In this document: in pieces, positions 1 to 64,000 of the stretch | How positions within the stretch are numbered: position 1 is the stretch's first letter | How the letters are laid out: every line of letters begins with the position of its first letter | IMG/VR virus record: IMGVR_UViG_3300009081_000009 | Coordinates: 100,709 to 164,708 of that record | DNA from: a virus | Length of the DNA stretch: 64,000 nucleotides | Direction: 5' to 3' (one strand) | Position numbers and translations under genes: made by a program | Notes under the pieces: generated by a model | What the model saw: only the letters and a program-made list of their open reading frames with translations | Told to the model about the DNA's origin: nothing | Databases searched by the model: none

Positions 1-1107
1 ATCCCCAACTCTATCATATATTTTATCACCGATTTTAACTTCACCTGATAGACTGTCGGTTTGTTCTACTACAGTTTCAGTTGCAGGGAATTCTAAAATC
101 TCAACAACATGACTAATGTGTTCCTGTTGGATACTCATATTAGATTTAACTGTAATACTCTCATTTGGATACTCCCAATTTTCTGGTAATGTATCTGATT
201 TAGTATTGATACTTTTATTTGATGCATCGCTTATAATAACAGATCCCATGCAATCTTTCTCGACCTCAACAGATCTACCAGTGTCAGGTATTGTTGAACG
301 TATAGTATCATTTAAAGGTTTAGCTTCTTGAAGCATGGACTCAACTGTTGATAAATTACTTATAACATCGGCTACTTCATTACTATCGCGCTCTGCTTCT
401 GTAGGTTCTTTAATGGCTTCAATTGGATCTGGTTTGGTTTCTTGTGGTGGTTCCTTTACCGGAGTTTTTTCCCATGGATATACATCTGGTGTTTTTGGTT
501 TTATATTTAATCCCGGAACCTTTATACCATCTTCTGATGGTTCAAATGACATTCCATCAGGCAAGACATATTCATCATAATGTCCATGATTAATTTTCTT
601 TAATGGTATTTCAATTGGATTATTATATTTATCGACTCCCATGATTACACAACCGCCTAGCTCTTTATAGTGATTATGAATCTCTTCCTGCTTATATCGT
701 TCAACGCAATTTTCTTTGTATGCGTTCTGTTCTATTCGCGTAACATATTTATTTATTAGTTTGTTTTTATGTCGTTTGGATCTAAGCCACAAATAAATGC
801 GCTCAGAAATAGGTGAACTTTTTTTGTATGCATTGAGTACATCAAACATAGTATCAATTTTAAGTGGTGCTGGATTTAATGTAAATGATGTATCTGAATT
901 AATTTTAAATTTTAATTTCTTTAATTCTTTGGCTAATTTACCTGTAAATTCCAGTTTTAAATCAATCTTTTCGCCTGATGGTGTTCTTATTGTTTTAATT
1001 GTTGATAAATTTCCGTCTGCATCAAGTCGTAATGCCGATACTGGTGTTGATTCGTGTTGTTTCCATATACCAAGTTCATCTGGTGCTAATCGCATATAAG
1101 TATCCAT
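1..1107 (-). CDS. hypothetical protein, 3'-partial (MDTYMRLAPDELGIWKQHES...), runs off window start
   Basis: Manual minus-strand translation from ATG 1107, open in the parts read including positions 1-33; absent from ORF track because no stop lies in the window. Confidence 0.7.
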   Translation of the reverse strand, partial: MDTYMRLAPDELGIWKQHESTPVSALRLDADGNLSTIKTIRTPSGEKIDLKLEFTGKLAKELKKLKFKINSDTSFTLNPAPLKIDTMFDVLNAYKKSSPISERIYLWLRSKRHKNKLINKYVTRIEQNAYKENCVERYKQEEIHNHYKELGGCVIMGVDKYNNPIEIPLKKINHGHYDEYVLPDGMSFEPSEDGIKVPGLNIKPKTPDVYPWEKTPVKEPPQETKPDPIEAIKEPTEAERDSNEVADVISNLSTVESMLQEAKPLNDTIRSTIPDTGRSVEVEKDCMGSVIISDASNKSINTKSDTLPENWEYPNESITVKSNMSIQQEHISHVVEILEFPATETVVEQTDSLSGEVKIGDKIYDRVGD

Positions 1108-1139
1108 ATTTAAATATGAGATAAATATACATTATTTTA

Positions 1140-1214
1140 TCCCGCTAGTTGGAATTCGAATCCAAATCACCGCATTCACAGTGCGGAGCACTAACCAATT
1201 ATGCTACTACGGGG
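1140..1214 (-). tRNA. tRNA-His(GTG), imperfect acceptor/T arm
   Basis: Anticodon arm ccgca-ctGTGaa-tgcgg; bulged acceptor stem. Confidence 0.6.
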
Positions 1215-1220
1215 ATGATA

Positions 1221-1295
1221 AGATGAAGGGGGGACTCGAACCCAACCAATGGGCAGTTTTGCAGACTGCTGCTTTACCAATTTAGCTACATCATC
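1221..1295 (-). tRNA. tRNA-Cys(GCA)
   Basis: gcagt-ctGCAaa-actgc; GTTCGAGTC T-loop. Confidence 0.85.
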
Positions 1296-1299
1296 ATAG

Positions 1300-1399
1300 T
1301 GACGGAGGTGGGATTCGAACCAAATTCCCAAGGAGCGACCTCGGAATCACATCTTTCTGGATTAACTCCAGTTGCCTCTACCAATTGGGCTACACCGAC
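1300..1399 (-). ncRNA. atypical tRNA-like element (Leu-like D arm, loop agTTAat, very long variable region)
   Basis: D arm gtagcccaattggtagaggc, GTTCGAATCC, two acceptor mismatches, ~35 nt extra arm. Confidence 0.45.
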
Positions 1400-1406
1400 A
1401 TATTTA

Positions 1407-1497
1407 CGGAGATGGAAGGACTCGAACCCTCACGCCAGCATACGCCAGCCACTGTTTTCCAGACAGGATGCGTTACCAGTTACGCATTAACATCTCC
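1407..1497 (-). tRNA. tRNA-Ser(GGA)
   Basis: ctgt-ctGGAaa-acag, long V arm, ggagatg/catctcc acceptor. Confidence 0.85.
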
Positions 1498-1502
1498 ATT
1501 AG

Positions 1503-1586
1503 AAGAGAGTATGGGACTCGAACCCATAAGAGGCTTTCGCCTCGCAAGTTTAGCAAACTTGTGCCTTACCATTAGGCTAACTCTCC
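1503..1586 (-). tRNA. tRNA-Ser(GCT)
   Basis: caagt-ttGCTaa-acttg, V arm gaggc-gaaa-gcctc. Confidence 0.9.
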
Positions 1587-1590
1587 ATAG

Positions 1591-1673
1591 GGTGAAGAAC
1601 GGGACTTGAACCCGCAAACCTTTCGGCACAGGAATCACAATCCTGCATGTTTACCAATTCCATCATCTTCACC
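1591..1673 (-). tRNA. tRNA-His(GTG) with long variable arm
   Basis: cagga-ttGTGat-tcctg; G-1:C73 pair; V arm gcc-gaaa-ggt. Confidence 0.85.
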
Positions 1674-1680
1674 ATGATTA

Positions 1681-1893
1681 TTAATTCGAAATATCAGTAT
1701 TCAACACATCCATGTGATTACTAAAATATTTCTCAATCCATTCATACTTAAATTTCCAATAATTTACTTCACTTTGTAAGGCCGATAATTTGATATTATC
1801 TGTTACAACAATTGGATCATTATCATTAGCATTGGATTTTGACATCTTTCTGCCTTCTTCTCTATATTCAGAACCCGTCTTTATTGGTTCCAT
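1681..1893 (-). CDS. hypothetical protein inside tRNA array
   Basis: 70 aa ORF with ggagg SD, same strand as tRNAs. Confidence 0.6.
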   Translation of the reverse strand: MEPIKTGSEYREEGRKMSKSNANDNDPIVVTDNIKLSALQSEVNYWKFKYEWIEKYFSNHMDVLNTDISN

Positions 1894-1910
1894 TTTTCCT
1901 CCATTGATTA

Positions 1911-1984
1911 AGCTCTCGACAGGATTCGAACCTGCATATGACTGTTTTGCAGACAGTTGCCTTATCCATTTTGGCTACGAGAGC
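1911..1984 (-). tRNA. tRNA-Cys(GCA)
   Basis: actgt-ctGCAaa-acagt; gctctcg/cgagagc acceptor. Confidence 0.9.
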
Positions 1985-1993
1985 ATGTTAAAG

Positions 1994-2143
1994 TTATTTA
2001 TATTGTTTGTCTCTATAATGTTTCCAGTTGCGTTGGTAGTAATCACGGTGTCTATTACACCCACGATTAGCACCGCAACGTTCACATTTGAAACTATATT
2101 GTAAAAGTCTACGATAAACATATGAGTTTGTTGTAGCTTTCAT
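1994..2143 (-). CDS. small basic CxxC protein (MKATTNSYVYRRLLQYSFKCERCGANRGCNRHRDYYQRNWKHYRDKQYK)
   Basis: Manual translation, 49 aa, agga SD; below ORF-track cutoff. Confidence 0.6.
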   Translation of the reverse strand: MKATTNSYVYRRLLQYSFKCERCGANRGCNRHRDYYQRNWKHYRDKQYK

Positions 2144-2241
2144 TTCCTGTTTTTCTATTGTTTTCTTCATGAATTAGATCCTTGTTAAAGTACCTAATTC
2201 TCCATCGATGTATACATCATTAATCCTTGTTAAATTGTTAG

Positions 2242-2324
2242 CAGAAGATGAGGGACTCGAACCCCCAAGCCCTTTCGGACGACTGTTTAGTAGACAGCTA
2301 CCTTACCAATTAGGTTAATCTTCC
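2242..2324 (-). tRNA. tRNA-Ser(ACT)
   Basis: gctgt-ctACTaa-acagt, long V arm, G73. Confidence 0.85.
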
Positions 2325-2442
2325 ATATAAAATTCGTCATCTATAACTTAACTTTATTAGTTAATGATCACTTACCAATAAAGCCTATACATTAATGATC
2401 AGATGACTAATCAAACTTCTCGTTGTATATACTGCACAAAAA

Positions 2443-2514
2443 CAGGCTCACTAGGATTCGAACCCAGAACTTCGGATTTGGAGTCCAACCATGTTACCGT
2501 TACACCATGAGCCT
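2443..2514 (-). tRNA. tRNA-Trp(CCA)
   Basis: ttgga-ctCCAaa-tccga; aggctca/tgagcct acceptor. Confidence 0.85.
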
Positions 2515-2518
2515 ATAA

Positions 2519-2601
2519 AATTAATAGAAGGCTTCGAACCTTCATGCTTTCGCTCCGGGTCGTATACAACCCAGTATGTCTGCCAGTTCCATCATATTAA
2601 T
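2519..2601 (-). ncRNA. atypical tRNA-like element with enlarged anticodon loop (ttGTAtacga, Tyr-like?)
   Basis: attaata/tattaat acceptor, D arm, ctggg/cccgg stem with 10-nt loop, V arm, GTTCGAAGC. Confidence 0.5.
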
Positions 2602-2602
2602 A

Positions 2603-2685
2603 TGCCTATGGGGAGACTTGAACTCCCACGCCATTGCTGGCAACAGCTTCTAAGGCTGCCGTGTCTACCATTCCACCACAGAGGC
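2603..2685 (-). tRNA. tRNA-Leu(TAG)
   Basis: gcagc-ctTAGaa-gctgt, V arm, A73. Confidence 0.9.
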
Positions 2686-2699
2686 TTAATTCTTACTTA

Positions 2700-2783
2700 T
2701 GCCGAGAGAGAGACTTGAACTCTCACGTCCTTACGGACACTGGCTTCTTAGACCAGCGTGTCTACCAGTTCCACCATCACGGC
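2700..2783 (-). tRNA. tRNA-Leu(AAG)
   Basis: ctggt-ctAAGaa-gccag, V arm, A73. Confidence 0.9.
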
Positions 2784-2797
2784 TTATTTAAAGATTA

Positions 2798-2879
2798 CGG
2801 AAGCGGAGGGACTCGAACCCCCAAGCCCTTTCGGGCGGTAGTTTTCAAGACTACTGACTTACCATTAGCCTACGCTTCC
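2798..2879 (-). tRNA. tRNA-Ser(TGA)
   Basis: gtagt-ctTGAaa-actac, V arm, G73. Confidence 0.9.
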
Positions 2880-2884
2880 ATTAG

Positions 2885-2967
2885 TACCAGAAGTGGGACT
2901 TGAACCCACACGAGCTTACACCCAAGGGATTTTAAGTCCCCATCGTCTACCATTCCGACATTCTGGC
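2885..2967 (-). tRNA. tRNA-Leu(TAA)
   Basis: gggga-ctTAAaa-tccct, V arm. Confidence 0.9.
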
Positions 2968-2977
2968 TCACATATAC

Positions 2978-3005
2978 AATATAGAATTTTTCGCGAATTA
3001 GTCAA
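2978..3005 (-). promoter_or_regulatory. possible internal sigma70-type promoter in tRNA operon 1
   Basis: TTGACT-16nt-TATATT just upstream of tRNA-Leu(TAA) at 2967. Confidence 0.5.
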
Positions 3006-3016
3006 TTATTTTTTAG

Positions 3017-3100
3017 TACCGAAGGTGGGATTCGAACCCACACGGGCACGAAGCCCAATGAATTTTAAGTTCACCGTGTCTACCATTCCACCACATCGGC
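3017..3100 (-). tRNA. tRNA-Leu(TAA)
   Basis: gtgaa-ctTAAaa-ttcat, V arm. Confidence 0.9.
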
Positions 3101-3107
3101 ATATTAA

Positions 3108-3190
3108 AGGAGGATAGAGGAATCGAACCCCTAACTTTTACATTACCACTGAGTTCGAATCAGATTGCACACCATTGTGCAGTATCCTCC
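3108..3190 (-). tRNA. tRNA-Ser(CGA)
   Basis: ctga-ttCGAac-tcag; ggaggat/atcctcc acceptor. Confidence 0.8.
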
Positions 3191-3195
3191 ATTAG

Positions 3196-3278
3196 TACCG
3201 AAGGTGGGACTTGAACCCACACGCCCTTTCGGGCAATAGATTTTGAATCTACCGTGTCTACCATTCCACCACATCGGC
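3196..3278 (-). tRNA. tRNA-Leu(CAA)
   Basis: gtaga-ttCAAaa-tctat, V arm. Confidence 0.9.
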
Positions 3279-3337
3279 ATAAAATACAACACCAGATTAA
3301 CAATCAGCGAACATCCGCTAGGGATAATTCTAAATAC

Positions 3338-3368
3338 AAAAAGGGCGAGAACCTTACGATCCTCGCCT
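3338..3368 (-). terminator. attenuator terminator of tRNA operon 1
   Basis: ggcgaggatc-gtaa-ggttctcgcc followed by cttttt. Confidence 0.85.
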
Positions 3369-3391
3369 ATAATGTAAACTTAACTATTAGT

Positions 3392-3466
3392 TTACATATA
3401 TCGAGGATATTCAGGGCTGGAGAGCCATGAACATAAACTTGATAGATGCAAACTGAGAGACTTCAT
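3392..3466 (-). CDS. putative leader peptide MKSLSLHLSSLCSWLSSPEYPRYM
   Basis: aaaggt SD; codons 3-17 all Ser/Leu/His/Cys/Trp, the amino acids of the downstream tRNAs. Confidence 0.85.
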   Translation of the reverse strand: MKSLSLHLSSLCSWLSSPEYPRYM

Positions 3467-3506
3467 TTTATTACCTTTAGTTAAGTAGTTTCGTTTCTTA
3501 CTATAC

Positions 3507-3535
3507 AATATAGATCATTTTCTTGCATTTGTCAA
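3507..3535 (-). promoter_or_regulatory. sigma70-type promoter of tRNA operon 1
   Basis: TTGACA-17nt-TATATT. Confidence 0.8.
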
Positions 3536-5374
3536 TAACTTTTTTATTTCATCCCGTCTTTCTTGTTTAGACAGTTGATTTGGACGTGGTATTTTTGCCT
3601 TATAGTCATTAGATTCTATAAAAACATCATTTTTAGATAGTAATTCATTGTATGGGTTAATAGAAGTCAATTTACCTATGTCAGGTCTGTCATTGATTCT
3701 ATGGGAGTATTTTTCCATTCGATGTCTAAGAAATTCTCTCATAGACATTCTTAATCTATTTTGTTCTAAATATCTAGGTTTGTCATCCAAGTACACTAAT
3801 GATAACTCGCCTTCAACGTAAGAACTTTTAGGAAATCCACCGCATGTTAAGCCACAATGATAAGCAACATCACCTAAATGCAAATCCTCCCATCCATATT
3901 CACCATCGAATAGATTATTAAATAGAGTATTATGATTTATTTTTGTTATTACTTGTACAGCTTCTCGTCTAATTGCAAATCCGCATGTCCATACATGAGA
4001 ATCAGCTAACCCATAATTTGGATTATATGTAAAATCATCTGAAAACCATTTACGTGGTTCAATTTCACCTTTTATTAATGTTATATCATATAGATGTAAA
4101 GCATTATATACAAGTTGTTCATTTATGTTTGATGGTATTCTATCTCCATCTAGAAATAATATATCAGAATATGGATCTGTGTGTTGTGCTCCTAAACTTC
4201 GTGCAGTACCAGCACAGAATCCGATCCCAATATCATTTTTTATATAATGTTCATTTAGGTCAGTTAATACAGATTCGCTATTATCCGTGCATCTATCTAA
4301 TACAAATATTCGTTTAAATGTAGGAAATGATTTCTTTAATGCATTTACCATTATATGTAATGTATTTTCTTGATTTTTGCTTATAATTACTATATTAATT
4401 GGTTTAATATCTGTTGAAGGTCTAATCCTCGATGTCATGAATGGTGCTTGTGGTGCATCTTGTTTTGTTATATGTATTTTAGGTGGCGTATACCACATAT
4501 ATTTATTCAATGGTGTTGTATTATCATCGGTTTGTGATAGTGATCTCGATTCACCTACATGAATGGCATCTGTGAAATTTTTAATGATTGATATTTTATT
4601 ATTTTTATAACAATGCAATATATAACCACGCATCAAATCAAAAAATATAGGATTATTATGAGATTTAAATGCTTTAGCTAATGTCATCACCCAACTTTTA
4701 TATTGAGTATATAAATTTTCATCGTATATTGAAGTAAATAATTCAGAATACATTTCATGTAATTCATCCAATGAATAGTCTTGTAATAATTTGTTTTTGT
4801 ATAAAATATTAGACTTATTTATACCATGAATCAACTCGTTTTTGGTGTAGTTAATATCATCAATATATGATATTCCGTATATATCATTTAGATCGGTAGT
4901 TATATTTAGATTTATACAAAATACACTGATATCTATATCGATTCCATTACTTCTAGTTATATCAGTAATTGCAATATCAGACTTATTAGCATAACATGCA
5001 TCGACTAATGATGTAACAAATGGCTTAGATATGATTACATCTTGTTCTATGTGAATCATGTAATCGTATCCAAGTTCTTTTAATGTTCTGTGTGCCATTG
5101 ATAATGCGGATGCGTGTTCTATATTTGGTTTTATAAATATATTAGTCGCATTTTTTATACTTATCTGATGTAGTAATCTTATATCAGTCATATCTAATAC
5201 ATTTTTTGAACTTCCATCGACATCCCACTTTTCCGAAAATGATGGATATGATATACTGTAAAATAAATCATATGTGTTTTCATGGGCATTAATTGTGTTA
5301 ATCCATGAATCAATCCATGTACCTTTGTTATTTGGTGTTACGTAAAATGGACAGAAAATTGCTACTTTTTTCAT
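3515..5374 (-). CDS. two-domain glycosyltransferase (GT-A/GT2-like)
   Basis: C-terminal VLDRCTDNS, FLDGD (DxD), YGWED motifs; N-terminal HIEQD. Confidence 0.7.
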   Translation of the reverse strand: MKKVAIFCPFYVTPNNKGTWIDSWINTINAHENTYDLFYSISYPSFSEKWDVDGSSKNVLDMTDIRLLHQISIKNATNIFIKPNIEHASALSMAHRTLKELGYDYMIHIEQDVIISKPFVTSLVDACYANKSDIAITDITRSNGIDIDISVFCINLNITTDLNDIYGISYIDDINYTKNELIHGINKSNILYKNKLLQDYSLDELHEMYSELFTSIYDENLYTQYKSWVMTLAKAFKSHNNPIFFDLMRGYILHCYKNNKISIIKNFTDAIHVGESRSLSQTDDNTTPLNKYMWYTPPKIHITKQDAPQAPFMTSRIRPSTDIKPINIVIISKNQENTLHIMVNALKKSFPTFKRIFVLDRCTDNSESVLTDLNEHYIKNDIGIGFCAGTARSLGAQHTDPYSDILFLDGDRIPSNINEQLVYNALHLYDITLIKGEIEPRKWFSDDFTYNPNYGLADSHVWTCGFAIRREAVQVITKINHNTLFNNLFDGEYGWEDLHLGDVAYHCGLTCGGFPKSSYVEGELSLVYLDDKPRYLEQNRLRMSMREFLRHRMEKYSHRINDRPDIGKLTSINPYNELLSKNDVFIESNDYKAKIPRPNQLSKQERRDEIKKLLTNARK

Positions 5375-5381
5375 TATATAC

Positions 5382-6422
5382 CTAAAAACTAAATTGAACT
5401 TGTTGTTTATATTTACTAGCTGTGCTTTTTGCTTTATTTAATTCATCTGTAAATGAATCATATAATGAAAATATAGGTAAGTGAACACCTAATTTGGTTA
5501 ATGATTCACCTCGTCCCCATTCTTTCATTCCCCAGAATTGAATTAAATCGAATTTATTTGCAAAAGCTAGATCAATGAAATCAGACATTTCATTGTAATT
5601 ATGCTTATTTACCGTATATGAAGTTATTAATTTCTTTATAACGTTATTGTCTCTTAATGTAGATATGAATTCTAAATTAGATAATAAAATATTGAAATCT
5701 CCACCTAATCTAATTTTATGATATGTATCTGGGTGTGCTGCGTCAATTGATATAGTCACAGTATCAATGAGACTTCTATTATTTGGATGAATTTCATTCC
5801 ATTTGGTTTCATTAAATAATATTCCATTACTTTGTAATTTGATTGATGTCAGGTTAGGACATAGTTCATGTAGATCACTTTTCAATAACCCAAAATAATA
5901 TTCACTCGCAAATGGATCTCCATCTCCAGATAAATACAATACACGAGCAATATCAAAATATGATTTTATCCTACTATGTTGCAGATCTATATACCGTACA
6001 TTATCATTTATAGGTTCTTTGCGACATGGGGTACAATGTAAATTACAAGTACGATCATATGAAAGTCCTAACGTAAGAATACCATTATTAAAATTTGTTT
6101 TCTCTGTAATCGATGTTATAATTGATTCAGCTATATCAACTGGATATGCGTTTTTTATTTCAACTAATGATTTCATTAGATATGAATTATCTGGATCTAA
6201 TCTATTAGGACAATTAGCTGAACAATATGAATACGAACCGTCTATAATAGATAATCGAAATTTATTCATAATATCAGAATGCCAATATGAACTGATACCA
6301 GAGATTGAACTTCTGACATCAGATCCATATTTAACTAGCCATGAGGAACAACATGGATATAAACCACCAACACCGCAATTAAGTTCAGTGAATGGCATCA
6401 TGCAATATTTGATTGCACTCAT
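5382..6422 (-). CDS. radical SAM protein with N-terminal SPASM-like Cys cluster
   Basis: CNLHCTPC motif, SGDGDPF, QSNG. Confidence 0.85.
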   Translation of the reverse strand: MSAIKYCMMPFTELNCGVGGLYPCCSSWLVKYGSDVRSSISGISSYWHSDIMNKFRLSIIDGSYSYCSANCPNRLDPDNSYLMKSLVEIKNAYPVDIAESIITSITEKTNFNNGILTLGLSYDRTCNLHCTPCRKEPINDNVRYIDLQHSRIKSYFDIARVLYLSGDGDPFASEYYFGLLKSDLHELCPNLTSIKLQSNGILFNETKWNEIHPNNRSLIDTVTISIDAAHPDTYHKIRLGGDFNILLSNLEFISTLRDNNVIKKLITSYTVNKHNYNEMSDFIDLAFANKFDLIQFWGMKEWGRGESLTKLGVHLPIFSLYDSFTDELNKAKSTASKYKQQVQFSF

Positions 6423-6958
6423 GTCAATTTACTTAATATTAAATTGAATGTATTTTCTTTGGTTCCTGTTGAATCGATCTCAATCAATTTATCTGTACCT
6501 TTGAATACATCAAAACATGGTTCAGTTACATTGTAATACTGATCAAGTCGTTTCTTTATTCCTTCTTCTGAGTCATCTGATCGACCTCGTGATCTCATTC
6601 TATCTTCTGCTACGGATCTTGGAATTATCAACTTTATGCATTTGTCTATTTTATAATTATCCATAACAAATTTCATTTGGCCTTGTGTTCTAGGAAACCC
6701 ATCCAATATAAATCCACCGCATCGAGTTTCAAGTTCTGGTAGAAATCTATTAGCCACATTAAATAGCACCGTATCCTCGGCTAATTCACCCCTATTGTAG
6801 CGTTCCAATGTATAAGGTAATACAAAGGCTGGATCATCCACAAAACACTGTTTTATAGTGTCCCCAAAGGAAATGTGATGGATACCTAACTGTTTAGCTA
6901 GATTGCTTGCATGAGTGCCCTTTCCACTCCCCTGTACACCAGTAATTAAATAATTCAT
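6419..6958 (-). CDS. adk: adenylate kinase
   Basis: GVQGSGKGT P-loop, FILDGFPRT, RGRSDD. Confidence 0.92.
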   Translation of the reverse strand: MNYLITGVQGSGKGTHASNLAKQLGIHHISFGDTIKQCFVDDPAFVLPYTLERYNRGELAEDTVLFNVANRFLPELETRCGGFILDGFPRTQGQMKFVMDNYKIDKCIKLIIPRSVAEDRMRSRGRSDDSEEGIKKRLDQYYNVTEPCFDVFKGTDKLIEIDSTGTKENTFNLILSKLT

Positions 6959-7052
6959 AAAACCACCTTACTTTTTTATAAATATACAAAAATAATTTGT
7001 GTCAAAGTTAATTTTTGTTGCTATATTTAAATCAAATATCATATGAGATTAT

Positions 7053-7883
7053 ATGCAGAATAAATTCCCAGCAAATAGTAATTCAATTACTCGATTAATG
7101 ATTGGAGACATTGCAAAAACGCAAGTTATTTCATTAGAAGAAGAAATAAAATTATTCAATCAATATCATGCAACTGTCGATTCGGGCATTAAGGATAGAA
7201 TTCGAACGAAAATAATTTCATCGAATTTGAGATTCGTATTAAAAATAGCAATCCATTATAATAAATTAATGGGAGCTGATTTAAATGATCTAATGACAGA
7301 AGGTAAATTAGGATTATATAATGCATTTGCTAAATATAATCATACCCAAGGTATAAAATTTATATCATTTGCTGTCTGGGATATACGGTGTATGATAAGT
7401 AAGTATTTAGAAGAAAACGATTTGGTTCGTGTTCCTGCTCATGTTAAGTTAAAACTAAATAAAGCTAGACGTGAACTGAATCAAGGAAAAGATCCCGAAA
7501 TAGACTTTTACACTGAATTGTTAATGCAACAAAACGGTTCTCCTGTATCATTAGATGCCCATCTTGGATATGGAGATGATGATATGACATTAGCTGATGT
7601 ATTAAAGGATGAGTCCGTTCCTGATCAAGAAACTGAACATTATAAAGATTATATTAATGATGAACTTAGATCAAGTTTAGAATATATATTAACCAATGAA
7701 GAATTAACGGTTATTTCGGCTATGTTTGGTCTTAATAATTGCGAATTTAACATAAAGGAAACCGAACAATTGATCGGTAAGTCTCGTGAGAGAGTTCGTC
7801 AGATTCGCGATAGAGCACTTGCTAAATTAAAGAAACATGGTGATATAAAACAGTTGCATGATTTAATGAGAATAACAAATTAG
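7053..7883 (+). CDS. RNA polymerase sigma-70 family factor
   Basis: SNLRFV, DLMTEGKLGL, KFISFAVWDIR, SRERVRQIRDRALAKL. Confidence 0.9.
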   Translation: MQNKFPANSNSITRLMIGDIAKTQVISLEEEIKLFNQYHATVDSGIKDRIRTKIISSNLRFVLKIAIHYNKLMGADLNDLMTEGKLGLYNAFAKYNHTQGIKFISFAVWDIRCMISKYLEENDLVRVPAHVKLKLNKARRELNQGKDPEIDFYTELLMQQNGSPVSLDAHLGYGDDDMTLADVLKDESVPDQETEHYKDYINDELRSSLEYILTNEELTVISAMFGLNNCEFNIKETEQLIGKSRERVRQIRDRALAKLKKHGDIKQLHDLMRITN

Positions 7884-7884
7884 A

Positions 7885-8673
7885 ATGTTCGGATTTTTGA
7901 AGAAACTACTGGGGGGATCTGTCCCTGATAATTATACTGATACCCAGTACGATCAGAATGTTGTAATTGATACGGATAAAAAGAATAAATTAGATAATGA
8001 GCATTTAGATGAATATTTTTATATTCATAAAGAACCAGACCCAAGTGGAAGGATAAATATGGAAAACGAAAGCAGTACAATAAAAGGTGGTGGTAATATC
8101 GATATTTACGATCATCTTACGGGTAAACCTATTAGTCAAGAATCGATATCAATGGAACAAGTATCCGAAGGTGTTAATATACCCGGAATTGGCTTTGTAG
8201 GTGCTGCAAAATCACCAAAACAGCAGCAACAGCAACCTAACCGTTCTCAGAATCAACAATCTATACCTGTAAATGGAAATAATAATTCGATTCCGGTCAC
8301 TGGGCAATCGAAAAATCCACCAAGTGAAGTTGTGCTTACTTCTGAGGCGTATCATTTATATGTCGATTTAGCTGGTGTTAAGAAAGAATCAGTCAGATTG
8401 ACCTTCTCTGATTCTATCTTAAATATATCAGGTAAACGGTCTAGTATGATAGATGAATGGAAAACGATGTCAAAGGGAAAGGGAAGAAAACATACTATAG
8501 TTGCACAAACATCTACAGTTCCTGCAATTCTACTAGGTGCGTTTGAATTTAAGTATCCATTTAAGAAATCTATAGATGAGACTCTCATCGTAGCTGAATT
8601 CTCGGACGGTTTGTTACACGTAACTCTGCCAGTTCGAGCAAAGGGTGATAGTGTTGCTATTGCGATAATATAA
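7885..8673 (+). CDS. Hsp20/alpha-crystallin domain protein with long N-terminal extension
   Basis: VDLAGVKKESV, LNISGKR, AEFSDGLLHVTLP. Confidence 0.8.
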   Translation: MFGFLKKLLGGSVPDNYTDTQYDQNVVIDTDKKNKLDNEHLDEYFYIHKEPDPSGRINMENESSTIKGGGNIDIYDHLTGKPISQESISMEQVSEGVNIPGIGFVGAAKSPKQQQQQPNRSQNQQSIPVNGNNNSIPVTGQSKNPPSEVVLTSEAYHLYVDLAGVKKESVRLTFSDSILNISGKRSSMIDEWKTMSKGKGRKHTIVAQTSTVPAILLGAFEFKYPFKKSIDETLIVAEFSDGLLHVTLPVRAKGDSVAIAII

Positions 8674-8674
8674 A

Positions 8675-8701
8675 AAAAAGGCACTCATTGAGTGCCTTTT
8701 T
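8675..8701. terminator. bidirectional intrinsic terminator
   Basis: aaaaaggcactc-att-gagtgccttttt between convergent genes. Confidence 0.85.
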
Positions 8702-8703
8702 AT

Positions 8704-9036
8704 TTATGTGGCTTTTCGTCCACCACAATTACATCCCTTTTTTATAACCTTTCTCACAGCACTACCAACCGCATATGCAGCTTGTAATCCAGCAATTTTA
8801 TAATTCGCAGGTAACATCCACATATAATCCATTATAGCAGGGAAATCTTTAGCCATCATTTCAATTGCTGTATTTCCTTGATACATTTGATTTGATACGT
8901 TTATGTATTGAAAATCATTCAAATTACCCGAACTAGCAAGAAAATCTAAATCATCTGGTGATATTTTCTTTCGTACAAGTCTAATATAATTGGTACATAC
9001 AGGACAGGTGCCGTCATATACAAGTCGTGCTTTCAT
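8704..9036 (-). CDS. DCC1/DUF393-like thiol-disulfide oxidoreductase
   Basis: N-terminal YDGTCPVC motif. Confidence 0.65.
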   Translation of the reverse strand: MKARLVYDGTCPVCTNYIRLVRKKISPDDLDFLASSGNLNDFQYINVSNQMYQGNTAIEMMAKDFPAIMDYMWMLPANYKIAGLQAAYAVGSAVRKVIKKGCNCGGRKAT

Positions 9037-9320
9037 TTTAAATTTCCTTTGGTAATTGATTCAAAAATACATTTTTTTGATATTAATTCACCCTGCTCTT
9101 GTAATATATTATAAATAAAATTAGTGGCTTTAATTGGTTCGGTTTTAGAATATCTATCAAACCAGCCTTTATCTAAGTCTTGAATTCCATATTTATGGGA
9201 ATTTTCAAAAACCACATTTATACATTTATTTATCTCGTCTGGAGATTCATAAGTTAAAATGTGATTTTCTATTTCATAGACCGCTTCTAGCTGGCTCAAT
9301 ATTTTATTGAATTTAGCCAA
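9033..9320 (-). CDS. hypothetical protein
   Basis: 95 aa ORF abutting neighbours; TTG start. Confidence 0.55.
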   Translation of the reverse strand: MAKFNKILSQLEAVYEIENHILTYESPDEINKCINVVFENSHKYGIQDLDKGWFDRYSKTEPIKATNFIYNILQEQGELISKKCIFESITKGNLK

Positions 9321-9848
9321 TTACCATCCCTTCTTTACCTTAAACATTGATGTGTTATCTAATACAACGTTTGGTTTTGTGAAATCATAATCAAATTTAG
9401 GATCTTTTTCCTTTGATTTCTTTTCATATGATTTACCATACATATTATTAAATAAATCTTCAACCTTTTCAATTACATTCTTCTGACGAACATCGCTTGC
9501 ATCTTCCATAGGAGCTTCATCGGTAGTTCCATTAAAGGCTTCCATTCGAGACATTTCTTTTTTAATTCCCATGTTCATCGAACCAATTCCCAATTCCAAC
9601 TGTGGATATGGTTCTTTGGTGGAATCCTCTTCCGGTTTATTTCCTGACGCACCACTTACCTTACCATCAGCTCCCTTCGTATAAGGAGCTGAATCATCTG
9701 TAAGCATTGGAACTTCAACATTATCCAATTTAGCGTTTTCTTCATCTGTCATCATTTCTTCATCGCTAGGCACTAAATCAGCACCTTCCATTATGGAAGT
9801 TACATGTTTTAATGCATCGATATTATTGAACATCCCAAATCCGTACAT
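9321..9848 (-). CDS. hypothetical acidic protein
   Basis: 175 aa ORF downstream of TATAAACTA motif. Confidence 0.7.
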   Translation of the reverse strand: MYGFGMFNNIDALKHVTSIMEGADLVPSDEEMMTDEENAKLDNVEVPMLTDDSAPYTKGADGKVSGASGNKPEEDSTKEPYPQLELGIGSMNMGIKKEMSRMEAFNGTTDEAPMEDASDVRQKNVIEKVEDLFNNMYGKSYEKKSKEKDPKFDYDFTKPNVVLDNTSMFKVKKGW

Positions 9849-9882
9849 ATTTAACCTATTAAGTTTTCTATAGTTTATAATA

Positions 9883-11598
9883 TTATCGTTTAAACATTAC
9901 AGCACCTGTCATACCAGAGTCATCATCCTCATCCTCATCATCGGATTGGTTGCGTTTTTTAGTATGATCTAGATATCTAGCGGAATCTTCGAGCGTTTTT
10001 AACTGCTTCTGTTTATTATCCATAGCTTCAAACGCCAATCGTTCCTCGTTGATTTGCTCTTCTGTTTTAAGGATGACATCATCTTCTTCTAATGATTTCA
10101 GATTCACTTCAACTACTTTACCATAATATAATGGAGATTGTAGATAAAATGGAACCCAATAGGCTGCTGTAATATGGTCATCATTATTACCACCCAAACC
10201 ACCCCAACGTTCTTGAGTAACTTTACCAAATGAATGCATCTCATTTATTGTCTGTCTATCTGGTATAGTCATAAACTTTCTTTGTACATATGTTTTAAAT
10301 AGAATACAGGCATTTTGCTTAGTTTTTTCAGATGCCCATAATCCCATATGATGACCCGATGGATCAAAATGCAATATATTTTCATATTCAACTTGATTAT
10401 AGAAGAATTTCATAGCAGCAATTCCGGGGCCGTTTTGTTCAATAATTAATGCAGGGTCATGATATTTTTTTAATATTACATAACATTTTTTACAAAACAA
10501 ATCAATATCCATTTTATTAGATGCAATAACAGCAACCTGATGCACTGTTATATTTGATTTTACTAAGAATATTTGTAAGACAGAATTATCTTGATGCACA
10601 CCATATCCAGAGTCTAATGATTCTACATATTCCCAACCTTCTGCCTCTAACTTTTCTTTTTTCAGTGGTGTTGAATAAATTCGTATGAAATCAGGTAAGT
10701 TAGCAATTTTCATTGGCTTCTTGCTTTCTAATGTTTTTAGGAAGTGATGGTCAATTAACGTAGATACGGAACCCACGAATTCACACATATATTCCTGATT
10801 GAATCTGATTTCACCAATTTTTTTCATTTCATCACGTGCCCATTCAGCAGTTCTACCCGGAACTGCATTCCATGGTATTTCACTGCGAATATAACCATTG
10901 GTGTCTTCTGCACTTATAGTACCAACATCTGATATATTACAAGCATCTTCCCACATTCTAAAGAAATGATTCATACCACATGGTGTTGATGTTATAATAA
11001 CTTTGGTTGTTTTACCTGATGAAATGGTAGGGAACACAGAAGCAATAAACTCATCTGCTATATGTGATTTAACGAATGCAAATTCGTCAAGATATAACAA
11101 GTTAATAGACATACCTCGAATACCATCAGGGGATGTAGCAGCACAAACGATTCGAGTTCCGTGTGAAAATTGTATGCCTCGTTTATTCCACTGTTTAACT
11201 CCCGGTTGCATCCAATATGGAAGGTTAATATATGAATCTCTTAACTGCTGTAATTGTTCCTGTGCTAGATTAAGTTTGTTTGCTAATATAGCTACTACTT
11301 TATCTTCATTAAATAATGCATACCACAATATAAATGCACGTGTAGTGGCTGATTTTCCTGCCTGACGTGGATATTTAACTATATTAAAACGGTTTTTATG
11401 AAATTCACCAATTAAATCTTCTTGGAAATTCCACATTTTAAATAATTGCATACCTTTATCTTTAGTATTGATATACACATAGTTTTTTATGAAATATATA
11501 GGATCTCTTGCACATTTAGCAAGTTCCTTAAACATCCAAGGCTCCATCTGAACCGATTCATTACCATCTCTTAAATTATTAATTCCATTAAATGCCAT
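9883..11598 (-). CDS. terminase large subunit (T4 gp17-like)
   Basis: PRQAGKS Walker A, LLYLDEFAFV Walker B, TSTP, FNQEY, nuclease DSGYG/IEQN/NDD. Confidence 0.95.
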   Translation of the reverse strand: MAFNGINNLRDGNESVQMEPWMFKELAKCARDPIYFIKNYVYINTKDKGMQLFKMWNFQEDLIGEFHKNRFNIVKYPRQAGKSATTRAFILWYALFNEDKVVAILANKLNLAQEQLQQLRDSYINLPYWMQPGVKQWNKRGIQFSHGTRIVCAATSPDGIRGMSINLLYLDEFAFVKSHIADEFIASVFPTISSGKTTKVIITSTPCGMNHFFRMWEDACNISDVGTISAEDTNGYIRSEIPWNAVPGRTAEWARDEMKKIGEIRFNQEYMCEFVGSVSTLIDHHFLKTLESKKPMKIANLPDFIRIYSTPLKKEKLEAEGWEYVESLDSGYGVHQDNSVLQIFLVKSNITVHQVAVIASNKMDIDLFCKKCYVILKKYHDPALIIEQNGPGIAAMKFFYNQVEYENILHFDPSGHHMGLWASEKTKQNACILFKTYVQRKFMTIPDRQTINEMHSFGKVTQERWGGLGGNNDDHITAAYWVPFYLQSPLYYGKVVEVNLKSLEEDDVILKTEEQINEERLAFEAMDNKQKQLKTLEDSARYLDHTKKRNQSDDEDEDDDSGMTGAVMFKR

Positions 11599-12292
11599 TT
11601 TCTACCCCCTCTGGGCATGGATATACATATTCACGTTTACCATGTTTAATAAACATGCTATCTGGATCATTCCATATATCATCAAATTTTGAATGTAAAT
11701 ATGGATATGACTCAATTATTATTTTGGTATTGAGTCTGTGTGCCATTGTTGGAAATATACCTGCAATGAACTCATATAATATATCATCACCCATAAAGGA
11801 TGCACCATGCATATATAACTGATCAATACCCATCCCTTTAATACTACATGGACTGCATCTATTAAATATAATATGGTTATTATTTGATAAAAGAATAACC
11901 TGCTTGTTACATCTAAGGACTGCGCATTGTAACCAAATAGGCAATGATTCATAATATCCAATCAGTCGAGTTCTATATACATCTGATTGCTTACGTGTTG
12001 GTGTTAATATAACGCAAACTTTATCTTGTTGTTTAAATAACAACTTCCATAATAGATGCGTATGTAATAACATCGTGTTATTTGTTTTTGCTTTGGATGC
12101 TATTATATTATATCGATTCTCATTTATCGAGTTTATAAACAATAAATCAGATTCGGTTAATTCGATATGCAAATACATAGACATGAAATATTCATATGAA
12201 TTTATGCATTTAATTATTTCATCAATCTGATACTTAGTTAAAGTGATATTATCAGATTCACTTCGCATGTTTGGATGCTCATTAATTGGCAT
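11588..12292 (-). CDS. degenerate terminase ATPase-domain paralogue
   Basis: Similar to gp17 N-domain (YESLPIWLQ, SIKGMGIDQLYM, GIFPT) but Walker A/B residues lost. Confidence 0.65.
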   Translation of the reverse strand: MPINEHPNMRSESDNITLTKYQIDEIIKCINSYEYFMSMYLHIELTESDLLFINSINENRYNIIASKAKTNNTMLLHTHLLWKLLFKQQDKVCVILTPTRKQSDVYRTRLIGYYESLPIWLQCAVLRCNKQVILLSNNNHIIFNRCSPCSIKGMGIDQLYMHGASFMGDDILYEFIAGIFPTMAHRLNTKIIIESYPYLHSKFDDIWNDPDSMFIKHGKREYVYPCPEGVENGI

Positions 12293-13247
12293 ATAAATCT
12301 CCCTTCATACCTTCGTAGAATGAACATTCATATTCCTGTAAGAATCTCTCTAAGCCCATTACTTGTATTGATTGACGTTTCCATTCGCTATCTCTTCCCG
12401 GTATTAATGTCCATGGAATTTTAATTGCGTGATAACCATTGAAATTAGTTATAGCATCTGCCCATAATTTAAAGAAATAATTAATACCATTCGGGGTTGA
12501 TGATATTATTAATTTTAAATTAGGATTATTCTCAGATATCTTATCTATTATTTTCATGAATTCATACACATTTGCTACTGGTGCATATGCAAATTCATCC
12601 AGAAATACGAAATCGAAATCAATCATTTTTATAGAATCTGGTGATGCAATTGTGTTAGCATATATTCTAGATCCATTTGAAAATTCTATATATCTCTTAT
12701 TATTTGATAAGCATCTGAATTTATCTTTGATATACGATGGTAAATGCTGATGCATTTTCTCTATTTTAAATAACAACTCAATGGATGCTGCTAATTTATG
12801 CGATGCTAATAGTGTATTTGTGTTTGGATGGGTTAAACAATAATGCAATATGTAGGCGCATAATATAGTTGAAATCCCAGCCTGTCTAGATCCATTTATT
12901 ATTAACTTGTTGTAATTTTCCAACTTAAATGTCAATTGTTTCTGAAATTCATATAATCTCAATGGTTGCAGTCCACAATCCTTAGTTATTATACTAACAG
13001 CATTCTCCATGAAATGTTCTGGGTTATTTATACATTTTTGTAAATCCGAGTTATTATCGGTTTTCACTTGTTCATCTTGTGATAACTCCAATCCTTCAAC
13101 AAAGTCAGCTATATCACTTGAATGATCCTCTGCGAATTGTTCGATTGCTTGTCGTATTATTTCAGATCGATTGACTTGGAATATCTCAGACAGCGAATCG
13201 ATTTGTTTATCGGTATCCTCTGTGATGTATATATTTATTCTTTTCAT
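12282..13247 (-). CDS. ribbon-helix-helix domain fused to terminase ATPase domain
   Basis: MKRINIYI...NRSEIIRQAI (RHH); SRQAGIS, FLDEFAY, SSTPNG, FLQEYEC. Confidence 0.8.
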   Translation of the reverse strand: MKRINIYITEDTDKQIDSLSEIFQVNRSEIIRQAIEQFAEDHSSDIADFVEGLELSQDEQVKTDNNSDLQKCINNPEHFMENAVSIITKDCGLQPLRLYEFQKQLTFKLENYNKLIINGSRQAGISTILCAYILHYCLTHPNTNTLLASHKLAASIELLFKIEKMHQHLPSYIKDKFRCLSNNKRYIEFSNGSRIYANTIASPDSIKMIDFDFVFLDEFAYAPVANVYEFMKIIDKISENNPNLKLIISSTPNGINYFFKLWADAITNFNGYHAIKIPWTLIPGRDSEWKRQSIQVMGLERFLQEYECSFYEGMKGDLYAN

Positions 13248-13380
13248 TTTTTAAAAAAACCTGTGATGTATATTGACATTTGTTTATAAGATTCCTATAT
13301 TAAACATGAGAATATCTCAAAAACACGCAATGAACGATGATTTTTGGGTAATATTTGAGGTTTTTTAGGAGAAATGCAGA

Positions 13381-14608
13381 TATGACTAAAATTGACTGGG
13401 CAAAATTTACCGATCCGATGGTTGTATCTGGTGTTCGTTTGATGCAGCGTATTATGGAATTGTCATATGAGGCATATATCGTAGGCGGTGCGGTTCGTGA
13501 TATTGCAATGGGTGATACTGATGTTCATGATATTGATATTGCTACAAACATGCCAATTGATGAAATCAAGAAGTATTTTAAGACTGTTGAATATGGTGGC
13601 GGTGAAAAACACGGTACTGTAATTGTTCATTTTGAAAAGTTTGATTATGAATTGACTCAATTCAGAACAGAATCTGGGTACAGTGATAAGCGCAGACCCG
13701 ATCATGTTGAATTTGTTAAATCATTTGAAGAGGACACTAAACGAAGAGATTTTACCATTAACTCAATGGGAATTGATGCGTCTGGTGCATTTATTGATTA
13801 TCATGGTGGTATGCTGGATATTCAGCGTGGTGTATTAAGAACTGTAGGTGATCCTCATGAACGGTTCAGTGAAGATGCTTTGAGAATTTTACGTGCAATT
13901 AGATTTGCTGCTAGGTTTGGATTTGTCATTGATACTCATACATTATATGCGATCAAAGAATTGGCCTATACAGTGCCTACTACTTCAATTGAGCGCATTA
14001 GAGATGAGTTATTTAAGACTATTGCTTATGGCGGTGTTAAATTCGCATGTGCATTGGAATTATTGCAGATTACTGGATTATGGAGAATCATTATTCCAGA
14101 ATTAGCATTAACTTCTCACAAAATTGAAGCAATTCGTCGTGCTGATACAGATAAACCAGAAGTTAATTTTGCTATCTTGATGAGTGGTATGGATTATCAA
14201 GGTGTGAGTGATTTGTGCATGAGACTGACGTTTACTATTAAGGAAATGAAAACAGTTGCATTTATCGTAACTAAACTACGATCATATGAGGAATTGGATG
14301 AAATTCCTAAAGTGGATGCGTTAGCGATTGTGCTTCATGGTGATTTTATGTTGCTTAGAAGTGTATTTATTTCACTTTATGAAAAAGATTTGGATAATTG
14401 TGCTGACATTATCCAAAAAATTTCTAAATTCAAAGAAGTAACAGATCGACAGAAAGTTGTGAACCAAATCATTCAGAGTGCTGGTTTCAGTGGTGCTCGA
14501 TTTGGAATGGCTGTTAGTGAAGTTAGTAAATGGTTATTTTCTGAATTCGAGAAAGATTATAGACCTACTGATAGTGAAATTGAACAATTTGTAAAAGGAT
14601 TAGTGTAA
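13381..14608 (+). CDS. cca: CCA-adding tRNA nucleotidyltransferase
   Basis: VGGAVRD, DIDIAT, RRDFTINS, EDALRILRAIRF; start approximate (ATG after aggag SD); most tRNA genes here lack encoded CCA. Confidence 0.88.
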
Positions 14609-14609
14609 T

Positions 14610-15686
14610 ATGGTGAATTATAAAGAAGATAAAGATTTATTTGATGCGTTAGTTCCTAATGCATCGGCTCCTATCAAAATTGATATTTTTGACTTTGATG
14701 GTACTATTTTTAATTCACCTGTTCCTAACCGTAAGTTATGGGATAGTAAAACTTATGGACGCTTGATGGAAGATTCTTCTCGTGGTGGATTAGGATGGTT
14801 CCAACATAATGTTACACTATCAAATAAGTATATTCAGGGATCTGATTTCAATTATGATGTCGTAAATGAAGTTAGAAAATCTATGGCTGATCCTTCTGCT
14901 GTAACTGTTATGTTGACTGGTAGAGATACCACGTTTACTTCGCATGTGTTGGAAATCTTGGCTAGAGAATCATTGGTGTTTGATGAGTATGGATTTAAGC
15001 CAGCTCCAAAAGCAGGTGAGATTCGTACTACTACAATGAACTTCAAGCAGGATTTTATTAATGGATTGATTTCTAAGTATGGTGTGCGTAAAGTATCTAT
15101 GTGGGAAGATAGACCAAAGCATGTCACGAAATTCAATGAGTTTCTGACTGCGATTGGTGTGAATAATGGCGTTCATTATATTGAAAAGCCAGAAGTTCAC
15201 ATGGAACCAGCTCTCGAACAAGAGTTGGTTCGTCATCTGATTGCATCGGCACCAAGTTATGCACCTCATCCACGAACAGAAAGTGTTGAACGTAAGAGAA
15301 AGCCATTATTTTGTGGAGTTTTCTTGTATAACGATTCGCATGATTTGTTAGTGGATGAGTTAGGAACTTATATTCCACATGACTGGAAAATTTTTGCGCA
15401 TCATATGACTATATGTTTAGGTATGAGTAAAAATCCAACAACCGAACAGTATATTAATGATCACATCGGAATGGAAAGTAATATGACTGCTGTTGCCATT
15501 GGGATATCTTCTGATGCCATTGCAGTGAAAGTTGAGAGTGATGTACCAACTGATAATAAAGTTGCTCATGTGACTATTGCTACGCCTCCAAATGGCAAGC
15601 CATATAACAGCAATAAAATTACGGAATGGAAGCCACTTGATACGCCAATAAAACTTTCTGGTCTAATTGACGCATTTTATCCGTAA
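14610..15686 (+). CDS. HAD phosphatase fused to 2H (2',3'-cyclic) phosphoesterase, RNA end-healing-like
   Basis: DFDGT, LTGR, WEDR (HAD); HHMT and AHVT (two HxT motifs). Confidence 0.75.
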   Translation: MVNYKEDKDLFDALVPNASAPIKIDIFDFDGTIFNSPVPNRKLWDSKTYGRLMEDSSRGGLGWFQHNVTLSNKYIQGSDFNYDVVNEVRKSMADPSAVTVMLTGRDTTFTSHVLEILARESLVFDEYGFKPAPKAGEIRTTTMNFKQDFINGLISKYGVRKVSMWEDRPKHVTKFNEFLTAIGVNNGVHYIEKPEVHMEPALEQELVRHLIASAPSYAPHPRTESVERKRKPLFCGVFLYNDSHDLLVDELGTYIPHDWKIFAHHMTICLGMSKNPTTEQYINDHIGMESNMTAVAIGISSDAIAVKVESDVPTDNKVAHVTIATPPNGKPYNSNKITEWKPLDTPIKLSGLIDAFYP

Positions 15687-15706
15687 AATAAAGTATCTTA
15701 TTATAC

Positions 15707-16129
15707 ATGAAATTAGGTGCTGGTTTTTTAATATTATGTCCTTCAACGTGTAGGATACTGACGGTTTTGCGAAATGATCCAGAACCCACGTGGTCTATAT
15801 TGGGTGGTGGTTTGGAGAAATTCGAAACACCAATTCAATGTGCTAAACGCGAATTAAGTGAAGAAGCTGATTTCATAGAGAACAGAGACTATGAAATCGT
15901 TTCTACACGTCCTATAAACATAGGTAAATACACACATTTCGTATATAGAACCTATCTAGCAGTATCAAAAACTGAAATAATTCCTAAATTAAATTATGAA
16001 CATGCTCAATATAAATGGGTTGATATTGATAATATCCCAGAGCCGAGACATTTCGGTCTTGTTCAATTATTGGAAGATGATAAGTGTATTAAAAAAATAA
16101 AATCAATGTATCAGGACAAAGATGGGTGA
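15707..16129 (+). CDS. NUDIX hydrolase
   Basis: GGLEKFETPIQCAKRELSEE. Confidence 0.85.
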   Translation: MKLGAGFLILCPSTCRILTVLRNDPEPTWSILGGGLEKFETPIQCAKRELSEEADFIENRDYEIVSTRPINIGKYTHFVYRTYLAVSKTEIIPKLNYEHAQYKWVDIDNIPEPRHFGLVQLLEDDKCIKKIKSMYQDKDG

Positions 16130-17027
16130 GATTATAGTTCTTAAAGATCCTGTTATTAATGATCCATTTTCTAAAATTAATAATTTTACATATGAATGGA
16201 TTAAATGGTTTCCTTATGTAAAAATTGCTCCTGTGAATTATTCATTTTCCAATGATGATGTGATAGTAGTAAATATATGCGATGCACCAGATCCATGTGC
16301 TCATTATAACATTAATCCGAAATGTAGTAAAATCGGCATTGTTCATAAAATAAATGAACAGAACCTAAAAATAATGAATGTATGTACGTATTTAATTTAT
16401 TTAAGTCCGGTGATAGAATCAATTGCTACCATGGCAGGTATTCAGAAACCACATCACACATGTCCTAGATATCCATTATATGATTTTAATGGAACTGAGG
16501 TAACTCCCGTTGATTTCGCATATTTTGGTGGTTGGTTCAATGACACTGAATATGATGAGATTCATGATCATATAGTTAAATTAGATTCAAAGATTCCAAA
16601 GAAAATTATTTTTAATATAGCATATACATGGGGAAATTCAGATGCTAGATTTAAAAAAATCAAATCTATTCTGGATACCGTAATAACAAAAAAAGAAATA
16701 AATAATAGACATATAATAGCACAAGACACACCAATGTCATTCCCTGTAATGCTATTTAAAACAAGAATTTCAAGTTATGGTGCATTGTATTCTAATTTAC
16801 CTTCGATAGAAGAAACCCAAGATTTAATAAGTTCTAAGGATCTTAGCATATTAAATTATTCTATTGGTGAAAGTTCGATGTTGGCTGCTATGCAATCAAG
16901 CCATACTAATATTATATGTGATGATCATATTGATTTCATTTCATATTATAATGAAACACCCAAGTATACATATACAGATTTCGCAAAAGATTTTACATAT
17001 ATATCTAAAAAATATTTACTCAATTAA
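16122..17027 (+). CDS. hypothetical protein
   Basis: 301 aa ORF overlapping previous stop. Confidence 0.7.
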   Translation: MGEIIVLKDPVINDPFSKINNFTYEWIKWFPYVKIAPVNYSFSNDDVIVVNICDAPDPCAHYNINPKCSKIGIVHKINEQNLKIMNVCTYLIYLSPVIESIATMAGIQKPHHTCPRYPLYDFNGTEVTPVDFAYFGGWFNDTEYDEIHDHIVKLDSKIPKKIIFNIAYTWGNSDARFKKIKSILDTVITKKEINNRHIIAQDTPMSFPVMLFKTRISSYGALYSNLPSIEETQDLISSKDLSILNYSIGESSMLAAMQSSHTNIICDDHIDFISYYNETPKYTYTDFAKDFTYISKKYLLN

Positions 17028-17051
17028 TATGTAATTTTGTATATTTGTAGT

Positions 17052-17267
17052 ATGAGTCAAATATGCATACTATTCAGAGGTTCATCTACTTACATTAAGC
17101 TCAATTTTGAGCATAGTGAAATGGGGAATCAGGTATTTGCTGATTTGCATAATGCTAAATTAAATAAAAAATCTATACTGTTGCTAACAGGAGCGAATGG
17201 ATATTCAAGATTCATTGAACCTAGAGCAATAATAGATTGTTATATAACACATAACATTAAGGATTAA
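17052..17267 (+). CDS. hypothetical protein
   Basis: ATG 6 nt after TATATT. Confidence 0.6.
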   Translation: MSQICILFRGSSTYIKLNFEHSEMGNQVFADLHNAKLNKKSILLLTGANGYSRFIEPRAIIDCYITHNIKD

Positions 17268-17269
17268 CC

Positions 17270-17419
17270 ATGAATAAAAATAAAATTATATCCGTGCTTA
17301 TTGATATAGCAAAAATTATATCATTTCTGAGTTTGGTAATGACAGTAGTTATAAAAACCCGAATACTACTTGGATTGCCAAATGGTGTCAAGACAACGGA
17401 GAAGGCAAATGAAAATTAA
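17270..17419 (+). CDS. small membrane protein (49 aa)
   Basis: Manual translation MNKNKIISVLIDIAKIISFLSLVMTVVIK...; aagga SD. Confidence 0.55.
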   Translation: MNKNKIISVLIDIAKIISFLSLVMTVVIKTRILLGLPNGVKTTEKANEN

Positions 17420-17684
17420 TCATAAAATTGTTACTACAGTTCTTAGATGGACAACATTAACTATTTTTGCTGTTGCGTTGGGATTTAAGTTATATAATAT
17501 ATATAAATACGGTGGAACTAAAGCATCCTCACCTGTAAATCCAAACGAAGAAGAACCAACCCCAGACTATCCAGAAAGCGTTCGGGATTATGATTATACA
17601 CAGCCAGCACCTCCAGTAACTGGATATGGTGAGGCTGATGGTGATTGGAATGAAAATAACGCCAGTGCTTCTTATGATAGATAA
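17409..17684 (+). CDS. membrane-anchored hypothetical protein
   Basis: Hydrophobic N-terminal helix, acidic/Pro-rich tail. Confidence 0.6.
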   Translation: MKINHKIVTTVLRWTTLTIFAVALGFKLYNIYKYGGTKASSPVNPNEEEPTPDYPESVRDYDYTQPAPPVTGYGEADGDWNENNASASYDR

Positions 17685-17711
17685 GTTAACAATATACTCT
17701 AGGAATTATAC

Positions 17712-25859: not shown

Positions 25860-26522
25860 ATGCGTAATGCCAATACACGAGATATCGAAGCGGTGATTGA
25901 TAGTTACCTTTCAAGCAATCGTATGTTCACTGCATTCGATGTAACTAAACGACTACGAGCACTTGTTATGCATGTACTACATGCTGATGTCAAGAAAGTT
26001 CTTGATTCTTACAACTGGAGAAGCAAGTATACTCGCACGTTAAATGCACAGGTTGGTGCGTTTGTATATCATGATCCATCCGCTGATCCAAGCGAATATG
26101 ATATGAATTCAATTCCTAACATTCCAGTTACACCAATGGCGATGGCTTCTCATACAGGAACTGTTGTTGCTCAAACAGGAACTGTTGGTATGGGAACAGG
26201 AACTATTGTATCTCCTACTGGACATGTTATTCCAGCACCAGCGGTCAATGGATTGCTCGATAAGCGTGGACGTTTCACAATTTCGTCTACACATGTACGC
26301 TCTGCTGGGTTTGCTCCATACACGATGGTACGATTCGAGACCGGAACTCGTAAATTGGTAATCAGCAAAGTATCAAGCGATTCCGATAAAAACGCTACTG
26401 TTGATATCAAGAACAATATCCGCATTCCTCGCAGTGCATTCATGGCTGCATTCGGACGTATTCCTTCTGATTCGGAATTGAAGATTGGAACCAGTCGAAA
26501 TAATATCGTACTGTTTATCTAA
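25860..26522 (+). CDS. hypothetical protein, possible C-terminal AbrB/MraZ-like repeats
   Basis: aggag SD; LDKRGRFTI and VDIKNNIRIP motifs. Confidence 0.65.
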   Translation: MRNANTRDIEAVIDSYLSSNRMFTAFDVTKRLRALVMHVLHADVKKVLDSYNWRSKYTRTLNAQVGAFVYHDPSADPSEYDMNSIPNIPVTPMAMASHTGTVVAQTGTVGMGTGTIVSPTGHVIPAPAVNGLLDKRGRFTISSTHVRSAGFAPYTMVRFETGTRKLVISKVSSDSDKNATVDIKNNIRIPRSAFMAAFGRIPSDSELKIGTSRNNIVLFI

Positions 26523-26539
26523 AAAATGAAAAAATAATC

Positions 26540-26570
26540 AAAAGGCAGCTTGATAAAGCTGTCTTTTTTT
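26540..26570 (+). terminator. intrinsic terminator
   Basis: aaaggcagct-tgataa-agctgtcttttttt. Confidence 0.75.
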
Positions 26571-26595
26571 CTATATTATAGGTAGAGGAATAATT

Positions 26596-26886
26596 ATGAA
26601 GAAGAAACTAATAATTGCATATTTTATAATCGGATGTGTTTGGACTATTATACAGCTCCCAAACCTTCTACAGAAAACAAATTCAAATCCAATTAAAGCA
26701 ACATTGCTTGCGATATTTAGAATCGTAGCATGGCCTGTATTATCTGGTATGGATTTGGTAGCCAAAATTAAGCAGATACGGCTTGAAAAACAGGCTCAAG
26801 ATGAAGAATTAGCTGAAAGTGCTCATGATGATTCTGACTCGGATGAGCATGATACCGATTCTGAATCAGATCCAAAAGAGGACTAA
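26596..26886 (+). CDS. membrane hypothetical protein
   Basis: Two hydrophobic segments, acidic tail. Confidence 0.6.
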   Translation: MKKKLIIAYFIIGCVWTIIQLPNLLQKTNSNPIKATLLAIFRIVAWPVLSGMDLVAKIKQIRLEKQAQDEELAESAHDDSDSDEHDTDSESDPKED

Positions 26887-27033
26887 TCAAATGGAAAATA
26901 TTGATAAAAATTCGGTTGGTGTAAATGTCACAATGGATAATAATACAAAACACGTGGCCTTTGGGTTTTATGTAGTTGTTGTTTTTATTGCATTCGTGAG
27001 ATTGATTACTTCATTTAAATCAAAGGGAATTAA

Positions 27034-27537
27034 ATGACTAAATTAGAACGTGCTATGTTGGTAGCTGAAAAAGTTCATATGAATCAATCGTATGATATTT
27101 TTCCTTACATCTATCATATCAAACAGGTTGTAAAGGTTGCTCAGCATTTTGGATTTGATTCATCTATTCAAGAAGCCTGTGCATTACATGATTCAATGGA
27201 AGATGGCAATTTATCATACAATGATATTAAGAAATATTTTGGTGAAGAAGTTGCTGAATTGGTATATGCAGTTACTGATGAATTGGGTAGAAATAGAAAG
27301 GAACGCAAAGCCAAAACATATCCTAAGATCAGAGCTAATTGGAAAGCGGTAGCGGTTAAACTATGTGATCGAATTGCTAATATGCAACATTCAAGTGAAT
27401 ACACACCTGATATGATGAATATGTATAAAAAAGAACATGATGGATTTAAAACTGCTATATATAATCCAGATCATCCCGAAACTGAATTGAAAAAGTTATG
27501 GGAACACATCGAAGTAATTTTGAATTCAATAAAATAA
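27034..27537 (+). CDS. HD-domain (p)ppGpp hydrolase-like protein (SpoT/Mesh1 small alarmone hydrolase family)
   Basis: PYIYH, ALHDSMED, FGEEVAELVYAVTD, VKLCDRIAN. Confidence 0.8.
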   Translation: MTKLERAMLVAEKVHMNQSYDIFPYIYHIKQVVKVAQHFGFDSSIQEACALHDSMEDGNLSYNDIKKYFGEEVAELVYAVTDELGRNRKERKAKTYPKIRANWKAVAVKLCDRIANMQHSSEYTPDMMNMYKKEHDGFKTAIYNPDHPETELKKLWEHIEVILNSIK

Positions 27538-27547
27538 AGAGCATGTA

Positions 27548-29650
27548 ATGGCACATAAAGAACAAAAAGATTTCATTGATCGAGTAAAATCTATACATCC
27601 AGTATATTTTTCTAATACTAATGTATTGGAAATTGGTTCATGGAACGTAAATGGAACTGTCAGGGATTTCTTTTCATCTACACAAAAATATATAGGATTG
27701 GATATTGCTCCGGGTTCTTGTGTTGATGTAGTATGTTCTGGAGATGAATACGATACGACTGATAGATTTGATGTATCGTTATCATGCGAATGTTTTGAAC
27801 ATAATCCTAAGTGGGTAGAAACATTTGCTAATGCCATTAGATTAACAAAACCAAATGGATTAATTTTATTCACTTGTGCTACAACTGGACGTAAAGAACA
27901 CGGAACATCTAAATCAGAGCCAGAGAATTCGTTGACTTCAATGGTATCTGATTATTATAGAAATTTAACACAACTCGATTTTGAGAGTCATTTTAATTTT
28001 TCTGAAATATTCTCTGAATATGTATTTGAAGTTAATGATGATACTCATGATTTATATTTTTATGGTATAAAGAAACCAGCCACTGTATCTACTGGTATAG
28101 TAAGAGAGTCTATTGATGATAATATTTCAATTGGGGCAATATATTCGACATTTGATGGTTTAAATTTACTCGAAACATCATTAAACTCTATACGCAAGAG
28201 TGTTAATTATGTAGTTGTCGTACATCAAACTGTCGATTTTTATGGAAACCAATGTGTTGATAACTATGAATCGATATTTAATCGATTGATTGAACGTAAA
28301 TTAATTGATGATGTCGTATATGTTAATGACTTGGGTAGTGATAAAGAATCGGGTATGATTGAAAAACGCAACATTGGATTGCGCATGTGTGATAATAATT
28401 TATGTACATATGTAATGCCAATGGATGCCGATGAATGTTATGATGCTAATAGTATAGTAGCAACCGCATCTGATATGAAAAAAAATAATATCAATGTTGC
28501 GTATTCACCTATCATTACTTACTATAACGATGTACATCATTATTTTTATGATTTCTATTATGTTCCATCTATGTATAAAATGCGTAGTGGATTGCAGTTT
28601 GGTCATTATGCATCATCAGTGATATGTGATCCTCTTAGAAAGATGGAAGAAAGTACATTTAAAGTATATACCGGATTTCATATGCATCATCTATCCTATG
28701 TGCATAATAATTTACGAAAGAAATTCGAATCATCAATTTCAAGAAGTTCTGAAATGATGATTACTTCAATGAATAGAGTGTCTGAATATTTTGATACATG
28801 GACTGACACTAAACCAGCTCTTGTATTTGGTGAAAATGGTAAATTAATAACCAAAGAATTGACTTATTGTGCCGAATTCATGAATATTTTTGGTAATATA
28901 CTCGATGATTTAACTTTAATCACTTGCTCATATGAGACACCAGAAATTACCGAAACTATGCTAAAATCGTTTAGGTATGCTAATAAAGAGTTATCCAATA
29001 TGAAGATCATTGTTATGGAAAACTCGATTAAATCTGATACCCGTGACATGTTGGATTTGAATAATATACCATATGTAAAAAATCCAAATGGTAAGCATTC
29101 ACAGTCACTAGATACAGCTCTTAAAATGTGTCTTACTAAATATGCACTTGTAGTTGATACTGATATCATATTTAATAAACCTATTAGCTCCTTATTAAAT
29201 CACTGTAAGGTAAATGCTATATCATTGGGTGGATATAAAACATTCTATCGAGCTGGATACAATTTAAAACCTAGAATCAATCCATGGTTTATGATTATTA
29301 ATGTTGATGATATAAAATCACGACATATATCATTTCACGATCAATCACGAATTGATAAAACTAAATCAAATGTATTTTTCGCGTCAATTCCTGTATCTGA
29401 TGATAAAACAACATTGATGTATGATGTTGGTTCTACATTCTATGAAGATGTAAAATCGGCAAAGTTATCTATTGAGTGTATTCCAACGGTTACAACTTGG
29501 TTTAAACATTATGAAGGTGCATCGTGGAGACATAATTCTAATGATTCATATCTGATATCAAAACATGCCGATCAGATGTTAAAATATAAAACCGAAATCG
29601 AAAAAGTTAAGCACGTAGATATCAAGAATTTTTATTATCGAGGATTTTAA
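27548..29650 (+). CDS. SAM methyltransferase fused to two glycosyltransferase-like domains
   Basis: VLEIGS..YIGLDI..FEH (MTase); MDADE and VDTD DxD motifs. Confidence 0.75.
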   Translation: MAHKEQKDFIDRVKSIHPVYFSNTNVLEIGSWNVNGTVRDFFSSTQKYIGLDIAPGSCVDVVCSGDEYDTTDRFDVSLSCECFEHNPKWVETFANAIRLTKPNGLILFTCATTGRKEHGTSKSEPENSLTSMVSDYYRNLTQLDFESHFNFSEIFSEYVFEVNDDTHDLYFYGIKKPATVSTGIVRESIDDNISIGAIYSTFDGLNLLETSLNSIRKSVNYVVVVHQTVDFYGNQCVDNYESIFNRLIERKLIDDVVYVNDLGSDKESGMIEKRNIGLRMCDNNLCTYVMPMDADECYDANSIVATASDMKKNNINVAYSPIITYYNDVHHYFYDFYYVPSMYKMRSGLQFGHYASSVICDPLRKMEESTFKVYTGFHMHHLSYVHNNLRKKFESSISRSSEMMITSMNRVSEYFDTWTDTKPALVFGENGKLITKELTYCAEFMNIFGNILDDLTLITCSYETPEITETMLKSFRYANKELSNMKIIVMENSIKSDTRDMLDLNNIPYVKNPNGKHSQSLDTALKMCLTKYALVVDTDIIFNKPISSLLNHCKVNAISLGGYKTFYRAGYNLKPRINPWFMIINVDDIKSRHISFHDQSRIDKTKSNVFFASIPVSDDKTTLMYDVGSTFYEDVKSAKLSIECIPTVTTWFKHYEGASWRHNSNDSYLISKHADQMLKYKTEIEKVKHVDIKNFYYRGF

Positions 29651-30471
29651 TGATAGTTCATAATTACAAATTAATCAAATTTGAACATGTGTGGCTTTCT
29701 GTTGTCAATAACCCATATTTTCAGAATGTCATCAACTTCATTAAGTATAAATTTGATGTTAAATTATTGAACAATACTATTATAGTCATCGGTGGTGATT
29801 ATAGTAAAGTTATACCTGAATACAGAAATCTATATCCAGAGAAAACTATTGTTGTATATAATTGGGAACAGTTATGTGGTGGAAATCAGTGGTTGAATGT
29901 TTCTAATTTATGTGAAACAGCAAAACTCGCAGATGAGATTTGGGATTATGATGACTTGAATTCTACCTATTTTAACTTGTTTCATCAAGTTGATGTGGCA
30001 CATGTGTATCCATTTGAATACTATCCCGGTATTGAAACGTTGAACAATAAAGAAAATCCATCAATTGATGTATTATTCTATGGGTTGTTGAATGAACGTA
30101 GAGCTAAGATAATATCCAATATTCAATTAGAAATGTATAATAAGTTTTCTATGGTTGTTGCACTAGGTCATAGTTATGATGAAACATTGAAGTATATTGA
30201 GAATAGTAAGATAGTTATTAATCTACATGCATTTGAACCATACCATCGACAAGAACAAGAACGAATTGGATTTCTTGTTAGTAATAAGAAATGTGTGATT
30301 AGTGAGCCTAGTCAAGAAAACTATTTCAATCCTGCTATTATTGAATGTCCAGTAGATAAAATGGCTGGTGTCATTTCTAATATTCTCGCTGGTAGCTCAT
30401 GGAAAGCCATCGGTGTATCTGGATATGAATCGTTTAAAAACGGAAAATGCTCTAAACGGGTTAACTATTAA
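29650..30471 (+). CDS. glycosyltransferase-like (GT-B) protein
   Basis: IDVLFYG..NERR, SKIVINLH, CVISE motifs. Confidence 0.6.
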   Translation: MIVHNYKLIKFEHVWLSVVNNPYFQNVINFIKYKFDVKLLNNTIIVIGGDYSKVIPEYRNLYPEKTIVVYNWEQLCGGNQWLNVSNLCETAKLADEIWDYDDLNSTYFNLFHQVDVAHVYPFEYYPGIETLNNKENPSIDVLFYGLLNERRAKIISNIQLEMYNKFSMVVALGHSYDETLKYIENSKIVINLHAFEPYHRQEQERIGFLVSNKKCVISEPSQENYFNPAIIECPVDKMAGVISNILAGSSWKAIGVSGYESFKNGKCSKRVNY

Positions 30472-30498
30472 GAAAAATTAGAAAAGATGAAAAAAGTT

Positions 30499-30527
30499 TT
30501 GACAAATGGTGAAAAATAACCTATATT
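30499..30527 (+). promoter_or_regulatory. sigma70-type promoter of largest tRNA operon
   Basis: TTGACA-17nt-TATATT. Confidence 0.8.
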
Positions 30528-30568
30528 GTATTTATAAGAGAAACGAAACACTTTAAAAAGGATTAGTC

Positions 30569-30655
30569 ATGCAAGTCACAACCATTACCACAGCCGATAC
30601 AGCAGCGATCATTGATCGCGGTACAATCGCAATGGGTACAGGAGTACATGCATAG
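30569..30655 (+). CDS. putative leader peptide MQVTTITTADTAAIIDRGTIAMGTGVHA
   Basis: aagga SD; 26 of 28 residues are T/A/I/G/V/D/M/R, the downstream tRNA set. Confidence 0.88.
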   Translation: MQVTTITTADTAAIIDRGTIAMGTGVHA

Positions 30656-30680
30656 CGGGGTCGTCTTATAATAGAGACAC

Positions 30681-30714
30681 AAACCCCGCAGGAAACTGTG
30701 GGGTTTTTCTTTTT
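30681..30714 (+). terminator. attenuator terminator (Ala/Gly/Met/Thr/Ile/Arg/Val/Asp group)
   Basis: aaaccccgcag-gaaa-ctgtggggttt-ttcttttt. Confidence 0.9.
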
Positions 30715-30765
30715 GTATAGCAAATGGAGTCGTAGTCCCTGTTGGTAGCCCAACAACTACAATAT

Positions 30766-30839
30766 GGAAGTGTAGCTCGAATTGGTAGAGCAGATCCTTT
30801 GCAAGGATACGGTTAAGGGTTCGACTCCCTTCACTTCCA
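30766..30839 (+). tRNA. tRNA-Ala(TGC)
   Basis: atcc-ttTGCaa-ggat. Confidence 0.85.
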
Positions 30840-30894
30840 CTAACATAACGCTTGCCGTTGTGTGATGATTGATAATTTGGTGTGAATTTTTCAT

Positions 30895-30965
30895 GCGATT
30901 ATGTTGTAATGGTAGCAAATAACTTTGCCGAAGTTAAAGTCCGAGTTCGAGCCTCGGTAGTCGCT
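30895..30965 (+). tRNA. tRNA-Gly(GCC)
   Basis: taact-ttGCCga-agtta; U73. Confidence 0.8.
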
Positions 30966-31035
30966 TGTACTATTAGGAAAGACTAATCGTGTAAAGCTAC
31001 TCCGTCAGCCACGTTAAACATATCGAAGGAGCCAA

Positions 31036-31108
31036 GGGGATATAGCTCAGTTGGTAGAGCACTTGATTTGCACTCAAGAGGTCTGGGGTTCGAACCTCCA
31101 TGTCTCCA
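31036..31108 (+). tRNA. tRNA-Ala(TGC)
   Basis: cttga-ttTGCac-tcaag; G3:U70. Confidence 0.9.
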
Positions 31109-31109
31109 T

Positions 31110-31183
31110 AGCGGGGTAATAGCAGTTGGTAGCTTGTCAGGCTCATAACCTGAAGGTCGTGGGTTCGAGTCCCACCCCCGCAA
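31110..31183 (+). tRNA. tRNA-Met(CAT), initiator-like
   Basis: tcagg-ctCATaa-cctga; unpaired 1:72. Confidence 0.85.
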
Positions 31184-31343
31184 TACACTCCAAAAGCAGA
31201 TTGTCACTGCCTTTGAGCACGTAGCTCAATGCACAACAAGTAACAAGCGTTACTTGATAATAACAACGACAGAAACGGACTTGCGGTTGCAACCGCGAAG
31301 GCAGAAAAGTCCTGTGATGATGTTTCTTTTAGTCATCAATTAT

Positions 31344-31414
31344 GCATCTATCGTATAAAGGTAATACCAGTGATTTCCAATCATTAGCTCTCGGTTCGAT
31401 TCCGGGTAGATGCT
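31344..31414 (+). tRNA. tRNA-Gly(TCC)
   Basis: agtga-ttTCCaa-tcatt. Confidence 0.85.
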
Positions 31415-31586
31415 TAACATGTTTTGTTCATTTTAATGTTTACAAACTATCTTGAAAATATGTTTGCTAAAAATGAAACCGCCATCGGAACTGAGGATGG
31501 GTAGGACGGATGATCCACATCGAGTAATAGTTAAGCAAGCCTATTGTGTTTCTATGAGGGAATGTGTGTATCAGTTTCATTTTTAT

Positions 31587-31660
31587 GCGAAAGTAACTCA
31601 ATGGTTTAGAGTCCCTGTTTTCCAAACAGATTGTTGTGGGTTCAAGTCCCATCTTTCGCT
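31587..31660 (+). tRNA. tRNA-Gly(TCC)
   Basis: ctgt-ttTCCaa-acag. Confidence 0.85.
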
Positions 31661-31663
31661 TAT

Positions 31664-31736
31664 GCTGGTGTAGCTCAATAGGTAGAGCACTTGATTTGTA
31701 TTCAAGACGTTGTGGGTTCGATTCCTATCACCAGCT
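31664..31736 (+). tRNA. tRNA-Thr(TGT)
   Basis: cttga-ttTGTat-tcaag. Confidence 0.9.
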
Positions 31737-31793
31737 CTCGGTTCGGTTGTATGTTTGCTGTCCACTTCCACAGACGTAACATTCACTTTTTAT

Positions 31794-31866
31794 GCTAGTG
31801 TAGCTCAATAGGTAGAGCACTTGATTTGTAATCAAGCGGTTGGGGGTTCGATTCCCTTCACTAGCT
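31794..31866 (+). tRNA. tRNA-Thr(TGT)
   Basis: cttga-ttTGTaa-tcaag. Confidence 0.9.
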
Positions 31867-31870
31867 TTAT

Positions 31871-31945
31871 AGGCACGTAGCTCAATTTGGTTAGAGCGTC
31901 ACTCTGATACGGTGAATGTTAGTGGTTCAAGTCCACTCGTGCCTA
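31871..31945 (+). tRNA. tRNA-Ile(GAT)
   Basis: tcact-ctGATac-ggtga. Confidence 0.9.
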
Positions 31946-32050
31946 CTAATGTATAACCAGAGGCACAGGTTTAACTCCTGTTTACGGCATATGACTAGAG
32001 ATCAGAACCGTTGTATATTAACGTAAGATTACTGGCTCTATACATTTTTT

Positions 32051-32124
32051 GCCTGTGTAGCTCAACTGGATGTAGCACTATACTACGAATATAGAGGATG
32101 TGTGTTCGAATCACATCACAGGTA
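32051..32124 (+). tRNA. tRNA-Arg(ACG)
   Basis: ctata-ctACGaa-tatag. Confidence 0.85.
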
Positions 32125-32126
32125 CT

Positions 32127-32245
32127 CGCAGAATGAAGGAACAATAGCTGACACAATACTAAGGCTATCAACTAAACTTACCCCGCTATTAATGGGGATA
32201 TCCGAGGCATCGGTGTTGTAGGTGAAAGTCCTACTTCTGCAACCA
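32127..32245 (+). ncRNA. oversized tRNA-like RNA (119 nt) with encoded ACCA end
   Basis: cgcagaa/ttctgca-acca acceptor, gtagg-tgaaagt-cctac T-like arm, three internal hairpins. Confidence 0.55.
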
Positions 32246-32253
32246 ATTAATAT

Positions 32254-32327
32254 GCCTGTTTAGCTCAACTGGATAGAGCACACGGCTTCGAACCGTGAGG
32301 TTGAGGGTTCGAATCCCTCGATAGGCA
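32254..32327 (+). tRNA. tRNA-Arg(TCG)
   Basis: cacgg-ctTCGaa-ccgtg. Confidence 0.9.
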
Positions 32328-32344
32328 CTAGACAATAAACTCGA

Positions 32345-32417
32345 TGCGGGGTAGAGAAGTGGTTAACTCGCTTGGCTCATAACCAAGAGATCGACTGTTC
32401 AAATCAGTCCTCCGCTA
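32345..32417 (+). tRNA. tRNA-Met(CAT), initiator-like
   Basis: cttgg-ctCATaa-ccaag; unpaired 1:72. Confidence 0.85.
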
Positions 32418-32437
32418 CTAATTTAAAGGAATGTGTT

Positions 32438-32737
32438 ATGCGTAAAACTAAAAAAGGATTTAATATTGTTGCTGTAACACCCGAAGGTGTTGACGTAGTT
32501 GATGGTGTGTTTAGAGTTTTTGATAGTCTAGGAATGCCATTGGATGAAATTTTTAATCAATGCAAGCAGCGAAACTTAATGCCTTCATGGACGCATTTCT
32601 ATGATGATGCTAGAATACAAGGATGGAGTCATGAAACTATTATGAATAGATTAGAGACAACCATTCCTGATATATATGGTAAAGAATTTTCGGATGCTGT
32701 CATGTATAGATTACAAATTTATTCCGAATTGTGTTAA
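32438..32737 (+). CDS. hypothetical protein with AlaRS-like motif
   Basis: aagga SD; GVFRVFDSLGMPLD resembles AlaRS AFKLYDTYGFPLD. Confidence 0.6.
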   Translation: MRKTKKGFNIVAVTPEGVDVVDGVFRVFDSLGMPLDEIFNQCKQRNLMPSWTHFYDDARIQGWSHETIMNRLETTIPDIYGKEFSDAVMYRLQIYSELC

Positions 32738-32742
32738 AATTC

Positions 32743-32817
32743 GGGCGATTAGCTCAGTTGGTTTAGAGCAACTCCCTTACAAGGAGAAGGTCGTAGGTTC
32801 AACTCCTACATCGCCCA
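32743..32817 (+). tRNA. tRNA-Val(TAC)
   Basis: ctcc-ctTACaa-ggag. Confidence 0.9.
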
Positions 32818-32826
32818 TACAAATAT

Positions 32827-32900
32827 GCTGTAATAGCTCAGTTGGTAGAGCACTTCATTGGTATTGAAGAGGTCATCGGGTTCGAATCCCATTTACAGCT
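32827..32900 (+). tRNA. tRNA-Thr(GGT)
   Basis: cttca-ttGGTat-tgaag. Confidence 0.85.
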
Positions 32901-32919
32901 TAACTTAACAAGGATTTAT

Positions 32920-33099
32920 ATGGGAATTATTATAAAGATATTTATTATAATAGCTGGTATTACAATTGTACTTGGTATTTATAATAAAGTACGTGAGTCA
33001 AGGGAAAATAAAAAAATTATGGATGATGTTAAGAGACAAGTTGAAAAGAATAGACGACCTTCATCGGATTATACATTTCCTGATGAAAAGAGATTTTGA
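32920..33099 (+). CDS. small membrane protein
   Basis: aagga SD, hydrophobic N-terminus. Confidence 0.6.
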   Translation: MGIIIKIFIIIAGITIVLGIYNKVRESRENKKIMDDVKRQVEKNRRPSSDYTFPDEKRF

Positions 33100-33104
33100 T
33101 TTAT

Positions 33105-33191
33105 AGATGGATACTCGAATTGGTCTTCAGAGGGCAGTCTGATAAGCTGTTTGGTGCAAGCCTTATGTGGGTTCAAGTCCCACTCCATCTA
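33105..33191 (+). tRNA. tRNA-Ile(GAT) with long variable arm
   Basis: gcagt-ctGATaa-gctgt; V arm ggt-gcaa-gcc. Confidence 0.8.
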
Positions 33192-33197
33192 CTATAA

Positions 33198-33270
33198 GGA
33201 CACGTTTCCCAGTGGTTAAGGAGCCTGACTGTCTATCAGGATTTCGTGGGTTCGAATCCCATCGTGTTCG
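33198..33270 (+). tRNA. tRNA-Asp(GTC)
   Basis: cctga-ctGTCta-tcagg; G73. Confidence 0.85.
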
Positions 33271-33279
33271 TATTATTAA

Positions 33280-33353
33280 GGAGCCGTAACTCAATGGTTT
33301 AGAGTGCTACACTGTCTATGTAGATGTTGTGGGTTCGAGTCCCATCGGTTTCG
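33280..33353 (+). tRNA. tRNA-Asp(GTC)
   Basis: ctaca-ctGTCta-tgtag; G73. Confidence 0.9.
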
Positions 33354-33358
33354 TTTTT

Positions 33359-33433
33359 GCCGGATTAGCTCAGTTGGCTTAGAGCAGATGCTTCATACGC
33401 ATAAGGTCACTGGTTCAAGTCCAGTATCCGGTA
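33359..33433 (+). tRNA. tRNA(CAT), elongator Met or Ile2
   Basis: atgc-ttCATac-gcat. Confidence 0.85.
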
Positions 33434-33561
33434 TAAGTTTGAGAAGGGTTATTCTGCGTTCAACAGAGAAAACCTAAAGTTTTGACGGACTTACTTAGAG
33501 GACGATCTGAATCAAATACTAGTCACCATTCAGTGAGTCACTCTAGCTTCTCAATTCATTT

Positions 33562-33635
33562 GCCCAGATAGCACAACTGGTGGTGCGCTCGTTTCGTAAG
33601 CGAGAGGTTGATGGGTTCGAGTCCCTCTTTGGGCT
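33562..33635 (+). tRNA. tRNA-Thr(CGT)
   Basis: ctcgt-ttCGTaa-gcgag. Confidence 0.85.
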
Positions 33636-33681
33636 TAAAAAAATTCACATCAAATCAATAAATGACGTATATTTATGTCAT

Positions 33682-34083
33682 ATGGAAAATATTTTCTCTA
33701 CATTTAAAGATCCCGGTAAACACTGGGCAGACGATCCAACAAAATCGATGCTTTCTCATTTTTTGATAGAAATGTCATTAAATGATATTGATATAAAATA
33801 TTATGATTGGTTTGATGGATCAGAAATTACATATGATGAATTAGAAACAAAATACCCAGATAAGCCATATAAGACTCGATTTAGATGTATATTTACTAAT
33901 TTGAATGGTAAAATCGATTTATTTTTTGCTGCGTTATTGGTTAAATCGGTAAACATATGGAAATCCGAAAATATAATTCAACTAAAATTAATTCAATTAG
34001 TCGATACTGATTATTCACTATTTTTTCCATATATGAGATTGAGTCCAATATTAAGTAAACCTGATCTTATACTTTCTTATTAA
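33682..34083 (+). CDS. hypothetical protein
   Basis: Start moved to ATG downstream of the tRNA and TATATT. Confidence 0.6.
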   Translation: MENIFSTFKDPGKHWADDPTKSMLSHFLIEMSLNDIDIKYYDWFDGSEITYDELETKYPDKPYKTRFRCIFTNLNGKIDLFFAALLVKSVNIWKSENIIQLKLIQLVDTDYSLFFPYMRLSPILSKPDLILSY

Positions 34084-34100
34084 TATGCTATATTTATTGC

Positions 34101-34607
34101 ATGAGTAAACAATATGTAACATCGATAGATTATATGAAAGAAGTTATAATAACTTCTGATATGAGAAAAACAGCTAAATATATATCCGATCAATATAAAA
34201 ATAATTTAACTGATAGTATTAGGAACGGTGAAGGAACTTTCGCTGGTTCTCTTGGTGAGGAAATGGTATTAGCTGAATTCCCATTTGTACAAAGAGCAAA
34301 TACATATAATTTCGACTGTTTATTTGGTGATAAACGATTAGAAGTTAAAACTAAAGAACGTAGTGTTATGCCTCTTCCCCATTATGATGCAAGTGTGAAT
34401 AAAGTACATGGAAAGCAAAAAGCTGATTTTTATATATTCACATCAATATTAAAAAATTTTGAGCGTGGGTGGATTATAGGATATATAAAAACTGATACGT
34501 TTTGGGAACTAGCTGAATTAAAAACTGGACATGAATCTAATATGAAAAAACCATTTGCTGCAAATACGTATAATTTGCCTTATTGTCAGTTACTTAGTTT
34601 TAAATAA
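34101..34607 (+). CDS. PD-(D/E)xK nuclease-like protein
   Basis: LGEE, FDCLFGDKRLEVKTK, ADFYIF. Confidence 0.6.
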   Translation: MSKQYVTSIDYMKEVIITSDMRKTAKYISDQYKNNLTDSIRNGEGTFAGSLGEEMVLAEFPFVQRANTYNFDCLFGDKRLEVKTKERSVMPLPHYDASVNKVHGKQKADFYIFTSILKNFERGWIIGYIKTDTFWELAELKTGHESNMKKPFAANTYNLPYCQLLSFK

Positions 34608-34863
34608 TTTTTAATATAAACAACATATATGAAATTCGGTAAATTTATAGCAACCAAGCAACAAGACTTAAATACAGTCCCTGATACTAATATCATGGGT
34701 AATTATGCCTTCGAACAGTCAAATAGGCATATTTTAAAACGAGAGTCTGATAGTTTACCCACTCGACATGAAAACAATTGTTATACGAATTATGGTTCAC
34801 TTGATTCACTTTTTGATATTAATTAGAGTGTAATTTCATTATATAAAATTTATATTTGTATAT

Positions 34864-36117
34864 ATGAAATTTAGTATAATAACACCAACACATAATTTTA
34901 AATATATCCGTGAACTATATGAAACAATAGTAGCACAAACATATACAGACTGGGAATGGATAGTATATGTAAACGGAAAGGCTATACATGATAAATTGCC
35001 TGATGTAATACTTACCGATAATAGAGTAAAGGTATATAAAGATAAAACAAAAAATACTAAAATCGGTTATCTCAAACACGAAGCATTCAATTTAGGGACT
35101 GGTGATGTTCTAATTGAAATGGATCATGATGATTTGTTGCTTCCGAATTGTTTACAGCGTTTATATGATACATATAGTACAAATCCTGACGTTGGGTTTG
35201 TATCATCAGATGATGCGAGATTACAAACCAATTCTGAATTTGTGCCATTTTCTCCTGTGTTTGGTTGGAGACATTATAATTTAAAGTATAAAGATACCGA
35301 TTTGATCGTTATGGATGGGTTTGATATCGATGCTGCTACAATGGCATTTATATGGTACGCACCAGATCATGTAAGAACATGGAAATCGGATGTATATAAA
35401 TCATTAGGTGGTCATAATATTGATATGAAAGTATTAGATGATCATGAATTAATGATTCGTACATATCTAGTTACCAAATGTCATCATTTACATGAACCTC
35501 TATATGTATATCGTATAGATGGAAATAATACATATACAGAACCAGAAACATATAATGGAATTCAACGTGATACCGTTCAATTATTTTATAAATATGGGTA
35601 TCAGCTTGCCGAAAGAGATGCTGAATTAAGGGGATTATTAAAGGTTGATATTGGTGGTGGTATTGATGGAAAACCGGGATATTTGACTATAGATCAAGAA
35701 GGTGGTCAAATTACAGCGGATTTGAATGATGGGATTCCATTACCTGATAATTCGGTTGGAGTATTAAATGCGTCTCATATTTTAGAACATTTACATGATA
35801 AAACGAAAATAATGTCTGAAATTTATAGAGTTTTAGCTGATGGTGGATGGGCTATGATAGACGTTCCATCAACTGATGGAAGAGGAGCTTTCCAAGATCC
35901 TACTCATGTGAGTTATTGGAATCAGAACTCTTTCTTCTATTATACCCGTCAGGATCAAGCTAGATTCATACGGAATACAACTATTAGATTCCAAGAATTT
36001 AGGCTAGAAACCATATTTCCAAGCCAATGGTGGCAAGATAATAATATTCCAGTTACTGTTGCATGGCTTCGTGCAATTAAAAGTGATACTAGAAGAGCAC
36101 ACCATAAATTAATATAA
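34864..36117 (+). CDS. GT2 glycosyltransferase fused to SAM methyltransferase
   Basis: FSIITPTH, QTYTDWEW, MDHDD; VDIGGG, SHILEH, QDPTH. Confidence 0.85.
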   Translation: MKFSIITPTHNFKYIRELYETIVAQTYTDWEWIVYVNGKAIHDKLPDVILTDNRVKVYKDKTKNTKIGYLKHEAFNLGTGDVLIEMDHDDLLLPNCLQRLYDTYSTNPDVGFVSSDDARLQTNSEFVPFSPVFGWRHYNLKYKDTDLIVMDGFDIDAATMAFIWYAPDHVRTWKSDVYKSLGGHNIDMKVLDDHELMIRTYLVTKCHHLHEPLYVYRIDGNNTYTEPETYNGIQRDTVQLFYKYGYQLAERDAELRGLLKVDIGGGIDGKPGYLTIDQEGGQITADLNDGIPLPDNSVGVLNASHILEHLHDKTKIMSEIYRVLADGGWAMIDVPSTDGRGAFQDPTHVSYWNQNSFFYYTRQDQARFIRNTTIRFQEFRLETIFPSQWWQDNNIPVTVAWLRAIKSDTRRAHHKLI

Positions 36118-36304
36118 AGTCAAACGTATTAAGTTTATAAAAATCGTGTTATGATACTACATATGGTATATAAAATTATTTTTATAAACATCATATACTT
36201 TGAATAATAAAAATCAATTTAAAGTTTAATCAAAAAATTATTTACAAAATTACTAAAAAAGTAATGATTATTGTTATATTTATATAAAAGGAGTTATAAA
36301 AACA

Positions 36305-38878
36305 ATGTTACAGGAAATATCAAAAGAAGTATGGGAACACAACTATCGTGCGACTGGTGAAAATACACTAGAGGATACATGGAATCGTCAAGCAATTGCT
36401 GCTGCATCGGTTGAAAATGATACCAAACGAAAGCAAATCGAAGATGATTTTAAGTGGTTATTGAGTGATTTTAAGGGAATTGCTGGTGGTAGAATTACTG
36501 CTAATCTAGGTGTTGCTGGTAGAGAAGGTACTACACTGATGAATTGCTTCGTGCATAACCCACGAGATATTGGTTATAAAGATCCAGATAGTATTGCTGG
36601 TATATATGATATGCTGAAAGCACAAGCCCTTACATTAAAGTCTGAGGGTGGTTATGGAATGAATTTCTCGTGGATTCGTCCTGCTGGTATGTACGTTAGA
36701 GGTATTGCTTCACGTACTCCCGGTGTTGTTCAGATGATGAGTCTATGGAATCAAAGTTCTGCTGTTATTACAATGGGAAGTGATAAAATTTTAGGCGATG
36801 TTCATCCAGATGAAAAGAAAAAAATCCGTAAAGGTGCTCAAATGGGAGTACTCGAAATCTGGCATCCTGAAATAGAATCATTTATTGATGCAAAATTAGT
36901 ACAAGGCCAATTAAATAAATTTAATATTTCAGTTGGTATTACAGATGGATTTATGGATGCTGTAATGAATAATGCTGATTGGGATTTGAAATTTCCTGAT
37001 TCAACTGCTCCTCAATATAATGATGAATGGAATGGAAATATAGACGATTGGGAGTCTAAGGGATATCCTGTCACAGTGTATAAAACTGTAAAAGCTACCG
37101 AGCTTTGGGATAAGATCATGATGGCTACATACACCAGAAATGATCCGGGTGTGTTGTTCCTCGATTTAGCAAATAAATTAAATTCACTATCATATGCCGA
37201 AAAGATAGCAACTACAAATCCATGTGGTGAAATTGCTATGTCTACTGGTGTATGTAATTTGATGTCAATTAATCTTGTTAAATTTATCACTAAGGATGCT
37301 TCCGGTAAATTTGTATTTGATTATGCATCATTCTCAAAGGCAGTTTCGATTGCTGTTAGATTCTCTGATAATATTAATGATATTAGCCGAGCACCATTGG
37401 ATGAATATAAAGCATCCATGACTGAAAAACGCAGAATTGGTATTGGTATTCTTTCTCTCGGATCATTACATTATATTCTTGGTGTTAGATTTGGGTCTGC
37501 TCAATCTCTCGAATTGATTGAATCTATCATGAAGTGTAAAGCCGAAAGCGAAATTCGTGCAAGTGCATTACTTGGTGCCGAAAAGGGATCATTTAGTTTA
37601 TTCACGCCAGCCGAGTATTTTAATACATATTGGTGGAAGAATTTAGATTTGTCGAATGAATTCAAATCAGAAATTGAAGCCATTGGTGCAATGAGAAATT
37701 CACATAGAAGCGCAAATGCACCTACAGGTAACATGAGTATATACTGTGGTGTCGTTTCTGGTGGCATAGAACCCGTTTTCATGCAAGAGTACACCCGTTG
37801 GGCAATCGTACCAGAACATGACCGTGCAGAGCTTAGAAAGCAGGGTTTATTGTTCCCAGAAGCACCTAAAGGTGAATGGTTTGAAACTGATATTTTCAAG
37901 TTTACTAAAAAAGGAACTGATGATATTCTAAAGGGTAGCTTCAATGGAGTTGATTATGAGATTGATCGTGGTCGTGGACTCGTTAAGGCATCTCAGGTAG
38001 TTGATTATGGTTGGAAGTACGTTAAAGAAAATTTCAGTGAAGCTGAAATAAATGAAATGAAAGATAATGGTATATTCGCAACCACCGATGATTTGACAGT
38101 TTCTGATCACATCGAACCTTTGAAAATCATTGCTAAGTATACTGACATGTCTTCATCGAAAACTGTAAATCTTCCTGCTGATTATCCTTATGAAGAATTC
38201 AAAAATCTTTATTTAGATTCATGGAAGGCTGGTATTAAAGGTATCACCACATATCGTGCTGGTACTATGACTGCGGTTCTTGAAAAGAAGCAAGAAACCC
38301 AAGAACAGCAAGCAGTACTGGAAACTACATTCTTTGGTGCTAGTGAAGGTGTAATTCTTGAAGATGTTAAACTTCCTAACGAATATGTTAGTAAGGGATA
38401 TGTTATCAAGGATAAGAATAAGAAGAAATGGTATGTAAATATTGCATTTGCCGATCAAAGCATGACTCGTCCATTTGCATTGTTCGTTAATACCAATAGC
38501 AAAGAAAGTAGTGAAGTAACCGAAGATACAATTGAATCTATGATGAAATTAGCAAAGGCTAAAGGAATTAAGAAACAATTGATTGGTGATCAATTAGAAA
38601 AATATATTGGACAAACCAATGTTACTAAGATTGCCAGAAGTATCGGTTTCTTGCTTCGTCACAATATTCAAGTTATCGACATTGTTGATATATTGGATGA
38701 GGGTAACTATCCAATCTCATCATTCACATTCCATATTAAGAGACTGTTGAAGCAGTTTGTTAAGGATGGAACGATGGTCTCTGGAAAGAATGGTACATGT
38801 CCTCATTGTGGTGGAACTATGATCTTCCAAGAAGGTTGTATCCTCTGCAAAGATTGCTCATACAGCAAGTGTGGATAA
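36305..38878 (+). CDS. nrdJ: class II (adenosylcobalamin-dependent) ribonucleotide reductase
   Basis: TNPCGE, VCNLMSINL, APTG, KGITTYR, C-terminal CPHCG..EGCILCKDCSYSKCG; no beta subunit adjacent. Confidence 0.88.
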   Translation: MLQEISKEVWEHNYRATGENTLEDTWNRQAIAAASVENDTKRKQIEDDFKWLLSDFKGIAGGRITANLGVAGREGTTLMNCFVHNPRDIGYKDPDSIAGIYDMLKAQALTLKSEGGYGMNFSWIRPAGMYVRGIASRTPGVVQMMSLWNQSSAVITMGSDKILGDVHPDEKKKIRKGAQMGVLEIWHPEIESFIDAKLVQGQLNKFNISVGITDGFMDAVMNNADWDLKFPDSTAPQYNDEWNGNIDDWESKGYPVTVYKTVKATELWDKIMMATYTRNDPGVLFLDLANKLNSLSYAEKIATTNPCGEIAMSTGVCNLMSINLVKFITKDASGKFVFDYASFSKAVSIAVRFSDNINDISRAPLDEYKASMTEKRRIGIGILSLGSLHYILGVRFGSAQSLELIESIMKCKAESEIRASALLGAEKGSFSLFTPAEYFNTYWWKNLDLSNEFKSEIEAIGAMRNSHRSANAPTGNMSIYCGVVSGGIEPVFMQEYTRWAIVPEHDRAELRKQGLLFPEAPKGEWFETDIFKFTKKGTDDILKGSFNGVDYEIDRGRGLVKASQVVDYGWKYVKENFSEAEINEMKDNGIFATTDDLTVSDHIEPLKIIAKYTDMSSSKTVNLPADYPYEEFKNLYLDSWKAGIKGITTYRAGTMTAVLEKKQETQEQQAVLETTFFGASEGVILEDVKLPNEYVSKGYVIKDKNKKKWYVNIAFADQSMTRPFALFVNTNSKESSEVTEDTIESMMKLAKAKGIKKQLIGDQLEKYIGQTNVTKIARSIGFLLRHNIQVIDIVDILDEGNYPISSFTFHIKRLLKQFVKDGTMVSGKNGTCPHCGGTMIFQEGCILCKDCSYSKCG

Positions 38879-38882
38879 AAAT

Positions 38883-38912
38883 AAAAACCCTCTCGATAAG
38901 AGAGGGTTTTTT
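38883..38912. terminator. bidirectional intrinsic terminator
   Basis: aaaaaccctctc-gataa-gagagggtttttt. Confidence 0.85.
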
Positions 38913-38913
38913 G

Positions 38914-39762
38914 TTAATCATTATATAGATCTCTATTAAACATTCCACAGGATGAACCTACGTCTCTTCCGGGTGGATCATAGAATTCTACTATGTTATT
39001 TTTAAATATACTGCGGATTAATTCATTATCTAATTGAGTTTTCTTGCATCCATTATATTCACTTAGAGTTAAGAATTTAACTGTCGCACCATCGTTACTA
39101 ATGAGTGCATTGAATGACTTTAATTCATTTATGCTATCATTAACTCCATCCACTAGAGTGTAATGATATTCAATCGGATTTTTAGTATGTCTATGAAACA
39201 GGTGCATGTAATCAATAGCACTATATGCATTTACACTGAGATGTATAATTTCTTCTCGATTAAAAATACCATGTACAGATAAATGCAATTTAATTCTAAT
39301 ATCAGGATGTTCTAATGACCACTTAGTCAGGCTAGTTATAGCTGATACATTTGGTAGGATTGTGGATATACCAAATCGTATATTATCATACTTGTCGTAT
39401 AAGGATTCTATAGATCCAAGCAATCCTGTGAGATTCATTAATGGCTCACCCACTCCCATATAACTGATTAACAAATCTTTAGATCTATTGTGGAGGTGTT
39501 CAATATCGATTAAGTGATCTACCACGGAAACCAACCACTCAATTGATAGATTCTTTGATGGACGAGTGGTTCCTTTAAGATGACAAAACGTACATCCCAT
39601 TTTACAGTTTGTTTGAGTTGGTATGCAAAAAACAATTTTATCGTTTTTGCGAATTACGGAAACTTCATTTTTTCCGAATACTTCATCCTCTAATATATAC
39701 TTAGTTACATCATCTATGGATGAATTAATCTGCTCAATCGTTGTGAATTGTATATTTGTCAT
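38914..39762 (-). CDS. RlmN/Cfr-like radical SAM methyltransferase
   Basis: CKMGCTFC, MGVGEPLMN, LSVH, GVNDS, GRDVGSSCG. Confidence 0.8.
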   Translation of the reverse strand: MTNIQFTTIEQINSSIDDVTKYILEDEVFGKNEVSVIRKNDKIVFCIPTQTNCKMGCTFCHLKGTTRPSKNLSIEWLVSVVDHLIDIEHLHNRSKDLLISYMGVGEPLMNLTGLLGSIESLYDKYDNIRFGISTILPNVSAITSLTKWSLEHPDIRIKLHLSVHGIFNREEIIHLSVNAYSAIDYMHLFHRHTKNPIEYHYTLVDGVNDSINELKSFNALISNDGATVKFLTLSEYNGCKKTQLDNELIRSIFKNNIVEFYDPPGRDVGSSCGMFNRDLYND

Positions 39763-39772
39763 TATGTTTCCT

Positions 39773-40339
39773 TCAATCCTTTGTCCTATTAAGTACATTA
39801 ATGATAGCATCTCGTAGATTGATATCTTCGTCTTGTAGGGCTTCGCGTAATGTATCCCTTACCTCTTTCATGCACATACTAGCCTTTGGTAATATAGTTG
39901 ATATATCAACATCACCATTTCCAGTTACTGTATTATTGCCAATAATCGCGTGGTAACTCTTTTTCTGATATATAATAGTTTCTAATGTATGATAGTCTCC
40001 CCAATCCCCATCATAATTAGATACCTCTTCAATTAAATCATTGAGTTCATCCATATCGGCATTCAATCGACGAGTAGATACAATATCATTATCCCTATTG
40101 GTTACAATACAGATTATATTTGTTTCTGATGCTTTTACTAGTGCATCAATATCCGAATCATCACTACTGAGATACTCAATATCACAAAAATGAATATCAG
40201 GATACTCTTTACTTAGATCCTCTGTTGATGGATCTGTTTTTCCTGATCCGTTACAGATAGTACATGCGATTGTACATCCGCGCTTGTCCTTTCCGTGATT
40301 ACCAACACCATCACAACTTGCACAACTGACTTTTTTCAT
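39773..40339 (-). CDS. hypothetical protein with DnaJ-like CxxCxGxG zinc finger
   Basis: CASCDGVG and CTICNGSG. Confidence 0.65.
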   Translation of the reverse strand: MKKVSCASCDGVGNHGKDKRGCTIACTICNGSGKTDPSTEDLSKEYPDIHFCDIEYLSSDDSDIDALVKASETNIICIVTNRDNDIVSTRRLNADMDELNDLIEEVSNYDGDWGDYHTLETIIYQKKSYHAIIGNNTVTGNGDVDISTILPKASMCMKEVRDTLREALQDEDINLRDAIINVLNRTKD

Positions 40340-40340
40340 T

Positions 40341-40769
40341 TCATATTTCCTTGGTTGTATTTATTTCATCTATTACTATATAGGGTACTGGCTGAACAAC
40401 ATGAAATCCAACACTTTTACCATTTATAATAAGATGCTGTAGTGGCATATTGACTCGTTTAGTAATTAGTTCTTCAAGTGAATCACAACCAACCTCGTGG
40501 TGGTTCCATGGCTCACCTGTACGCCAAAACATTCCAATGTGTGAGTAACTGTCTAGCAGTTCAACATGGTCTCGTTTGAATAGCATCCAGAGAATGTTGT
40601 AGCTATGTGTGTTTTCCTTATGTGCCTGTGATACATTAGGATACTTAGTCTTGATAGTATCAAATGATAGGCGATCCTTTTTATCATCACTTTTAAATTT
40701 CTTGCGTAACAAGAAAATCGTAACAATCAGAAGCACAAATCCTATCAGTGTGGTTGTTAAGTCACTCAT
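40341..40769 (-). CDS. membrane-anchored hypothetical protein
   Basis: Hydrophobic N-terminus. Confidence 0.6.
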   Translation of the reverse strand: MSDLTTTLIGFVLLIVTIFLLRKKFKSDDKKDRLSFDTIKTKYPNVSQAHKENTHSYNILWMLFKRDHVELLDSYSHIGMFWRTGEPWNHHEVGCDSLEELITKRVNMPLQHLIINGKSVGFHVVQPVPYIVIDEINTTKEI

Positions 40770-40798
40770 ATATTCATTTCCTTATATTCAGCCTAATG

Positions 40799-41059
40799 TC
40801 AGCCCCAAGCGATTCCGGTAAAATCTCGCGGTTCTTTTTGCAACTCATATATAGAATTTTGGGTTTCCGCAATTCCAAGTTCAAAATCAATCTTTACAAT
40901 ACGACTCGTCCTTACAATTCGTCCTTGTTGATACTGATCGCTTACTCCACATACAGAATACCAATACTGAGGCTGTCCTGTTGGATTCATTGATAAGGGA
41001 ACCGCATTTTTTTCAATTGTCCAGTTCCAAATTTTATACTTTGTTTTTTCGCTTGTCAT
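40799..41059 (-). CDS. hypothetical protein
   Basis: 86 aa, VRTSRIVKI..AETQNSIYEL. Confidence 0.6.
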   Translation of the reverse strand: MTSEKTKYKIWNWTIEKNAVPLSMNPTGQPQYWYSVCGVSDQYQQGRIVRTSRIVKIDFELGIAETQNSIYELQKEPRDFTGIAWG

Positions 41060-41200
41060 ATATTCTCATGTATGTTAGATTGTTACTCTAGAAACTTAGC
41101 TATAACCTATATAATGTAGAATTATTGAATTGAAATGTCAAGTGAACTATGTTATATTGTCTAAATTACTATCATATAGCCTAAAAAACCTAAAATATGA

Positions 41201-41258
41201 AACTTTTTTATCAAAAAGATAAAAAGTTATTGTCATTTTGAAAAAAAGTATCTATATT
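41201..41258 (+). promoter_or_regulatory. candidate NrtR operator plus promoter of pncB
   Basis: aacttttttATCaaaaaGATaaaaagtt palindrome abutting TTGTCA-17nt-TATATT. Confidence 0.65.
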
Positions 41259-41288
41259 AGTAGTAAGCATTAAACAAAGGTGGTCATA

Positions 41289-42527
41289 ATGAGTGCTAAG
41301 AATACAGTAGATAATCTAAAAAACGTGTATGTCACCAAACCCGGAGAGCGTATTATTCCGAGTTTGACGTATTGTGACTTATACAAACTCACAATGCTTC
41401 AATTCTATATCAACAACTTTCCTGATATTCAGGCGGTATATGATTTGAAGGTTCGTTCGGATTTTGATTTCGCTCCATTTATTAATGAAATCAATTATCA
41501 ACTTGATCTACTTTGTGAATTGAAATTCACTGAGTATGAATTGACACAGCTTGCTGAGATTTATTTCTTCAAGAAAAACTTCATTGATTTCCTTCGTGGA
41601 TTTAGCATGAATCGCAAGTACATTCATGCATATGTGGATCAGATTGATGGAAAGTTCAAATGTTATTCCACTGGCCCTCTTACTCAGGCAAGCATGGCTG
41701 AGATTTATACACTTACAATTCTTCAAGAAATTCGTACTCGTGAAGAGTTGACTGATGACAATTTCATCAAGGGTGAAGAGATTCTTACTGACAATATCAA
41801 TAAGATTAATGAATTCTCTAAGCATAAGCCATTCAAGGTATCTGATTTCTCTTGCCGTCGAGCAGCATCGGTTCGTTGGTTGGATCATGTGATTGATCGC
41901 ATGCATAAAGAAGTAAGTAGCCGTAATTTTACGGGAACCTCTTGCGTTTATTATGCATTGAAGTATAATATTACCCCAATTGGTACAATGGCACACGAAG
42001 CCATGATGCTAGGCCAAGCAATGACTCATCCATTTGATTCCCAAGAATTTATTCTGGAAACATGGGCAAAGGAATATCGAGGAAATCTTGGTATTGCATT
42101 GAGTGATACCTTTGGTGCAAAGTATTTCATTAAGAAAGTATTCCATAAGGGATTTGCATTGCAGTTCACTGGTGTTCGCCATGATTCTGGTGATCCATTC
42201 CAGTTCGGTGAAGACATCATTGAAATGTATCAGCGATATTCCATCAATCCAATGTTGAAAACCATTGTATTCAGTGATGGATTGACTGTGGAGAAGGCAT
42301 TTAAGTTGTGTGAACATTTCAATGGACGCATCGATACATCGTATGGCATTGGCACTAATCTTGGAAATGCAATGGGTATTCCTGCATTGCAGATCGTGAT
42401 GAAGATGGTTGAAGCCAATGGCAAGCCTGTAGCGAAGGTTTCTGATAGCACTGGTAAAGGCATGTGCCGTCAAGAGATCTACGAGAGTTTTATTAAGGAA
42501 CATATCAATAGCATTATTGCTGATTAA
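41289..42527 (+). CDS. pncB: nicotinate phosphoribosyltransferase
   Basis: DLYKLTM, DFSCRR, GTMAHE, GVRHDSGDP, IVFSDGL, GIGTNL, IVMKM. Confidence 0.93.
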   Translation: MSAKNTVDNLKNVYVTKPGERIIPSLTYCDLYKLTMLQFYINNFPDIQAVYDLKVRSDFDFAPFINEINYQLDLLCELKFTEYELTQLAEIYFFKKNFIDFLRGFSMNRKYIHAYVDQIDGKFKCYSTGPLTQASMAEIYTLTILQEIRTREELTDDNFIKGEEILTDNINKINEFSKHKPFKVSDFSCRRAASVRWLDHVIDRMHKEVSSRNFTGTSCVYYALKYNITPIGTMAHEAMMLGQAMTHPFDSQEFILETWAKEYRGNLGIALSDTFGAKYFIKKVFHKGFALQFTGVRHDSGDPFQFGEDIIEMYQRYSINPMLKTIVFSDGLTVEKAFKLCEHFNGRIDTSYGIGTNLGNAMGIPALQIVMKMVEANGKPVAKVSDSTGKGMCRQEIYESFIKEHINSIIAD

Positions 42528-42542
42528 CTGACGAGGTATTTT

Positions 42543-43211
42543 GTGCTTACTAGATTATATATAAATACGACAAATAAATGTACAACGAATTGCAGTTTCT
42601 GTTGCATGAGTTCTGGGAAGCACAAAAATACTTTCATGTCATTTAATACATTCAAGGATATTATTGATTCCTGTTCAAGTGAGTTCGAATTGCAACTTGA
42701 AGGTGGCGAACCATTATTGCATCGAGATCTATATCTATTTTTGTGGTATGCTCACTCTACGCAGAGATGTAAGCGTGTAATTATTACAACTAATGGAATG
42801 TTGCTTCGTACTCACATTGAACCTCTTATTTGGTTTGCGTCACATACAAATATTAAGGTATTAATTAAACGCAGTATTAATTATCATCTTATTAATGAAA
42901 ATAAGAATCTATTGAAAGAATGCCGTGATATGCATTTGGCTACTGAGTTCATTGATATTTTTGATATTCGATTTAACGTTAGATTGCGTCATGGTGACGA
43001 AGAGCTTATTGAATTATTGAAACTTAATAAGATTTTTGATCAATCAGATGTGTATTACTTACAGTCATATGGAAAACTGGAAGATAATACTGAATACGAA
43101 AAGCCTGTAATTAAACAGAACGTGGATGCGTGGTTCCTATATTCATGTGATGGTGCAAATTTTGGAACTGATTTAGTTGCTCGTGCAAATCACGAAAAGG
43201 ATCTACAATGA
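42543..43211 (+). CDS. radical SAM protein
   Basis: CTTNCSFC, GGEPLLH, TTNG. Confidence 0.85.
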   Translation: MLTRLYINTTNKCTTNCSFCCMSSGKHKNTFMSFNTFKDIIDSCSSEFELQLEGGEPLLHRDLYLFLWYAHSTQRCKRVIITTNGMLLRTHIEPLIWFASHTNIKVLIKRSINYHLINENKNLLKECRDMHLATEFIDIFDIRFNVRLRHGDEELIELLKLNKIFDQSDVYYLQSYGKLEDNTEYEKPVIKQNVDAWFLYSCDGANFGTDLVARANHEKDLQ

Positions 43212-44239
43212 AAACTCTAAAATTTCAACCTCTCAGAGAACGCAGACAGGAATGTCATAATCTGGAAGATTATACACTAACTCCATTCACCTTTGGTGAT
43301 ATATCAAAGAATGTATATAGCAATGTAAACCTATCTATATTCACGGATGATTTCTGTAATGCGGATTGTAAGTTTTGTGTTGCGCAACTTCGATATGAAA
43401 ATCGTGGACAATTATATAAGAAAGATAAAATTGTATCTGATGATGAATATTTCGAACGATTGGATTATGTGTTGAAATATCTACAGCCATTAAATCCAAG
43501 TGTGTCTATTACTGGTGGAGAGCCAACCAAAAGTAAGCGTCTTCCTGAAATCCTTCGTCTTATTAATAAATATAATTATCGTAAGAGAACACTTACGACT
43601 AACGGAAGTGGATTGTTGGATAAGATGGAAGATAAACTTGTTATTCAGCATATTACTGATAATAAATTTTCACATCTGAATATCAGCAAGGCTCATTATG
43701 ATGATACTATTAATAATGGGATTATGAAGTTTGCTACTGGTTCGTTTACTAACGCAATGCTGGAAACTATCGTACAATACTCCCTTGCTAATGGGCTTCG
43801 TCCACGTATGAGTTGTGTCTTGTTGGAATCTGGTATCTCCAATATCGATGAGATGATTAAGTACATGGAATATTATCAGGATATCGGAATTGATAATGTT
43901 ATTTTCCGTGAACTTATGGATTATGATAAAGATAAGACATTAAATAAAGAAAAGATGGATTTCTGTCGTGCTAATAAAATCAAATTAGCTGATGTATGGT
44001 CGAAGATTGATGAAGATCCTCGATTCACACCCATTAGAAATTTGATGGGATACTATTATTATGTAGAAGTCTACAAATATCAGAATGTTGATATGTGTTC
44101 GGAAGGTGCAAATCTTGTTAAGCTATATGATGAAAAAGCTAAACATGCTGATACTGTATATGAAATGGTGTTTCACCCAAATGGAAACCTAAATGGCTCG
44201 TGGGTTGAAGATGAAGATGTGTTGCTTAAATATATGTGA
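43208..44239 (+). CDS. radical SAM protein
   Basis: CNADCKFC, TGGEPT, TTNGS. Confidence 0.85.
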   Translation: MKTLKFQPLRERRQECHNLEDYTLTPFTFGDISKNVYSNVNLSIFTDDFCNADCKFCVAQLRYENRGQLYKKDKIVSDDEYFERLDYVLKYLQPLNPSVSITGGEPTKSKRLPEILRLINKYNYRKRTLTTNGSGLLDKMEDKLVIQHITDNKFSHLNISKAHYDDTINNGIMKFATGSFTNAMLETIVQYSLANGLRPRMSCVLLESGISNIDEMIKYMEYYQDIGIDNVIFRELMDYDKDKTLNKEKMDFCRANKIKLADVWSKIDEDPRFTPIRNLMGYYYYVEVYKYQNVDMCSEGANLVKLYDEKAKHADTVYEMVFHPNGNLNGSWVEDEDVLLKYM

Positions 44240-44245
44240 GGATAT

Positions 44246-45274
44246 ATGATTACGAAAAAGATTCAAATTCCAACTGGTTATTTGTTAGTAGGTGATTATA
44301 GCCGTGGTCAACTGGAAACTCTGTCAATTGGTGATTATGGCAAGGGTAAGAACGTAAAGGCTGACTTCCTTGGTTATACAAATATCATTGAAGGTGTTCC
44401 TAATGGAACTTGCATGCCTCTTACTGAAAAATGGGTCATTACCGTATCTACACAATATGGATGTCCAATGAAGTGTACATTCTGTGATGTTCCCAATTTG
44501 CAATTCAAAGGAAATGCAAGTGTTGAAGATCTCAAGAATCAGTTATATTCTGCAATTGCGATGTTTCCTAATATTCGATATACGGAACGATTGAATTTGC
44601 ATTATGCACGTATGGGTGAACCTGCATTCAATAAGAGTGTATTTGAATTCTCCCGTTGGTTGGCTTCTAACAAGCGTCAATTGCTAATTGATACTGGACT
44701 TCGGGTTGAAGTGATTCATCCTGTCCTGACCTCTTCTATGCCCCGTGCGCTGGGTGATTTAGGTGATCGTATTCGTGAATGGTGTGACATCAAGAATAAT
44801 GTATATAATGGTCAGGCTGGATTACAGTTTTCTATCAATAGCACAAATGATGATCAGCGCAATGCAATGTTTAATAATCGTGCATTAAGTTTGGATGAAA
44901 TTGCTATCATTGCCGAATCCCTTCCTGATCCTGTTAGTCGTAAGTATTGTTTGAATTTTGCATACTCTACGGATTTTGAAATTGATGCGGAAAAACTAGC
45001 CAATATGTTTGATCCGAACAAATTCATGTGTAAGATTACGCCAATTCATAATAACAACGCATGTACATCCAATAATATCAAAACTCTTGGTGGTTATGAT
45101 AGCTGGATGCCTTATCAGAAACCAGAAGAAGATCTTAAAGCTGCTGGATTTGATGTGTTGGTATTTGTTCCATCGATGGATGAAGAGAATGGCTTAGTTA
45201 CCTGTGGAAATGCGGTTCTCGGTGGTGGAACTCTAAAAACAACCGATAATACAATGAAAATCGAAGGGATTTAA
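44246..45274 (+). CDS. RlmN-like radical SAM protein
   Basis: STQYGCPMKCTFC, RMGEP, C-terminal TCG. Confidence 0.8.
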   Translation: MITKKIQIPTGYLLVGDYSRGQLETLSIGDYGKGKNVKADFLGYTNIIEGVPNGTCMPLTEKWVITVSTQYGCPMKCTFCDVPNLQFKGNASVEDLKNQLYSAIAMFPNIRYTERLNLHYARMGEPAFNKSVFEFSRWLASNKRQLLIDTGLRVEVIHPVLTSSMPRALGDLGDRIREWCDIKNNVYNGQAGLQFSINSTNDDQRNAMFNNRALSLDEIAIIAESLPDPVSRKYCLNFAYSTDFEIDAEKLANMFDPNKFMCKITPIHNNNACTSNNIKTLGGYDSWMPYQKPEEDLKAAGFDVLVFVPSMDEENGLVTCGNAVLGGGTLKTTDNTMKIEGI

Positions 45275-45322
45275 TCATTTTGATAAAAAGTATTTGACAT
45301 TTCATGAGAAATGATCTATATT
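45269..45322 (+). promoter_or_regulatory. candidate NrtR operator plus promoter of nadE
   Basis: tttaATCattttGATaaaaagt abutting TTGACA-17nt-TATATT. Confidence 0.6.
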
Positions 45323-45352
45323 ATTATCAAAGTGATAAAAATAGGAGTTCTT

Positions 45353-47272
45353 ATGGCTGAAAATACGAAGATTCGAATGGTTCAAATGGAAGTTGTTCCG
45401 GGAAATCCACGCATTAATTATTCTACTTGTTTGTCTCATGTTAATAAGGCCAAACAGGAAGGTGTTCGTGTGTTGGTTTTCCCAGAACTTTGTATTTCTG
45501 GTTATTTGATCGGTGATATGTGGGAAGAACTCGCATTTTTGGAAGATTGTGAGCATTTTGGTGCTGAACTTGCCAAGGAATCCACTAAAGATCTGGCTAT
45601 TGTATTCGGAAATGTATTTATTGATCGTGATTTGCATGGTACTGATGGTCGTGTAGTTAAATTGAATGGTGCATTCGTCGCAATGAATGGGGAATTTCAT
45701 AAGGATAGTCAGCGAGGTATTGTATATCCAAAGGCATTGTTGCCAAACTATCGAGAATTTGAAGAACCTCGCCATTTTAAGGATTTGCAATGGTATTGTG
45801 AACGTAAATTCGGTAATACAAATGTAATGCAGATGTATGCGCCTATTACAGTCGATACAGACTTGCATATCGGATTGACTATCTGCGAAGATGGCTGGGA
45901 TCGTGATTATGATATTAAACCAGTAAAGAATGCCATTAAGCGTGGTGCTAATCTAATTCTGAATCTTAGCTGTTCGCCATTCACATTAAATAAAAATGTA
46001 TCCAGAGACCGTGTATTCTCTGCTCATGCACGAGATAATAAAGTCCCATTGTGTTATGTAAATTCGATTGGATTGCAGAACAATGGCAAGACTCTTTTTA
46101 CATTTGATGGTTCCACTGTTGCCTATGATAAAAATGGAAATACCATTGCAAATGCGAAATGCTTTACTGATAGTGTATTGGATGTAACATTCAATCATGA
46201 TACAAAGGATCTGGAGCCAGTAGTTGCTACTGTATACGAAGATGAAACCGAAGTAGAACAAATTCATAATGCGTTAATTTATGGTATTCGTACTTACATG
46301 AAGCAATCCAAGTTGGCACGAGTTGTTATTGGATCTTCTGGTGGTGTTGATTCCGCTGTGGCTGCTGCATTGTATGCGGAAGCTATTGGTAAGGATAATC
46401 TCATGTTGGTAAATATGCCAAGTAAGTTTAATAGCAAAACCACGATTGGGTTGTCTGAACAACTAGCATTGAATATTGGTTGCTATTATACAATTATTCC
46501 TATTAGTGATTCTGTTGAATTGACTAAAACTCAAATCAATGGCCTTACAGTTCAACAATTAACTACCGATTCTGACTATTTAAATGATGCAATCAAATTA
46601 AAGTTATCCAGTTTTGATTTGGAAAATGTTCAGGCTCGTGATCGGTCTTCGAGAATTTTGTCGGCAGTTGCTAGTGCCTTTGGTGGTGTATTTACCAATA
46701 ATGGCAATAAAACTGAATCGACAGTCGGCTATTGTACCATGTATGGTGATTTGGCTGGGTTCCTTGCAGCGATTGGTGATTTGTGGAAGAGCCAAGTATA
46801 CGAATTGGGTAAGTATATGAATCGAAATGGTGAAGTTATTCCACAAGGAATCTTTGATATCATTCCTTCTGCTGAATTGAGCGAGGAACAATGCCTTGAT
46901 AATGGTAAGGGAGATCCTATCATTTATTGGTATCATGATAATCTCTTTAAGGCATGGATTGAACGTTGGGATCGAGTTACTCCAACAGAGATCATGGAAC
47001 ACTACATTGCTTGTGACTTGTTTAAGTTCCTTGGAATTAATAAGCCAGAAGAGCAACTGCGTATTCTATTCCCAACTCCTGATGCCTTTGTAGCTGATCT
47101 GGAACGTTGGTGGAATCTGTTTAAGGGTATGGCTGTAGCAAAGCGTGTTCAGGCTCCACCTGTACTTGCGTTGTCGAGACGTTCCTTTGGATTCGATTAT
47201 CGAGAAACACTTAATTGTGTTTATTATAGCGAAAAATACCTAAAACTGAAACGTCATCTAGGAGTGCAATAA
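45353..47272 (+). CDS. nadE: glutamine-dependent NAD+ synthetase
   Basis: VFPEL, KALLPNYREFEE, ICED (nitrilase); SGGVDS, ENVQAR, NKTE, YGD, PSAEL. Confidence 0.93.
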   Translation: MAENTKIRMVQMEVVPGNPRINYSTCLSHVNKAKQEGVRVLVFPELCISGYLIGDMWEELAFLEDCEHFGAELAKESTKDLAIVFGNVFIDRDLHGTDGRVVKLNGAFVAMNGEFHKDSQRGIVYPKALLPNYREFEEPRHFKDLQWYCERKFGNTNVMQMYAPITVDTDLHIGLTICEDGWDRDYDIKPVKNAIKRGANLILNLSCSPFTLNKNVSRDRVFSAHARDNKVPLCYVNSIGLQNNGKTLFTFDGSTVAYDKNGNTIANAKCFTDSVLDVTFNHDTKDLEPVVATVYEDETEVEQIHNALIYGIRTYMKQSKLARVVIGSSGGVDSAVAAALYAEAIGKDNLMLVNMPSKFNSKTTIGLSEQLALNIGCYYTIIPISDSVELTKTQINGLTVQQLTTDSDYLNDAIKLKLSSFDLENVQARDRSSRILSAVASAFGGVFTNNGNKTESTVGYCTMYGDLAGFLAAIGDLWKSQVYELGKYMNRNGEVIPQGIFDIIPSAELSEEQCLDNGKGDPIIYWYHDNLFKAWIERWDRVTPTEIMEHYIACDLFKFLGINKPEEQLRILFPTPDAFVADLERWWNLFKGMAVAKRVQAPPVLALSRRSFGFDYRETLNCVYYSEKYLKLKRHLGVQ

Positions 47273-47327
47273 CTTTTTGTCTTTTTGATAAAAAGTTATT
47301 GTCAAAACGCTAAAAATAACCTATATT
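47271..47327 (+). promoter_or_regulatory. candidate NrtR operator plus promoter of pncA-nadD-nrtR
   Basis: aactttttGTCtttttGATaaaaagtt abutting TTGTCA-17nt-TATATT. Confidence 0.65.
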
Positions 47328-47356
47328 ATTATCAGATTGATAAAAAGGAGTTAATT

Positions 47357-48202
47357 ATGAAAACCAATCTATTGCTAGTCGATTATCAGAACTGTTTTAC
47401 TCAACCACCCACCATTGATGGGAAGCCAAATCCTCTTGCTGGATCTTTGTTTGTTCCAAATTCCAATGGTGATATTGATCGTATTATTGATTTTATTGTT
47501 AAAAATATTCAGGAGATTAATAGTATTGCGTTGACTGGTGATTTTCACCCAACTCATATGATTTCTTTCCCTAATTGGTGGACTAATGATAAGGGAGAAC
47601 AACCAGAACTATTTACTGTTATTACAGTAGATGATGTTGAACGTGGTATCTGGAAGGCATCCAATCCAGAAATGCAGGAATGGAGTTTGTATTATGTTCG
47701 GCAACTTGCTGAAAATAATAAGAATAAGAAAAATAATTTCTTTGATTTGCGAATCTGGCCTTATCATGCAATTGCAGGAACTACTGGATGTAATTTTGAA
47801 CCAGATCTGCTTAATGTACTTGAGCCATATATGAAAGACCTCGTGACAGTTGTTATGAAGGGAACCAATGGTAAGACTGAACAGCAAGGTGCATACGAAG
47901 CCGATGTTCCAGTACTGGAAGATCCAGAAACAAGATGTAACTCTGCTATGAGTAAGTGGCTTGATGATGCATTTGAAGATGGTGGGATTGTGCTTGCATC
48001 TGGTGAAGCCCTTGATATTTGCTTTGCTTATACTATTTATTCTATTTTGAATGCATATCCTAATCATAAAGATCAACTTGTTATCTTGACTGATTGTGCA
48101 TCTCCTATCTATCCAGAACTTGGTGCTAAGTTCCTTGATGATATGAAGGCTCTTAATGTGAAGCTAACCACCAGTACAGAATATTTCGCAGGTAATGAAT
48201 GA
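47357..48202 (+). CDS. pncA: nicotinamidase (isochorismatase family)
   Basis: VDYQNCF, DFH, WPYHA, KG, GEALDIC; NAD cluster context. Confidence 0.85.
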   Translation: MKTNLLLVDYQNCFTQPPTIDGKPNPLAGSLFVPNSNGDIDRIIDFIVKNIQEINSIALTGDFHPTHMISFPNWWTNDKGEQPELFTVITVDDVERGIWKASNPEMQEWSLYYVRQLAENNKNKKNNFFDLRIWPYHAIAGTTGCNFEPDLLNVLEPYMKDLVTVVMKGTNGKTEQQGAYEADVPVLEDPETRCNSAMSKWLDDAFEDGGIVLASGEALDICFAYTIYSILNAYPNHKDQLVILTDCASPIYPELGAKFLDDMKALNVKLTTSTEYFAGNE

Positions 48203-48819
48203 AGCGAATTGGAATATATGGAGGTGCATTCAATTCACCTACTATCGGACATAAGCATGTAGTGACTTCTGTGCTTGAGTCTGGTATGGTGGATGAAGTT
48301 TGGATAAATCCAAGTTATTTGCATTTCCATGGAAAGAAAATGGTTTCATATGCTCATCGGTGTATGATGTGTGAATTAATGATTTGTGATATGACTGATA
48401 AAGTTTCGGTTATGTTGCTTGATCGAGTAATTGCAACCAACTTTCCAACTTTCAATGGTTCAACAATTGAATTCATGCAATACCTGCGTAAGTTATTTAC
48501 TGATTTCAATCATGAGTACAGTATTATTATCGGTCAAGATAACGCTGAAACTATCAGTACGTGGAATAAAGGTGAAGAATTAGTGAATAGTGAACGATTC
48601 ATTATTATTCCACGTGATGATTATCAGTTGACTGATCAATGGTATATGAAGGAACCCCATCATTTGTTGCGCAATCTGCATACTTTTAAGGTAAGTTCTA
48701 CTGAGGTTAGAGAAGAGATTGCCAGAATCCCAGAGAATGATGTAAGTGATACTTTGAAACATTTTTTAGGCCATGATGTATTGGCTTATGTACTGAATAA
48801 AAATTTATATAAGGAGTAA
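48199..48819 (+). CDS. nadD: nicotinate-nucleotide adenylyltransferase
   Basis: IYGGAFNSPTIGH, IIGQD, VSSTEVRE. Confidence 0.88.
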   Translation: MKRIGIYGGAFNSPTIGHKHVVTSVLESGMVDEVWINPSYLHFHGKKMVSYAHRCMMCELMICDMTDKVSVMLLDRVIATNFPTFNGSTIEFMQYLRKLFTDFNHEYSIIIGQDNAETISTWNKGEELVNSERFIIIPRDDYQLTDQWYMKEPHHLLRNLHTFKVSSTEVREEIARIPENDVSDTLKHFLGHDVLAYVLNKNLYKE

Positions 48820-48822
48820 AGT

Positions 48823-49545
48823 ATGGAAGAGGAACTTAAAGACGATCTCTCTAATTACAATGAGAAGATTTACGAAAAGCCATCGGTGACAGTTGATATT
48901 GGTATCTGTCGCATTGTCAATGATAAACTTACCGTGCTGTTGATTCAGAGAAGCAAACCTCCATTTCGTGATATGTGGGCAATCCCCGGTGGATTCCTTG
49001 ATGTTGATAAGAAAAAGAATCCCGATCCTTCCCTTGAATTTGCTGCGATGCGTGAATTGCGTGAAGAAACTGGTATTACAAAAATTCCGGTGCATCAATT
49101 GGCTTCGTATGGTGATATTGATCGTGATCCTCGTATGCGTGTTGTCACTGTAGCGTATTTCGCTGCTGTTAATGATGATATGATTTCCAATGAAAAGGTA
49201 GAAGCAGCCGACGATGCTAAAAAGGGAAGTGCTATCTGGTGGAATTTACATAAATTACCAAAGATGGCATTTGACCATAAGAAAATTTTGAAAGACTTAT
49301 TGACTCGTATTCAAGGTCGAATTCAATATACCGATTTGGCATTTTCATTCATCCCTAAAAAATTCACATGGGGTGAGTTGCAGAAGGTGTATGAAATTGT
49401 TCTCGGTCGTGAATTGGTTGCATCTAATTTCCGTAGAAAGATTAAGTCTATTTATAATATTCAGGAATTGGATGAATATAATCAACCAATTACTGGAAGA
49501 CCATCGAAATTGCTAGTCTATAAGGGAATGAAGCCTCAATTCTAA
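48823..49545 (+). CDS. nrtR: NrtR-family NUDIX/winged-helix regulator
   Basis: WAIPGGF, RELREETG, RDPR, AFDH, FTWGELQKVYE, NFRRK, GRP. Confidence 0.88.
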   Translation: MEEELKDDLSNYNEKIYEKPSVTVDIGICRIVNDKLTVLLIQRSKPPFRDMWAIPGGFLDVDKKKNPDPSLEFAAMRELREETGITKIPVHQLASYGDIDRDPRMRVVTVAYFAAVNDDMISNEKVEAADDAKKGSAIWWNLHKLPKMAFDHKKILKDLLTRIQGRIQYTDLAFSFIPKKFTWGELQKVYEIVLGRELVASNFRRKIKSIYNIQELDEYNQPITGRPSKLLVYKGMKPQF

Positions 49546-49578
49546 AAGTAATCAGTTGATTTTTATAAACTATGTATT

Positions 49579-49998
49579 ATGAAAGATCCATATTTACATA
49601 GTTTTTTAGAATCGTTTGATGAGGGCACTGAAAAAGCTCTTATGGAAAGTATCCGTAAGGGTTATTCATGCATTTTTGAAGGGTATGAAGATCCTCGTGA
49701 TATAGAACGCGAAGATGCAGTTACTCAATTTAATAGAATGGGTGCATATAACAGTAATTTTGGTGTAAATCCAATTATGGCGTTTTTGCAACAATCAGGT
49801 GAACGATTAAGAGATAGATACAGCGAAGACCCAAATCCTGAATTAGATTCTGTTACAATGACAGTTCATTATGAACCAACAGATGATCGAGCAAATGATG
49901 GATATGATGATTATGATGAATACAATACACCAGAGACTGATGATTCATATGATACTGGGTTTGGTTTAACTAATAGAGATTTATCGGAATTATCATAA
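49579..49998 (+). CDS. acidic hypothetical protein
   Basis: Downstream of TATAAACTA motif. Confidence 0.65.
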   Translation: MKDPYLHSFLESFDEGTEKALMESIRKGYSCIFEGYEDPRDIEREDAVTQFNRMGAYNSNFGVNPIMAFLQQSGERLRDRYSEDPNPELDSVTMTVHYEPTDDRANDGYDDYDEYNTPETDDSYDTGFGLTNRDLSELS

Positions 49999-50162
49999 TG
50001 GAAATTGGGTTAATATTTAACTGCGAGTGGTGTGGAAATAGAATTGATAAAGCTGCTGCTTTGTTATTTTCAGCTCCTGTCAATAATATGACTCGAAAAC
50101 ATCACATGTGTCAAGCATGCTATGAAAAAATCGAAGCGATGAGAATAATATCTAATCCTTAA
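49998..50162 (+). CDS. small CxxC..CxxC zinc-finger protein (54 aa)
   Basis: Manual translation MEIGLIFNCEWCG...HMCQAC; TAATG overlap. Confidence 0.55.
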   Translation: MEIGLIFNCEWCGNRIDKAAALLFSAPVNNMTRKHHMCQACYEKIEAMRIISNP

Positions 50163-50484
50163 TAATAGTTCTGTCATCAGGACAATAAAACCATTTTTCC
50201 CCAAAATAATCCATATAATATATAGAAAATCCAATTGGTTTTGTATTTGTATTATACTTATTTAATATTTGAATGCTTTTCTCTGTATTCAATTTATGTT
50301 GACCTGATTTAACTAATGGATGATATATCAATTTATGACATGTTGGACATAAAGGAATTGTTACTTTATTAAGCGGTGATGGATTTATTTCTTTTGGTGT
50401 AATATGATGAAATTCAATAAGCGATTTTTTATTTGTTTCATATTTACATGTAGGAAACCAGCATTTATATACTACATTAGACAT
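50152..50484 (-). CDS. HNH-like protein
   Basis: CWFPTC, EFHHITP, LCPTCH. Confidence 0.7.
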   Translation of the reverse strand: MSNVVYKCWFPTCKYETNKKSLIEFHHITPKEINPSPLNKVTIPLCPTCHKLIYHPLVKSGQHKLNTEKSIQILNKYNTNTKPIGFSIYYMDYFGEKWFYCPDDRTIIKD

Positions 50485-50555
50485 GTAATAAATAATAAAT
50501 TTTTCCCCAAAAAATTACCATAAAAACTTATATTTATCTTAAACCGAAGGATAGT

Positions 50556-51110
50556 ATGGGTAAAAAATTTGTTATATCAGCCGTATCAGCATCAGGGAAG
50601 ACTACACTAGTTAATGCATTATTATCAATTCACCCTGAGATATATAGATTGAAAACGTGTACGACACGACCTATTAGACCAGAAGAGAAAGGCGACGAAT
50701 ACTATTTCTTAACTCCTGATGATGCTAACAAAAAAATAAAGTCTCATGAATTCATCGAACATTCTACGGTTTATGGAAATTTATATGGTTTAACTAGAAC
50801 CGAAGTTGATAGTCATTCGGCAGTAAATTCAGTTGTTATTTTAGATGTTCAGGGTGCTAAAAAATTCAAAAAGGTATATCCTGATGCTTTGACTATCTTT
50901 TTGGAACCTCCCTCAATGGAAGTTCTTGAAGCCAGATTAAAAGAACGTAATACATCAGATCTAGATGTATCAAATCGACTGGCTGAAACTAAAAAAGAGC
51001 TAGAATTCATGAAAAAGGCTGATTATATCGTTCCAAATGGATCATTGCTTCAAATGAAACGAAAGCTATTCAGATATGTAGAATTCTATATTAATGATAA
51101 TTCACATTGA
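50556..51110 (+). CDS. gmk: guanylate kinase
   Basis: SASGKTT, TTRPIRPEE, YYF, YGNLYG, DVQGA. Confidence 0.92.
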   Translation: MGKKFVISAVSASGKTTLVNALLSIHPEIYRLKTCTTRPIRPEEKGDEYYFLTPDDANKKIKSHEFIEHSTVYGNLYGLTRTEVDSHSAVNSVVILDVQGAKKFKKVYPDALTIFLEPPSMEVLEARLKERNTSDLDVSNRLAETKKELEFMKKADYIVPNGSLLQMKRKLFRYVEFYINDNSH

Positions 51111-51141
51111 CATAAACTAAATTAGTTTCTATATTAGTGGT

Positions 51142-52299
51142 ATGAAAAATATACTACCACATATCAATGATTTTCTAAATCGCGCAAATCTTACGGCTCA
51201 GCGTAAAGATGGCCTTATCTTGTTTGATTACAATAAGACTGTTTCATTCGCATTTGATTGGGATATTGTGACCCTCAATGCACGTGGCATTGTATTTGAA
51301 GAATCTACTGGTCGTGTAGTTGCGAGAGGATACCCAAAGTTCTTCAATTATGAAGAATTGATTGGTGACAATACTCGAATGAATGAAGCTCCAAACTTCC
51401 CTGACTCGTTTAAGCCAAATTTCACTGGTAAGTTTAGAGTATTGGAAAAGGCTGATGGTTCTTGTGCCATTGTGTATTTCTATAATGGGGAATGGAGAGT
51501 AAATACTCGTGGATCATTTAATTCAGATCAAGCTGTGTGGGGAAAGAAGTACCTTGATAGCAATATTAAGACTGAATTGATGAATCGCGCCCATACGTAC
51601 ATTTTCGAAGCTATCTACCCAGATAATCGAATTGTTATTAATTATGGAGATAAGGAAGCTCTTGTACTTACTGGAATCATTGATACTCAGACTGGCGATG
51701 AGTTTGGTGTTGAGTATCTTGAAGCAGAATGTGCAAAGATTGGCTGTGAGATGGTTAAGGTTCTTGTATTTGATAAATTCGAGGATTTATTCAATGTGCG
51801 TGATACTTTAACTGTAAATGAAGAAGGATTTGTTATTACTTTTGATAACGGATACAAATGCAAACTGAAAGGTGCTGCATACTGTGCTGTTCATAAGAAA
51901 ATGAATAATCTTACTCCATTGGCTTTTTGGAATGCATTTGATGTTGAGTCATTTAAGATGCCTGAATCATTCTTAGCGGAATTGCCAGAAGAATTTCGTG
52001 ATAGTGTAGATGAATTGACTGAGATTACCGAGAGAATGCATAATGAAAGTTATGCTCGATTGATTGATCTTGCGTCAACCATTCCACCATTTGAGAATGA
52101 TAAAAAAGGCAATAAATCTCGATATGAGTACATCACATCTCACGTAGATCATGGTGATGTTGCTTTGGTGCTTTCTATTCTTAACGGAAGTGGAAAGAAG
52201 ACCAAAGAAGTCATTCATCGAATGGTACGACCATTTAAAAATTCGTATGATGGAATCACACTTAACAGCAGATTACAGAGAATTTTCAGCGAAAGCTGA
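51142..52299 (+). CDS. RNA ligase, T4 Rnl1-like
   Basis: ARG, KFFN, EKADGS (motif I), TRGSF, FEAI, EEGFV, KLK. Confidence 0.88.
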   Translation: MKNILPHINDFLNRANLTAQRKDGLILFDYNKTVSFAFDWDIVTLNARGIVFEESTGRVVARGYPKFFNYEELIGDNTRMNEAPNFPDSFKPNFTGKFRVLEKADGSCAIVYFYNGEWRVNTRGSFNSDQAVWGKKYLDSNIKTELMNRAHTYIFEAIYPDNRIVINYGDKEALVLTGIIDTQTGDEFGVEYLEAECAKIGCEMVKVLVFDKFEDLFNVRDTLTVNEEGFVITFDNGYKCKLKGAAYCAVHKKMNNLTPLAFWNAFDVESFKMPESFLAELPEEFRDSVDELTEITERMHNESYARLIDLASTIPPFENDKKGNKSRYEYITSHVDHGDVALVLSILNGSGKKTKEVIHRMVRPFKNSYDGITLNSRLQRIFSES

Positions 52300-52325
52300 T
52301 TCTCTGTTTTCTTTTAGGAATAAAT

Positions 52326-52667
52326 ATGGATATCATTAAATTATTAACTGAAATGGCTAAGTCAACAGATCCACAGGCATTTATGGACTTAACGTTTAAA
52401 AAAGAAAATTCAGATCCACATCCAGATGCTGAGTTGCTTATAACTGACATGCACAATCATATGATTAGTGTACTTACCAAGTTTGATGAGCCGTGGATGA
52501 CGGATAAAGATCGAGCAGAAGCTAAAGAAATGGTGATAGCTGAACTTGAATCAAAGGGTGCTATCATTGAAATGCGAAATTCAATCAACGATGCAATTAG
52601 TCGTAATTATGATATGGTTAAGTTTTGTGAATTCATGAAAACTATGACAACCATGATGTCAAAATAA
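52326..52667 (+). CDS. hypothetical protein
   Basis: 113 aa, agga SD. Confidence 0.65.
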   Translation: MDIIKLLTEMAKSTDPQAFMDLTFKKENSDPHPDAELLITDMHNHMISVLTKFDEPWMTDKDRAEAKEMVIAELESKGAIIEMRNSINDAISRNYDMVKFCEFMKTMTTMMSK

Positions 52668-52669
52668 TT

Positions 52670-52876
52670 ATGACAAATGAGTCAAAAGTTTCTATATTAA
52701 AAGAGAATGGATGGCTTGAGTATTATGGTAATACATGGATACTAAAGGCATGGGTTATTGCTGGATTGCCATATGATAAAATGTCAGTATCACTTGACGA
52801 AGCATTCAAATCAGTAGAACCCCATCCATTTGATAAATTTCATGAATTGGCGTTGAAAGAAGGAACTAAAAAATGA
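52670..52876 (+). CDS. hypothetical protein
   Basis: 68 aa in operon. Confidence 0.55.
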   Translation: MTNESKVSILKENGWLEYYGNTWILKAWVIAGLPYDKMSVSLDEAFKSVEPHPFDKFHELALKEGTKK

Positions 52877-53991
52877 CTGAACAAGAAATTGAAGAAAATA
52901 AAGTATTTATGTTTGTGCGTGGTTCTCATGCATACGGTTTAAATAATGCTGATAGTGATGAAGATCTTGGTGGTATTGCACTTCCAAGTCGTGATGTAGT
53001 GCTTGGATTTGATGAATTTAAGCAGAAAGATGATTATGTAGATGCTACTGGCACTAAGACTGATACATCTGTGTATAACATTCTTAAAGCATTAGATTTG
53101 ATTGCCAATAACAATCCAAATATGCTTGATTTCTTGTATGCTCCTGATCGCTGTATTCGGTTGCTAAAACCTGAATGGGAACATATCATGGAATACCGTG
53201 ATCAATTCCTATGTAAGAAAGCTAAATGGGCATATCAGGGTTATGCAACGGATCAATTGAATCGGTTGGAAACACATCGCAGTTATTTGTTGCATCCAAT
53301 GACTCAACCAACTCGTGAAGCGTTTAACCTTCCTGCTAAGAGTATTTTTCCTGAAAATCAGCTTGCTGTGATTGCTCGGTTGTCTAGTGAATATGTACCA
53401 GAAGATAAGCAAAATATGTTCTATAAGGATATGTCTGCTTTATTCGATCATGAAGGTGCAATGACCTTTAAGAAATATGTATCTCATGATATGTGTCCAT
53501 TCGCCATTGCTGATTTCAAGCGTAGAGATGATGAATTTTTGCGGATGATTGGTAGTGTCTCTCAGCATTTCCTTAAAGATGAATATAGAAATATGGCTCA
53601 TCAGGAATTGAAATATTTGGCTGCATGCGACCAATGGGTTGCATACAAGAGATGGCAGAAACAAAGAAATCCAAAACGAAAGTTACTTGAAGAAAAATGT
53701 GGATATGATGCAAAGCATGCTGCTCATTTAATTCGGTTGCTACGGATGGGTTGTGAAATCATGCAAGGTAAAGGTGTTAATGTTGATAGAACCAATATTG
53801 ACCGTGAGCATCTTTATAAAATTCGTATCGGTGATGTAAAATTTGATGATATGATGGCAGAATGTAAAGAACTCAATGACGTGATTGATGATGCGTATAG
53901 TAACAATAATATTCTTCCATTGGAACAGAATACTGAATTGTTTACTCGGCTAAAAAGAGAAATCATTGAACAAGCATTAACTAAAAGGTAA
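52873..53991 (+). CDS. pol-beta superfamily nucleotidyltransferase (YcgL/RlaP-like)
   Basis: GSHAYG..SDED, NNPN, GYDAKHAAHLIRLL. Confidence 0.85.
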   Translation: MTEQEIEENKVFMFVRGSHAYGLNNADSDEDLGGIALPSRDVVLGFDEFKQKDDYVDATGTKTDTSVYNILKALDLIANNNPNMLDFLYAPDRCIRLLKPEWEHIMEYRDQFLCKKAKWAYQGYATDQLNRLETHRSYLLHPMTQPTREAFNLPAKSIFPENQLAVIARLSSEYVPEDKQNMFYKDMSALFDHEGAMTFKKYVSHDMCPFAIADFKRRDDEFLRMIGSVSQHFLKDEYRNMAHQELKYLAACDQWVAYKRWQKQRNPKRKLLEEKCGYDAKHAAHLIRLLRMGCEIMQGKGVNVDRTNIDREHLYKIRIGDVKFDDMMAECKELNDVIDDAYSNNNILPLEQNTELFTRLKREIIEQALTKR

Positions 53992-53994
53992 TTT

Positions 53995-54552
53995 ATGGAC
54001 GGTATATTTTTTAATTCTCATCTACGTAAAATCATTCGACAAGGTGATCGTTCTAAAGCATACCGTAACCTGATAAAGAAAATTGTCAGGATTCATAGAG
54101 AATTCTTTACGGAAGAGAATATTCCAACAGCTAATGGATATTTACAAGAGTTGTTGGATGATGCATTTCGTGAAGAATATATTAATGATTGTGGATTACC
54201 GCTTGAAACTCTGAATAGATTTACAGCAATAAAATTGATTGAAAATTCAAATAATAGCTGGGATGAAATTAGTGAGTTATCTGAGAAAAATGCGAGATTG
54301 ATATTATCAACTCTACAGGCGTATGAACCCGATCATATTAGTATCAATGAAAATGGTGCTTTTGTGATTCGGTTTATTCGAAATACGCATATTGTTGAGT
54401 GTATTGTTGGTGGTAGAACTGCCAATAGAACTGCCAATAGTAACTGGGTTGATGTTTCTATTGAAAAAGCGGATCATTGTATGATTTATAGAAAATCAAC
54501 GATTACAAGTGAAGCAATCGAATTTATTAGAATGAACACGAGACATACTTAA
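53995..54552 (+). CDS. hypothetical protein
   Basis: 185 aa in operon. Confidence 0.65.
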   Translation: MDGIFFNSHLRKIIRQGDRSKAYRNLIKKIVRIHREFFTEENIPTANGYLQELLDDAFREEYINDCGLPLETLNRFTAIKLIENSNNSWDEISELSEKNARLILSTLQAYEPDHISINENGAFVIRFIRNTHIVECIVGGRTANRTANSNWVDVSIEKADHCMIYRKSTITSEAIEFIRMNTRHT

Positions 54553-54953
54553 AACGATTGACCCGCTTTAGATTGATTAAATACAAAATTCAAACAATCC
54601 ATGCCTTCACTTTCTAAGTGGAGGCCACTTTCATTACAGCATATATTCTTACGTTTAGGGCCATTACTACTCAAATTTTGAGTGGAAGGTATATATCCCT
54701 TATCAACAACGTCACATCCACCCTCGACAAAAAATACAGCTCTTTGTCTTCCGTGATTGATTTCATGGCTATCTGCAATTCTTCTAGTACCCGGAATTTC
54801 CGAATTAACACATCCACATCCACATGAACTTGTTCTAATTGGGGAAGGTGCCTGTCTAGGTTTAGGCATAGGGGTTGGCGCACATGCACACCCGCATCCA
54901 TATGCTGGTGACGCACAGGTGCAATTAATATTATTACATGTAGAGCAAGCCAT
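54549..54953 (-). CDS. Cys-rich hypothetical protein
   Basis: MACSTCNNINCTCAS..CGCAC..CGCGC. Confidence 0.6.
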   Translation of the reverse strand: MACSTCNNINCTCASPAYGCGCACAPTPMPKPRQAPSPIRTSSCGCGCVNSEIPGTRRIADSHEINHGRQRAVFFVEGGCDVVDKGYIPSTQNLSSNGPKRKNICCNESGLHLESEGMDCLNFVFNQSKAGQSF

Positions 54954-54976
54954 AATCTAATCCATTTGTATACCTA

Positions 54977-54992
54977 TAGTTTATATAAACTA
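54977..54992. promoter_or_regulatory. back-to-back TATAAACTA motifs (putative late promoters)
   Basis: Palindrome tagtttatataaacta between divergent genes; motif recurs at 9871, 49564, 58810, 60133. Confidence 0.6.
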
Positions 54993-55001
54993 TTTAAAAC
55001 A

Positions 55002-55319
55002 ATGGATATATTTATGTGGAATTTTATAAAAACTAATTTTATAAGTATAAAAAATGCTCTATTCTATGAAAATGGCAAATTATCATCAGGTAGAATGATG
55101 ATGCAAGTCGTGTTTGTGATGCTTGTTATTTTTTGGATTGTTGGGGCAATTTACCCAGTAACAGTTCCAGCATCTATGGAAAATGTGTTTTATTCATTAT
55201 TGGCATATGTATTTGGTACTAAAGGTGTTGAGGTAGCAAAAACCGCTGTCACTAAACCTACCACACCTACAACAGTCGTTCAACAACAAAAAACAAGTGT
55301 GGTCGATTCACCAGACTAA
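55002..55319 (+). CDS. putative holin
   Basis: Two TM segments, LSSGR motif, upstream of endolysin. Confidence 0.6.
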   Translation: MDIFMWNFIKTNFISIKNALFYENGKLSSGRMMMQVVFVMLVIFWIVGAIYPVTVPASMENVFYSLLAYVFGTKGVEVAKTAVTKPTTPTTVVQQQKTSVVDSPD

Positions 55320-55334
55320 TTAAAAGGAAATATT

Positions 55335-56030
55335 ATGAATTATTTAAAAGATCCAAAAATTATTACAATCGTTGTGTTATTAATAGTAATTATAGGTGGT
55401 GGATTATTTACACAAAATAAAATTACTGAAATTGACAATACATATAAAACCGAAAAACACTATTTAGATTCCACCTACAAAGCTGATAGTATATCCATGG
55501 CAATGAAATATAGTACACTTGATAGTCAATATGCAGTGGCTTTATCGAAAAAAGATTCATCGTCTTATAAAGATAGCACAAATTCACATACAACAAAAAC
55601 AATAATACGCACAATTTATAAAGATAGTATTAAAGAAGTATACGTTGAAAATAATGAATATATAACAACATCACAAAAAACAATAGTGTCTTTACAGGAT
55701 TCTGTTGTTAATGCTACTAAGAAAATTACCGAATTGGATTCTCGTATAACTGAATTAACGAAAGAATTATCAGTTAAAAAAATAGATACAATTACCGTTA
55801 CAGAAATACATGAAAAAACAATTACACCAGTTGCTAAGAAATTTAGTGTGTATGGTAATGTATTTGGTAAGTCAACTCAAGCAATCAATTTAGCTGTTGG
55901 TGCCGAAGTTGGTGGTGATTATAAAATTTATTCTCCTGTATATATAGGAGCGTCTATTAGAAAGGATGGTATATCCACATCTGATGGATATAATGCATTA
56001 ATTAAAGCTGGTGTTAAATTTGAATTTTAA
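55335..56030 (+). CDS. membrane-anchored coiled-coil protein, spanin candidate
   Basis: N-terminal TM, coiled coil, beta-rich C-terminus ending in F; between holin and lysozyme. Confidence 0.5.
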   Translation: MNYLKDPKIITIVVLLIVIIGGGLFTQNKITEIDNTYKTEKHYLDSTYKADSISMAMKYSTLDSQYAVALSKKDSSSYKDSTNSHTTKTIIRTIYKDSIKEVYVENNEYITTSQKTIVSLQDSVVNATKKITELDSRITELTKELSVKKIDTITVTEIHEKTITPVAKKFSVYGNVFGKSTQAINLAVGAEVGGDYKIYSPVYIGASIRKDGISTSDGYNALIKAGVKFEF

Positions 56031-56039
56031 GGAGTTATT

Positions 56040-56672
56040 ATGATTGCATTAATAATGAAACTAATATCGCTATTTAAATACGCTAAGACAATAAAAACAA
56101 CGGTAGAGACTGTAGAGACGGTCGTGGAGACAATAAAAACAACCACACCTACACAAACAGCTACAGTCGAAACAACGCCTACAGAGGCTGTTATAGAGAA
56201 ACAAACACAACAAGAGGAAACTCCTATGAATACACCAAGTAATGCATGTTACGATATGATAAAACAATTTGAAGGGTTTAGTGCTAAACCATATAAATGT
56301 CCAGCAGGAATTCCAACTATTGGATACGGATCTACGTTTTATATAGATGGAACTAAAGTTAAGATGACAGATGCTGAGATCACAAAAGATAAAGCAACTG
56401 AAATATTATCGGCTGTAGTGAATAAATTCTCATTGGAAGTTAATAAATTAATTAAAGTTCCAGTTAGTCAAGGCCAATATGATGCCCTAGTTGATTTTGC
56501 ATATAACTTAGGCGCAGCAAATTTAGCAAGTAGCACGTTGTTAAAAAAACTTAATGCTAAATGCTATACAGAAGCAGCCGATCAATTTCCTCGATGGAAT
56601 AAGGCTGGTGGTGTTATATTAGAAGGATTAACTAAGAGACGAAATGCAGAACGATCTTTATTTTTATCGTAA
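56040..56672 (+). CDS. endolysin, GH24 lysozyme
   Basis: IKQFEG..YKCPAGIPTIGYG, DALVDFAYNLG, GLTKRRNAE. Confidence 0.92.
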   Translation: MIALIMKLISLFKYAKTIKTTVETVETVVETIKTTTPTQTATVETTPTEAVIEKQTQQEETPMNTPSNACYDMIKQFEGFSAKPYKCPAGIPTIGYGSTFYIDGTKVKMTDAEITKDKATEILSAVVNKFSLEVNKLIKVPVSQGQYDALVDFAYNLGAANLASSTLLKKLNAKCYTEAADQFPRWNKAGGVILEGLTKRRNAERSLFLS

Positions 56673-57071
56673 AGAATAAATTCCTTCCCTATATGCTGCG
56701 TTGAATAATGCAGCATAATTTTTTATATTATCCGAATCGTTACACTTCATAAATAGACCCCCGCGATAATTAATGACCTCTGTGATATACATAAATTTAT
56801 CAACGATAGCAATCGTAAATGGAGAAATATCCATCAAATCTGGATATGTCATTTTTAGGTTATTACGTTGAGCAAATTCAATCCCAGCATTAAATGCCTT
56901 ATTTAAGTGATTAATCAACTTAGTTATCGTGTGTTTTGATGAAAACAGATTTCCGAAAGTACATTGGAATTCATATATTGCCGTGTCTTCATATACAATA
57001 TACATTGATCGCTTGTTAGTGTCAAATGTGTATGGATTATACACCAATTCTTGTACAGTATCGTTATGCAT
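56664..57071 (-). CDS. hypothetical protein with internal repeat (LNKAFNAG / FNAAYREG)
   Basis: aaggag SD and TTGACA promoter upstream. Confidence 0.6.
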   Translation of the reverse strand: MHNDTVQELVYNPYTFDTNKRSMYIVYEDTAIYEFQCTFGNLFSSKHTITKLINHLNKAFNAGIEFAQRNNLKMTYPDLMDISPFTIAIVDKFMYITEVINYRGGLFMKCNDSDNIKNYAALFNAAYREGIYSLR

Positions 57072-57192
57072 AGTAACTCCTTTTCTATAATATAGGAATA
57101 TGCATTGATTTTGTCAATGGATAATTTGAATAATGCGTAAAATCAATAAAAAAATTATATTACGAATATAATTAATTTTGTATATTTAAAAT

Positions 57193-57759
57193 ATGGAACT
57201 AAATAATACACGCGACCTTTTACGAGATGATGTCTACTCCAACATGGCAAAAGAGATCTCTCGATTATCTAAAGATGAAAACACACATATTGGGGCAGTT
57301 ATAGTTGCTAATGATGGTACGCCTATTTCATGGGGTTATAATGGTACTATATCAGGATTTGATGATTCCATTATACCACATTCACGGGAACAGGAAGAAT
57401 TAATTTATAGTATTAAGGATGATGATACAAATAAATCTGAAATTCATTTCTTTAAATCCAATAAATATCCGTATATGTCGCATGCAGAATCGAATGCAAT
57501 TTTTTACGCAAACAAAGATAAATTAGTTGGATCTACTATATATGTAACTGGATTCCCATGTGATGGGTGTGCTTTACAAATAGCAAGAGCTAAAATAGCA
57601 CGTGTTGTGGTTATATCAGATTCTAATGTTGATAGCGAATCATCATTAAATACAAATAATCATAATGCATTATTTATATTTGCACAACAGGGAATAAAAT
57701 TAACGGTTAATAAAACCAATTACACACTAAAATGTCATAAATCAGAAACAGAAAACTGA
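57193..57759 (+). CDS. dCMP deaminase
   Basis: GYNG, HAESNA, PCDGC. Confidence 0.9.
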   Translation: MELNNTRDLLRDDVYSNMAKEISRLSKDENTHIGAVIVANDGTPISWGYNGTISGFDDSIIPHSREQEELIYSIKDDDTNKSEIHFFKSNKYPYMSHAESNAIFYANKDKLVGSTIYVTGFPCDGCALQIARAKIARVVVISDSNVDSESSLNTNNHNALFIFAQQGIKLTVNKTNYTLKCHKSETEN

Positions 57760-57823
57760 TTCATTGGAAAGTGTGTTTATTATAAACATTTACTGTAACG
57801 CCCACAACAAAAGAGAGATCCTA

Positions 57824-58792
57824 ATGGCTAATACTCCTAAGTTTCATGGAACGCCAATCATTGAAGATAAAAACGGAAAAACACTCAGACCTATTACAAG
57901 AGGTCAACAACAATTACTCGAAGCGATAGAAACAAATGATATCGTTTTCGTAAATGGGCCAGCAGGTACAGGAAAAACGTGTGTAGCAACTTGGTATGCG
58001 ATAGCTGGCATCGATGCTGGCTTATACGAACACCTTGTTCTTACACGTCCGATTGTAGAAGCTGGTGAAGAACTCGGATTTTTACCGGGAACTTTTGAAG
58101 AGAAAGTTGCTCCGTATATGCAGCCTCTATATGAGGCAATCGAGATGGTTAAAGGCAAACAAAAACCAAAACCACCTATGGAAATGTCCCAAAAATTTCC
58201 TCCACAAAAAACATTTGATAAACGAGGAAAAAAACCTATAAAGAAGGGTTATTCAGATGAAGCTGAAGCTCATCTTTATGAATTCAAATCAGATAATGCT
58301 GATTTCTATTCCAAAGTAAATGTATGTCCTCTTGCATATCTTAGAGGATCAACAAAAGCAAAATCATTTATTATTTTAGACGAAGCACAAAACGTAACAA
58401 GCACTCAGATGAAAATGATGCTTACTCGTCTTGGTTATGGTTCTAAATTAGTTATTTGTGGTGATATAAATCAATCCGATCTTGAAAGTAGAGTTAAGTC
58501 TGGATTCAGAGAAGCTCAGAATTTACTTAAAAAAATTAAAGGAATTGGATTTGTAACATTAAATGCTGATGATATTGTTAGACATCGATTGATTAAAGAT
58601 ATCATTCTCCGATATGAAGGAAAGGATAGCGCACGTAAATCAGAGATTCAGAGCAATCGCAATGACATCGAAAATGTGCGTGATTTGAGAAACTATGATT
58701 TCTCAACTGATGATGAGGATGATGATGAGGAACCTACTGTTGATGCAGATGGTACTGAATCAGATAATGTAACTGATATTAACGATAAGTAA
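57824..58792 (+). CDS. phoH: PhoH-family ATPase
   Basis: GPAGTGKT, LGFLPG, YLRG, DEAQN, GDINQSD, DIVRH. Confidence 0.93.
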   Translation: MANTPKFHGTPIIEDKNGKTLRPITRGQQQLLEAIETNDIVFVNGPAGTGKTCVATWYAIAGIDAGLYEHLVLTRPIVEAGEELGFLPGTFEEKVAPYMQPLYEAIEMVKGKQKPKPPMEMSQKFPPQKTFDKRGKKPIKKGYSDEAEAHLYEFKSDNADFYSKVNVCPLAYLRGSTKAKSFIILDEAQNVTSTQMKMMLTRLGYGSKLVICGDINQSDLESRVKSGFREAQNLLKKIKGIGFVTLNADDIVRHRLIKDIILRYEGKDSARKSEIQSNRNDIENVRDLRNYDFSTDDEDDDEEPTVDADGTESDNVTDINDK

Positions 58793-58823
58793 ATACATAT
58801 CAACTTCAATATAAACTAGTTGC

Positions 58824-59318
58824 ATGGACACAAATCCATGCAATTTTTATTTAGGTATTAGTATGATAAATGGCGGTTCTTTTATATTAATGTTAGATCC
58901 AAAGAAACACAAAACGTTACTTGGATTGAGATCTCGTGAAACTGAATGGAATCCTAATACGTGGTGTCCATTTGGAGGAACTATTGAATCCAATGAAATT
59001 CCCACAGAAACAGCGATTCGTGAGTATTTAGAGGAAACCAATATATCGAATGACATGTACGAAATGTCTAAAGAACCAATATTCGTTAAAAAAAGTGTAG
59101 ATAGTACTGGACAGATCCATCAAATGTTTCTATATTTAGGATTATTGCAATGTGGAATAGACCCAGTAATCAACGATGAACATCAGGATTTTATGTGGTG
59201 TGATATAAAAGAAATTCCAACTTTAGAATTACACCCCATCATGGTAGATGTATTTACCGATGAGTATTCTCTAGAAGCAATTCAATCAGCATTAGTGACT
59301 AATATGATTGATATGTGA
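58824..59318 (+). CDS. NUDIX hydrolase
   Basis: GGTIESNEIPTETAIREYLEET. Confidence 0.85.
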   Translation: MDTNPCNFYLGISMINGGSFILMLDPKKHKTLLGLRSRETEWNPNTWCPFGGTIESNEIPTETAIREYLEETNISNDMYEMSKEPIFVKKSVDSTGQIHQMFLYLGLLQCGIDPVINDEHQDFMWCDIKEIPTLELHPIMVDVFTDEYSLEAIQSALVTNMIDM

Positions 59319-59526
59319 GGATGTTATGAATGATATTAATTCATGTGATGATGTAAACGATTTCCGAAACTTCCTTACTGTACAAGCGGAAGAAATGTGT
59401 AAGCACAAATGGATTGAATCTGAAAAGGTGGGGTATGATTTAGGCAATGCTGCGATCCAAGATTGGATCAAAAAATATGCTAAGAACTTTAGAGAAACTT
59501 ATTATAAGACACCTAATAAATCATAA
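59308..59526 (+). CDS. small protein, DUF4032-like
   Basis: HKWIESEKVGYDLG..AIQDW. Confidence 0.6.
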   Translation: MICEDVMNDINSCDDVNDFRNFLTVQAEEMCKHKWIESEKVGYDLGNAAIQDWIKKYAKNFRETYYKTPNKS

Positions 59527-60123
59527 TAAAACAGTTTTATATAATAATTCATATTCTCTAGGCAAGGTGTTATAATTTATAGATGTTAAATCAGTCGGCA
59601 TATGATTTACTATTCGATCATCTAAAGGTGAATTTTTAAATTCCCATTGACGAATTTTCTTAGCAAAATTATACATTAATATGTAGGCATTTGATTCTTG
59701 ACAGTATCTTTCTATATCTAATTGTAAATTATATTTAGTTATATTTTTAATTGCCCTTCTATCACAATCTAATTCACAATCTCTTGATAACCCAACAGCC
59801 GATTTTACTGTAATTGGTTTGTATGTGTTTCCTCCAAGCCATTTATCCATAATATCATATGATTGATATCCACCTCGCAGTCTATGTGTAAATACGGGAT
59901 CATTTTCGATCCATTGTTCCATATGAGAAAATTCATGCACTAAGGTACTGATAATCCAATTTTCTGCACCATTTGATACAAATAATTCAATAGTGTCAAA
60001 ATATCCACCATATGTCTGGTTATCTACTATGAGTCTATCCTTATCGGATAATATTAATTTGATGCCATATCTACGACATTCGCGTTTTACATGTGTTATG
60101 AAATCAAGATGATTCTTATGCAT
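59521..60123 (-). CDS. HExxH metallopeptidase-like protein
   Basis: LVHEFSH and downstream ELDC. Confidence 0.6.
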   Translation of the reverse strand: MHKNHLDFITHVKRECRRYGIKLILSDKDRLIVDNQTYGGYFDTIELFVSNGAENWIISTLVHEFSHMEQWIENDPVFTHRLRGGYQSYDIMDKWLGGNTYKPITVKSAVGLSRDCELDCDRRAIKNITKYNLQLDIERYCQESNAYILMYNFAKKIRQWEFKNSPLDDRIVNHMPTDLTSINYNTLPREYELLYKTVLL

Positions 60124-60185
60124 ATGTATAAATAGTTTATACTAATTTACGAAAAATTGATATATTTAAGTTCAAGGAGTTAACC

Positions 60186-61070
60186 ATGCTAGAATATCAA
60201 AATTTATTAAAAACAGTCCTTTCCGAAGGTAAATTGACCGATAACAGAACAGCAACCGCAGCACATAGAATGACTGGTGCTATGATAAAGTTCGATTTAC
60301 AGAAAGGATTCCCTATCTGTACAACAAAAAAGATCAATTTCCAGACTATCGCAACCGAAGCAGTATTTTTTATTCGTGGATATAATGATAAAAAATGGCT
60401 ACAGGATAGAAATTGCCCTATTTGGAATGAATGGTGTAACCCAGAAAAAGTTCCATATGGGCATGATGAAGAAACTCTTAGATTAATGAAAGAAGAAACT
60501 GATTTAGGTCGTGTTTATGGGGTTCAATGGAGAGATTGGGGTGGAGGATATACAAATACATCGAAATCTGATTCATCATATGAATATACATATAATCCCG
60601 GTATCGATCAATTAAAAATTGCACATGATACACTAAAAAAGAATCCTAATGATCGTCGTATGATCGTTATGGCGTGGAATCCATCTGATTTACAAAAAAT
60701 GGCATTGCCTCCATGTCATTTTGGATTCCAATTTACATCTGATGGTGAATATGTTGATTTGACATTCTTCATGCGCAGTGTAGATTGTTTCTTAGGAATG
60801 CCTTTTAATATATCGTCATATGCTCTTATACTTGAATTGATGGCTAAGACGGTTGGATTAAAGGCAAGACAACTAACTGGTATGTTTGTTGATACTCACA
60901 TATATGAGAATCATATGGATCAGGTTAATCTATTGCTATCAAGAGAACCTTATGCATTGCCACGATTAATATTACCAGATGATACAAATATATTCACATG
61001 GGAACCAACTCAATGGGAATTACAAAACTACCAGCATCACGCATTTATTAAAGCTCCTGTTGCTGTATAA
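60186..61070 (+). CDS. thyA: thymidylate synthase
   Basis: IWNEW, YGVQWR, RR, ALPPCH, RSVD, GMPFN, HIYENH. Confidence 0.95.
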   Translation: MLEYQNLLKTVLSEGKLTDNRTATAAHRMTGAMIKFDLQKGFPICTTKKINFQTIATEAVFFIRGYNDKKWLQDRNCPIWNEWCNPEKVPYGHDEETLRLMKEETDLGRVYGVQWRDWGGGYTNTSKSDSSYEYTYNPGIDQLKIAHDTLKKNPNDRRMIVMAWNPSDLQKMALPPCHFGFQFTSDGEYVDLTFFMRSVDCFLGMPFNISSYALILELMAKTVGLKARQLTGMFVDTHIYENHMDQVNLLLSREPYALPRLILPDDTNIFTWEPTQWELQNYQHHAFIKAPVAV

Positions 61071-61074
61071 AAAT

Positions 61075-61105
61075 AAAAGAGTATGATTTGCGTCATACTC
61101 TTTTT
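61075..61105 (+). terminator. intrinsic terminator
   Basis: aaaagagtatga-tttgcg-tcatactcttttt. Confidence 0.8.
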
Positions 61106-61167
61106 CATTGACATGCTTAATAATTATTTCTATATTGGGTTATACAACAATAGAGTTCGGGGTATTA

Positions 61168-61905
61168 ATGTCTAGAGATTATAAATGTACAAATCATAAA
61201 ATTTTATCAACAGCAGAAGAATACAAACTATTTGAAGAATATTCACAAACAAAATCACTCGCAATTAGAGATAAAATAATAGCACATAATTTGAAATTTG
61301 CTATGGGTAGTGCTCTACTGTATTTACGTAGATACAAGCATGTCGATCCAAATGATTTAAAAGGCTATGCGGTAATGGGACTAATAGATGCCTTTGAAAA
61401 ATTCGATCATACACGAGGATTACGATTTACATCATATGCCTCTTGGTGGGTAAAGTGTTCCATCAATCGAAATGTTGCTGATAATGAGAGTATTGTTAGA
61501 TATCCAAATAACATACATCAAGAAGTATATAATCACTATAAAACTAATAAAGGTGATTCTGATGAATTAGATGCTAGTGATTATTCTGTGATAAGTAGTA
61601 ATATGGCGGGTGGTATTTCAATTGATCAGCCGATTGAAAATACTGACTTAAAGATAGAAGATGTTTTAGTATCACCGGATACTACAGATGCATTAATTAG
61701 CGACTCACTTGAACAGGCATTAACATTATTGCCACCGCAAGAACGACATATTATTGAGTCTATATATGGATTCTCTACAGGTGAACGGCAGTCCATTAGA
61801 GAAATTGCAGCGGAGCTTGATATATCACATGAAAATGTTAGAATAATCCGAAATAAAGCTCTCGCTAAATTAAAAAAATATGCAGTTAAAGCTGATCTTT
61901 ATTAA
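61168..61905 (+). CDS. RNA polymerase sigma-70 family factor (second)
   Basis: HNLKF, RFTSYASWWVK, SIREIA..SHENVRIIRNKALAKL. Confidence 0.88.
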   Translation: MSRDYKCTNHKILSTAEEYKLFEEYSQTKSLAIRDKIIAHNLKFAMGSALLYLRRYKHVDPNDLKGYAVMGLIDAFEKFDHTRGLRFTSYASWWVKCSINRNVADNESIVRYPNNIHQEVYNHYKTNKGDSDELDASDYSVISSNMAGGISIDQPIENTDLKIEDVLVSPDTTDALISDSLEQALTLLPPQERHIIESIYGFSTGERQSIREIAAELDISHENVRIIRNKALAKLKKYAVKADLY

Positions 61906-61916
61906 TTGAGTATGAA

Positions 61917-62228
61917 ATGGCAAAGAAAGCAAAACTAGAATTCATCACTCAATGCGAGTCACTTAAACCAAGTATTGAGTGTAATTCGATTCCTCAAGTT
62001 CTATTGCATTTTAATTATCTTGAACGCTGGGGTGCATCTCCAACTGTACAAGAAAGTTTACCAGAGGATGCAAAAAATATCAAGGAATGTTTTGCGCTGA
62101 TTCGTAAGATGAGTGATAATGGATTTCAGGCGAAAAAATTTAAAGAGTATTGGACTAAATATAATATGGAAGATATATGCGAATATAATGTTATAGTCGC
62201 CTCCGATAGTACTTCCGATGGAGAATGA
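61917..62228 (+). CDS. hypothetical protein
   Basis: 103 aa in operon. Confidence 0.6.
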   Translation: MAKKAKLEFITQCESLKPSIECNSIPQVLLHFNYLERWGASPTVQESLPEDAKNIKECFALIRKMSDNGFQAKKFKEYWTKYNMEDICEYNVIVASDSTSDGE

Positions 62229-62715
62229 TATGGCTATTGAACATGAAGATAAATATTTATTGACAGGACAGCCTGTATTTAATGATGACTTACAACTACG
62301 TAATATTCATCATATTGAACAATTTTATATGACGCTAGATCGCGATAGAAAATATGTAAGTAGAGCAAGATGTGAATATGTTATTGAATCTATGAAATTC
62401 TATAAGGAATGTCATAAAGTCGGTAGTGGCCCCACCACAGAAGAGATTGAATACAACATCACAGATACTATTTATAATCAATTGAAAGAGTATTGCCGTA
62501 TAGGAAATATTGTCACTAAGACTAGGTATATTGCTGTTGATCGAGCTGGGTTAAGATGGGAAATTGATGAATACCCAGATGGACATTGGATCGCTGAATT
62601 AGAAAATCCTCCTATGTTTTATTTATTAGATTGCTTCCCCGGTGCAATTAATGTGACTGATGATTTTAACTATAAAAATATATCTATTTCATTAAATGGC
62701 TTTCCAAAATCATAA
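62218..62715 (+). CDS. CYTH/triphosphate tunnel family protein
   Basis: EHEDKY, KTRY, WEIDEY, IAELE. Confidence 0.75.
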   Translation: MENDMAIEHEDKYLLTGQPVFNDDLQLRNIHHIEQFYMTLDRDRKYVSRARCEYVIESMKFYKECHKVGSGPTTEEIEYNITDTIYNQLKEYCRIGNIVTKTRYIAVDRAGLRWEIDEYPDGHWIAELENPPMFYLLDCFPGAINVTDDFNYKNISISLNGFPKS

Positions 62716-62735
62716 AAACTTTCTATATTACTACA

Positions 62736-63245
62736 ATGAACTATTATACAAGCGATTTGCATTTTGATCATGCTCGAATCATCGAGTTTTGTGATCGACC
62801 ATATTCATCCGTTGATGAGATGAATAAGAAATTAAAAGACAATTGGAATTCAAGAGTAAAACCAGAAGATCATGTATATGTTCTTGGGGATATTTGCATG
62901 AATGAAAAGGGATTCATCGATCATATGAATGATTTGAATGGATTTAAGCATATTGTTCGAGGGAATCATGATCCTAAAAACATTCAAAATAAGAAGCTGA
63001 AAAACACCCACTTTACAGAACTGATTCATACAGTTCGCGATGGCGAAGCTAAGATAGTCTTATGCCATTTTCCTATAATGGAGTGGAATGGATATTACAA
63101 TGGGGTGTATCATTTCTATGGACATGTACATAACACTCGTGCAGAATTTCATCCATGTGCGTTTGAAGTTGGTGTGGATGCACATAACTACAAACCAAAA
63201 ACTTTTTATGAAATAGTAAATTCAAGGATTGCAAATGTTCAATAA
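62736..63245 (+). CDS. calcineurin-like metallophosphoesterase
   Basis: SDLH, LGD, GNHD, CHFP, GHVH, VGVD. Confidence 0.9.
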   Translation: MNYYTSDLHFDHARIIEFCDRPYSSVDEMNKKLKDNWNSRVKPEDHVYVLGDICMNEKGFIDHMNDLNGFKHIVRGNHDPKNIQNKKLKNTHFTELIHTVRDGEAKIVLCHFPIMEWNGYYNGVYHFYGHVHNTRAEFHPCAFEVGVDAHNYKPKTFYEIVNSRIANVQ

Positions 63246-63390
63246 ATTAATATTGCTGATAGTAGGAATTCTATTGGTATTCCTTGCATTCAAACTAATG
63301 ATTGCAACTCTGATTTGGGCAATGTATAAGATATTGTTTGGATTAGCATTAATTCTATTCATTTACATCGCATTCAAAACAATTAAATAA
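63235..63390 (+). CDS. small hydrophobic membrane protein (51 aa)
   Basis: Manual translation MFNKLILLIVGILLVFLAF...; aagga SD. Confidence 0.55.
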   Translation: MFNKLILLIVGILLVFLAFKLMIATLIWAMYKILFGLALILFIYIAFKTIK

Positions 63391-63399
63391 GGAGTCGAT

Positions 63400-63855
63400 A
63401 TGAAAATCGAAGTAAGTAAAAATGATATCACCAAGTTACTAAGCGAAAAACTTGGCATTTCCGCTGATAATGTGGAATTGAAATTCGTTGACATTGAATT
63501 CACATCAGAGGTTAAATCTGATATGGCACCTATTGCACCTGCTGTGGGTGAAGTTGATGATGGAGATGATGATTGTGGAGGCACTGACGTAGATAATAAT
63601 ACTACGCCAGCCGAATTGGTCACTGCAACCACTATCAAGAAAGTGTTGGAGAAGGCATTAACCGATATTGGCTATGCAAGTAAGATGCCAAAAAATGCAG
63701 ATGAAGTTTGTCTTACTGCAATGACTGAATTTGTTGAAAAAATGAGTCGCAAGGAACGCAGAATATTTAATAACTTTGTCGCTGAATGTGATTTTAAGAA
63801 GTTTGTTATTCTATGGCAGGAATTGCAGACGATCATTAACAAAAAGATTAAGTAA
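63400..63855 (+). CDS. hypothetical protein
   Basis: aaggag SD, 151 aa. Confidence 0.65.
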   Translation: MKIEVSKNDITKLLSEKLGISADNVELKFVDIEFTSEVKSDMAPIAPAVGEVDDGDDDCGGTDVDNNTTPAELVTATTIKKVLEKALTDIGYASKMPKNADEVCLTAMTEFVEKMSRKERRIFNNFVAECDFKKFVILWQELQTIINKKIK

Positions 63856-63866
63856 GGAATTGATAT

Positions 63867-64000
63867 ATGGGCATTATGTTGCCATTTGATGATGTAGTAC
63901 TCCCACATCATGTTTCGATCTCGTATGAACGTGACACCTATACGATTTATATCATGGGTGTGGCGGTTGCTACGCATCAATATAAAGTCCATATTTATTC
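63867..64000 (+). CDS. hypothetical protein, 3'-partial
   Basis: aagga SD, frame open to window end. Confidence 0.45.
   Translation, partial: MGIMLPFDDVVLPHHVSISYERDTYTIYIMGVAVATHQYKVHIY

Follow-up and report, generated by a model that had tools for sequence, protein, structure and literature searches.

Do the short open reading frames (ORFs) that stand directly ahead of amino-acid-sorted tRNA blocks in an uncultured, T4-like, 165-kb phage act as leader peptides that sense the charged tRNAs encoded behind them? The question arose from a window of 64,000 nucleotides (positions 100,709–164,708 of IMG/VR record IMGVR_UViG_3300009081_000009), for which an earlier note had proposed leader-peptide attenuators with negative feedback.

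tRNA blocks and the composition of their leaders

ARAGORN identified 46 tRNA genes at 1140–33635 of the window (43 of them supported by Rfam), close to the 45 or so previously estimated and in the same five amino-acid groups, while the Rfam search found no RNA family besides tRNA, that is, no leader family and no T-box. All five short ORFs were present, one before each block:

1140–3278, minus strand: block B, 16 tRNA genes (Leu ×5, Ser ×6, His ×2, Cys ×2, Trp, one odd class II tRNA; ARAGORN)
3392–3466, minus strand: leader ORF B, 24 codons; AAAGG Shine-Dalgarno 7 nt upstream
20064–20150, plus strand: candidate leader ORF C (Pro), 28 codons, starting 7 nt past a −10 box; a weak member
20184–20334, plus strand: Pro block, two tRNA-Pro
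23086–23160, plus strand: leader ORF D (Asn/Arg), 24 codons, with Asn ×5 (AAT) and Arg ×2
23234–23563, plus strand: Asn/Arg block, three tRNA-Asn and tRNA-Arg(TCT)
23590–23640, plus strand: leader ORF E (Glu), 16 codons, Glu ×4 in an EREEER run; AAGGAA Shine-Dalgarno 7 nt upstream
23708–24363, plus strand: Glu block, five tRNA-Glu (TTC ×4, CTC ×1)
24030–24281, plus strand: 83-codon ORF within the Glu block, preceding its last tRNA-Glu
30569–30655, plus strand: leader ORF F, 28 codons; AAGGA Shine-Dalgarno 6 nt upstream
30766–33635, plus strand: large block F, 19 tRNA genes (Ala, Gly, Met, Thr, Ile, Arg, Val, Asp), small protein genes interspersed

Also located among the tRNA operons are RNA-repair genes and a protein with an HD_4 domain, the HD domain family of RelA/SpoT enzymes.

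Each ORF had been described as enriched in the amino acids of its own block, and this held for leaders F (25/27 residues Ala, Gly, Met, Thr, Ile, Arg, Val or Asp, p = 3e-7), B (15/23 Ser, Leu, His, Cys or Trp, p = 1.5e-6), D (7/23 Asn or Arg, p = 7e-3), and E (4/15 Glu, p = 1e-2), but not for the Pro leader, where the enrichment was not significant (2/27, p = 0.25). The two Pro codons of leader C lie three codons ahead of its stop, and the Arg codons of leader D include AGA, the codon of the sole Arg tRNA in its block. The prediction that any Lys, Gln, Phe, or Tyr tRNAs elsewhere would have K-, Q-, F-, or Y-rich leaders came true in the 100 kb of the genome outside the window: blocks for Tyr/Met, Phe, Lys, and Gln lie 82 kb ahead of the window start, and their leaders are rich in Y, F, K, and Q, respectively, with a run of six Gln codons in front of three tRNA-Gln genes. 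Genome-wide, nine leaders accompany 57 tRNAs that cover all 20 amino acids.

Across the nine leaders, the true leader-to-block pairing was the single best of 362,880 permutations, and with ORFs chosen blindly (the maximum over all upstream ORFs) it remained among the best 10 of 362,880, for a joint permutation p of 3e-6 to 3e-5. Eight of the nine leaders scored best with their own block. Taken singly, no random region equalled the enrichment of leader F (0/1000), and 5–13% of random regions matched that observed for B, Tyr/Met, and Phe, and 40% that for Pro. The match between leaders and blocks is real and far beyond chance. Of the codon–anticodon concordance that the earlier note had suggested examining, the amino-acid part stood, as composition tracks tRNA content, but codon choice within amino acids matched the anticodons no better than synonymous resampling (P = 0.06–0.9); the leader design is visible at the amino-acid level only.

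The same leaders were sought in IMG/VR phages with marker proteins 58–76% identical, which retain them within diverged spacers. The core SLHLSSLC of leader B is kept in four related contigs, and its differences among four phages are all synonymous, third-position changes. In L002 a Pro-Pro pair near the C-terminus recurs together with leaderless geometry, as in leader C, the G001 counterpart of leader D matches it in composition but not in order, and leader E is conserved in both L021 and G001. Leader composition also followed tRNA content between phages, as had been proposed as a check: the big operon of L022 contains Asn, Pro, and Glu tRNAs and its leader has 10/37 Asn, Pro, or Glu residues, compared to 0/57 in two leaders of operons lacking these tRNAs (Fisher, 4e-5).

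Promoters, translation signals, and terminators

Four window units possess the promoter TTGACA-17-TATATT, and the Glu leader, directly behind tRNA-Arg, has no promoter of its own and is nested in the Asn/Arg transcript:

3507–3535, minus strand: promoter of the Ser/Leu/His/Cys/Trp operon (TTGACA, 17 nt, TATATT)
20028–20056, plus strand: promoter of the Pro unit
23033–23061, plus strand: promoter of the Asn/Arg (and Glu) operon
30499–30527, plus strand: promoter of the large operon F

Perfect sites of this type number 17 in the genome, of which six precede tRNA leaders. No comparable short leader was seen in the upstream regions read for the remaining 11, several of which lead straight into a Shine-Dalgarno and a gene; by this comparison, the short-leader design is specific to the tRNA operons. 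A Shine-Dalgarno 4-mer at 5–10 nt occurs in 6/7 leaders with a 5′ UTR compared to 5.3% of all ATGs, and leader D has none ahead of its first ATG. The Gln and Pro leaders begin 6–7 nt past the −10 box, as in leaderless mRNAs, and their G001 counterparts 7–9 nt after it; given its start 7 nt after the box, the leader C mRNA is probably leaderless. Three leaders, those of Glu, Phe, and Lys, are embedded in tRNA precursors.

The earlier note had further described, in four cases, a U-tailed terminator whose 5′ arm is complementary (6–8 nt) to the stop region of the leader, which was confirmed for B, D, E, and F:

3334–3367, minus strand: terminator B, 10-bp stem, GUAA loop, U tail; −17.0 kcal/mol
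3401–3409, minus strand: candidate antiterminator strand B, containing AUCCUCG, 7–15 nt before the stop codon; partner CGAGGAU in the terminator 5′ arm
23142–23152, plus strand: candidate antiterminator strand D, ACCGAG core pairing with CUCGGU of the terminator 5′ arm; 33/2000 shuffles
23186–23223, plus strand: terminator D, 12-bp stem, GAAA loop, U-rich tail; −19.4 kcal/mol
23638–23645, plus strand: candidate antiterminator strand E, UGAACAUG, across the stop codon; partner CAUGUUCA at 23677–23684
23673–23707, plus strand: terminator E; −16.3 kcal/mol
30654–30667, plus strand: candidate antiterminator strand F, GCGGGGU core, beginning within the stop codon; partner ACCCCGC in the terminator 5′ arm
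30681–30716, plus strand: terminator F, 11-bp stem, GAAA loop, U tail

All four terminators (folding energies −16 to −21 kcal/mol) were among the top-ranked terminator-like sites in scans, which placed them at 3344–3367 (minus strand), 23186–23213, 23673–23698, and 30681–30706. Genome-wide, 7/9 units have a terminator between promoter and tRNA genes (−15.8 to −20.8 kcal/mol), in canonical form with GC-rich stems of 10–12 bp, tetraloops, and U tracts. A convincing terminator is lacking in the Pro unit, which has only a 4-bp hairpin (20134–20145), and the Phe unit, outside the window, has none, its leader running into the tRNA.

A predicted ribosome-controlled switch

For seven units, the duplex that the leader end forms with the 5′ arm of its own terminator was compared to shuffles, with per-unit p values from <0.0005 to 0.13, individually modest for B, E, and Gln (0.07–0.13), and approximately 1e-6 in a Fisher combination made by hand. 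When 18 leader/terminator pairs were crossed, own pairs summed to −228.6 kcal/mol compared to −147.4 ± 12.2 for permuted pairs, with 0/100,000 permutations as good, and in 14 cases the own arm was among the top two of 18. Relative to the stop codon, the candidate strands fall between −22 and +14, a stretch that follows the control codons and that a terminating ribosome would occupy, and in 12/13 units the best-pairing strand was so placed that a ribosome at the stop codon could reach it. Folding with and without a ribosome mask, another of the suggested checks, gave a divided result: in 9/13 units the 5′ arm in the nascent RNA went from sequestered to free as the ribosome left the control codons and reached the last codons, but the simulation did not discriminate in B-type units. 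Equilibrium folding always preferred the terminator, so the switch must be kinetic.

Covariation among the relatives extends to this pairing. All eight pairs of the Glu antiterminator are paired in three genomes, two with compensatory changes, and the Glu terminator alignment has 97% of cells paired and compensatory changes at five pairs; two Glu-unit columns covary with both partners. In unit F of L021 both antiterminator strands have changed together (UGCGAGGUU with AGCCUCGCA).

Promoter, translation signals, matched control codons, intrinsic terminator, and a ribosome-coverable antiterminator, the sequence features that define an attenuator, were thus found in most units, which supports the original reading; we assign a probability of roughly 0.7 to the units being ribosome-mediated transcription attenuators of the tRNA operons that follow. 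Transcription of a leader of 16–28 codons would start at a host-type promoter or arrive by read-through of the preceding tRNA block, and the leader would be translated while RNA polymerase advances. The last 5–20 nt of the leader, at or just before the stop, are complementary to the 5′ arm of a strong intrinsic terminator 15–35 nt downstream. With fast decoding, a ribosome at the stop codon would cover this strand, the terminator hairpin would form, and transcription would end before the tRNA genes. With slow decoding, where the matching charged tRNA is scarce, the ribosome would wait at an upstream control codon, and the strand left free would pair with the terminator 5′ arm, allowing polymerase to enter the tRNA genes; stalling on a translated leader would in this way control termination. 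As the leader draws on the amino acids carried by the downstream tRNAs, the product would speed leader translation and shut its own operon off, so that each of the nine tRNA sets, together all 20 amino acids, would have its own negative feedback loop. With no ribosome, the antiterminator is predicted to form, such that the default would be ON.

Alternative explanations and known systems

It is unlikely that the switch, while dependent on translation, reads the general translation state or the infection stage instead of the supply of each tRNA class. Units would then stay off as long as host translation is intact and switch on once translation breaks down or the amino-acid supply is exhausted, the matched composition merely closing the loop via the phage's own tRNAs; yet such a sensor would not need nine leaders that partition the 20 amino acids exactly like the tRNA genes, nor a composition that tracks tRNA content between phages. 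Consistent with a general sensor are the predicted ribosome-free default, through which any strong slowing of translation would open all units, the HD_4 protein and RNA-repair genes among the operons, and the inability of attenuators, established for trp and his, to distinguish a missing tRNA from a missing amino acid.

That leader translation instead controls tRNA precursor processing or stability (RNase E or RNase P access) or Rho access, with the hairpins as processing or stability elements, appears improbable given the canonical terminators of seven units and the specific, covarying complementarity between leader end and terminator 5′ arm, a signature of antitermination. It would accommodate the Phe leader, which runs into its tRNA yet is conserved in G001, the Pro unit with no real terminator, and the leaders (Glu, Phe, Lys) within tRNA precursors that need cutting. 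Less probable again is that the ORFs are untranslated or functionless, the terminators constitutive, leaky dampers of strong promoters, and the match a by-product of chance or composition. AT-rich DNA abounds in short ORFs, and random regions do reach the enrichment of some blocks taken singly; against this stand the joint permutation result, the blind success of the K/Q/F/Y prediction, the Shine-Dalgarno sites, the core with synonymous changes only, and the survival of leaders amid diverging spacers. A reversed, feed-forward logic, in which stalling causes termination and tRNAs are made only while translation works well, is the least probable: in the Glu unit the terminator 5′ arm has a second possible partner, a segment comprising the control codons themselves, which a stalled ribosome would cover, but the position of the best strands in 12/13 units, the fully paired, compensated stop-spanning Glu strand in all three genomes, and the direction of the mask simulation oppose it, and stopping tRNA synthesis at tRNA shortage has no evident use.

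Attenuation, the favored reading, has close parallels in enterobacterial multivalent attenuators (thr, Thr/Ile; ilvGMEDA, Ile/Leu/Val; also trpL, hisL, pheL, and leuL), which share the promoter, the control-codon-rich short leader, the intrinsic terminator before the genes, the antiterminator helix whose upstream strand is masked by the finishing ribosome, and the sensing of several amino acids by one leader. Those control biosynthetic enzymes, whereas the phage units precede tRNA genes, so that the sensed molecule is itself the product. The phage leaders also sample up to 8–11 amino acids, some units are nested in series inside tRNA precursors, and two of the leaders seem to be leaderless. 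The phage units showed no clear 1:2 anti-antiterminator helix, and the predicted untranslated state is therefore read-through and not, unlike trp, super-attenuation. Escherichia coli pheST, with its Phe-rich leader, likewise attenuates a component of the translation apparatus and not amino-acid synthesis, in response to the supply of charged cognate tRNA, but involves a synthetase (phenylalanyl-tRNA synthetase), one amino acid, and one operon, as opposed to the tRNAs themselves in nine units genome-wide. Gram-positive T-box riboswitches also choose between terminator and antiterminator by the state of a specific tRNA before translation-related genes, though by binding uncharged tRNA directly via a specifier codon, with neither ribosome nor ORF; the phage elements carry Shine-Dalgarno sites and start codons, and their reading frames are subject to purifying selection. 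In mycobacteria, according to bioRxiv 10.1101/834739, leaderless polycysteine short ORFs are Cys-responsive attenuators; as described there, they are very short, rich in a single amino acid, and at the 5′ end of leaderless transcripts, resembling the Gln and Pro units, but control Cys-related protein genes where the phage leaders precede tRNAs.

A limited literature search found no published account of leader-peptide attenuation of tRNA genes, in agreement with the earlier note, which knew of none. We infer that the units are triggered in nature when host tRNAs are lost or run short during infection, and the purpose may be to replace tRNAs lost to nucleases or starvation; as attenuators read charged tRNA, amino-acid starvation would open the units too, when extra tRNA would be of no help. 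A known mechanism would here act on tRNA genes, and the phage probably makes each tRNA set only when ribosomes decode its codons slowly.

Amino acid-sorted tRNA units

The window comprises the terminal 64 kb of one virus record of 164,708 bp, is AT-rich (G+C ~34%), and derives from a phage whose large terminase is T4-like (identity only ~36% to the best cultured-phage counterparts, from cyanomyophages); the collection of cultured phages contained no close DNA-level relative. ARAGORN identified 57 tRNA genes in the genome, 46 of them in the window, with all 20 amino acids covered, and Rfam, run across the entire window with gathering thresholds, confirmed 43 of the 46 and returned no RNA family other than tRNA. 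The description of the window in the earlier note, as five groups of tRNA genes sorted by amino acid and each preceded by a short ORF (the leader), is confirmed:

tRNA blocks of the window (ARAGORN) and their leaders
1140–3278, minus: Ser/Leu/His/Cys/Trp tRNAs; leader 3392–3466 (minus)
20184–20334: Pro tRNAs; leader 20064–20150
23234–23563: Asn and Arg-TCT tRNAs; leader 23086–23160
23708–24363: Glu tRNAs; leader 23590–23640
30766–33635: Ala/Gly/Met/Thr/Ile/Arg/Val/Asp tRNAs (the large block); leader 30569–30655

That note had further predicted that any Lys, Gln, Phe, or Tyr tRNAs elsewhere in the genome would lie behind leaders rich in those amino acids. Four units of this kind were located 82 kb before the window start:

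Further units (genome 17424–19172, minus)
Unit 1: promoter, leader with three Tyr and three Met codons (start codon counted), terminator, Tyr-Met-Tyr tRNAs
Unit 2: leader with three Phe codons, no terminator, two Phe tRNAs
Unit 3: leader with four Lys and four Gln codons, terminator, three Lys tRNAs
Unit 4: own promoter, leader with six Gln codons, terminator, three Gln tRNAs

A 29-codon ORF with a CxxC...CxxC pattern lies between the Gln terminator and the Gln tRNAs.

Within the minus-strand block of the window, ARAGORN reported a class II tRNA-like gene of 83 nt with an 8-nt anticodon loop (tata; 2519–2601, minus), which is absent from the Rfam list at the gathering score and may be a Tyr-like or frameshift-type tRNA. 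Long variable arms are normally confined to Leu, Ser, and Tyr tRNAs; the lengths of 83–88 nt for tRNAs of His (1590–1672), Asn (23317–23401), and Ile (33105–33192) in the window, of Gln (genome 17503–17585), and also of Glu suggest such arms here, and these lengths are kept in relatives, including the related IMG/VR contigs L021 and L002. Anticodons with A34 occur in the window in tRNA-Ser-ACT (2241–2324) and tRNA-Leu-AAG (2700–2783).

Several neighboring genes encode proteins with RNA-related or regulatory domains. Downstream of a CCA-adding enzyme (PolyA_pol head domain) is a HAD-domain protein of the ‘Swiss Army Knife’ RNA-repair type (13355–15686, plus), and the two, situated between the tRNA operons, may form a module for tRNA repair. 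The Glu tRNAs are immediately followed by a gene, under its own promoter, whose product combines WGR, PARP regulatory, and PARP catalytic domains (24443–25798, plus), which is unusual in a phage. An HD_4 domain protein (27034–27537, plus), from the HD domain family found in RelA/SpoT enzymes, could be an alarmone hydrolase. Also encoded are a sigma-70-like factor (regions 2 and 4; 7053–7883, plus) and an Hsp20-domain protein (7885–8673, plus).

Leader composition and signals for transcription and translation

The nine leaders (16–28 codons) were each scored against all blocks by binomial enrichment over the phage's own amino acid usage. The true leader-block pairing was the single best of 362,880 permutations, with the own block scoring highest for eight of the nine leaders, and in a blind repeat, which removed the bias of ORF choice by giving each block the score of its best upstream ATG/GTG/TTG ORF, it was still within the best 10 of 362,880. 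For the leader of the large block, 25 of 27 residues fall within the block's amino acid set (matched by 0 of 1000 random regions); the corresponding count is 15 of 23 for the Ser/Leu/His/Cys/Trp leader, and the Gln codons of the Gln leader stand in a row. The claim that each leader is enriched in the amino acids of its block holds for the pairing as a whole, but not for the Pro leader, where 2/27 Pro is not a significant enrichment. A Pro-Pro pair near the C-terminus of this leader recurs in L002 together with the leaderless geometry described below, and there a CCC codon co-occurs with tRNA-Pro(GGG). Compared with the anticodon species of their blocks, the leaders matched no better than under synonymous resampling (P 0.06–0.9), and no claim is made beyond the choice of amino acid. 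Two further ORFs within the large operon were considered as leaders and rejected: an Arg-rich ORF before tRNA-Arg (31949–32026) is not conserved in L021 and is ascribed to chance, and an Ile-rich ORF before tRNA-Ile (32920–33099, plus) encodes a conserved 59-residue single-pass membrane protein, also found in L021 (10461–10655).

Relatives of the phage were found as a clade in IMG/VR, with marker proteins 58–76% identical to those of the window. The Leu/Ser/His/Trp/Cys block stands behind a conserved leader and a terminator of differing sequence in L002/L003/L004, L008, and L009; on the 131-kb contig G001 the full series recurs, with leaders for Asn, Glu, Tyr, Phe, Lys, Gln, and Pro, and L021 carries the Glu and large-operon leaders. 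The most telling case for leader composition following tRNA content, as judged from sequence, is L022, in which Asn, Glu, and Pro tRNAs and a tmRNA (16412–16764) lie inside the large operon behind a multivalent leader of 38 codons. In this leader, 34 of 38 residues are within the operon's amino acid set and 10 of 37 post-start residues are Asn, Pro, or Glu, compared to 0 of 57 in two leaders of operons without those tRNAs (Fisher 4e-5), in line with the expectation that composition would track tRNA content among related phages. Among at least 120 matches listed in a scan of metagenomes with the Glu-leader motif, none adjoins a tRNA, and the Glu-leader and Ser/Leu/His/Cys/Trp-leader motifs returned no IMG/VR contigs beyond the known clade, suggesting that the clade is small (approximately six distinct phages). 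We consider it unlikely that a translation-dependent switch here reads general translation status or amino acid supply in place of the tRNA set behind it.

A perfect TTGACA-17-TATATT promoter heads six of the nine leaders (7–100 nt upstream; four of the six in the window), while the other three come straight after the preceding tRNA with no gene between; the Glu leader, lacking a promoter and lying directly behind tRNA-Arg, thus places two units in series. Such sites number 17 genome-wide, and a reading of the regions at the other 11 revealed no comparable short leader, several of them leading directly into a Shine-Dalgarno site and a gene. Gating does not extend to every tRNA gene of the clade, as the lone tRNA-Lys(TTT) of a related phage (L033; G002 66658–66732) has a promoter and neither leader nor terminator.

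An intrinsic terminator with a U tract lies between leader and first tRNA in seven of the nine units (-15.8 to -20.8 kcal/mol). The four U-tailed terminators ascribed to the window proved canonical (four of five units; 10–12 bp GC-rich stem, tetraloop, U tract, -16 to -21 kcal/mol). No intrinsic terminator was found between leader and tRNA genes in the Pro and Phe units: the Pro leader is followed by only a 4-bp hairpin, and the Phe leader, the peptide of which is conserved in G001, reads into its tRNA. Those two units leave room for control of processing or of Rho rather than of intrinsic termination, a reading that, set against the seven terminators, is improbable.

Signals for translation were present at most leaders. 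Of the seven leaders with a 5′ UTR, six carry a Shine-Dalgarno 4-mer at 5–10 nt, compared to 5.3% of all genome ATGs; the start signal of the Asn/Arg leader is uncertain. The Gln and Pro leaders begin 6–7 nt past the -10 box (7–9 nt in their G001 counterparts), which is the spacing seen in leaderless mRNAs. In the eight-codon core SLHLSSLC of the Ser/Leu/His/Cys/Trp leader, all four variable sites among four phages are synonymous third positions, and outside this core control residues (those encoded by codons for the block's amino acids) are retained while order and other residues drift (e.g., the G001 Asn and Tyr leaders). That the ORFs are non-functional and the terminators leaky is very improbable given these start signals and synonymous sites.

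Pairing between leader ends and terminators

The proposed switch depends on complementarity between the leader's stop region and the 5′ arm of the terminator. Using the last 27 nt of the leader and 12 nt past the stop, the duplex with the own arm was stronger than for shuffled leader ends (per-unit p <0.0005 to 0.13 for seven units of this genome; Fisher combination of the seven, by hand, ~1e-6). In a comparison of 18 leader/terminator pairs, drawn from this genome and related ones, own pairs totaled -228.6 kcal/mol compared to -147.4 ± 12.2 for permuted pairs, with 0 of 100,000 permutations as good, and the own arm ranked first or second of 18 in 14 cases, bearing out the complementarity read in the earlier note. 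The pairing strand lies at -22 to +14 of the stop codon, a stretch that a terminating ribosome would cover and that is downstream of the control codons. Across three genomes, every position of the Glu unit's 8-bp antiterminator is paired and two pairs are compensatory; its terminator is 97% paired and has five such pairs, and two columns covary with both partners (slid controls, 21–55% paired). Relative to the window, the large-operon leader end and terminator arm of L021 have changed jointly, and the L022 leader end is a perfect 13-nt complement of its terminator arm.

Folding of the leaders with and without a ribosome gave a divided outcome. When the nascent RNA, ending at the terminator loop, was folded under a 29-nt ribosome mask, nine of 13 units had the terminator 5′ arm sequestered with the ribosome on the control codons and free with the ribosome at the last codons, but in the other four (three Ser/Leu/His/Cys/Trp-type units and the large operon of L021) the arm was sequestered at every ribosome position. 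Folded in this way with no ribosome, the antiterminator forms. The minimum-energy fold of the full-length RNA always favors the terminator, which is nearly always kept with the ribosome mask, so the decision must be kinetic; equilibrium folding of full transcripts cannot decide the direction of the switch and only the nascent version is informative. No conserved anti-antiterminator (1:2) helix was picked out, though some intra-leader pairing is present in minimum-energy folds. Taken together, the attenuator interpretation is supported, and we assign a probability of roughly 0.7 to classical leader-peptide attenuation, in the canonical direction, acting on tRNA genes. The reverse logic, to which the nine switching units run counter, is the least probable reading of all.

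Under attenuation of the canonical direction, slow decoding of the leader would lead to read-through into the tRNA genes, and each unit would thus exert negative feedback on its own product. The default without translation would be ON, through the antiterminator, and the trigger would presumably be loss of host tRNAs to nucleases or takeover, with which the CCA-adding enzyme, the RNA-repair HAD protein, and the HD_4 protein nearby fit loosely.

Known attenuators, cultured phages, and phage tRNA supply

In mode of working, the units resemble the multivalent leaders of thr and ilv and the pheST attenuator; what sets them apart is the target, how many amino acids are sampled, the ON default predicted without translation, and the serial nesting inside tRNA precursors. 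Neither the T-box covariance model (specifier loop and T-box sequence) nor the Thr, Leu, Trp, and His leader families matched the window at Rfam gathering thresholds, and by these comparisons the phage units would work like enterobacterial leaders but be non-homologous to those families. The earlier note knew of no leader-peptide attenuation of tRNA genes, and full-text literature searches likewise found no description of it. To our knowledge, these units would be the first in which leader-peptide attenuation acts on the very molecule that is sensed, giving direct tRNA homeostasis, rather than on an enzyme pathway.

A pipeline able to recover the leaders of the window detected no matched leader with terminator in T5, Erwinia phage FBB1, KVP40, or Agrobacterium phage Atu_ph07, and the design is thus not universal among tRNA-rich phages. 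In T5, a 42-codon ORF with five Cys codons directly upstream of tRNA-Cys (T5.070; L035 12628–12756) probably encodes a zinc-ribbon protein, and as it lacks a terminator the Cys match is taken as coincidence. The Caulobacter phages CcrColossus (L045 2565–2684) and CcrPW (L046 1711–1830) possess a 39-codon ORF in which 29 of 38 post-start residues belong to the amino acids of the ten tRNAs that follow (Pro, Lys, Leu, His, Ala, Ser), a count matched by 0 of 902 six-frame windows. This ORF and two following hairpins are nearly identical in both phages (surrounding 421-nt region, 87% identical) and, with no clear U tract after the hairpin, constitute a candidate attenuator in a cultured, tractable system. 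Xanthomonas phage XacN1 offers a further candidate lead for the same design, a 13-codon ORF containing three Lys and four Tyr codons (L041 929–970) located between a tRNA and a Lys-Lys-Tyr run and followed by a hairpin that lacks a U tract.

It has long been asked why phages encode tRNAs; suggested roles include compensating for codon usage, replacing host tRNAs as their pool decays, and evading defenses that cleave tRNAs. A sensor before each tRNA set would reveal what the phage measures, namely the decoding speed of those codons, and would open the purpose of phage tRNA genes to simple experiments, the promoters being sigma-70-type and expected to function in laboratory bacteria. This genome contributes the complete nine-unit set, a prediction borne out, and covariation; the CcrColossus/CcrPW and XacN1 leads, if confirmed, would supply laboratory systems for the idea. 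An annotation rule for finding unannotated regulatory mini-genes in phage genomes is also gained, and the units may serve synthetic biology as compact, orthogonal, tRNA-specific sensors. Tentatively, and with slightly less than even confidence, we propose a closed-loop tRNA supply in which nine codon-reading attenuators partition the 20 amino acids, each sensing the decoding speed of its own set and switching on just that set, so that host tRNAs lost to anticodon nucleases or takeover would be replaced class by class and expression would cease once they are restored; possibly extending to cultured Caulobacter phages, this would represent a principle of general reach, not yet described, by which phages control their tRNA genes.

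Follow-up and report, generated by a model that had tools for sequence, protein, structure and literature searches.

Why would a phage place a promoter, a short reading frame and an intrinsic terminator directly ahead of a block of tRNA genes? The question is raised by a locus on the minus strand of the window, by which we mean the whole 64,000-nt stretch of DNA analyzed here, which makes up the final 64 kb of a 164,708-bp IMG/VR virus record. The record, which belongs to a giant uncultured phage, has a completeness of 39% (CheckV), and its DNA is present in freshwater-sediment metagenomes. It encodes a T4-type large terminase with 36% identity to cyanomyovirus terminases, and also codes for a sigma-70-family protein, a ribonucleotide reductase and a PARP-like protein. 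The cyanomyoviruses, at this same 36% identity, are distant cultured relatives that were reached through the terminase only: a blastn search of positions 3300-5400 against cultured phages gave no match, and no relatives were found when the 619-aa glycosyltransferase-like protein encoded upstream of the locus was used as the query. The record carries 57 tRNA genes organized in five arrays, which jointly cover all 20 amino acids, and for every amino acid except Met and Arg the tRNAs are confined to a single array.

The leader and its tRNA array

The locus begins with a promoter whose -35 hexamer TTGACA (3535-3530, minus strand), read directly from the sequence, is separated by a 17-nt spacer from the -10 hexamer TATATT (3512-3507, minus strand). 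In a promoter scan this TTGACA-17-TATATT arrangement scores 11/12, and the same extended promoter box is also found ahead of the other tRNA leaders. The putative transcription start lies near 3502-3499 on the minus strand. Further downstream, a Shine-Dalgarno-like AAAGG (3478-3474) stands seven nt before an ATG at 3466, and homologues have purine-rich motifs at the equivalent position. This ATG opens a leader ORF of 24 codons plus TAA (ORF 3466-3392, stop codon 3394-3392), in which codons 3-17 (3460-3416) form an uninterrupted control run of 7 Ser, 5 Leu, 1 His, 1 Cys and 1 Trp codons. Between the ORF and the first tRNA gene lies an intrinsic terminator (3367-3338), consisting of a 10-bp stem (3367-3358 paired with 3353-3344) followed by a C and TTTTT (3342-3338). 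A preliminary description of this DNA had reported a promoter, a Shine-Dalgarno sequence, an ORF, a terminator and a complementarity between the leader and the terminator, and we recovered each of these on the minus strand where it had been placed, base for base.

At the sequence level, therefore, the locus has the short ORF with a ribosome-binding site and start codon that a leader-peptide attenuator calls for, and the 15 Ser/Leu/His/Cys/Trp codons of its run are cognate to the genes that would be regulated. The preliminary description had judged a run of this length to be beyond chance, and our counts bear this out: across the six frames of the 164,708-bp record it is the longest run of these residues, the next longest being 11, and from their six-frame frequency of 0.260 only 4.2e-4 runs of at least 15 are expected in the record. 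Two further arguments drawn from the run carry less. It was said to sample many synonymous codons, and it does contain 12 distinct codons, but the 9.8 +/- 1.1 expected from phage codon usage makes this excess only marginal (P = 0.058). It was also said that every codon in the run has a reader downstream, which is true but deserves little weight, as no Ser or Leu codon box is left uncovered by the array and such a match is nearly automatic. Since His, Cys and Trp are each sampled by a single codon, sensitivity to these three amino acids would be weak.

The array itself comprises 16 tRNA genes (3278-1140, minus strand; ARAGORN, with Rfam tRNA matches) and starts 60 nt past the terminator. It contains five Leu, five Ser, two His, two Cys and one Trp tRNA together with one odd tRNA, and apart from the last its anticodons are CAA, CGA, TAA (twice), TGA, AAG, TAG, CCA, ACT, GCA (twice), GTG (twice), GCT and GGA. 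The promoter scan found no promoter-like site between the terminator (3338) and the first tRNA (3278), so that the promoter is followed by the leader with no other promoter intervening before the genes, as in known leader-peptide attenuators. Within the array, just before the fourth tRNA, there is a promoter-like site, TTGACT-16-TATATT (3005-2978, minus strand), with no leader after it, which may transcribe 13 of the 16 tRNA genes constitutively and so bypass the attenuator. Among the relatives described below, L012 has an equivalent promoter-like site at 19121, and the arrays of L006 and L013 have none. At the same array spot in L012 (18600-19160) we observed an HNH-endonuclease-like ORF followed by the promoter-like site, and the site at 3005-2978 may be the remnant of a mobile insertion.

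Several members of the array are unusual in their own right. The odd tRNA (2519-2601, minus strand) is class-II-like and 83 nt long. Its anticodon loop has 8 nt, where ARAGORN read 'tata' and left Ile and Tyr undecided; its acceptor stem is all A/T, and the Rfam tRNA model did not report it at E <=1. This tRNA may read quadruplets, or it may have decayed. Both tRNA-Ser(ACT) (2241-2324, minus strand) and tRNA-Leu(AAG) (2700-2783, minus strand) have A as their wobble base, an uncommon situation in bacteria. Anticodons starting with A are reportedly the subject of a preprint (10.64898/2026.05.15.725136). Finally, a 110-nt gap in the array (1296-1405, minus strand) holds a weak tRNA-like sequence, detected by ARAGORN at a relaxed threshold only, that is probably a decayed tRNA.

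Alternative helices in the leader RNA

Three segments of the minus-strand transcript are involved in the predicted switch. Region 1 (3454-3438) lies inside the control run. Region 2 (3408-3390) consists of ATCCTCG (3408-3402, codons 20-22) and ATGTAAAC (3397-3390), the latter spanning the leader stop codon. Region 3 (3379-3359) consists of GTTTACAT (3379-3372) and CGAGGAT (3365-3359), the latter lying in the 5' arm of the terminator. The two halves of region 2 are complementary to the two halves of region 3, ATCCTCG to CGAGGAT and ATGTAAAC to GTTTACAT, so that in the RNA the partner of ATGTAAAC reads GUUUACAU.

When the free leader is folded, the minimum-energy structure has -50.9 kcal/mol (z = -6.0 against shuffled controls) and consists of a helix between regions 1 and 2 together with the terminator, whose hairpin (3367-3344) closes on a GUAA loop at -16.0 kcal/mol. 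In this fold the 1:2 helix sequesters region 2 when no ribosome is present, as in the classical attenuators. This predicted helix is an addition to the account given in the preliminary description. A 1:2 pairing of the form GUUUAC:GUAAAC is also possible in L006 and L012 (alignment A1, judged by eye, with little variation on which covariation could act).

To represent a translating ribosome, we masked the RNA to 12 nt past the A site and folded only the sequence that precedes the 3' arm of the terminator. Under this ribosome-mask model the predicted fold is an antiterminator of -19.5 kcal/mol in which ATGTAAAC pairs with GUUUACAU (3379-3372), stacked on ATCCTCG paired with CGAGGAU (3365-3359). 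It thus contains both the ATCCTCG/CGAGGAT pairing and the extension proposed in the preliminary description, and it occupies 7 of the 10 nt of the terminator's 5' arm. The energy gained by the 2:3 helix exceeds that of dinucleotide shuffles of region 2 (p = 0.02 for the Ser/Leu/His/Cys/Trp unit). In the model the antiterminator, which reaches from the end of the ORF to the 5' arm, is complete for A-site positions from codon 1 to codon 16 and only partial for codon 17; with the A site anywhere between codon 18 and the stop it no longer forms. The permissive window and the cognate run thus end together. A ribosome at the stop had been proposed to mask the ATCCTCG segment, and this is what the model returns; a stall at codons 3-14 had been proposed to leave the pairing free, and the model permits this but over a wider range, from codon 1 to codon 16. 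A stall at the two TAT codons in the leader tail would mask region 2 in the model, which makes it improbable that these codons sense the odd tRNA (2519-2601).

At equilibrium, the terminator is kept in the minimum-energy fold under every masked state. Since equilibrium folding favours the terminator throughout and gives no switch, any switch has to be a kinetic one, and we took the fold that exists before the 3' arm as the basis for the analysis. Kinetic switching is accepted for the trp attenuator, and it is by analogy with that system that the leader of the Ser/Leu/His/Cys/Trp unit must be supposed to switch kinetically as well.

Relatives and sister units

Relatives of the phage were identified by terminase synteny, with protein identities of 68-76%, and have a homologous leader ahead of an array with the same five isotypes. 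Homologues of the leader ORF occur in L006, L007, L012, L013, L043 and L047. Among relatives, the codons of the core SLHLSSLC differ at third positions only, all of the differences being synonymous. Outside the core, the order of residues varies among lineages and membership in the Ser/Leu/Trp set is retained. L043 and L047 were recovered from metagenomes by a degenerate-codon search whose pattern already imposes the core peptide; having been selected in this way, they add nothing on core conservation. A third match from the metagenome pattern scan, L045, was rejected as a chance match with no ORF, and an exact-pattern scan of viral contigs revealed no relatives beyond those already found. The same constraint on the reading frame is seen at closer range in a peat-metagenome contig about 88% identical over 3366-3700, in which the ORF has two changes, both synonymous (AAG to AAA and CTC to CTG), as against 29 or more in the neighbouring 186 nt of the protein gene upstream. 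In L006, L007 and L008, the terminase match extends over about 2.4 kb (10001-12482) for a 571-aa query, which suggests that the terminase gene of these phages carries an insertion (an intron, an intein or a homing element).

The helices vary in a correlated manner. For the terminator, 5 of the 11 pairs in the consensus fold show compensatory changes. For the antiterminator, 89.8% of cells are paired in alignment A2, as against 43-55% when the partner is slid, and three pairs are changed on both sides in a single register across three lineages; the covariation score was matched by 8 of 500 shuffles in a set of six sequences that represent about three lineages. These compensatory changes lend further support to the 2:3 pairing. 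Where lineages differ in the 5' arm, the 3' arm and region 2 both carry the matching change, as two mutually exclusive helices would predict.

The Ser/Leu/His/Cys/Trp unit is one of eight modules that jointly cover all 20 amino acids. An Asn/Arg unit (23033-23213, plus strand) has a promoter, a 24-codon leader (23086-23160) with four Asn codons and an AGA, and a terminator (23186-23213), and stands ahead of three tRNA-Asn and a tRNA-Arg(TCT). A Glu unit (23590-23698, plus strand) has a Glu-rich leader of 16 codons (23590-23640) and a terminator (23673-23698) before four tRNA-Glu. The unit of the Ala/Gly/Met/Thr/Ile/Arg/Val/Asp array (30499-30715, plus strand) has a promoter, a 28-codon leader (30569-30655) and a terminator (30681-30706), and 25 of the 27 residues in its leader are cognate to its array. 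Outside the window, a Tyr/Phe/Lys-rich, a Lys/Gln-rich and a six-Gln leader precede tRNAs in the order Tyr-Met-Tyr-Phe-Phe, three tRNA-Lys and three tRNA-Gln, respectively. The remaining unit is a variant (20028-20150, plus strand) in which a promoter is followed by a 28-codon ORF (20064-20150), probably leaderless, before two tRNA-Pro. This Pro unit has no terminator, and it has a Pro-Pro near the end of the ORF that is conserved in L031 and L034. The codons of this Pro-Pro track the anticodons, with CCA CCG accompanying a pair of UGG tRNAs and CCG CCC accompanying a GGG tRNA, and the mechanism of the Pro unit may differ from that of the terminator-bearing units.

Taken across the genome, the match between leaders and tRNAs is specific. 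When the composition of the eight leaders was compared with that of the eight tRNA blocks, the true pairing was the single best of the 40,320 permutations. A region-2 segment that can pair with the 5' arm is present in each of the seven units with a terminator (Fisher-combined p = 9e-6); the Glu unit has it ~18-27 nt upstream of the stop, and in the other six it lies no more than ~15 nt from the stop. In the ribosome-mask model, cognate codons fall inside the antitermination-permissive window in 20 of 20 units from the genome and its relatives. In L026, where the array also holds Asn, Glu, Asp and Pro tRNAs, the leader includes those residues too. Finally, a hairpin of -13 kcal/mol or lower is found within 260 nt of the promoter box at five of the seven tRNA-adjacent boxes in the record, compared with none of the 12 others. 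The attenuator reading put forward in the preliminary description is thus supported by the predicted fold, by the compensatory changes, by conservation at the codon level, and by the recurrence of the arrangement, with matched leaders, before other tRNA blocks.

The arrays also contain genes of other kinds. Three phages share, within their tRNA arrays, a conserved 99-aa ORF that has no Pfam match; it lies at 32438-32737 (plus strand) in the window, at about 9180-9478 in L025 and at about 15780-16050 in L026, and a Pfam search of small ORFs inside the arrays gave nothing above the cut-off. Directly after the Glu tRNAs, a PARP-like protein with WGR, PARP regulatory and PARP catalytic domains is encoded at 24443-25798 (plus strand) behind a promoter box of its own. 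In L026, a contig classed as a provirus by IMG/VR, a tmRNA gene (16412-16764) lies inside the tRNA array.

Proposed mechanism, its alternatives and known systems

We consider it very probable that 3535-3338 (minus strand) is a ribosome-mediated, trp-type transcription attenuator that gates the Leu/Ser/His/Cys/Trp tRNA array; the phage thus probably makes these tRNAs only when ribosomes decode the corresponding codons slowly. What the sequences show directly is the anatomy of the locus, with its statistics, conservation and covariation, whereas we infer translation of the leader ORF, ribosome stalling, the kinetic switch and the physiological signal. RNA polymerase would start near 3500 at the sigma-70-type promoter, and a ribosome would enter the 24-codon leader. 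If an aminoacyl-tRNA is scarce, slow decoding at any of codons 3-16 would stall the ribosome on region 1 and leave region 2 free, allowing ATCCTCG and ATGTAAAC to pair with CGAGGAU and GUUUACAU of region 3 before the 3' arm of the terminator is transcribed. The antiterminator would then block the terminator, and the polymerase would continue into the tRNA genes. If decoding is fast, the ribosome would reach the stop and cover region 2, such that the terminator forms and transcription ends at 3343-3338. If there is no translation, region 1 would pair with region 2 and the terminator would again form. Working in this manner, the unit would monitor decoding capacity for five amino acids through an OR gate with negative feedback, and it would be self-limiting because read-through yields the very tRNAs that the leader tests.

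The same attenuator could have amino-acid starvation, i.e. low charging, as its natural signal, in which case tRNA synthesis would be tied to host nutrition. The anatomy is identical to that of amino-acid operon attenuators, and a stalled ribosome cannot distinguish an uncharged tRNA from a missing one, as is established for the trp and his attenuators. We nevertheless regard this signal as unlikely. Surplus tRNA brings no relief from amino-acid starvation, so the feedback would not close, and in all eight modules the regulated genes are exactly the tRNAs being tested. In addition, the pressures documented for phages, namely host anticodon nucleases, retron effectors and PARIS, hit the tRNA molecules themselves (PMC10264068, PMC11555353, PMC11464382). 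Because the feedback closes only when tRNA supply is the quantity being sensed, and because tRNA-targeting defences are a documented pressure on phages, we favour tRNA supply over charging as the natural trigger. It is possible, and we suggest it tentatively, that the eight stalling sensors together form a tRNA-supply homeostat for all 20 amino acids, which would selectively replace host tRNAs lost during infection, whether to anticodon nucleases, to host shut-off or in some other manner. If so, the leaders would be sensing tRNA-targeting immunity rather than nutrition.

A reading without attenuation would take the promoter, ORF and terminator as a separate gene for a Ser/Leu-rich peptide of 24 residues, with the tRNAs transcribed from other promoters. 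The conserved peptide core and the internal promoter-like site at 3005-2978 are what such a gene would lead one to expect, yet there is no promoter-like site before the first three tRNAs and none inside the L006 and L013 arrays. Complementarity and covariation link the last part of the ORF to the 5' arm of the terminator, and the set of residues is kept while their order changes between lineages. Moreover, eight unrelated peptides would have to mirror their neighbouring tRNA blocks by chance, at 1/40,320. We judge a separate peptide gene to be very improbable. The same can be said of the proposal that the terminator is a constitutive leaky stop damping a strong promoter, with the ORF and the complementarity being fortuitous. 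That the terminator is thermodynamically favoured in every modelled state is in keeping with such a stop, but 4e-4 codon runs of this kind are expected in the whole record, the core codons vary synonymously only, the 2:3 helix shows compensatory changes, and in 20 units the cognate codons match the extent of the permissive window. Finally, a translation-independent RNA switch, T-box-like or opened by a protein, that reads a tRNA or another ligand directly would share the terminator/antiterminator architecture and the link to tRNA, but it is the least credible of the alternatives, given that no Rfam family matches 3338-3535 at E <=1, T-box included, that no specifier-like or T-box-like motif is conserved, and that what is conserved is a reading frame varying at third positions.

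The attenuator reading bears on why phages carry tRNA genes, a debate that has set codon compensation against the replacement of degraded or cleaved host tRNAs for decades. A codon-matched attenuator before each tRNA block would imply that tRNAs are synthesized on demand when their cognate codons are decoded slowly, and would therefore support models of supply or replacement. It would also extend classical attenuation to a case in which the regulated product is the molecule being sensed, with one leader serving five amino acids, and the 200-nt cassette could be used as a natural means of sensing how well particular codons are decoded.

Large tRNA arrays as such are shared with T4-like and other large phages, and phage tRNAs are thought to offset the loss or cleavage of host tRNAs (PMC10264068, PMC11555353, PMC11464382). 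A term search of the text of PMC10264068 found no mention of an attenuator, leader, promoter or terminator and no codon-sensing control of phage tRNA transcription, and full-text literature searches for tRNA genes under leader-peptide control came up empty for phages and bacteria alike. As in T-box riboswitches, the decision between terminator and antiterminator would depend on tRNA status. However, T-box riboswitches bind uncharged tRNA directly without translation, whereas the conserved element of the phage unit is an ORF, and a search of Rfam over 1-34000 at E <=1 returned tRNAs and weak chance matches only, with no T-box and no amino-acid operon leader. A nearer parallel is the pheM leader of pheST, a leader-peptide attenuator over a component of the decoding machinery rather than over biosynthesis. 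The pheM leader senses one amino acid and acts on a synthetase protein, whereas the targets of the phage unit are tRNAs.

The likeness is greatest to the enterobacterial amino-acid leaders, and each feature by which leader-peptide attenuators are defined at the sequence level is present in the phage unit. In common with trpL, hisL, leuL, thrL and the ilvGMEDA leader, the phage unit has a short ORF close to the promoter that contains a run of regulatory codons, and it shares with them the alternative 1:2, 2:3 and 3:4 helices and a terminator before the first regulated gene. The sensing of several amino acids by one leader also has precedent, in the ilv and thr leaders. The mechanism is in this sense classical, trp-type attenuation, and it is the tRNA target, the phage setting and the feedback in which the product is itself sensed that are apparently undescribed. 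Unlike the enterobacterial leaders, which control enzymes, the phage leader would control the genes for the sensed molecule itself; its run reads five amino acids through 12 codon types; and it is encoded by a phage, as one of eight modules among which all 20 amino acids are partitioned.

Follow-up and report, generated by a model that had tools for sequence, protein, structure and literature searches.

A leader at positions 30499-30714 of an uncultured phage genome is likely to be a ribosome-mediated (leader-peptide) transcription attenuator that gates an operon of 19 tRNA genes, the tRNA block probably being made only when ribosomes decode the codons of the leader slowly. This reading is drawn from sequence analysis and folding models. 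The stretch of DNA analysed, 64 kb in all and referred to here as the window, is the 3′ end of the source record, a single contig of 164,708 bp. Its phage functions include a large terminase of T4 type and a class II-like ribonucleotide reductase (RNR). A search of INPHARED yielded no close cultured relative, DNA matches being at the level of tRNAs only, and the best protein matches among cultured phages there are distant, with about 36% identity for the terminase and about 41% for RNR.

The genome has 57 tRNA genes, and these lie in blocks that are sorted by amino acid (ARAGORN calls in the window). The block behind the leader, operon 5 (30766-33635, + strand), consists of genes for two Ala, three Gly, three Met/CAT, four Thr, two Ile, two Arg, one Val and two Asp tRNAs, with no further terminator within it. 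The initial annotation had counted 19 downstream tRNAs for eight amino acids, and the identities prove to be exactly those eight, Ala, Gly, Met, Thr, Ile, Arg, Val and Asp. Small protein ORFs are located amid the tRNA genes on the same strand, one of 99 aa at 32438-32737 with no Pfam family and one of 59 aa at 32920-33099. A consensus scan also gives a promoter-like site at 32905-32933 inside the operon, and internal sites of this type could drive the distal tRNAs independently.

Elsewhere in the window several other genes were noted. One ARAGORN prediction within the Leu/Ser block has an anticodon of four bases, tata (2519-2601, − strand); the tRNA could be frameshift-suppressor-like or else miscalled. 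Directly 3′ of the Glu tRNA block a 451-aa protein (24443-25798, +) has WGR, PARP regulatory and PARP catalytic domains, which make it a PARP-like enzyme encoded by the phage. Located 3 kb upstream of the leader (27034-27537, +) is the gene for a 167-aa protein that has a hydrolase domain of the HD_4 (RelA/SpoT) type; judged by that domain the protein is possibly a small alarmone hydrolase, which would bear on stringent control of tRNA promoters.

The anatomy of the leader can be read directly from its 5′ end. A sigma-70-type promoter (30499-30529, +), called by sigma-70 consensus, has its −35 element TTGACA at 30499-30504 and, after a 17-nt spacer, its −10 element TATATT at 30522-30527. It is one of four nearly identical copies of an extended promoter (3505-3535 on the − strand; 20028-20058, 23033-23063 and 30499-30529 on the + strand) with the same −35 extension, an A-rich spacer end and an extended −10. 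The corresponding pattern has five matches in the window against none expected, four of them preceding tRNA leaders, and the occurrence of the extended promoter in the window only upstream of four tRNA leaders suggests a dedicated promoter class. In the 5′ UTR a purine-rich 11-mer, agaaacgaaac (30539-30549), is a candidate element; it had earlier been described as common to operon 1, and its single other exact copy in the window (3488-3498, −) does indeed lie in the 5′ UTR of the leader of that operon, which carries Leu/Ser/His/Cys/Trp tRNAs. There follow a Shine-Dalgarno sequence, AAGGA (30558-30562), 6 nt 5′ of the start codon, and the leader ORF (30569-30655), with its ATG at 30569, 28 codons in all and a TAG stop at 30653-30655.

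The structural elements begin where the ORF ends. Region 2, GCGGGGT (30655-30661), is the 5′ strand of the antiterminator and starts at the last base of the stop codon. An inner 5-bp hairpin (30663-30678) is enclosed by the antiterminator, and the intrinsic terminator (30681-30714) has an 11-bp stem (dG −18.4; 5′ arm 30681-30691, 3′ arm 30696-30706) followed by a U-tract that extends to 30714. Region 3, ACCCCGC (30683-30689), is common to the terminator 5′ arm and the antiterminator. The first tRNA of operon 5 begins 52 nt past the terminator, an interval in which the consensus scan detected no promoter-like site. The order of promoter, Shine-Dalgarno sequence, ORF, terminator and tRNAs is thus correct, and with correct spacing, for a leader-peptide attenuator. 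Searches of Rfam at gathering thresholds or at E <= 1 returned no leader, T-box or other cis-regulatory match, only tRNAs.

Pairing of region 2 with region 3 around the inner hairpin (gtct/agac) had been proposed in the initial annotation and is borne out by folding: the antiterminator (30655-30661 with 30683-30689) has a dG of −18.0 and a z of −6.3, and 0 of 200 shuffles were equally stable. As region 2 sequesters the terminator 5′ arm, antiterminator and terminator are mutually exclusive. The consequences of ribosome position were modelled with 12 nt protected past the first base of the A-site codon and the nascent RNA folded up to the terminator loop. With any of codons 1-25 of the window leader in the A site, the model has 7 of the 11 bases of the terminator 5′ arm sequestered; over the last three codons and the stop codon only 5 and then 3 of them remain sequestered, and the truncated fold is destabilized from a dG of −18.0 to one of −0.2. 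In the four lineages for which the leader is available (below) the sequestered portion is 7/11, 9/11, 9/12 and 10/13 arm bases for A-site positions between codon 1 and roughly four codons short of the stop, and in all four the arm is largely freed with the ribosome on the last codons or the stop, a result that holds for a purely geometric model. The folded leader displayed neither a region 1 that could act as an anti-antiterminator nor an obvious pause hairpin. In untranslated nascent RNA, the ORF is predicted to fold on itself with the start codon paired to the end of the ORF, and the antiterminator still forms. Lack of a trp-style region 1 therefore makes read-through the predicted default when no coupled ribosome is present.

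Equilibrium folding was rejected as a predictor of the switch. For both the window leader and that of the related locus L034 the terminator is favoured in every modelled state (P about 0.95-0.99), and only the co-transcriptional truncated model switches; the comparison leaves out a third lineage, L066, where a forced mismatched pair distorted the numbers. Since the terminator wins at equilibrium, read-through would rest on an assumed co-transcriptional kinetic trap.

That the composition of the leader peptide is non-random is demonstrated in several ways. Translation of 30569-30655 upheld the earlier count of 26 of 28 residues cognate to the downstream tRNAs, with all eight amino acids represented, and the noted absence of Ser, Leu, Asn, Glu, Pro, Cys and Trp, to which Lys, Phe and Tyr can be added. 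Only Gln (codon 2) and His (codon 27) fall outside the set, so that 25 of the 27 post-initiator residues are cognate (binomial P = 3.3e-7 against a phage proteome background of 0.456), and 23 of 24 in what is effectively the stall window, codons 2-25. Met and Arg are each present as a single codon there (codons 22 and 17, respectively). When all six frames were searched for ATG-initiated ORFs of 20-45 codons and these were ranked by their fraction of cognate residues, the leader ORF came first of 1002, at 0.926, with the next at 0.684 and a mean of 0.38 (sd 0.10). The enrichment is less extreme than in leaders for single amino acids because the eight amino acids together make up 46% of the proteome. 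Periodicity of the RNN type, as a trivial explanation of this composition, was discarded: it does not account for the lack of every one of the frequent purine-first residues Lys, Asn, Glu and Ser(AGY), for which the chance, estimated from proteome frequencies, is about 1e-5 even under an RNN-only model.

Conservation of the arrangement is demonstrated with relatives recovered from IMG/VR and JGI metagenomes by terminase and RNR probes. An equivalent of operon 5 with the same eight-amino-acid tRNA set is present in three distinct lineages, L033, L034/L037 and L066, whose RNR identity to the window is 83%, 77% and about 71%, respectively; the leader ORF and terminator region of L037 are identical to those of L034. 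In each a leader ORF is located just 5′ of the tRNAs (L033 2559-2654; L034 3832-3942; L066 678-785), and cognate residues number 26/30 (P = 4e-6), 32/35 (1e-8) and 27/34 (6e-5) in the same order. The peptides range from 28 to 36 residues and their sequences are barely conserved across the lineages. Such divergence in length and sequence, with composition kept, makes it appear that selection targets composition and not a peptide product. Leader Arg codons also track the Arg anticodons of the array, AGA, for example, being confined to the leader of L066, where the array includes Arg-TCT. That all eight residues occur in the effective window of the four lineages is, under a restricted-composition model, only weakly beyond chance (p about 0.06). 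What had initially been annotated as a multivalent attenuator for eight amino acids is accordingly upheld in its anatomy, composition and switch geometry and not in the full number of amino acids sensed; sensing through the lone Met and Arg codons, and with it eight-way sensing, is plausible but unproven.

Each relative has a terminator together with a strong antiterminator (z −7.3 in L033, −3.6 in L034 and −7.4 in L066), region 2 being placed from −15 to +6 nt relative to the stop and the enclosed inner hairpins being unrelated in sequence. MAFFT was unable to align region 2, and pairs were instead mapped by script from the fold of each of the four sequences. On this basis there is one three-way compensatory change in regions 2, 3 and 4, G/C/G in the window versus A/T/A in L033, and the remaining differences in the paired strands are wobble-compatible. 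Other leaders of the genome are also retained by relatives: three genomes (G001, G002 and G003) keep the core of the Leu/Ser/His/Cys/Trp leader with synonymous codon changes, and G001 in addition keeps the Pro, Asn/Arg, Glu, Tyr, Lys and Gln leaders. In a distant relative (L049, RNR 55%) the tRNAs are unsorted and there is no leader. Further probing brought little: an upstream 273-aa protein found no relatives, RNR alignment in IMG/VR gave no additional loci, and the embedded 99-aa ORF retrieved one truncated distant locus only.

Some features of individual relatives deserve separate mention. The operon 5 leader of L066 starts about 7 nt past the −10 box and is without a Shine-Dalgarno sequence (665-690), and its mRNA may be leaderless. 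The first tRNA-like gene after the terminator in the same locus (876-985) has an insertion after the anticodon and gets no ARAGORN call. In L002-L004 the terminase match (10001-12482) spans about 2.48 kb versus 1.72 kb in the window, which suggests that the terminase genes of these relatives contain an insertion, either an intron or an intein.

Operon 5 is one of nine tRNA blocks in the genome, and each of the nine is preceded by a short ORF enriched in the amino acids of its own block. With summed enrichment z-scores as the measure, the true assignment of leaders to blocks is the best of 362,880 permutations. The off-diagonal enrichments fit nested downstream blocks, in that Gln is also enriched in the Lys leader and Glu in the Asn/Arg leader. 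In seven of the nine the terminator is strong (−15.6 to −20.8 kcal/mol) and the switch is laid out in the same way; among the leaders compared, those for Phe and Pro lack a strong terminator. The Phe-rich short ORF, which is outside the window (C1 about 18602-18516, −), reads into the first of two tRNA-Phe genes and may work unlike the other leaders, or not at all. Between the terminator of the Gln attenuator and three tRNA-Gln genes, likewise outside the window, there is a small ORF for a CxxC…CxxC zinc ribbon (C1 about 17760-17670, −).

We infer from these features how the switch would operate kinetically, in which direction it would regulate and what physiological signal it would answer. 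Polymerase would start at the strong promoter, and a ribosome would load on the nascent leader and trail it. On fast decoding the ribosome would reach the last codons or the stop and cover region 2, with the result that the terminator would fold and the transcript would end before the tRNAs. Were the ribosome to lag at any of codons 2-25, region 2 would be available to pair with the emerging 5′ arm of the terminator, with read-through into the tRNA genes. Whichever codon caused the delay, region 2 would be unoccupied by the time region 3 was transcribed, so that many amino acids could be sensed at once, and as any such delay would uncouple the ribosome, the leader would be an OR gate over eight amino acids. 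The likely purpose is feedback control by the phage of its own tRNA supply. Expression would be high while charged cognate tRNAs are limiting, e.g. in early infection, on mismatch to host tRNAs or after their loss, and would be shut off when charged tRNAs are abundant. Feedback on tRNA supply is the sensible reading because extra tRNA cannot cure amino-acid starvation.

Alternatives differ in what they retain of this scheme. The same sensor could have amino-acid starvation as its signal, the phage reading the amino-acid status of its host and tuning tRNA output or the timing of downstream genes. What is sensed in trp, his and thr attenuation is charged tRNA, and a sensor of this kind cannot by itself tell tRNA shortage from amino-acid shortage; the RelA/SpoT-type HD hydrolase gene at 27034-27537 is, in addition, a hint of dealings with the stringent response. 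A starvation signal is nevertheless unlikely: the feedback would be purposeless, extra tRNA giving no relief, and the strict pairing of leaders with blocks, together with the Arg codons that follow the anticodons of the array, fits tRNA supply better. A different proposition, to be rated slightly lower again, is that the structure is a fixed leaky stop or insulator and the ORF no sensor, its match to the tRNAs being a by-product of purine-first periodicity or of efficient translation with phage tRNAs. Seven of the eight amino acids do have purine-first codons, so that any RNN-periodic sequence would be enriched in them, and the terminator is thermodynamically dominant. However, equally frequent residues with purine-first codons are missing from the peptide (above), the antiterminator is kept in four lineages despite differing intervening sequence and with a compensatory change, region 2 is consistently at the stop codon and the same logic extends across nine operons.

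Two further explanations dispense with decoding speed altogether. T-box and protein-mediated attenuators, too, are built around a pair of mutually exclusive hairpins, and a translation-independent switch whose leader RNA binds uncharged tRNA, as in a T-box, or a protein would be compatible with the structures. It is very unlikely given that even the permissive Rfam search brought up no T-box or cis-regulatory family, that one RNA binding tRNAs of eight identities is implausible and that the compositional signal sits in the reading frame. Least credible, and barely to be entertained, is that the ORF is a functional micropeptide gene ended by the terminator with the tRNAs transcribed from elsewhere; it has a good Shine-Dalgarno sequence and is conserved as an ORF in relatives, but its product diverges strongly in length and sequence while composition is kept, and the 52 nt ahead of the first tRNA harbor no promoter-like site.

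Leaders that sense more than one amino acid are familiar from enterobacterial amino-acid operons: thrL senses Thr and Ile, the leader of ilvGMEDA Ile, Val and Leu, and that of ilvBN Val and Leu. The phage leader resembles them in being short, translated and rich in the relevant codons, in its intrinsic terminator and overlapping antiterminator, in a predicted switch set by ribosome position and in addressing more than one amino acid. It differs in its phage setting, in lacking sequence or covariance-model similarity to the Rfam leader families and in the number of amino acids, eight versus two or three. The regulated genes are also of another kind, 19 tRNAs as opposed to the biosynthesis, transport or aminoacyl-tRNA synthetase genes of the trpL/hisL/thrL/ilvL class. 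It departs from the trp paradigm in having no region 1, with read-through predicted for the untranslated leader; like trp, it has to switch kinetically. A further parallel is the E. coli pheM leader, which attenuates pheST, the genes for phenylalanyl-tRNA synthetase, in response to cognate charged tRNA and so is likewise a leader-peptide attenuator on a component of the translation apparatus, although it regulates a synthetase, senses one amino acid and is cellular. With T-box elements there is the shared principle that tRNA charging feeds back on terminator read-through via a competing antiterminator; a T-box, however, binds one specific uncharged tRNA directly and free of translation, whereas the signal of the phage leader is in its reading frame. 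The tRNA region of phage T5 (NC_005859) is also tRNA-rich, with strong sigma-70 promoters and interspersed small ORFs. It was considered as a precedent and set aside, since its tRNAs are unsorted, its small ORFs have no compositional match to the downstream tRNAs and its promoters abut the tRNAs. A full-text search of the literature found no report of an attenuator or of leader-peptide control ahead of tRNA genes.

To our knowledge bacterial tRNA genes are controlled at the promoter, through growth rate and stringent control, leader peptides playing no part. A wider proposal can be put forward tentatively, and at somewhat below even confidence: nine leader-peptide attenuators may be decoding-speed sensors that partition all 20 amino acids among them, each turning on its own tRNA block when decoding of the matching codons slows, with the fifth a true eight-input OR gate, host tRNAs being replaced on demand by a previously undescribed type of tRNA gene regulation. 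If functional, the leader would mean that phages regulate tRNA genes by direct feedback from decoding speed, would explain why the tRNAs of these phages are sorted by amino acid and would extend the valency of attenuators from three amino acids to eight; it would also provide compact modular sensors of individual tRNA supply, usable as reporters. On-demand replacement, if true, would be pertinent e.g. after degradation of host tRNAs or their cleavage by anticodon nucleases. A functional leader of this type would also help to address the occurrence of complete tRNA sets in large phages, and it would open the competing ideas of host tRNA loss, codon mismatch and defence evasion to direct testing.
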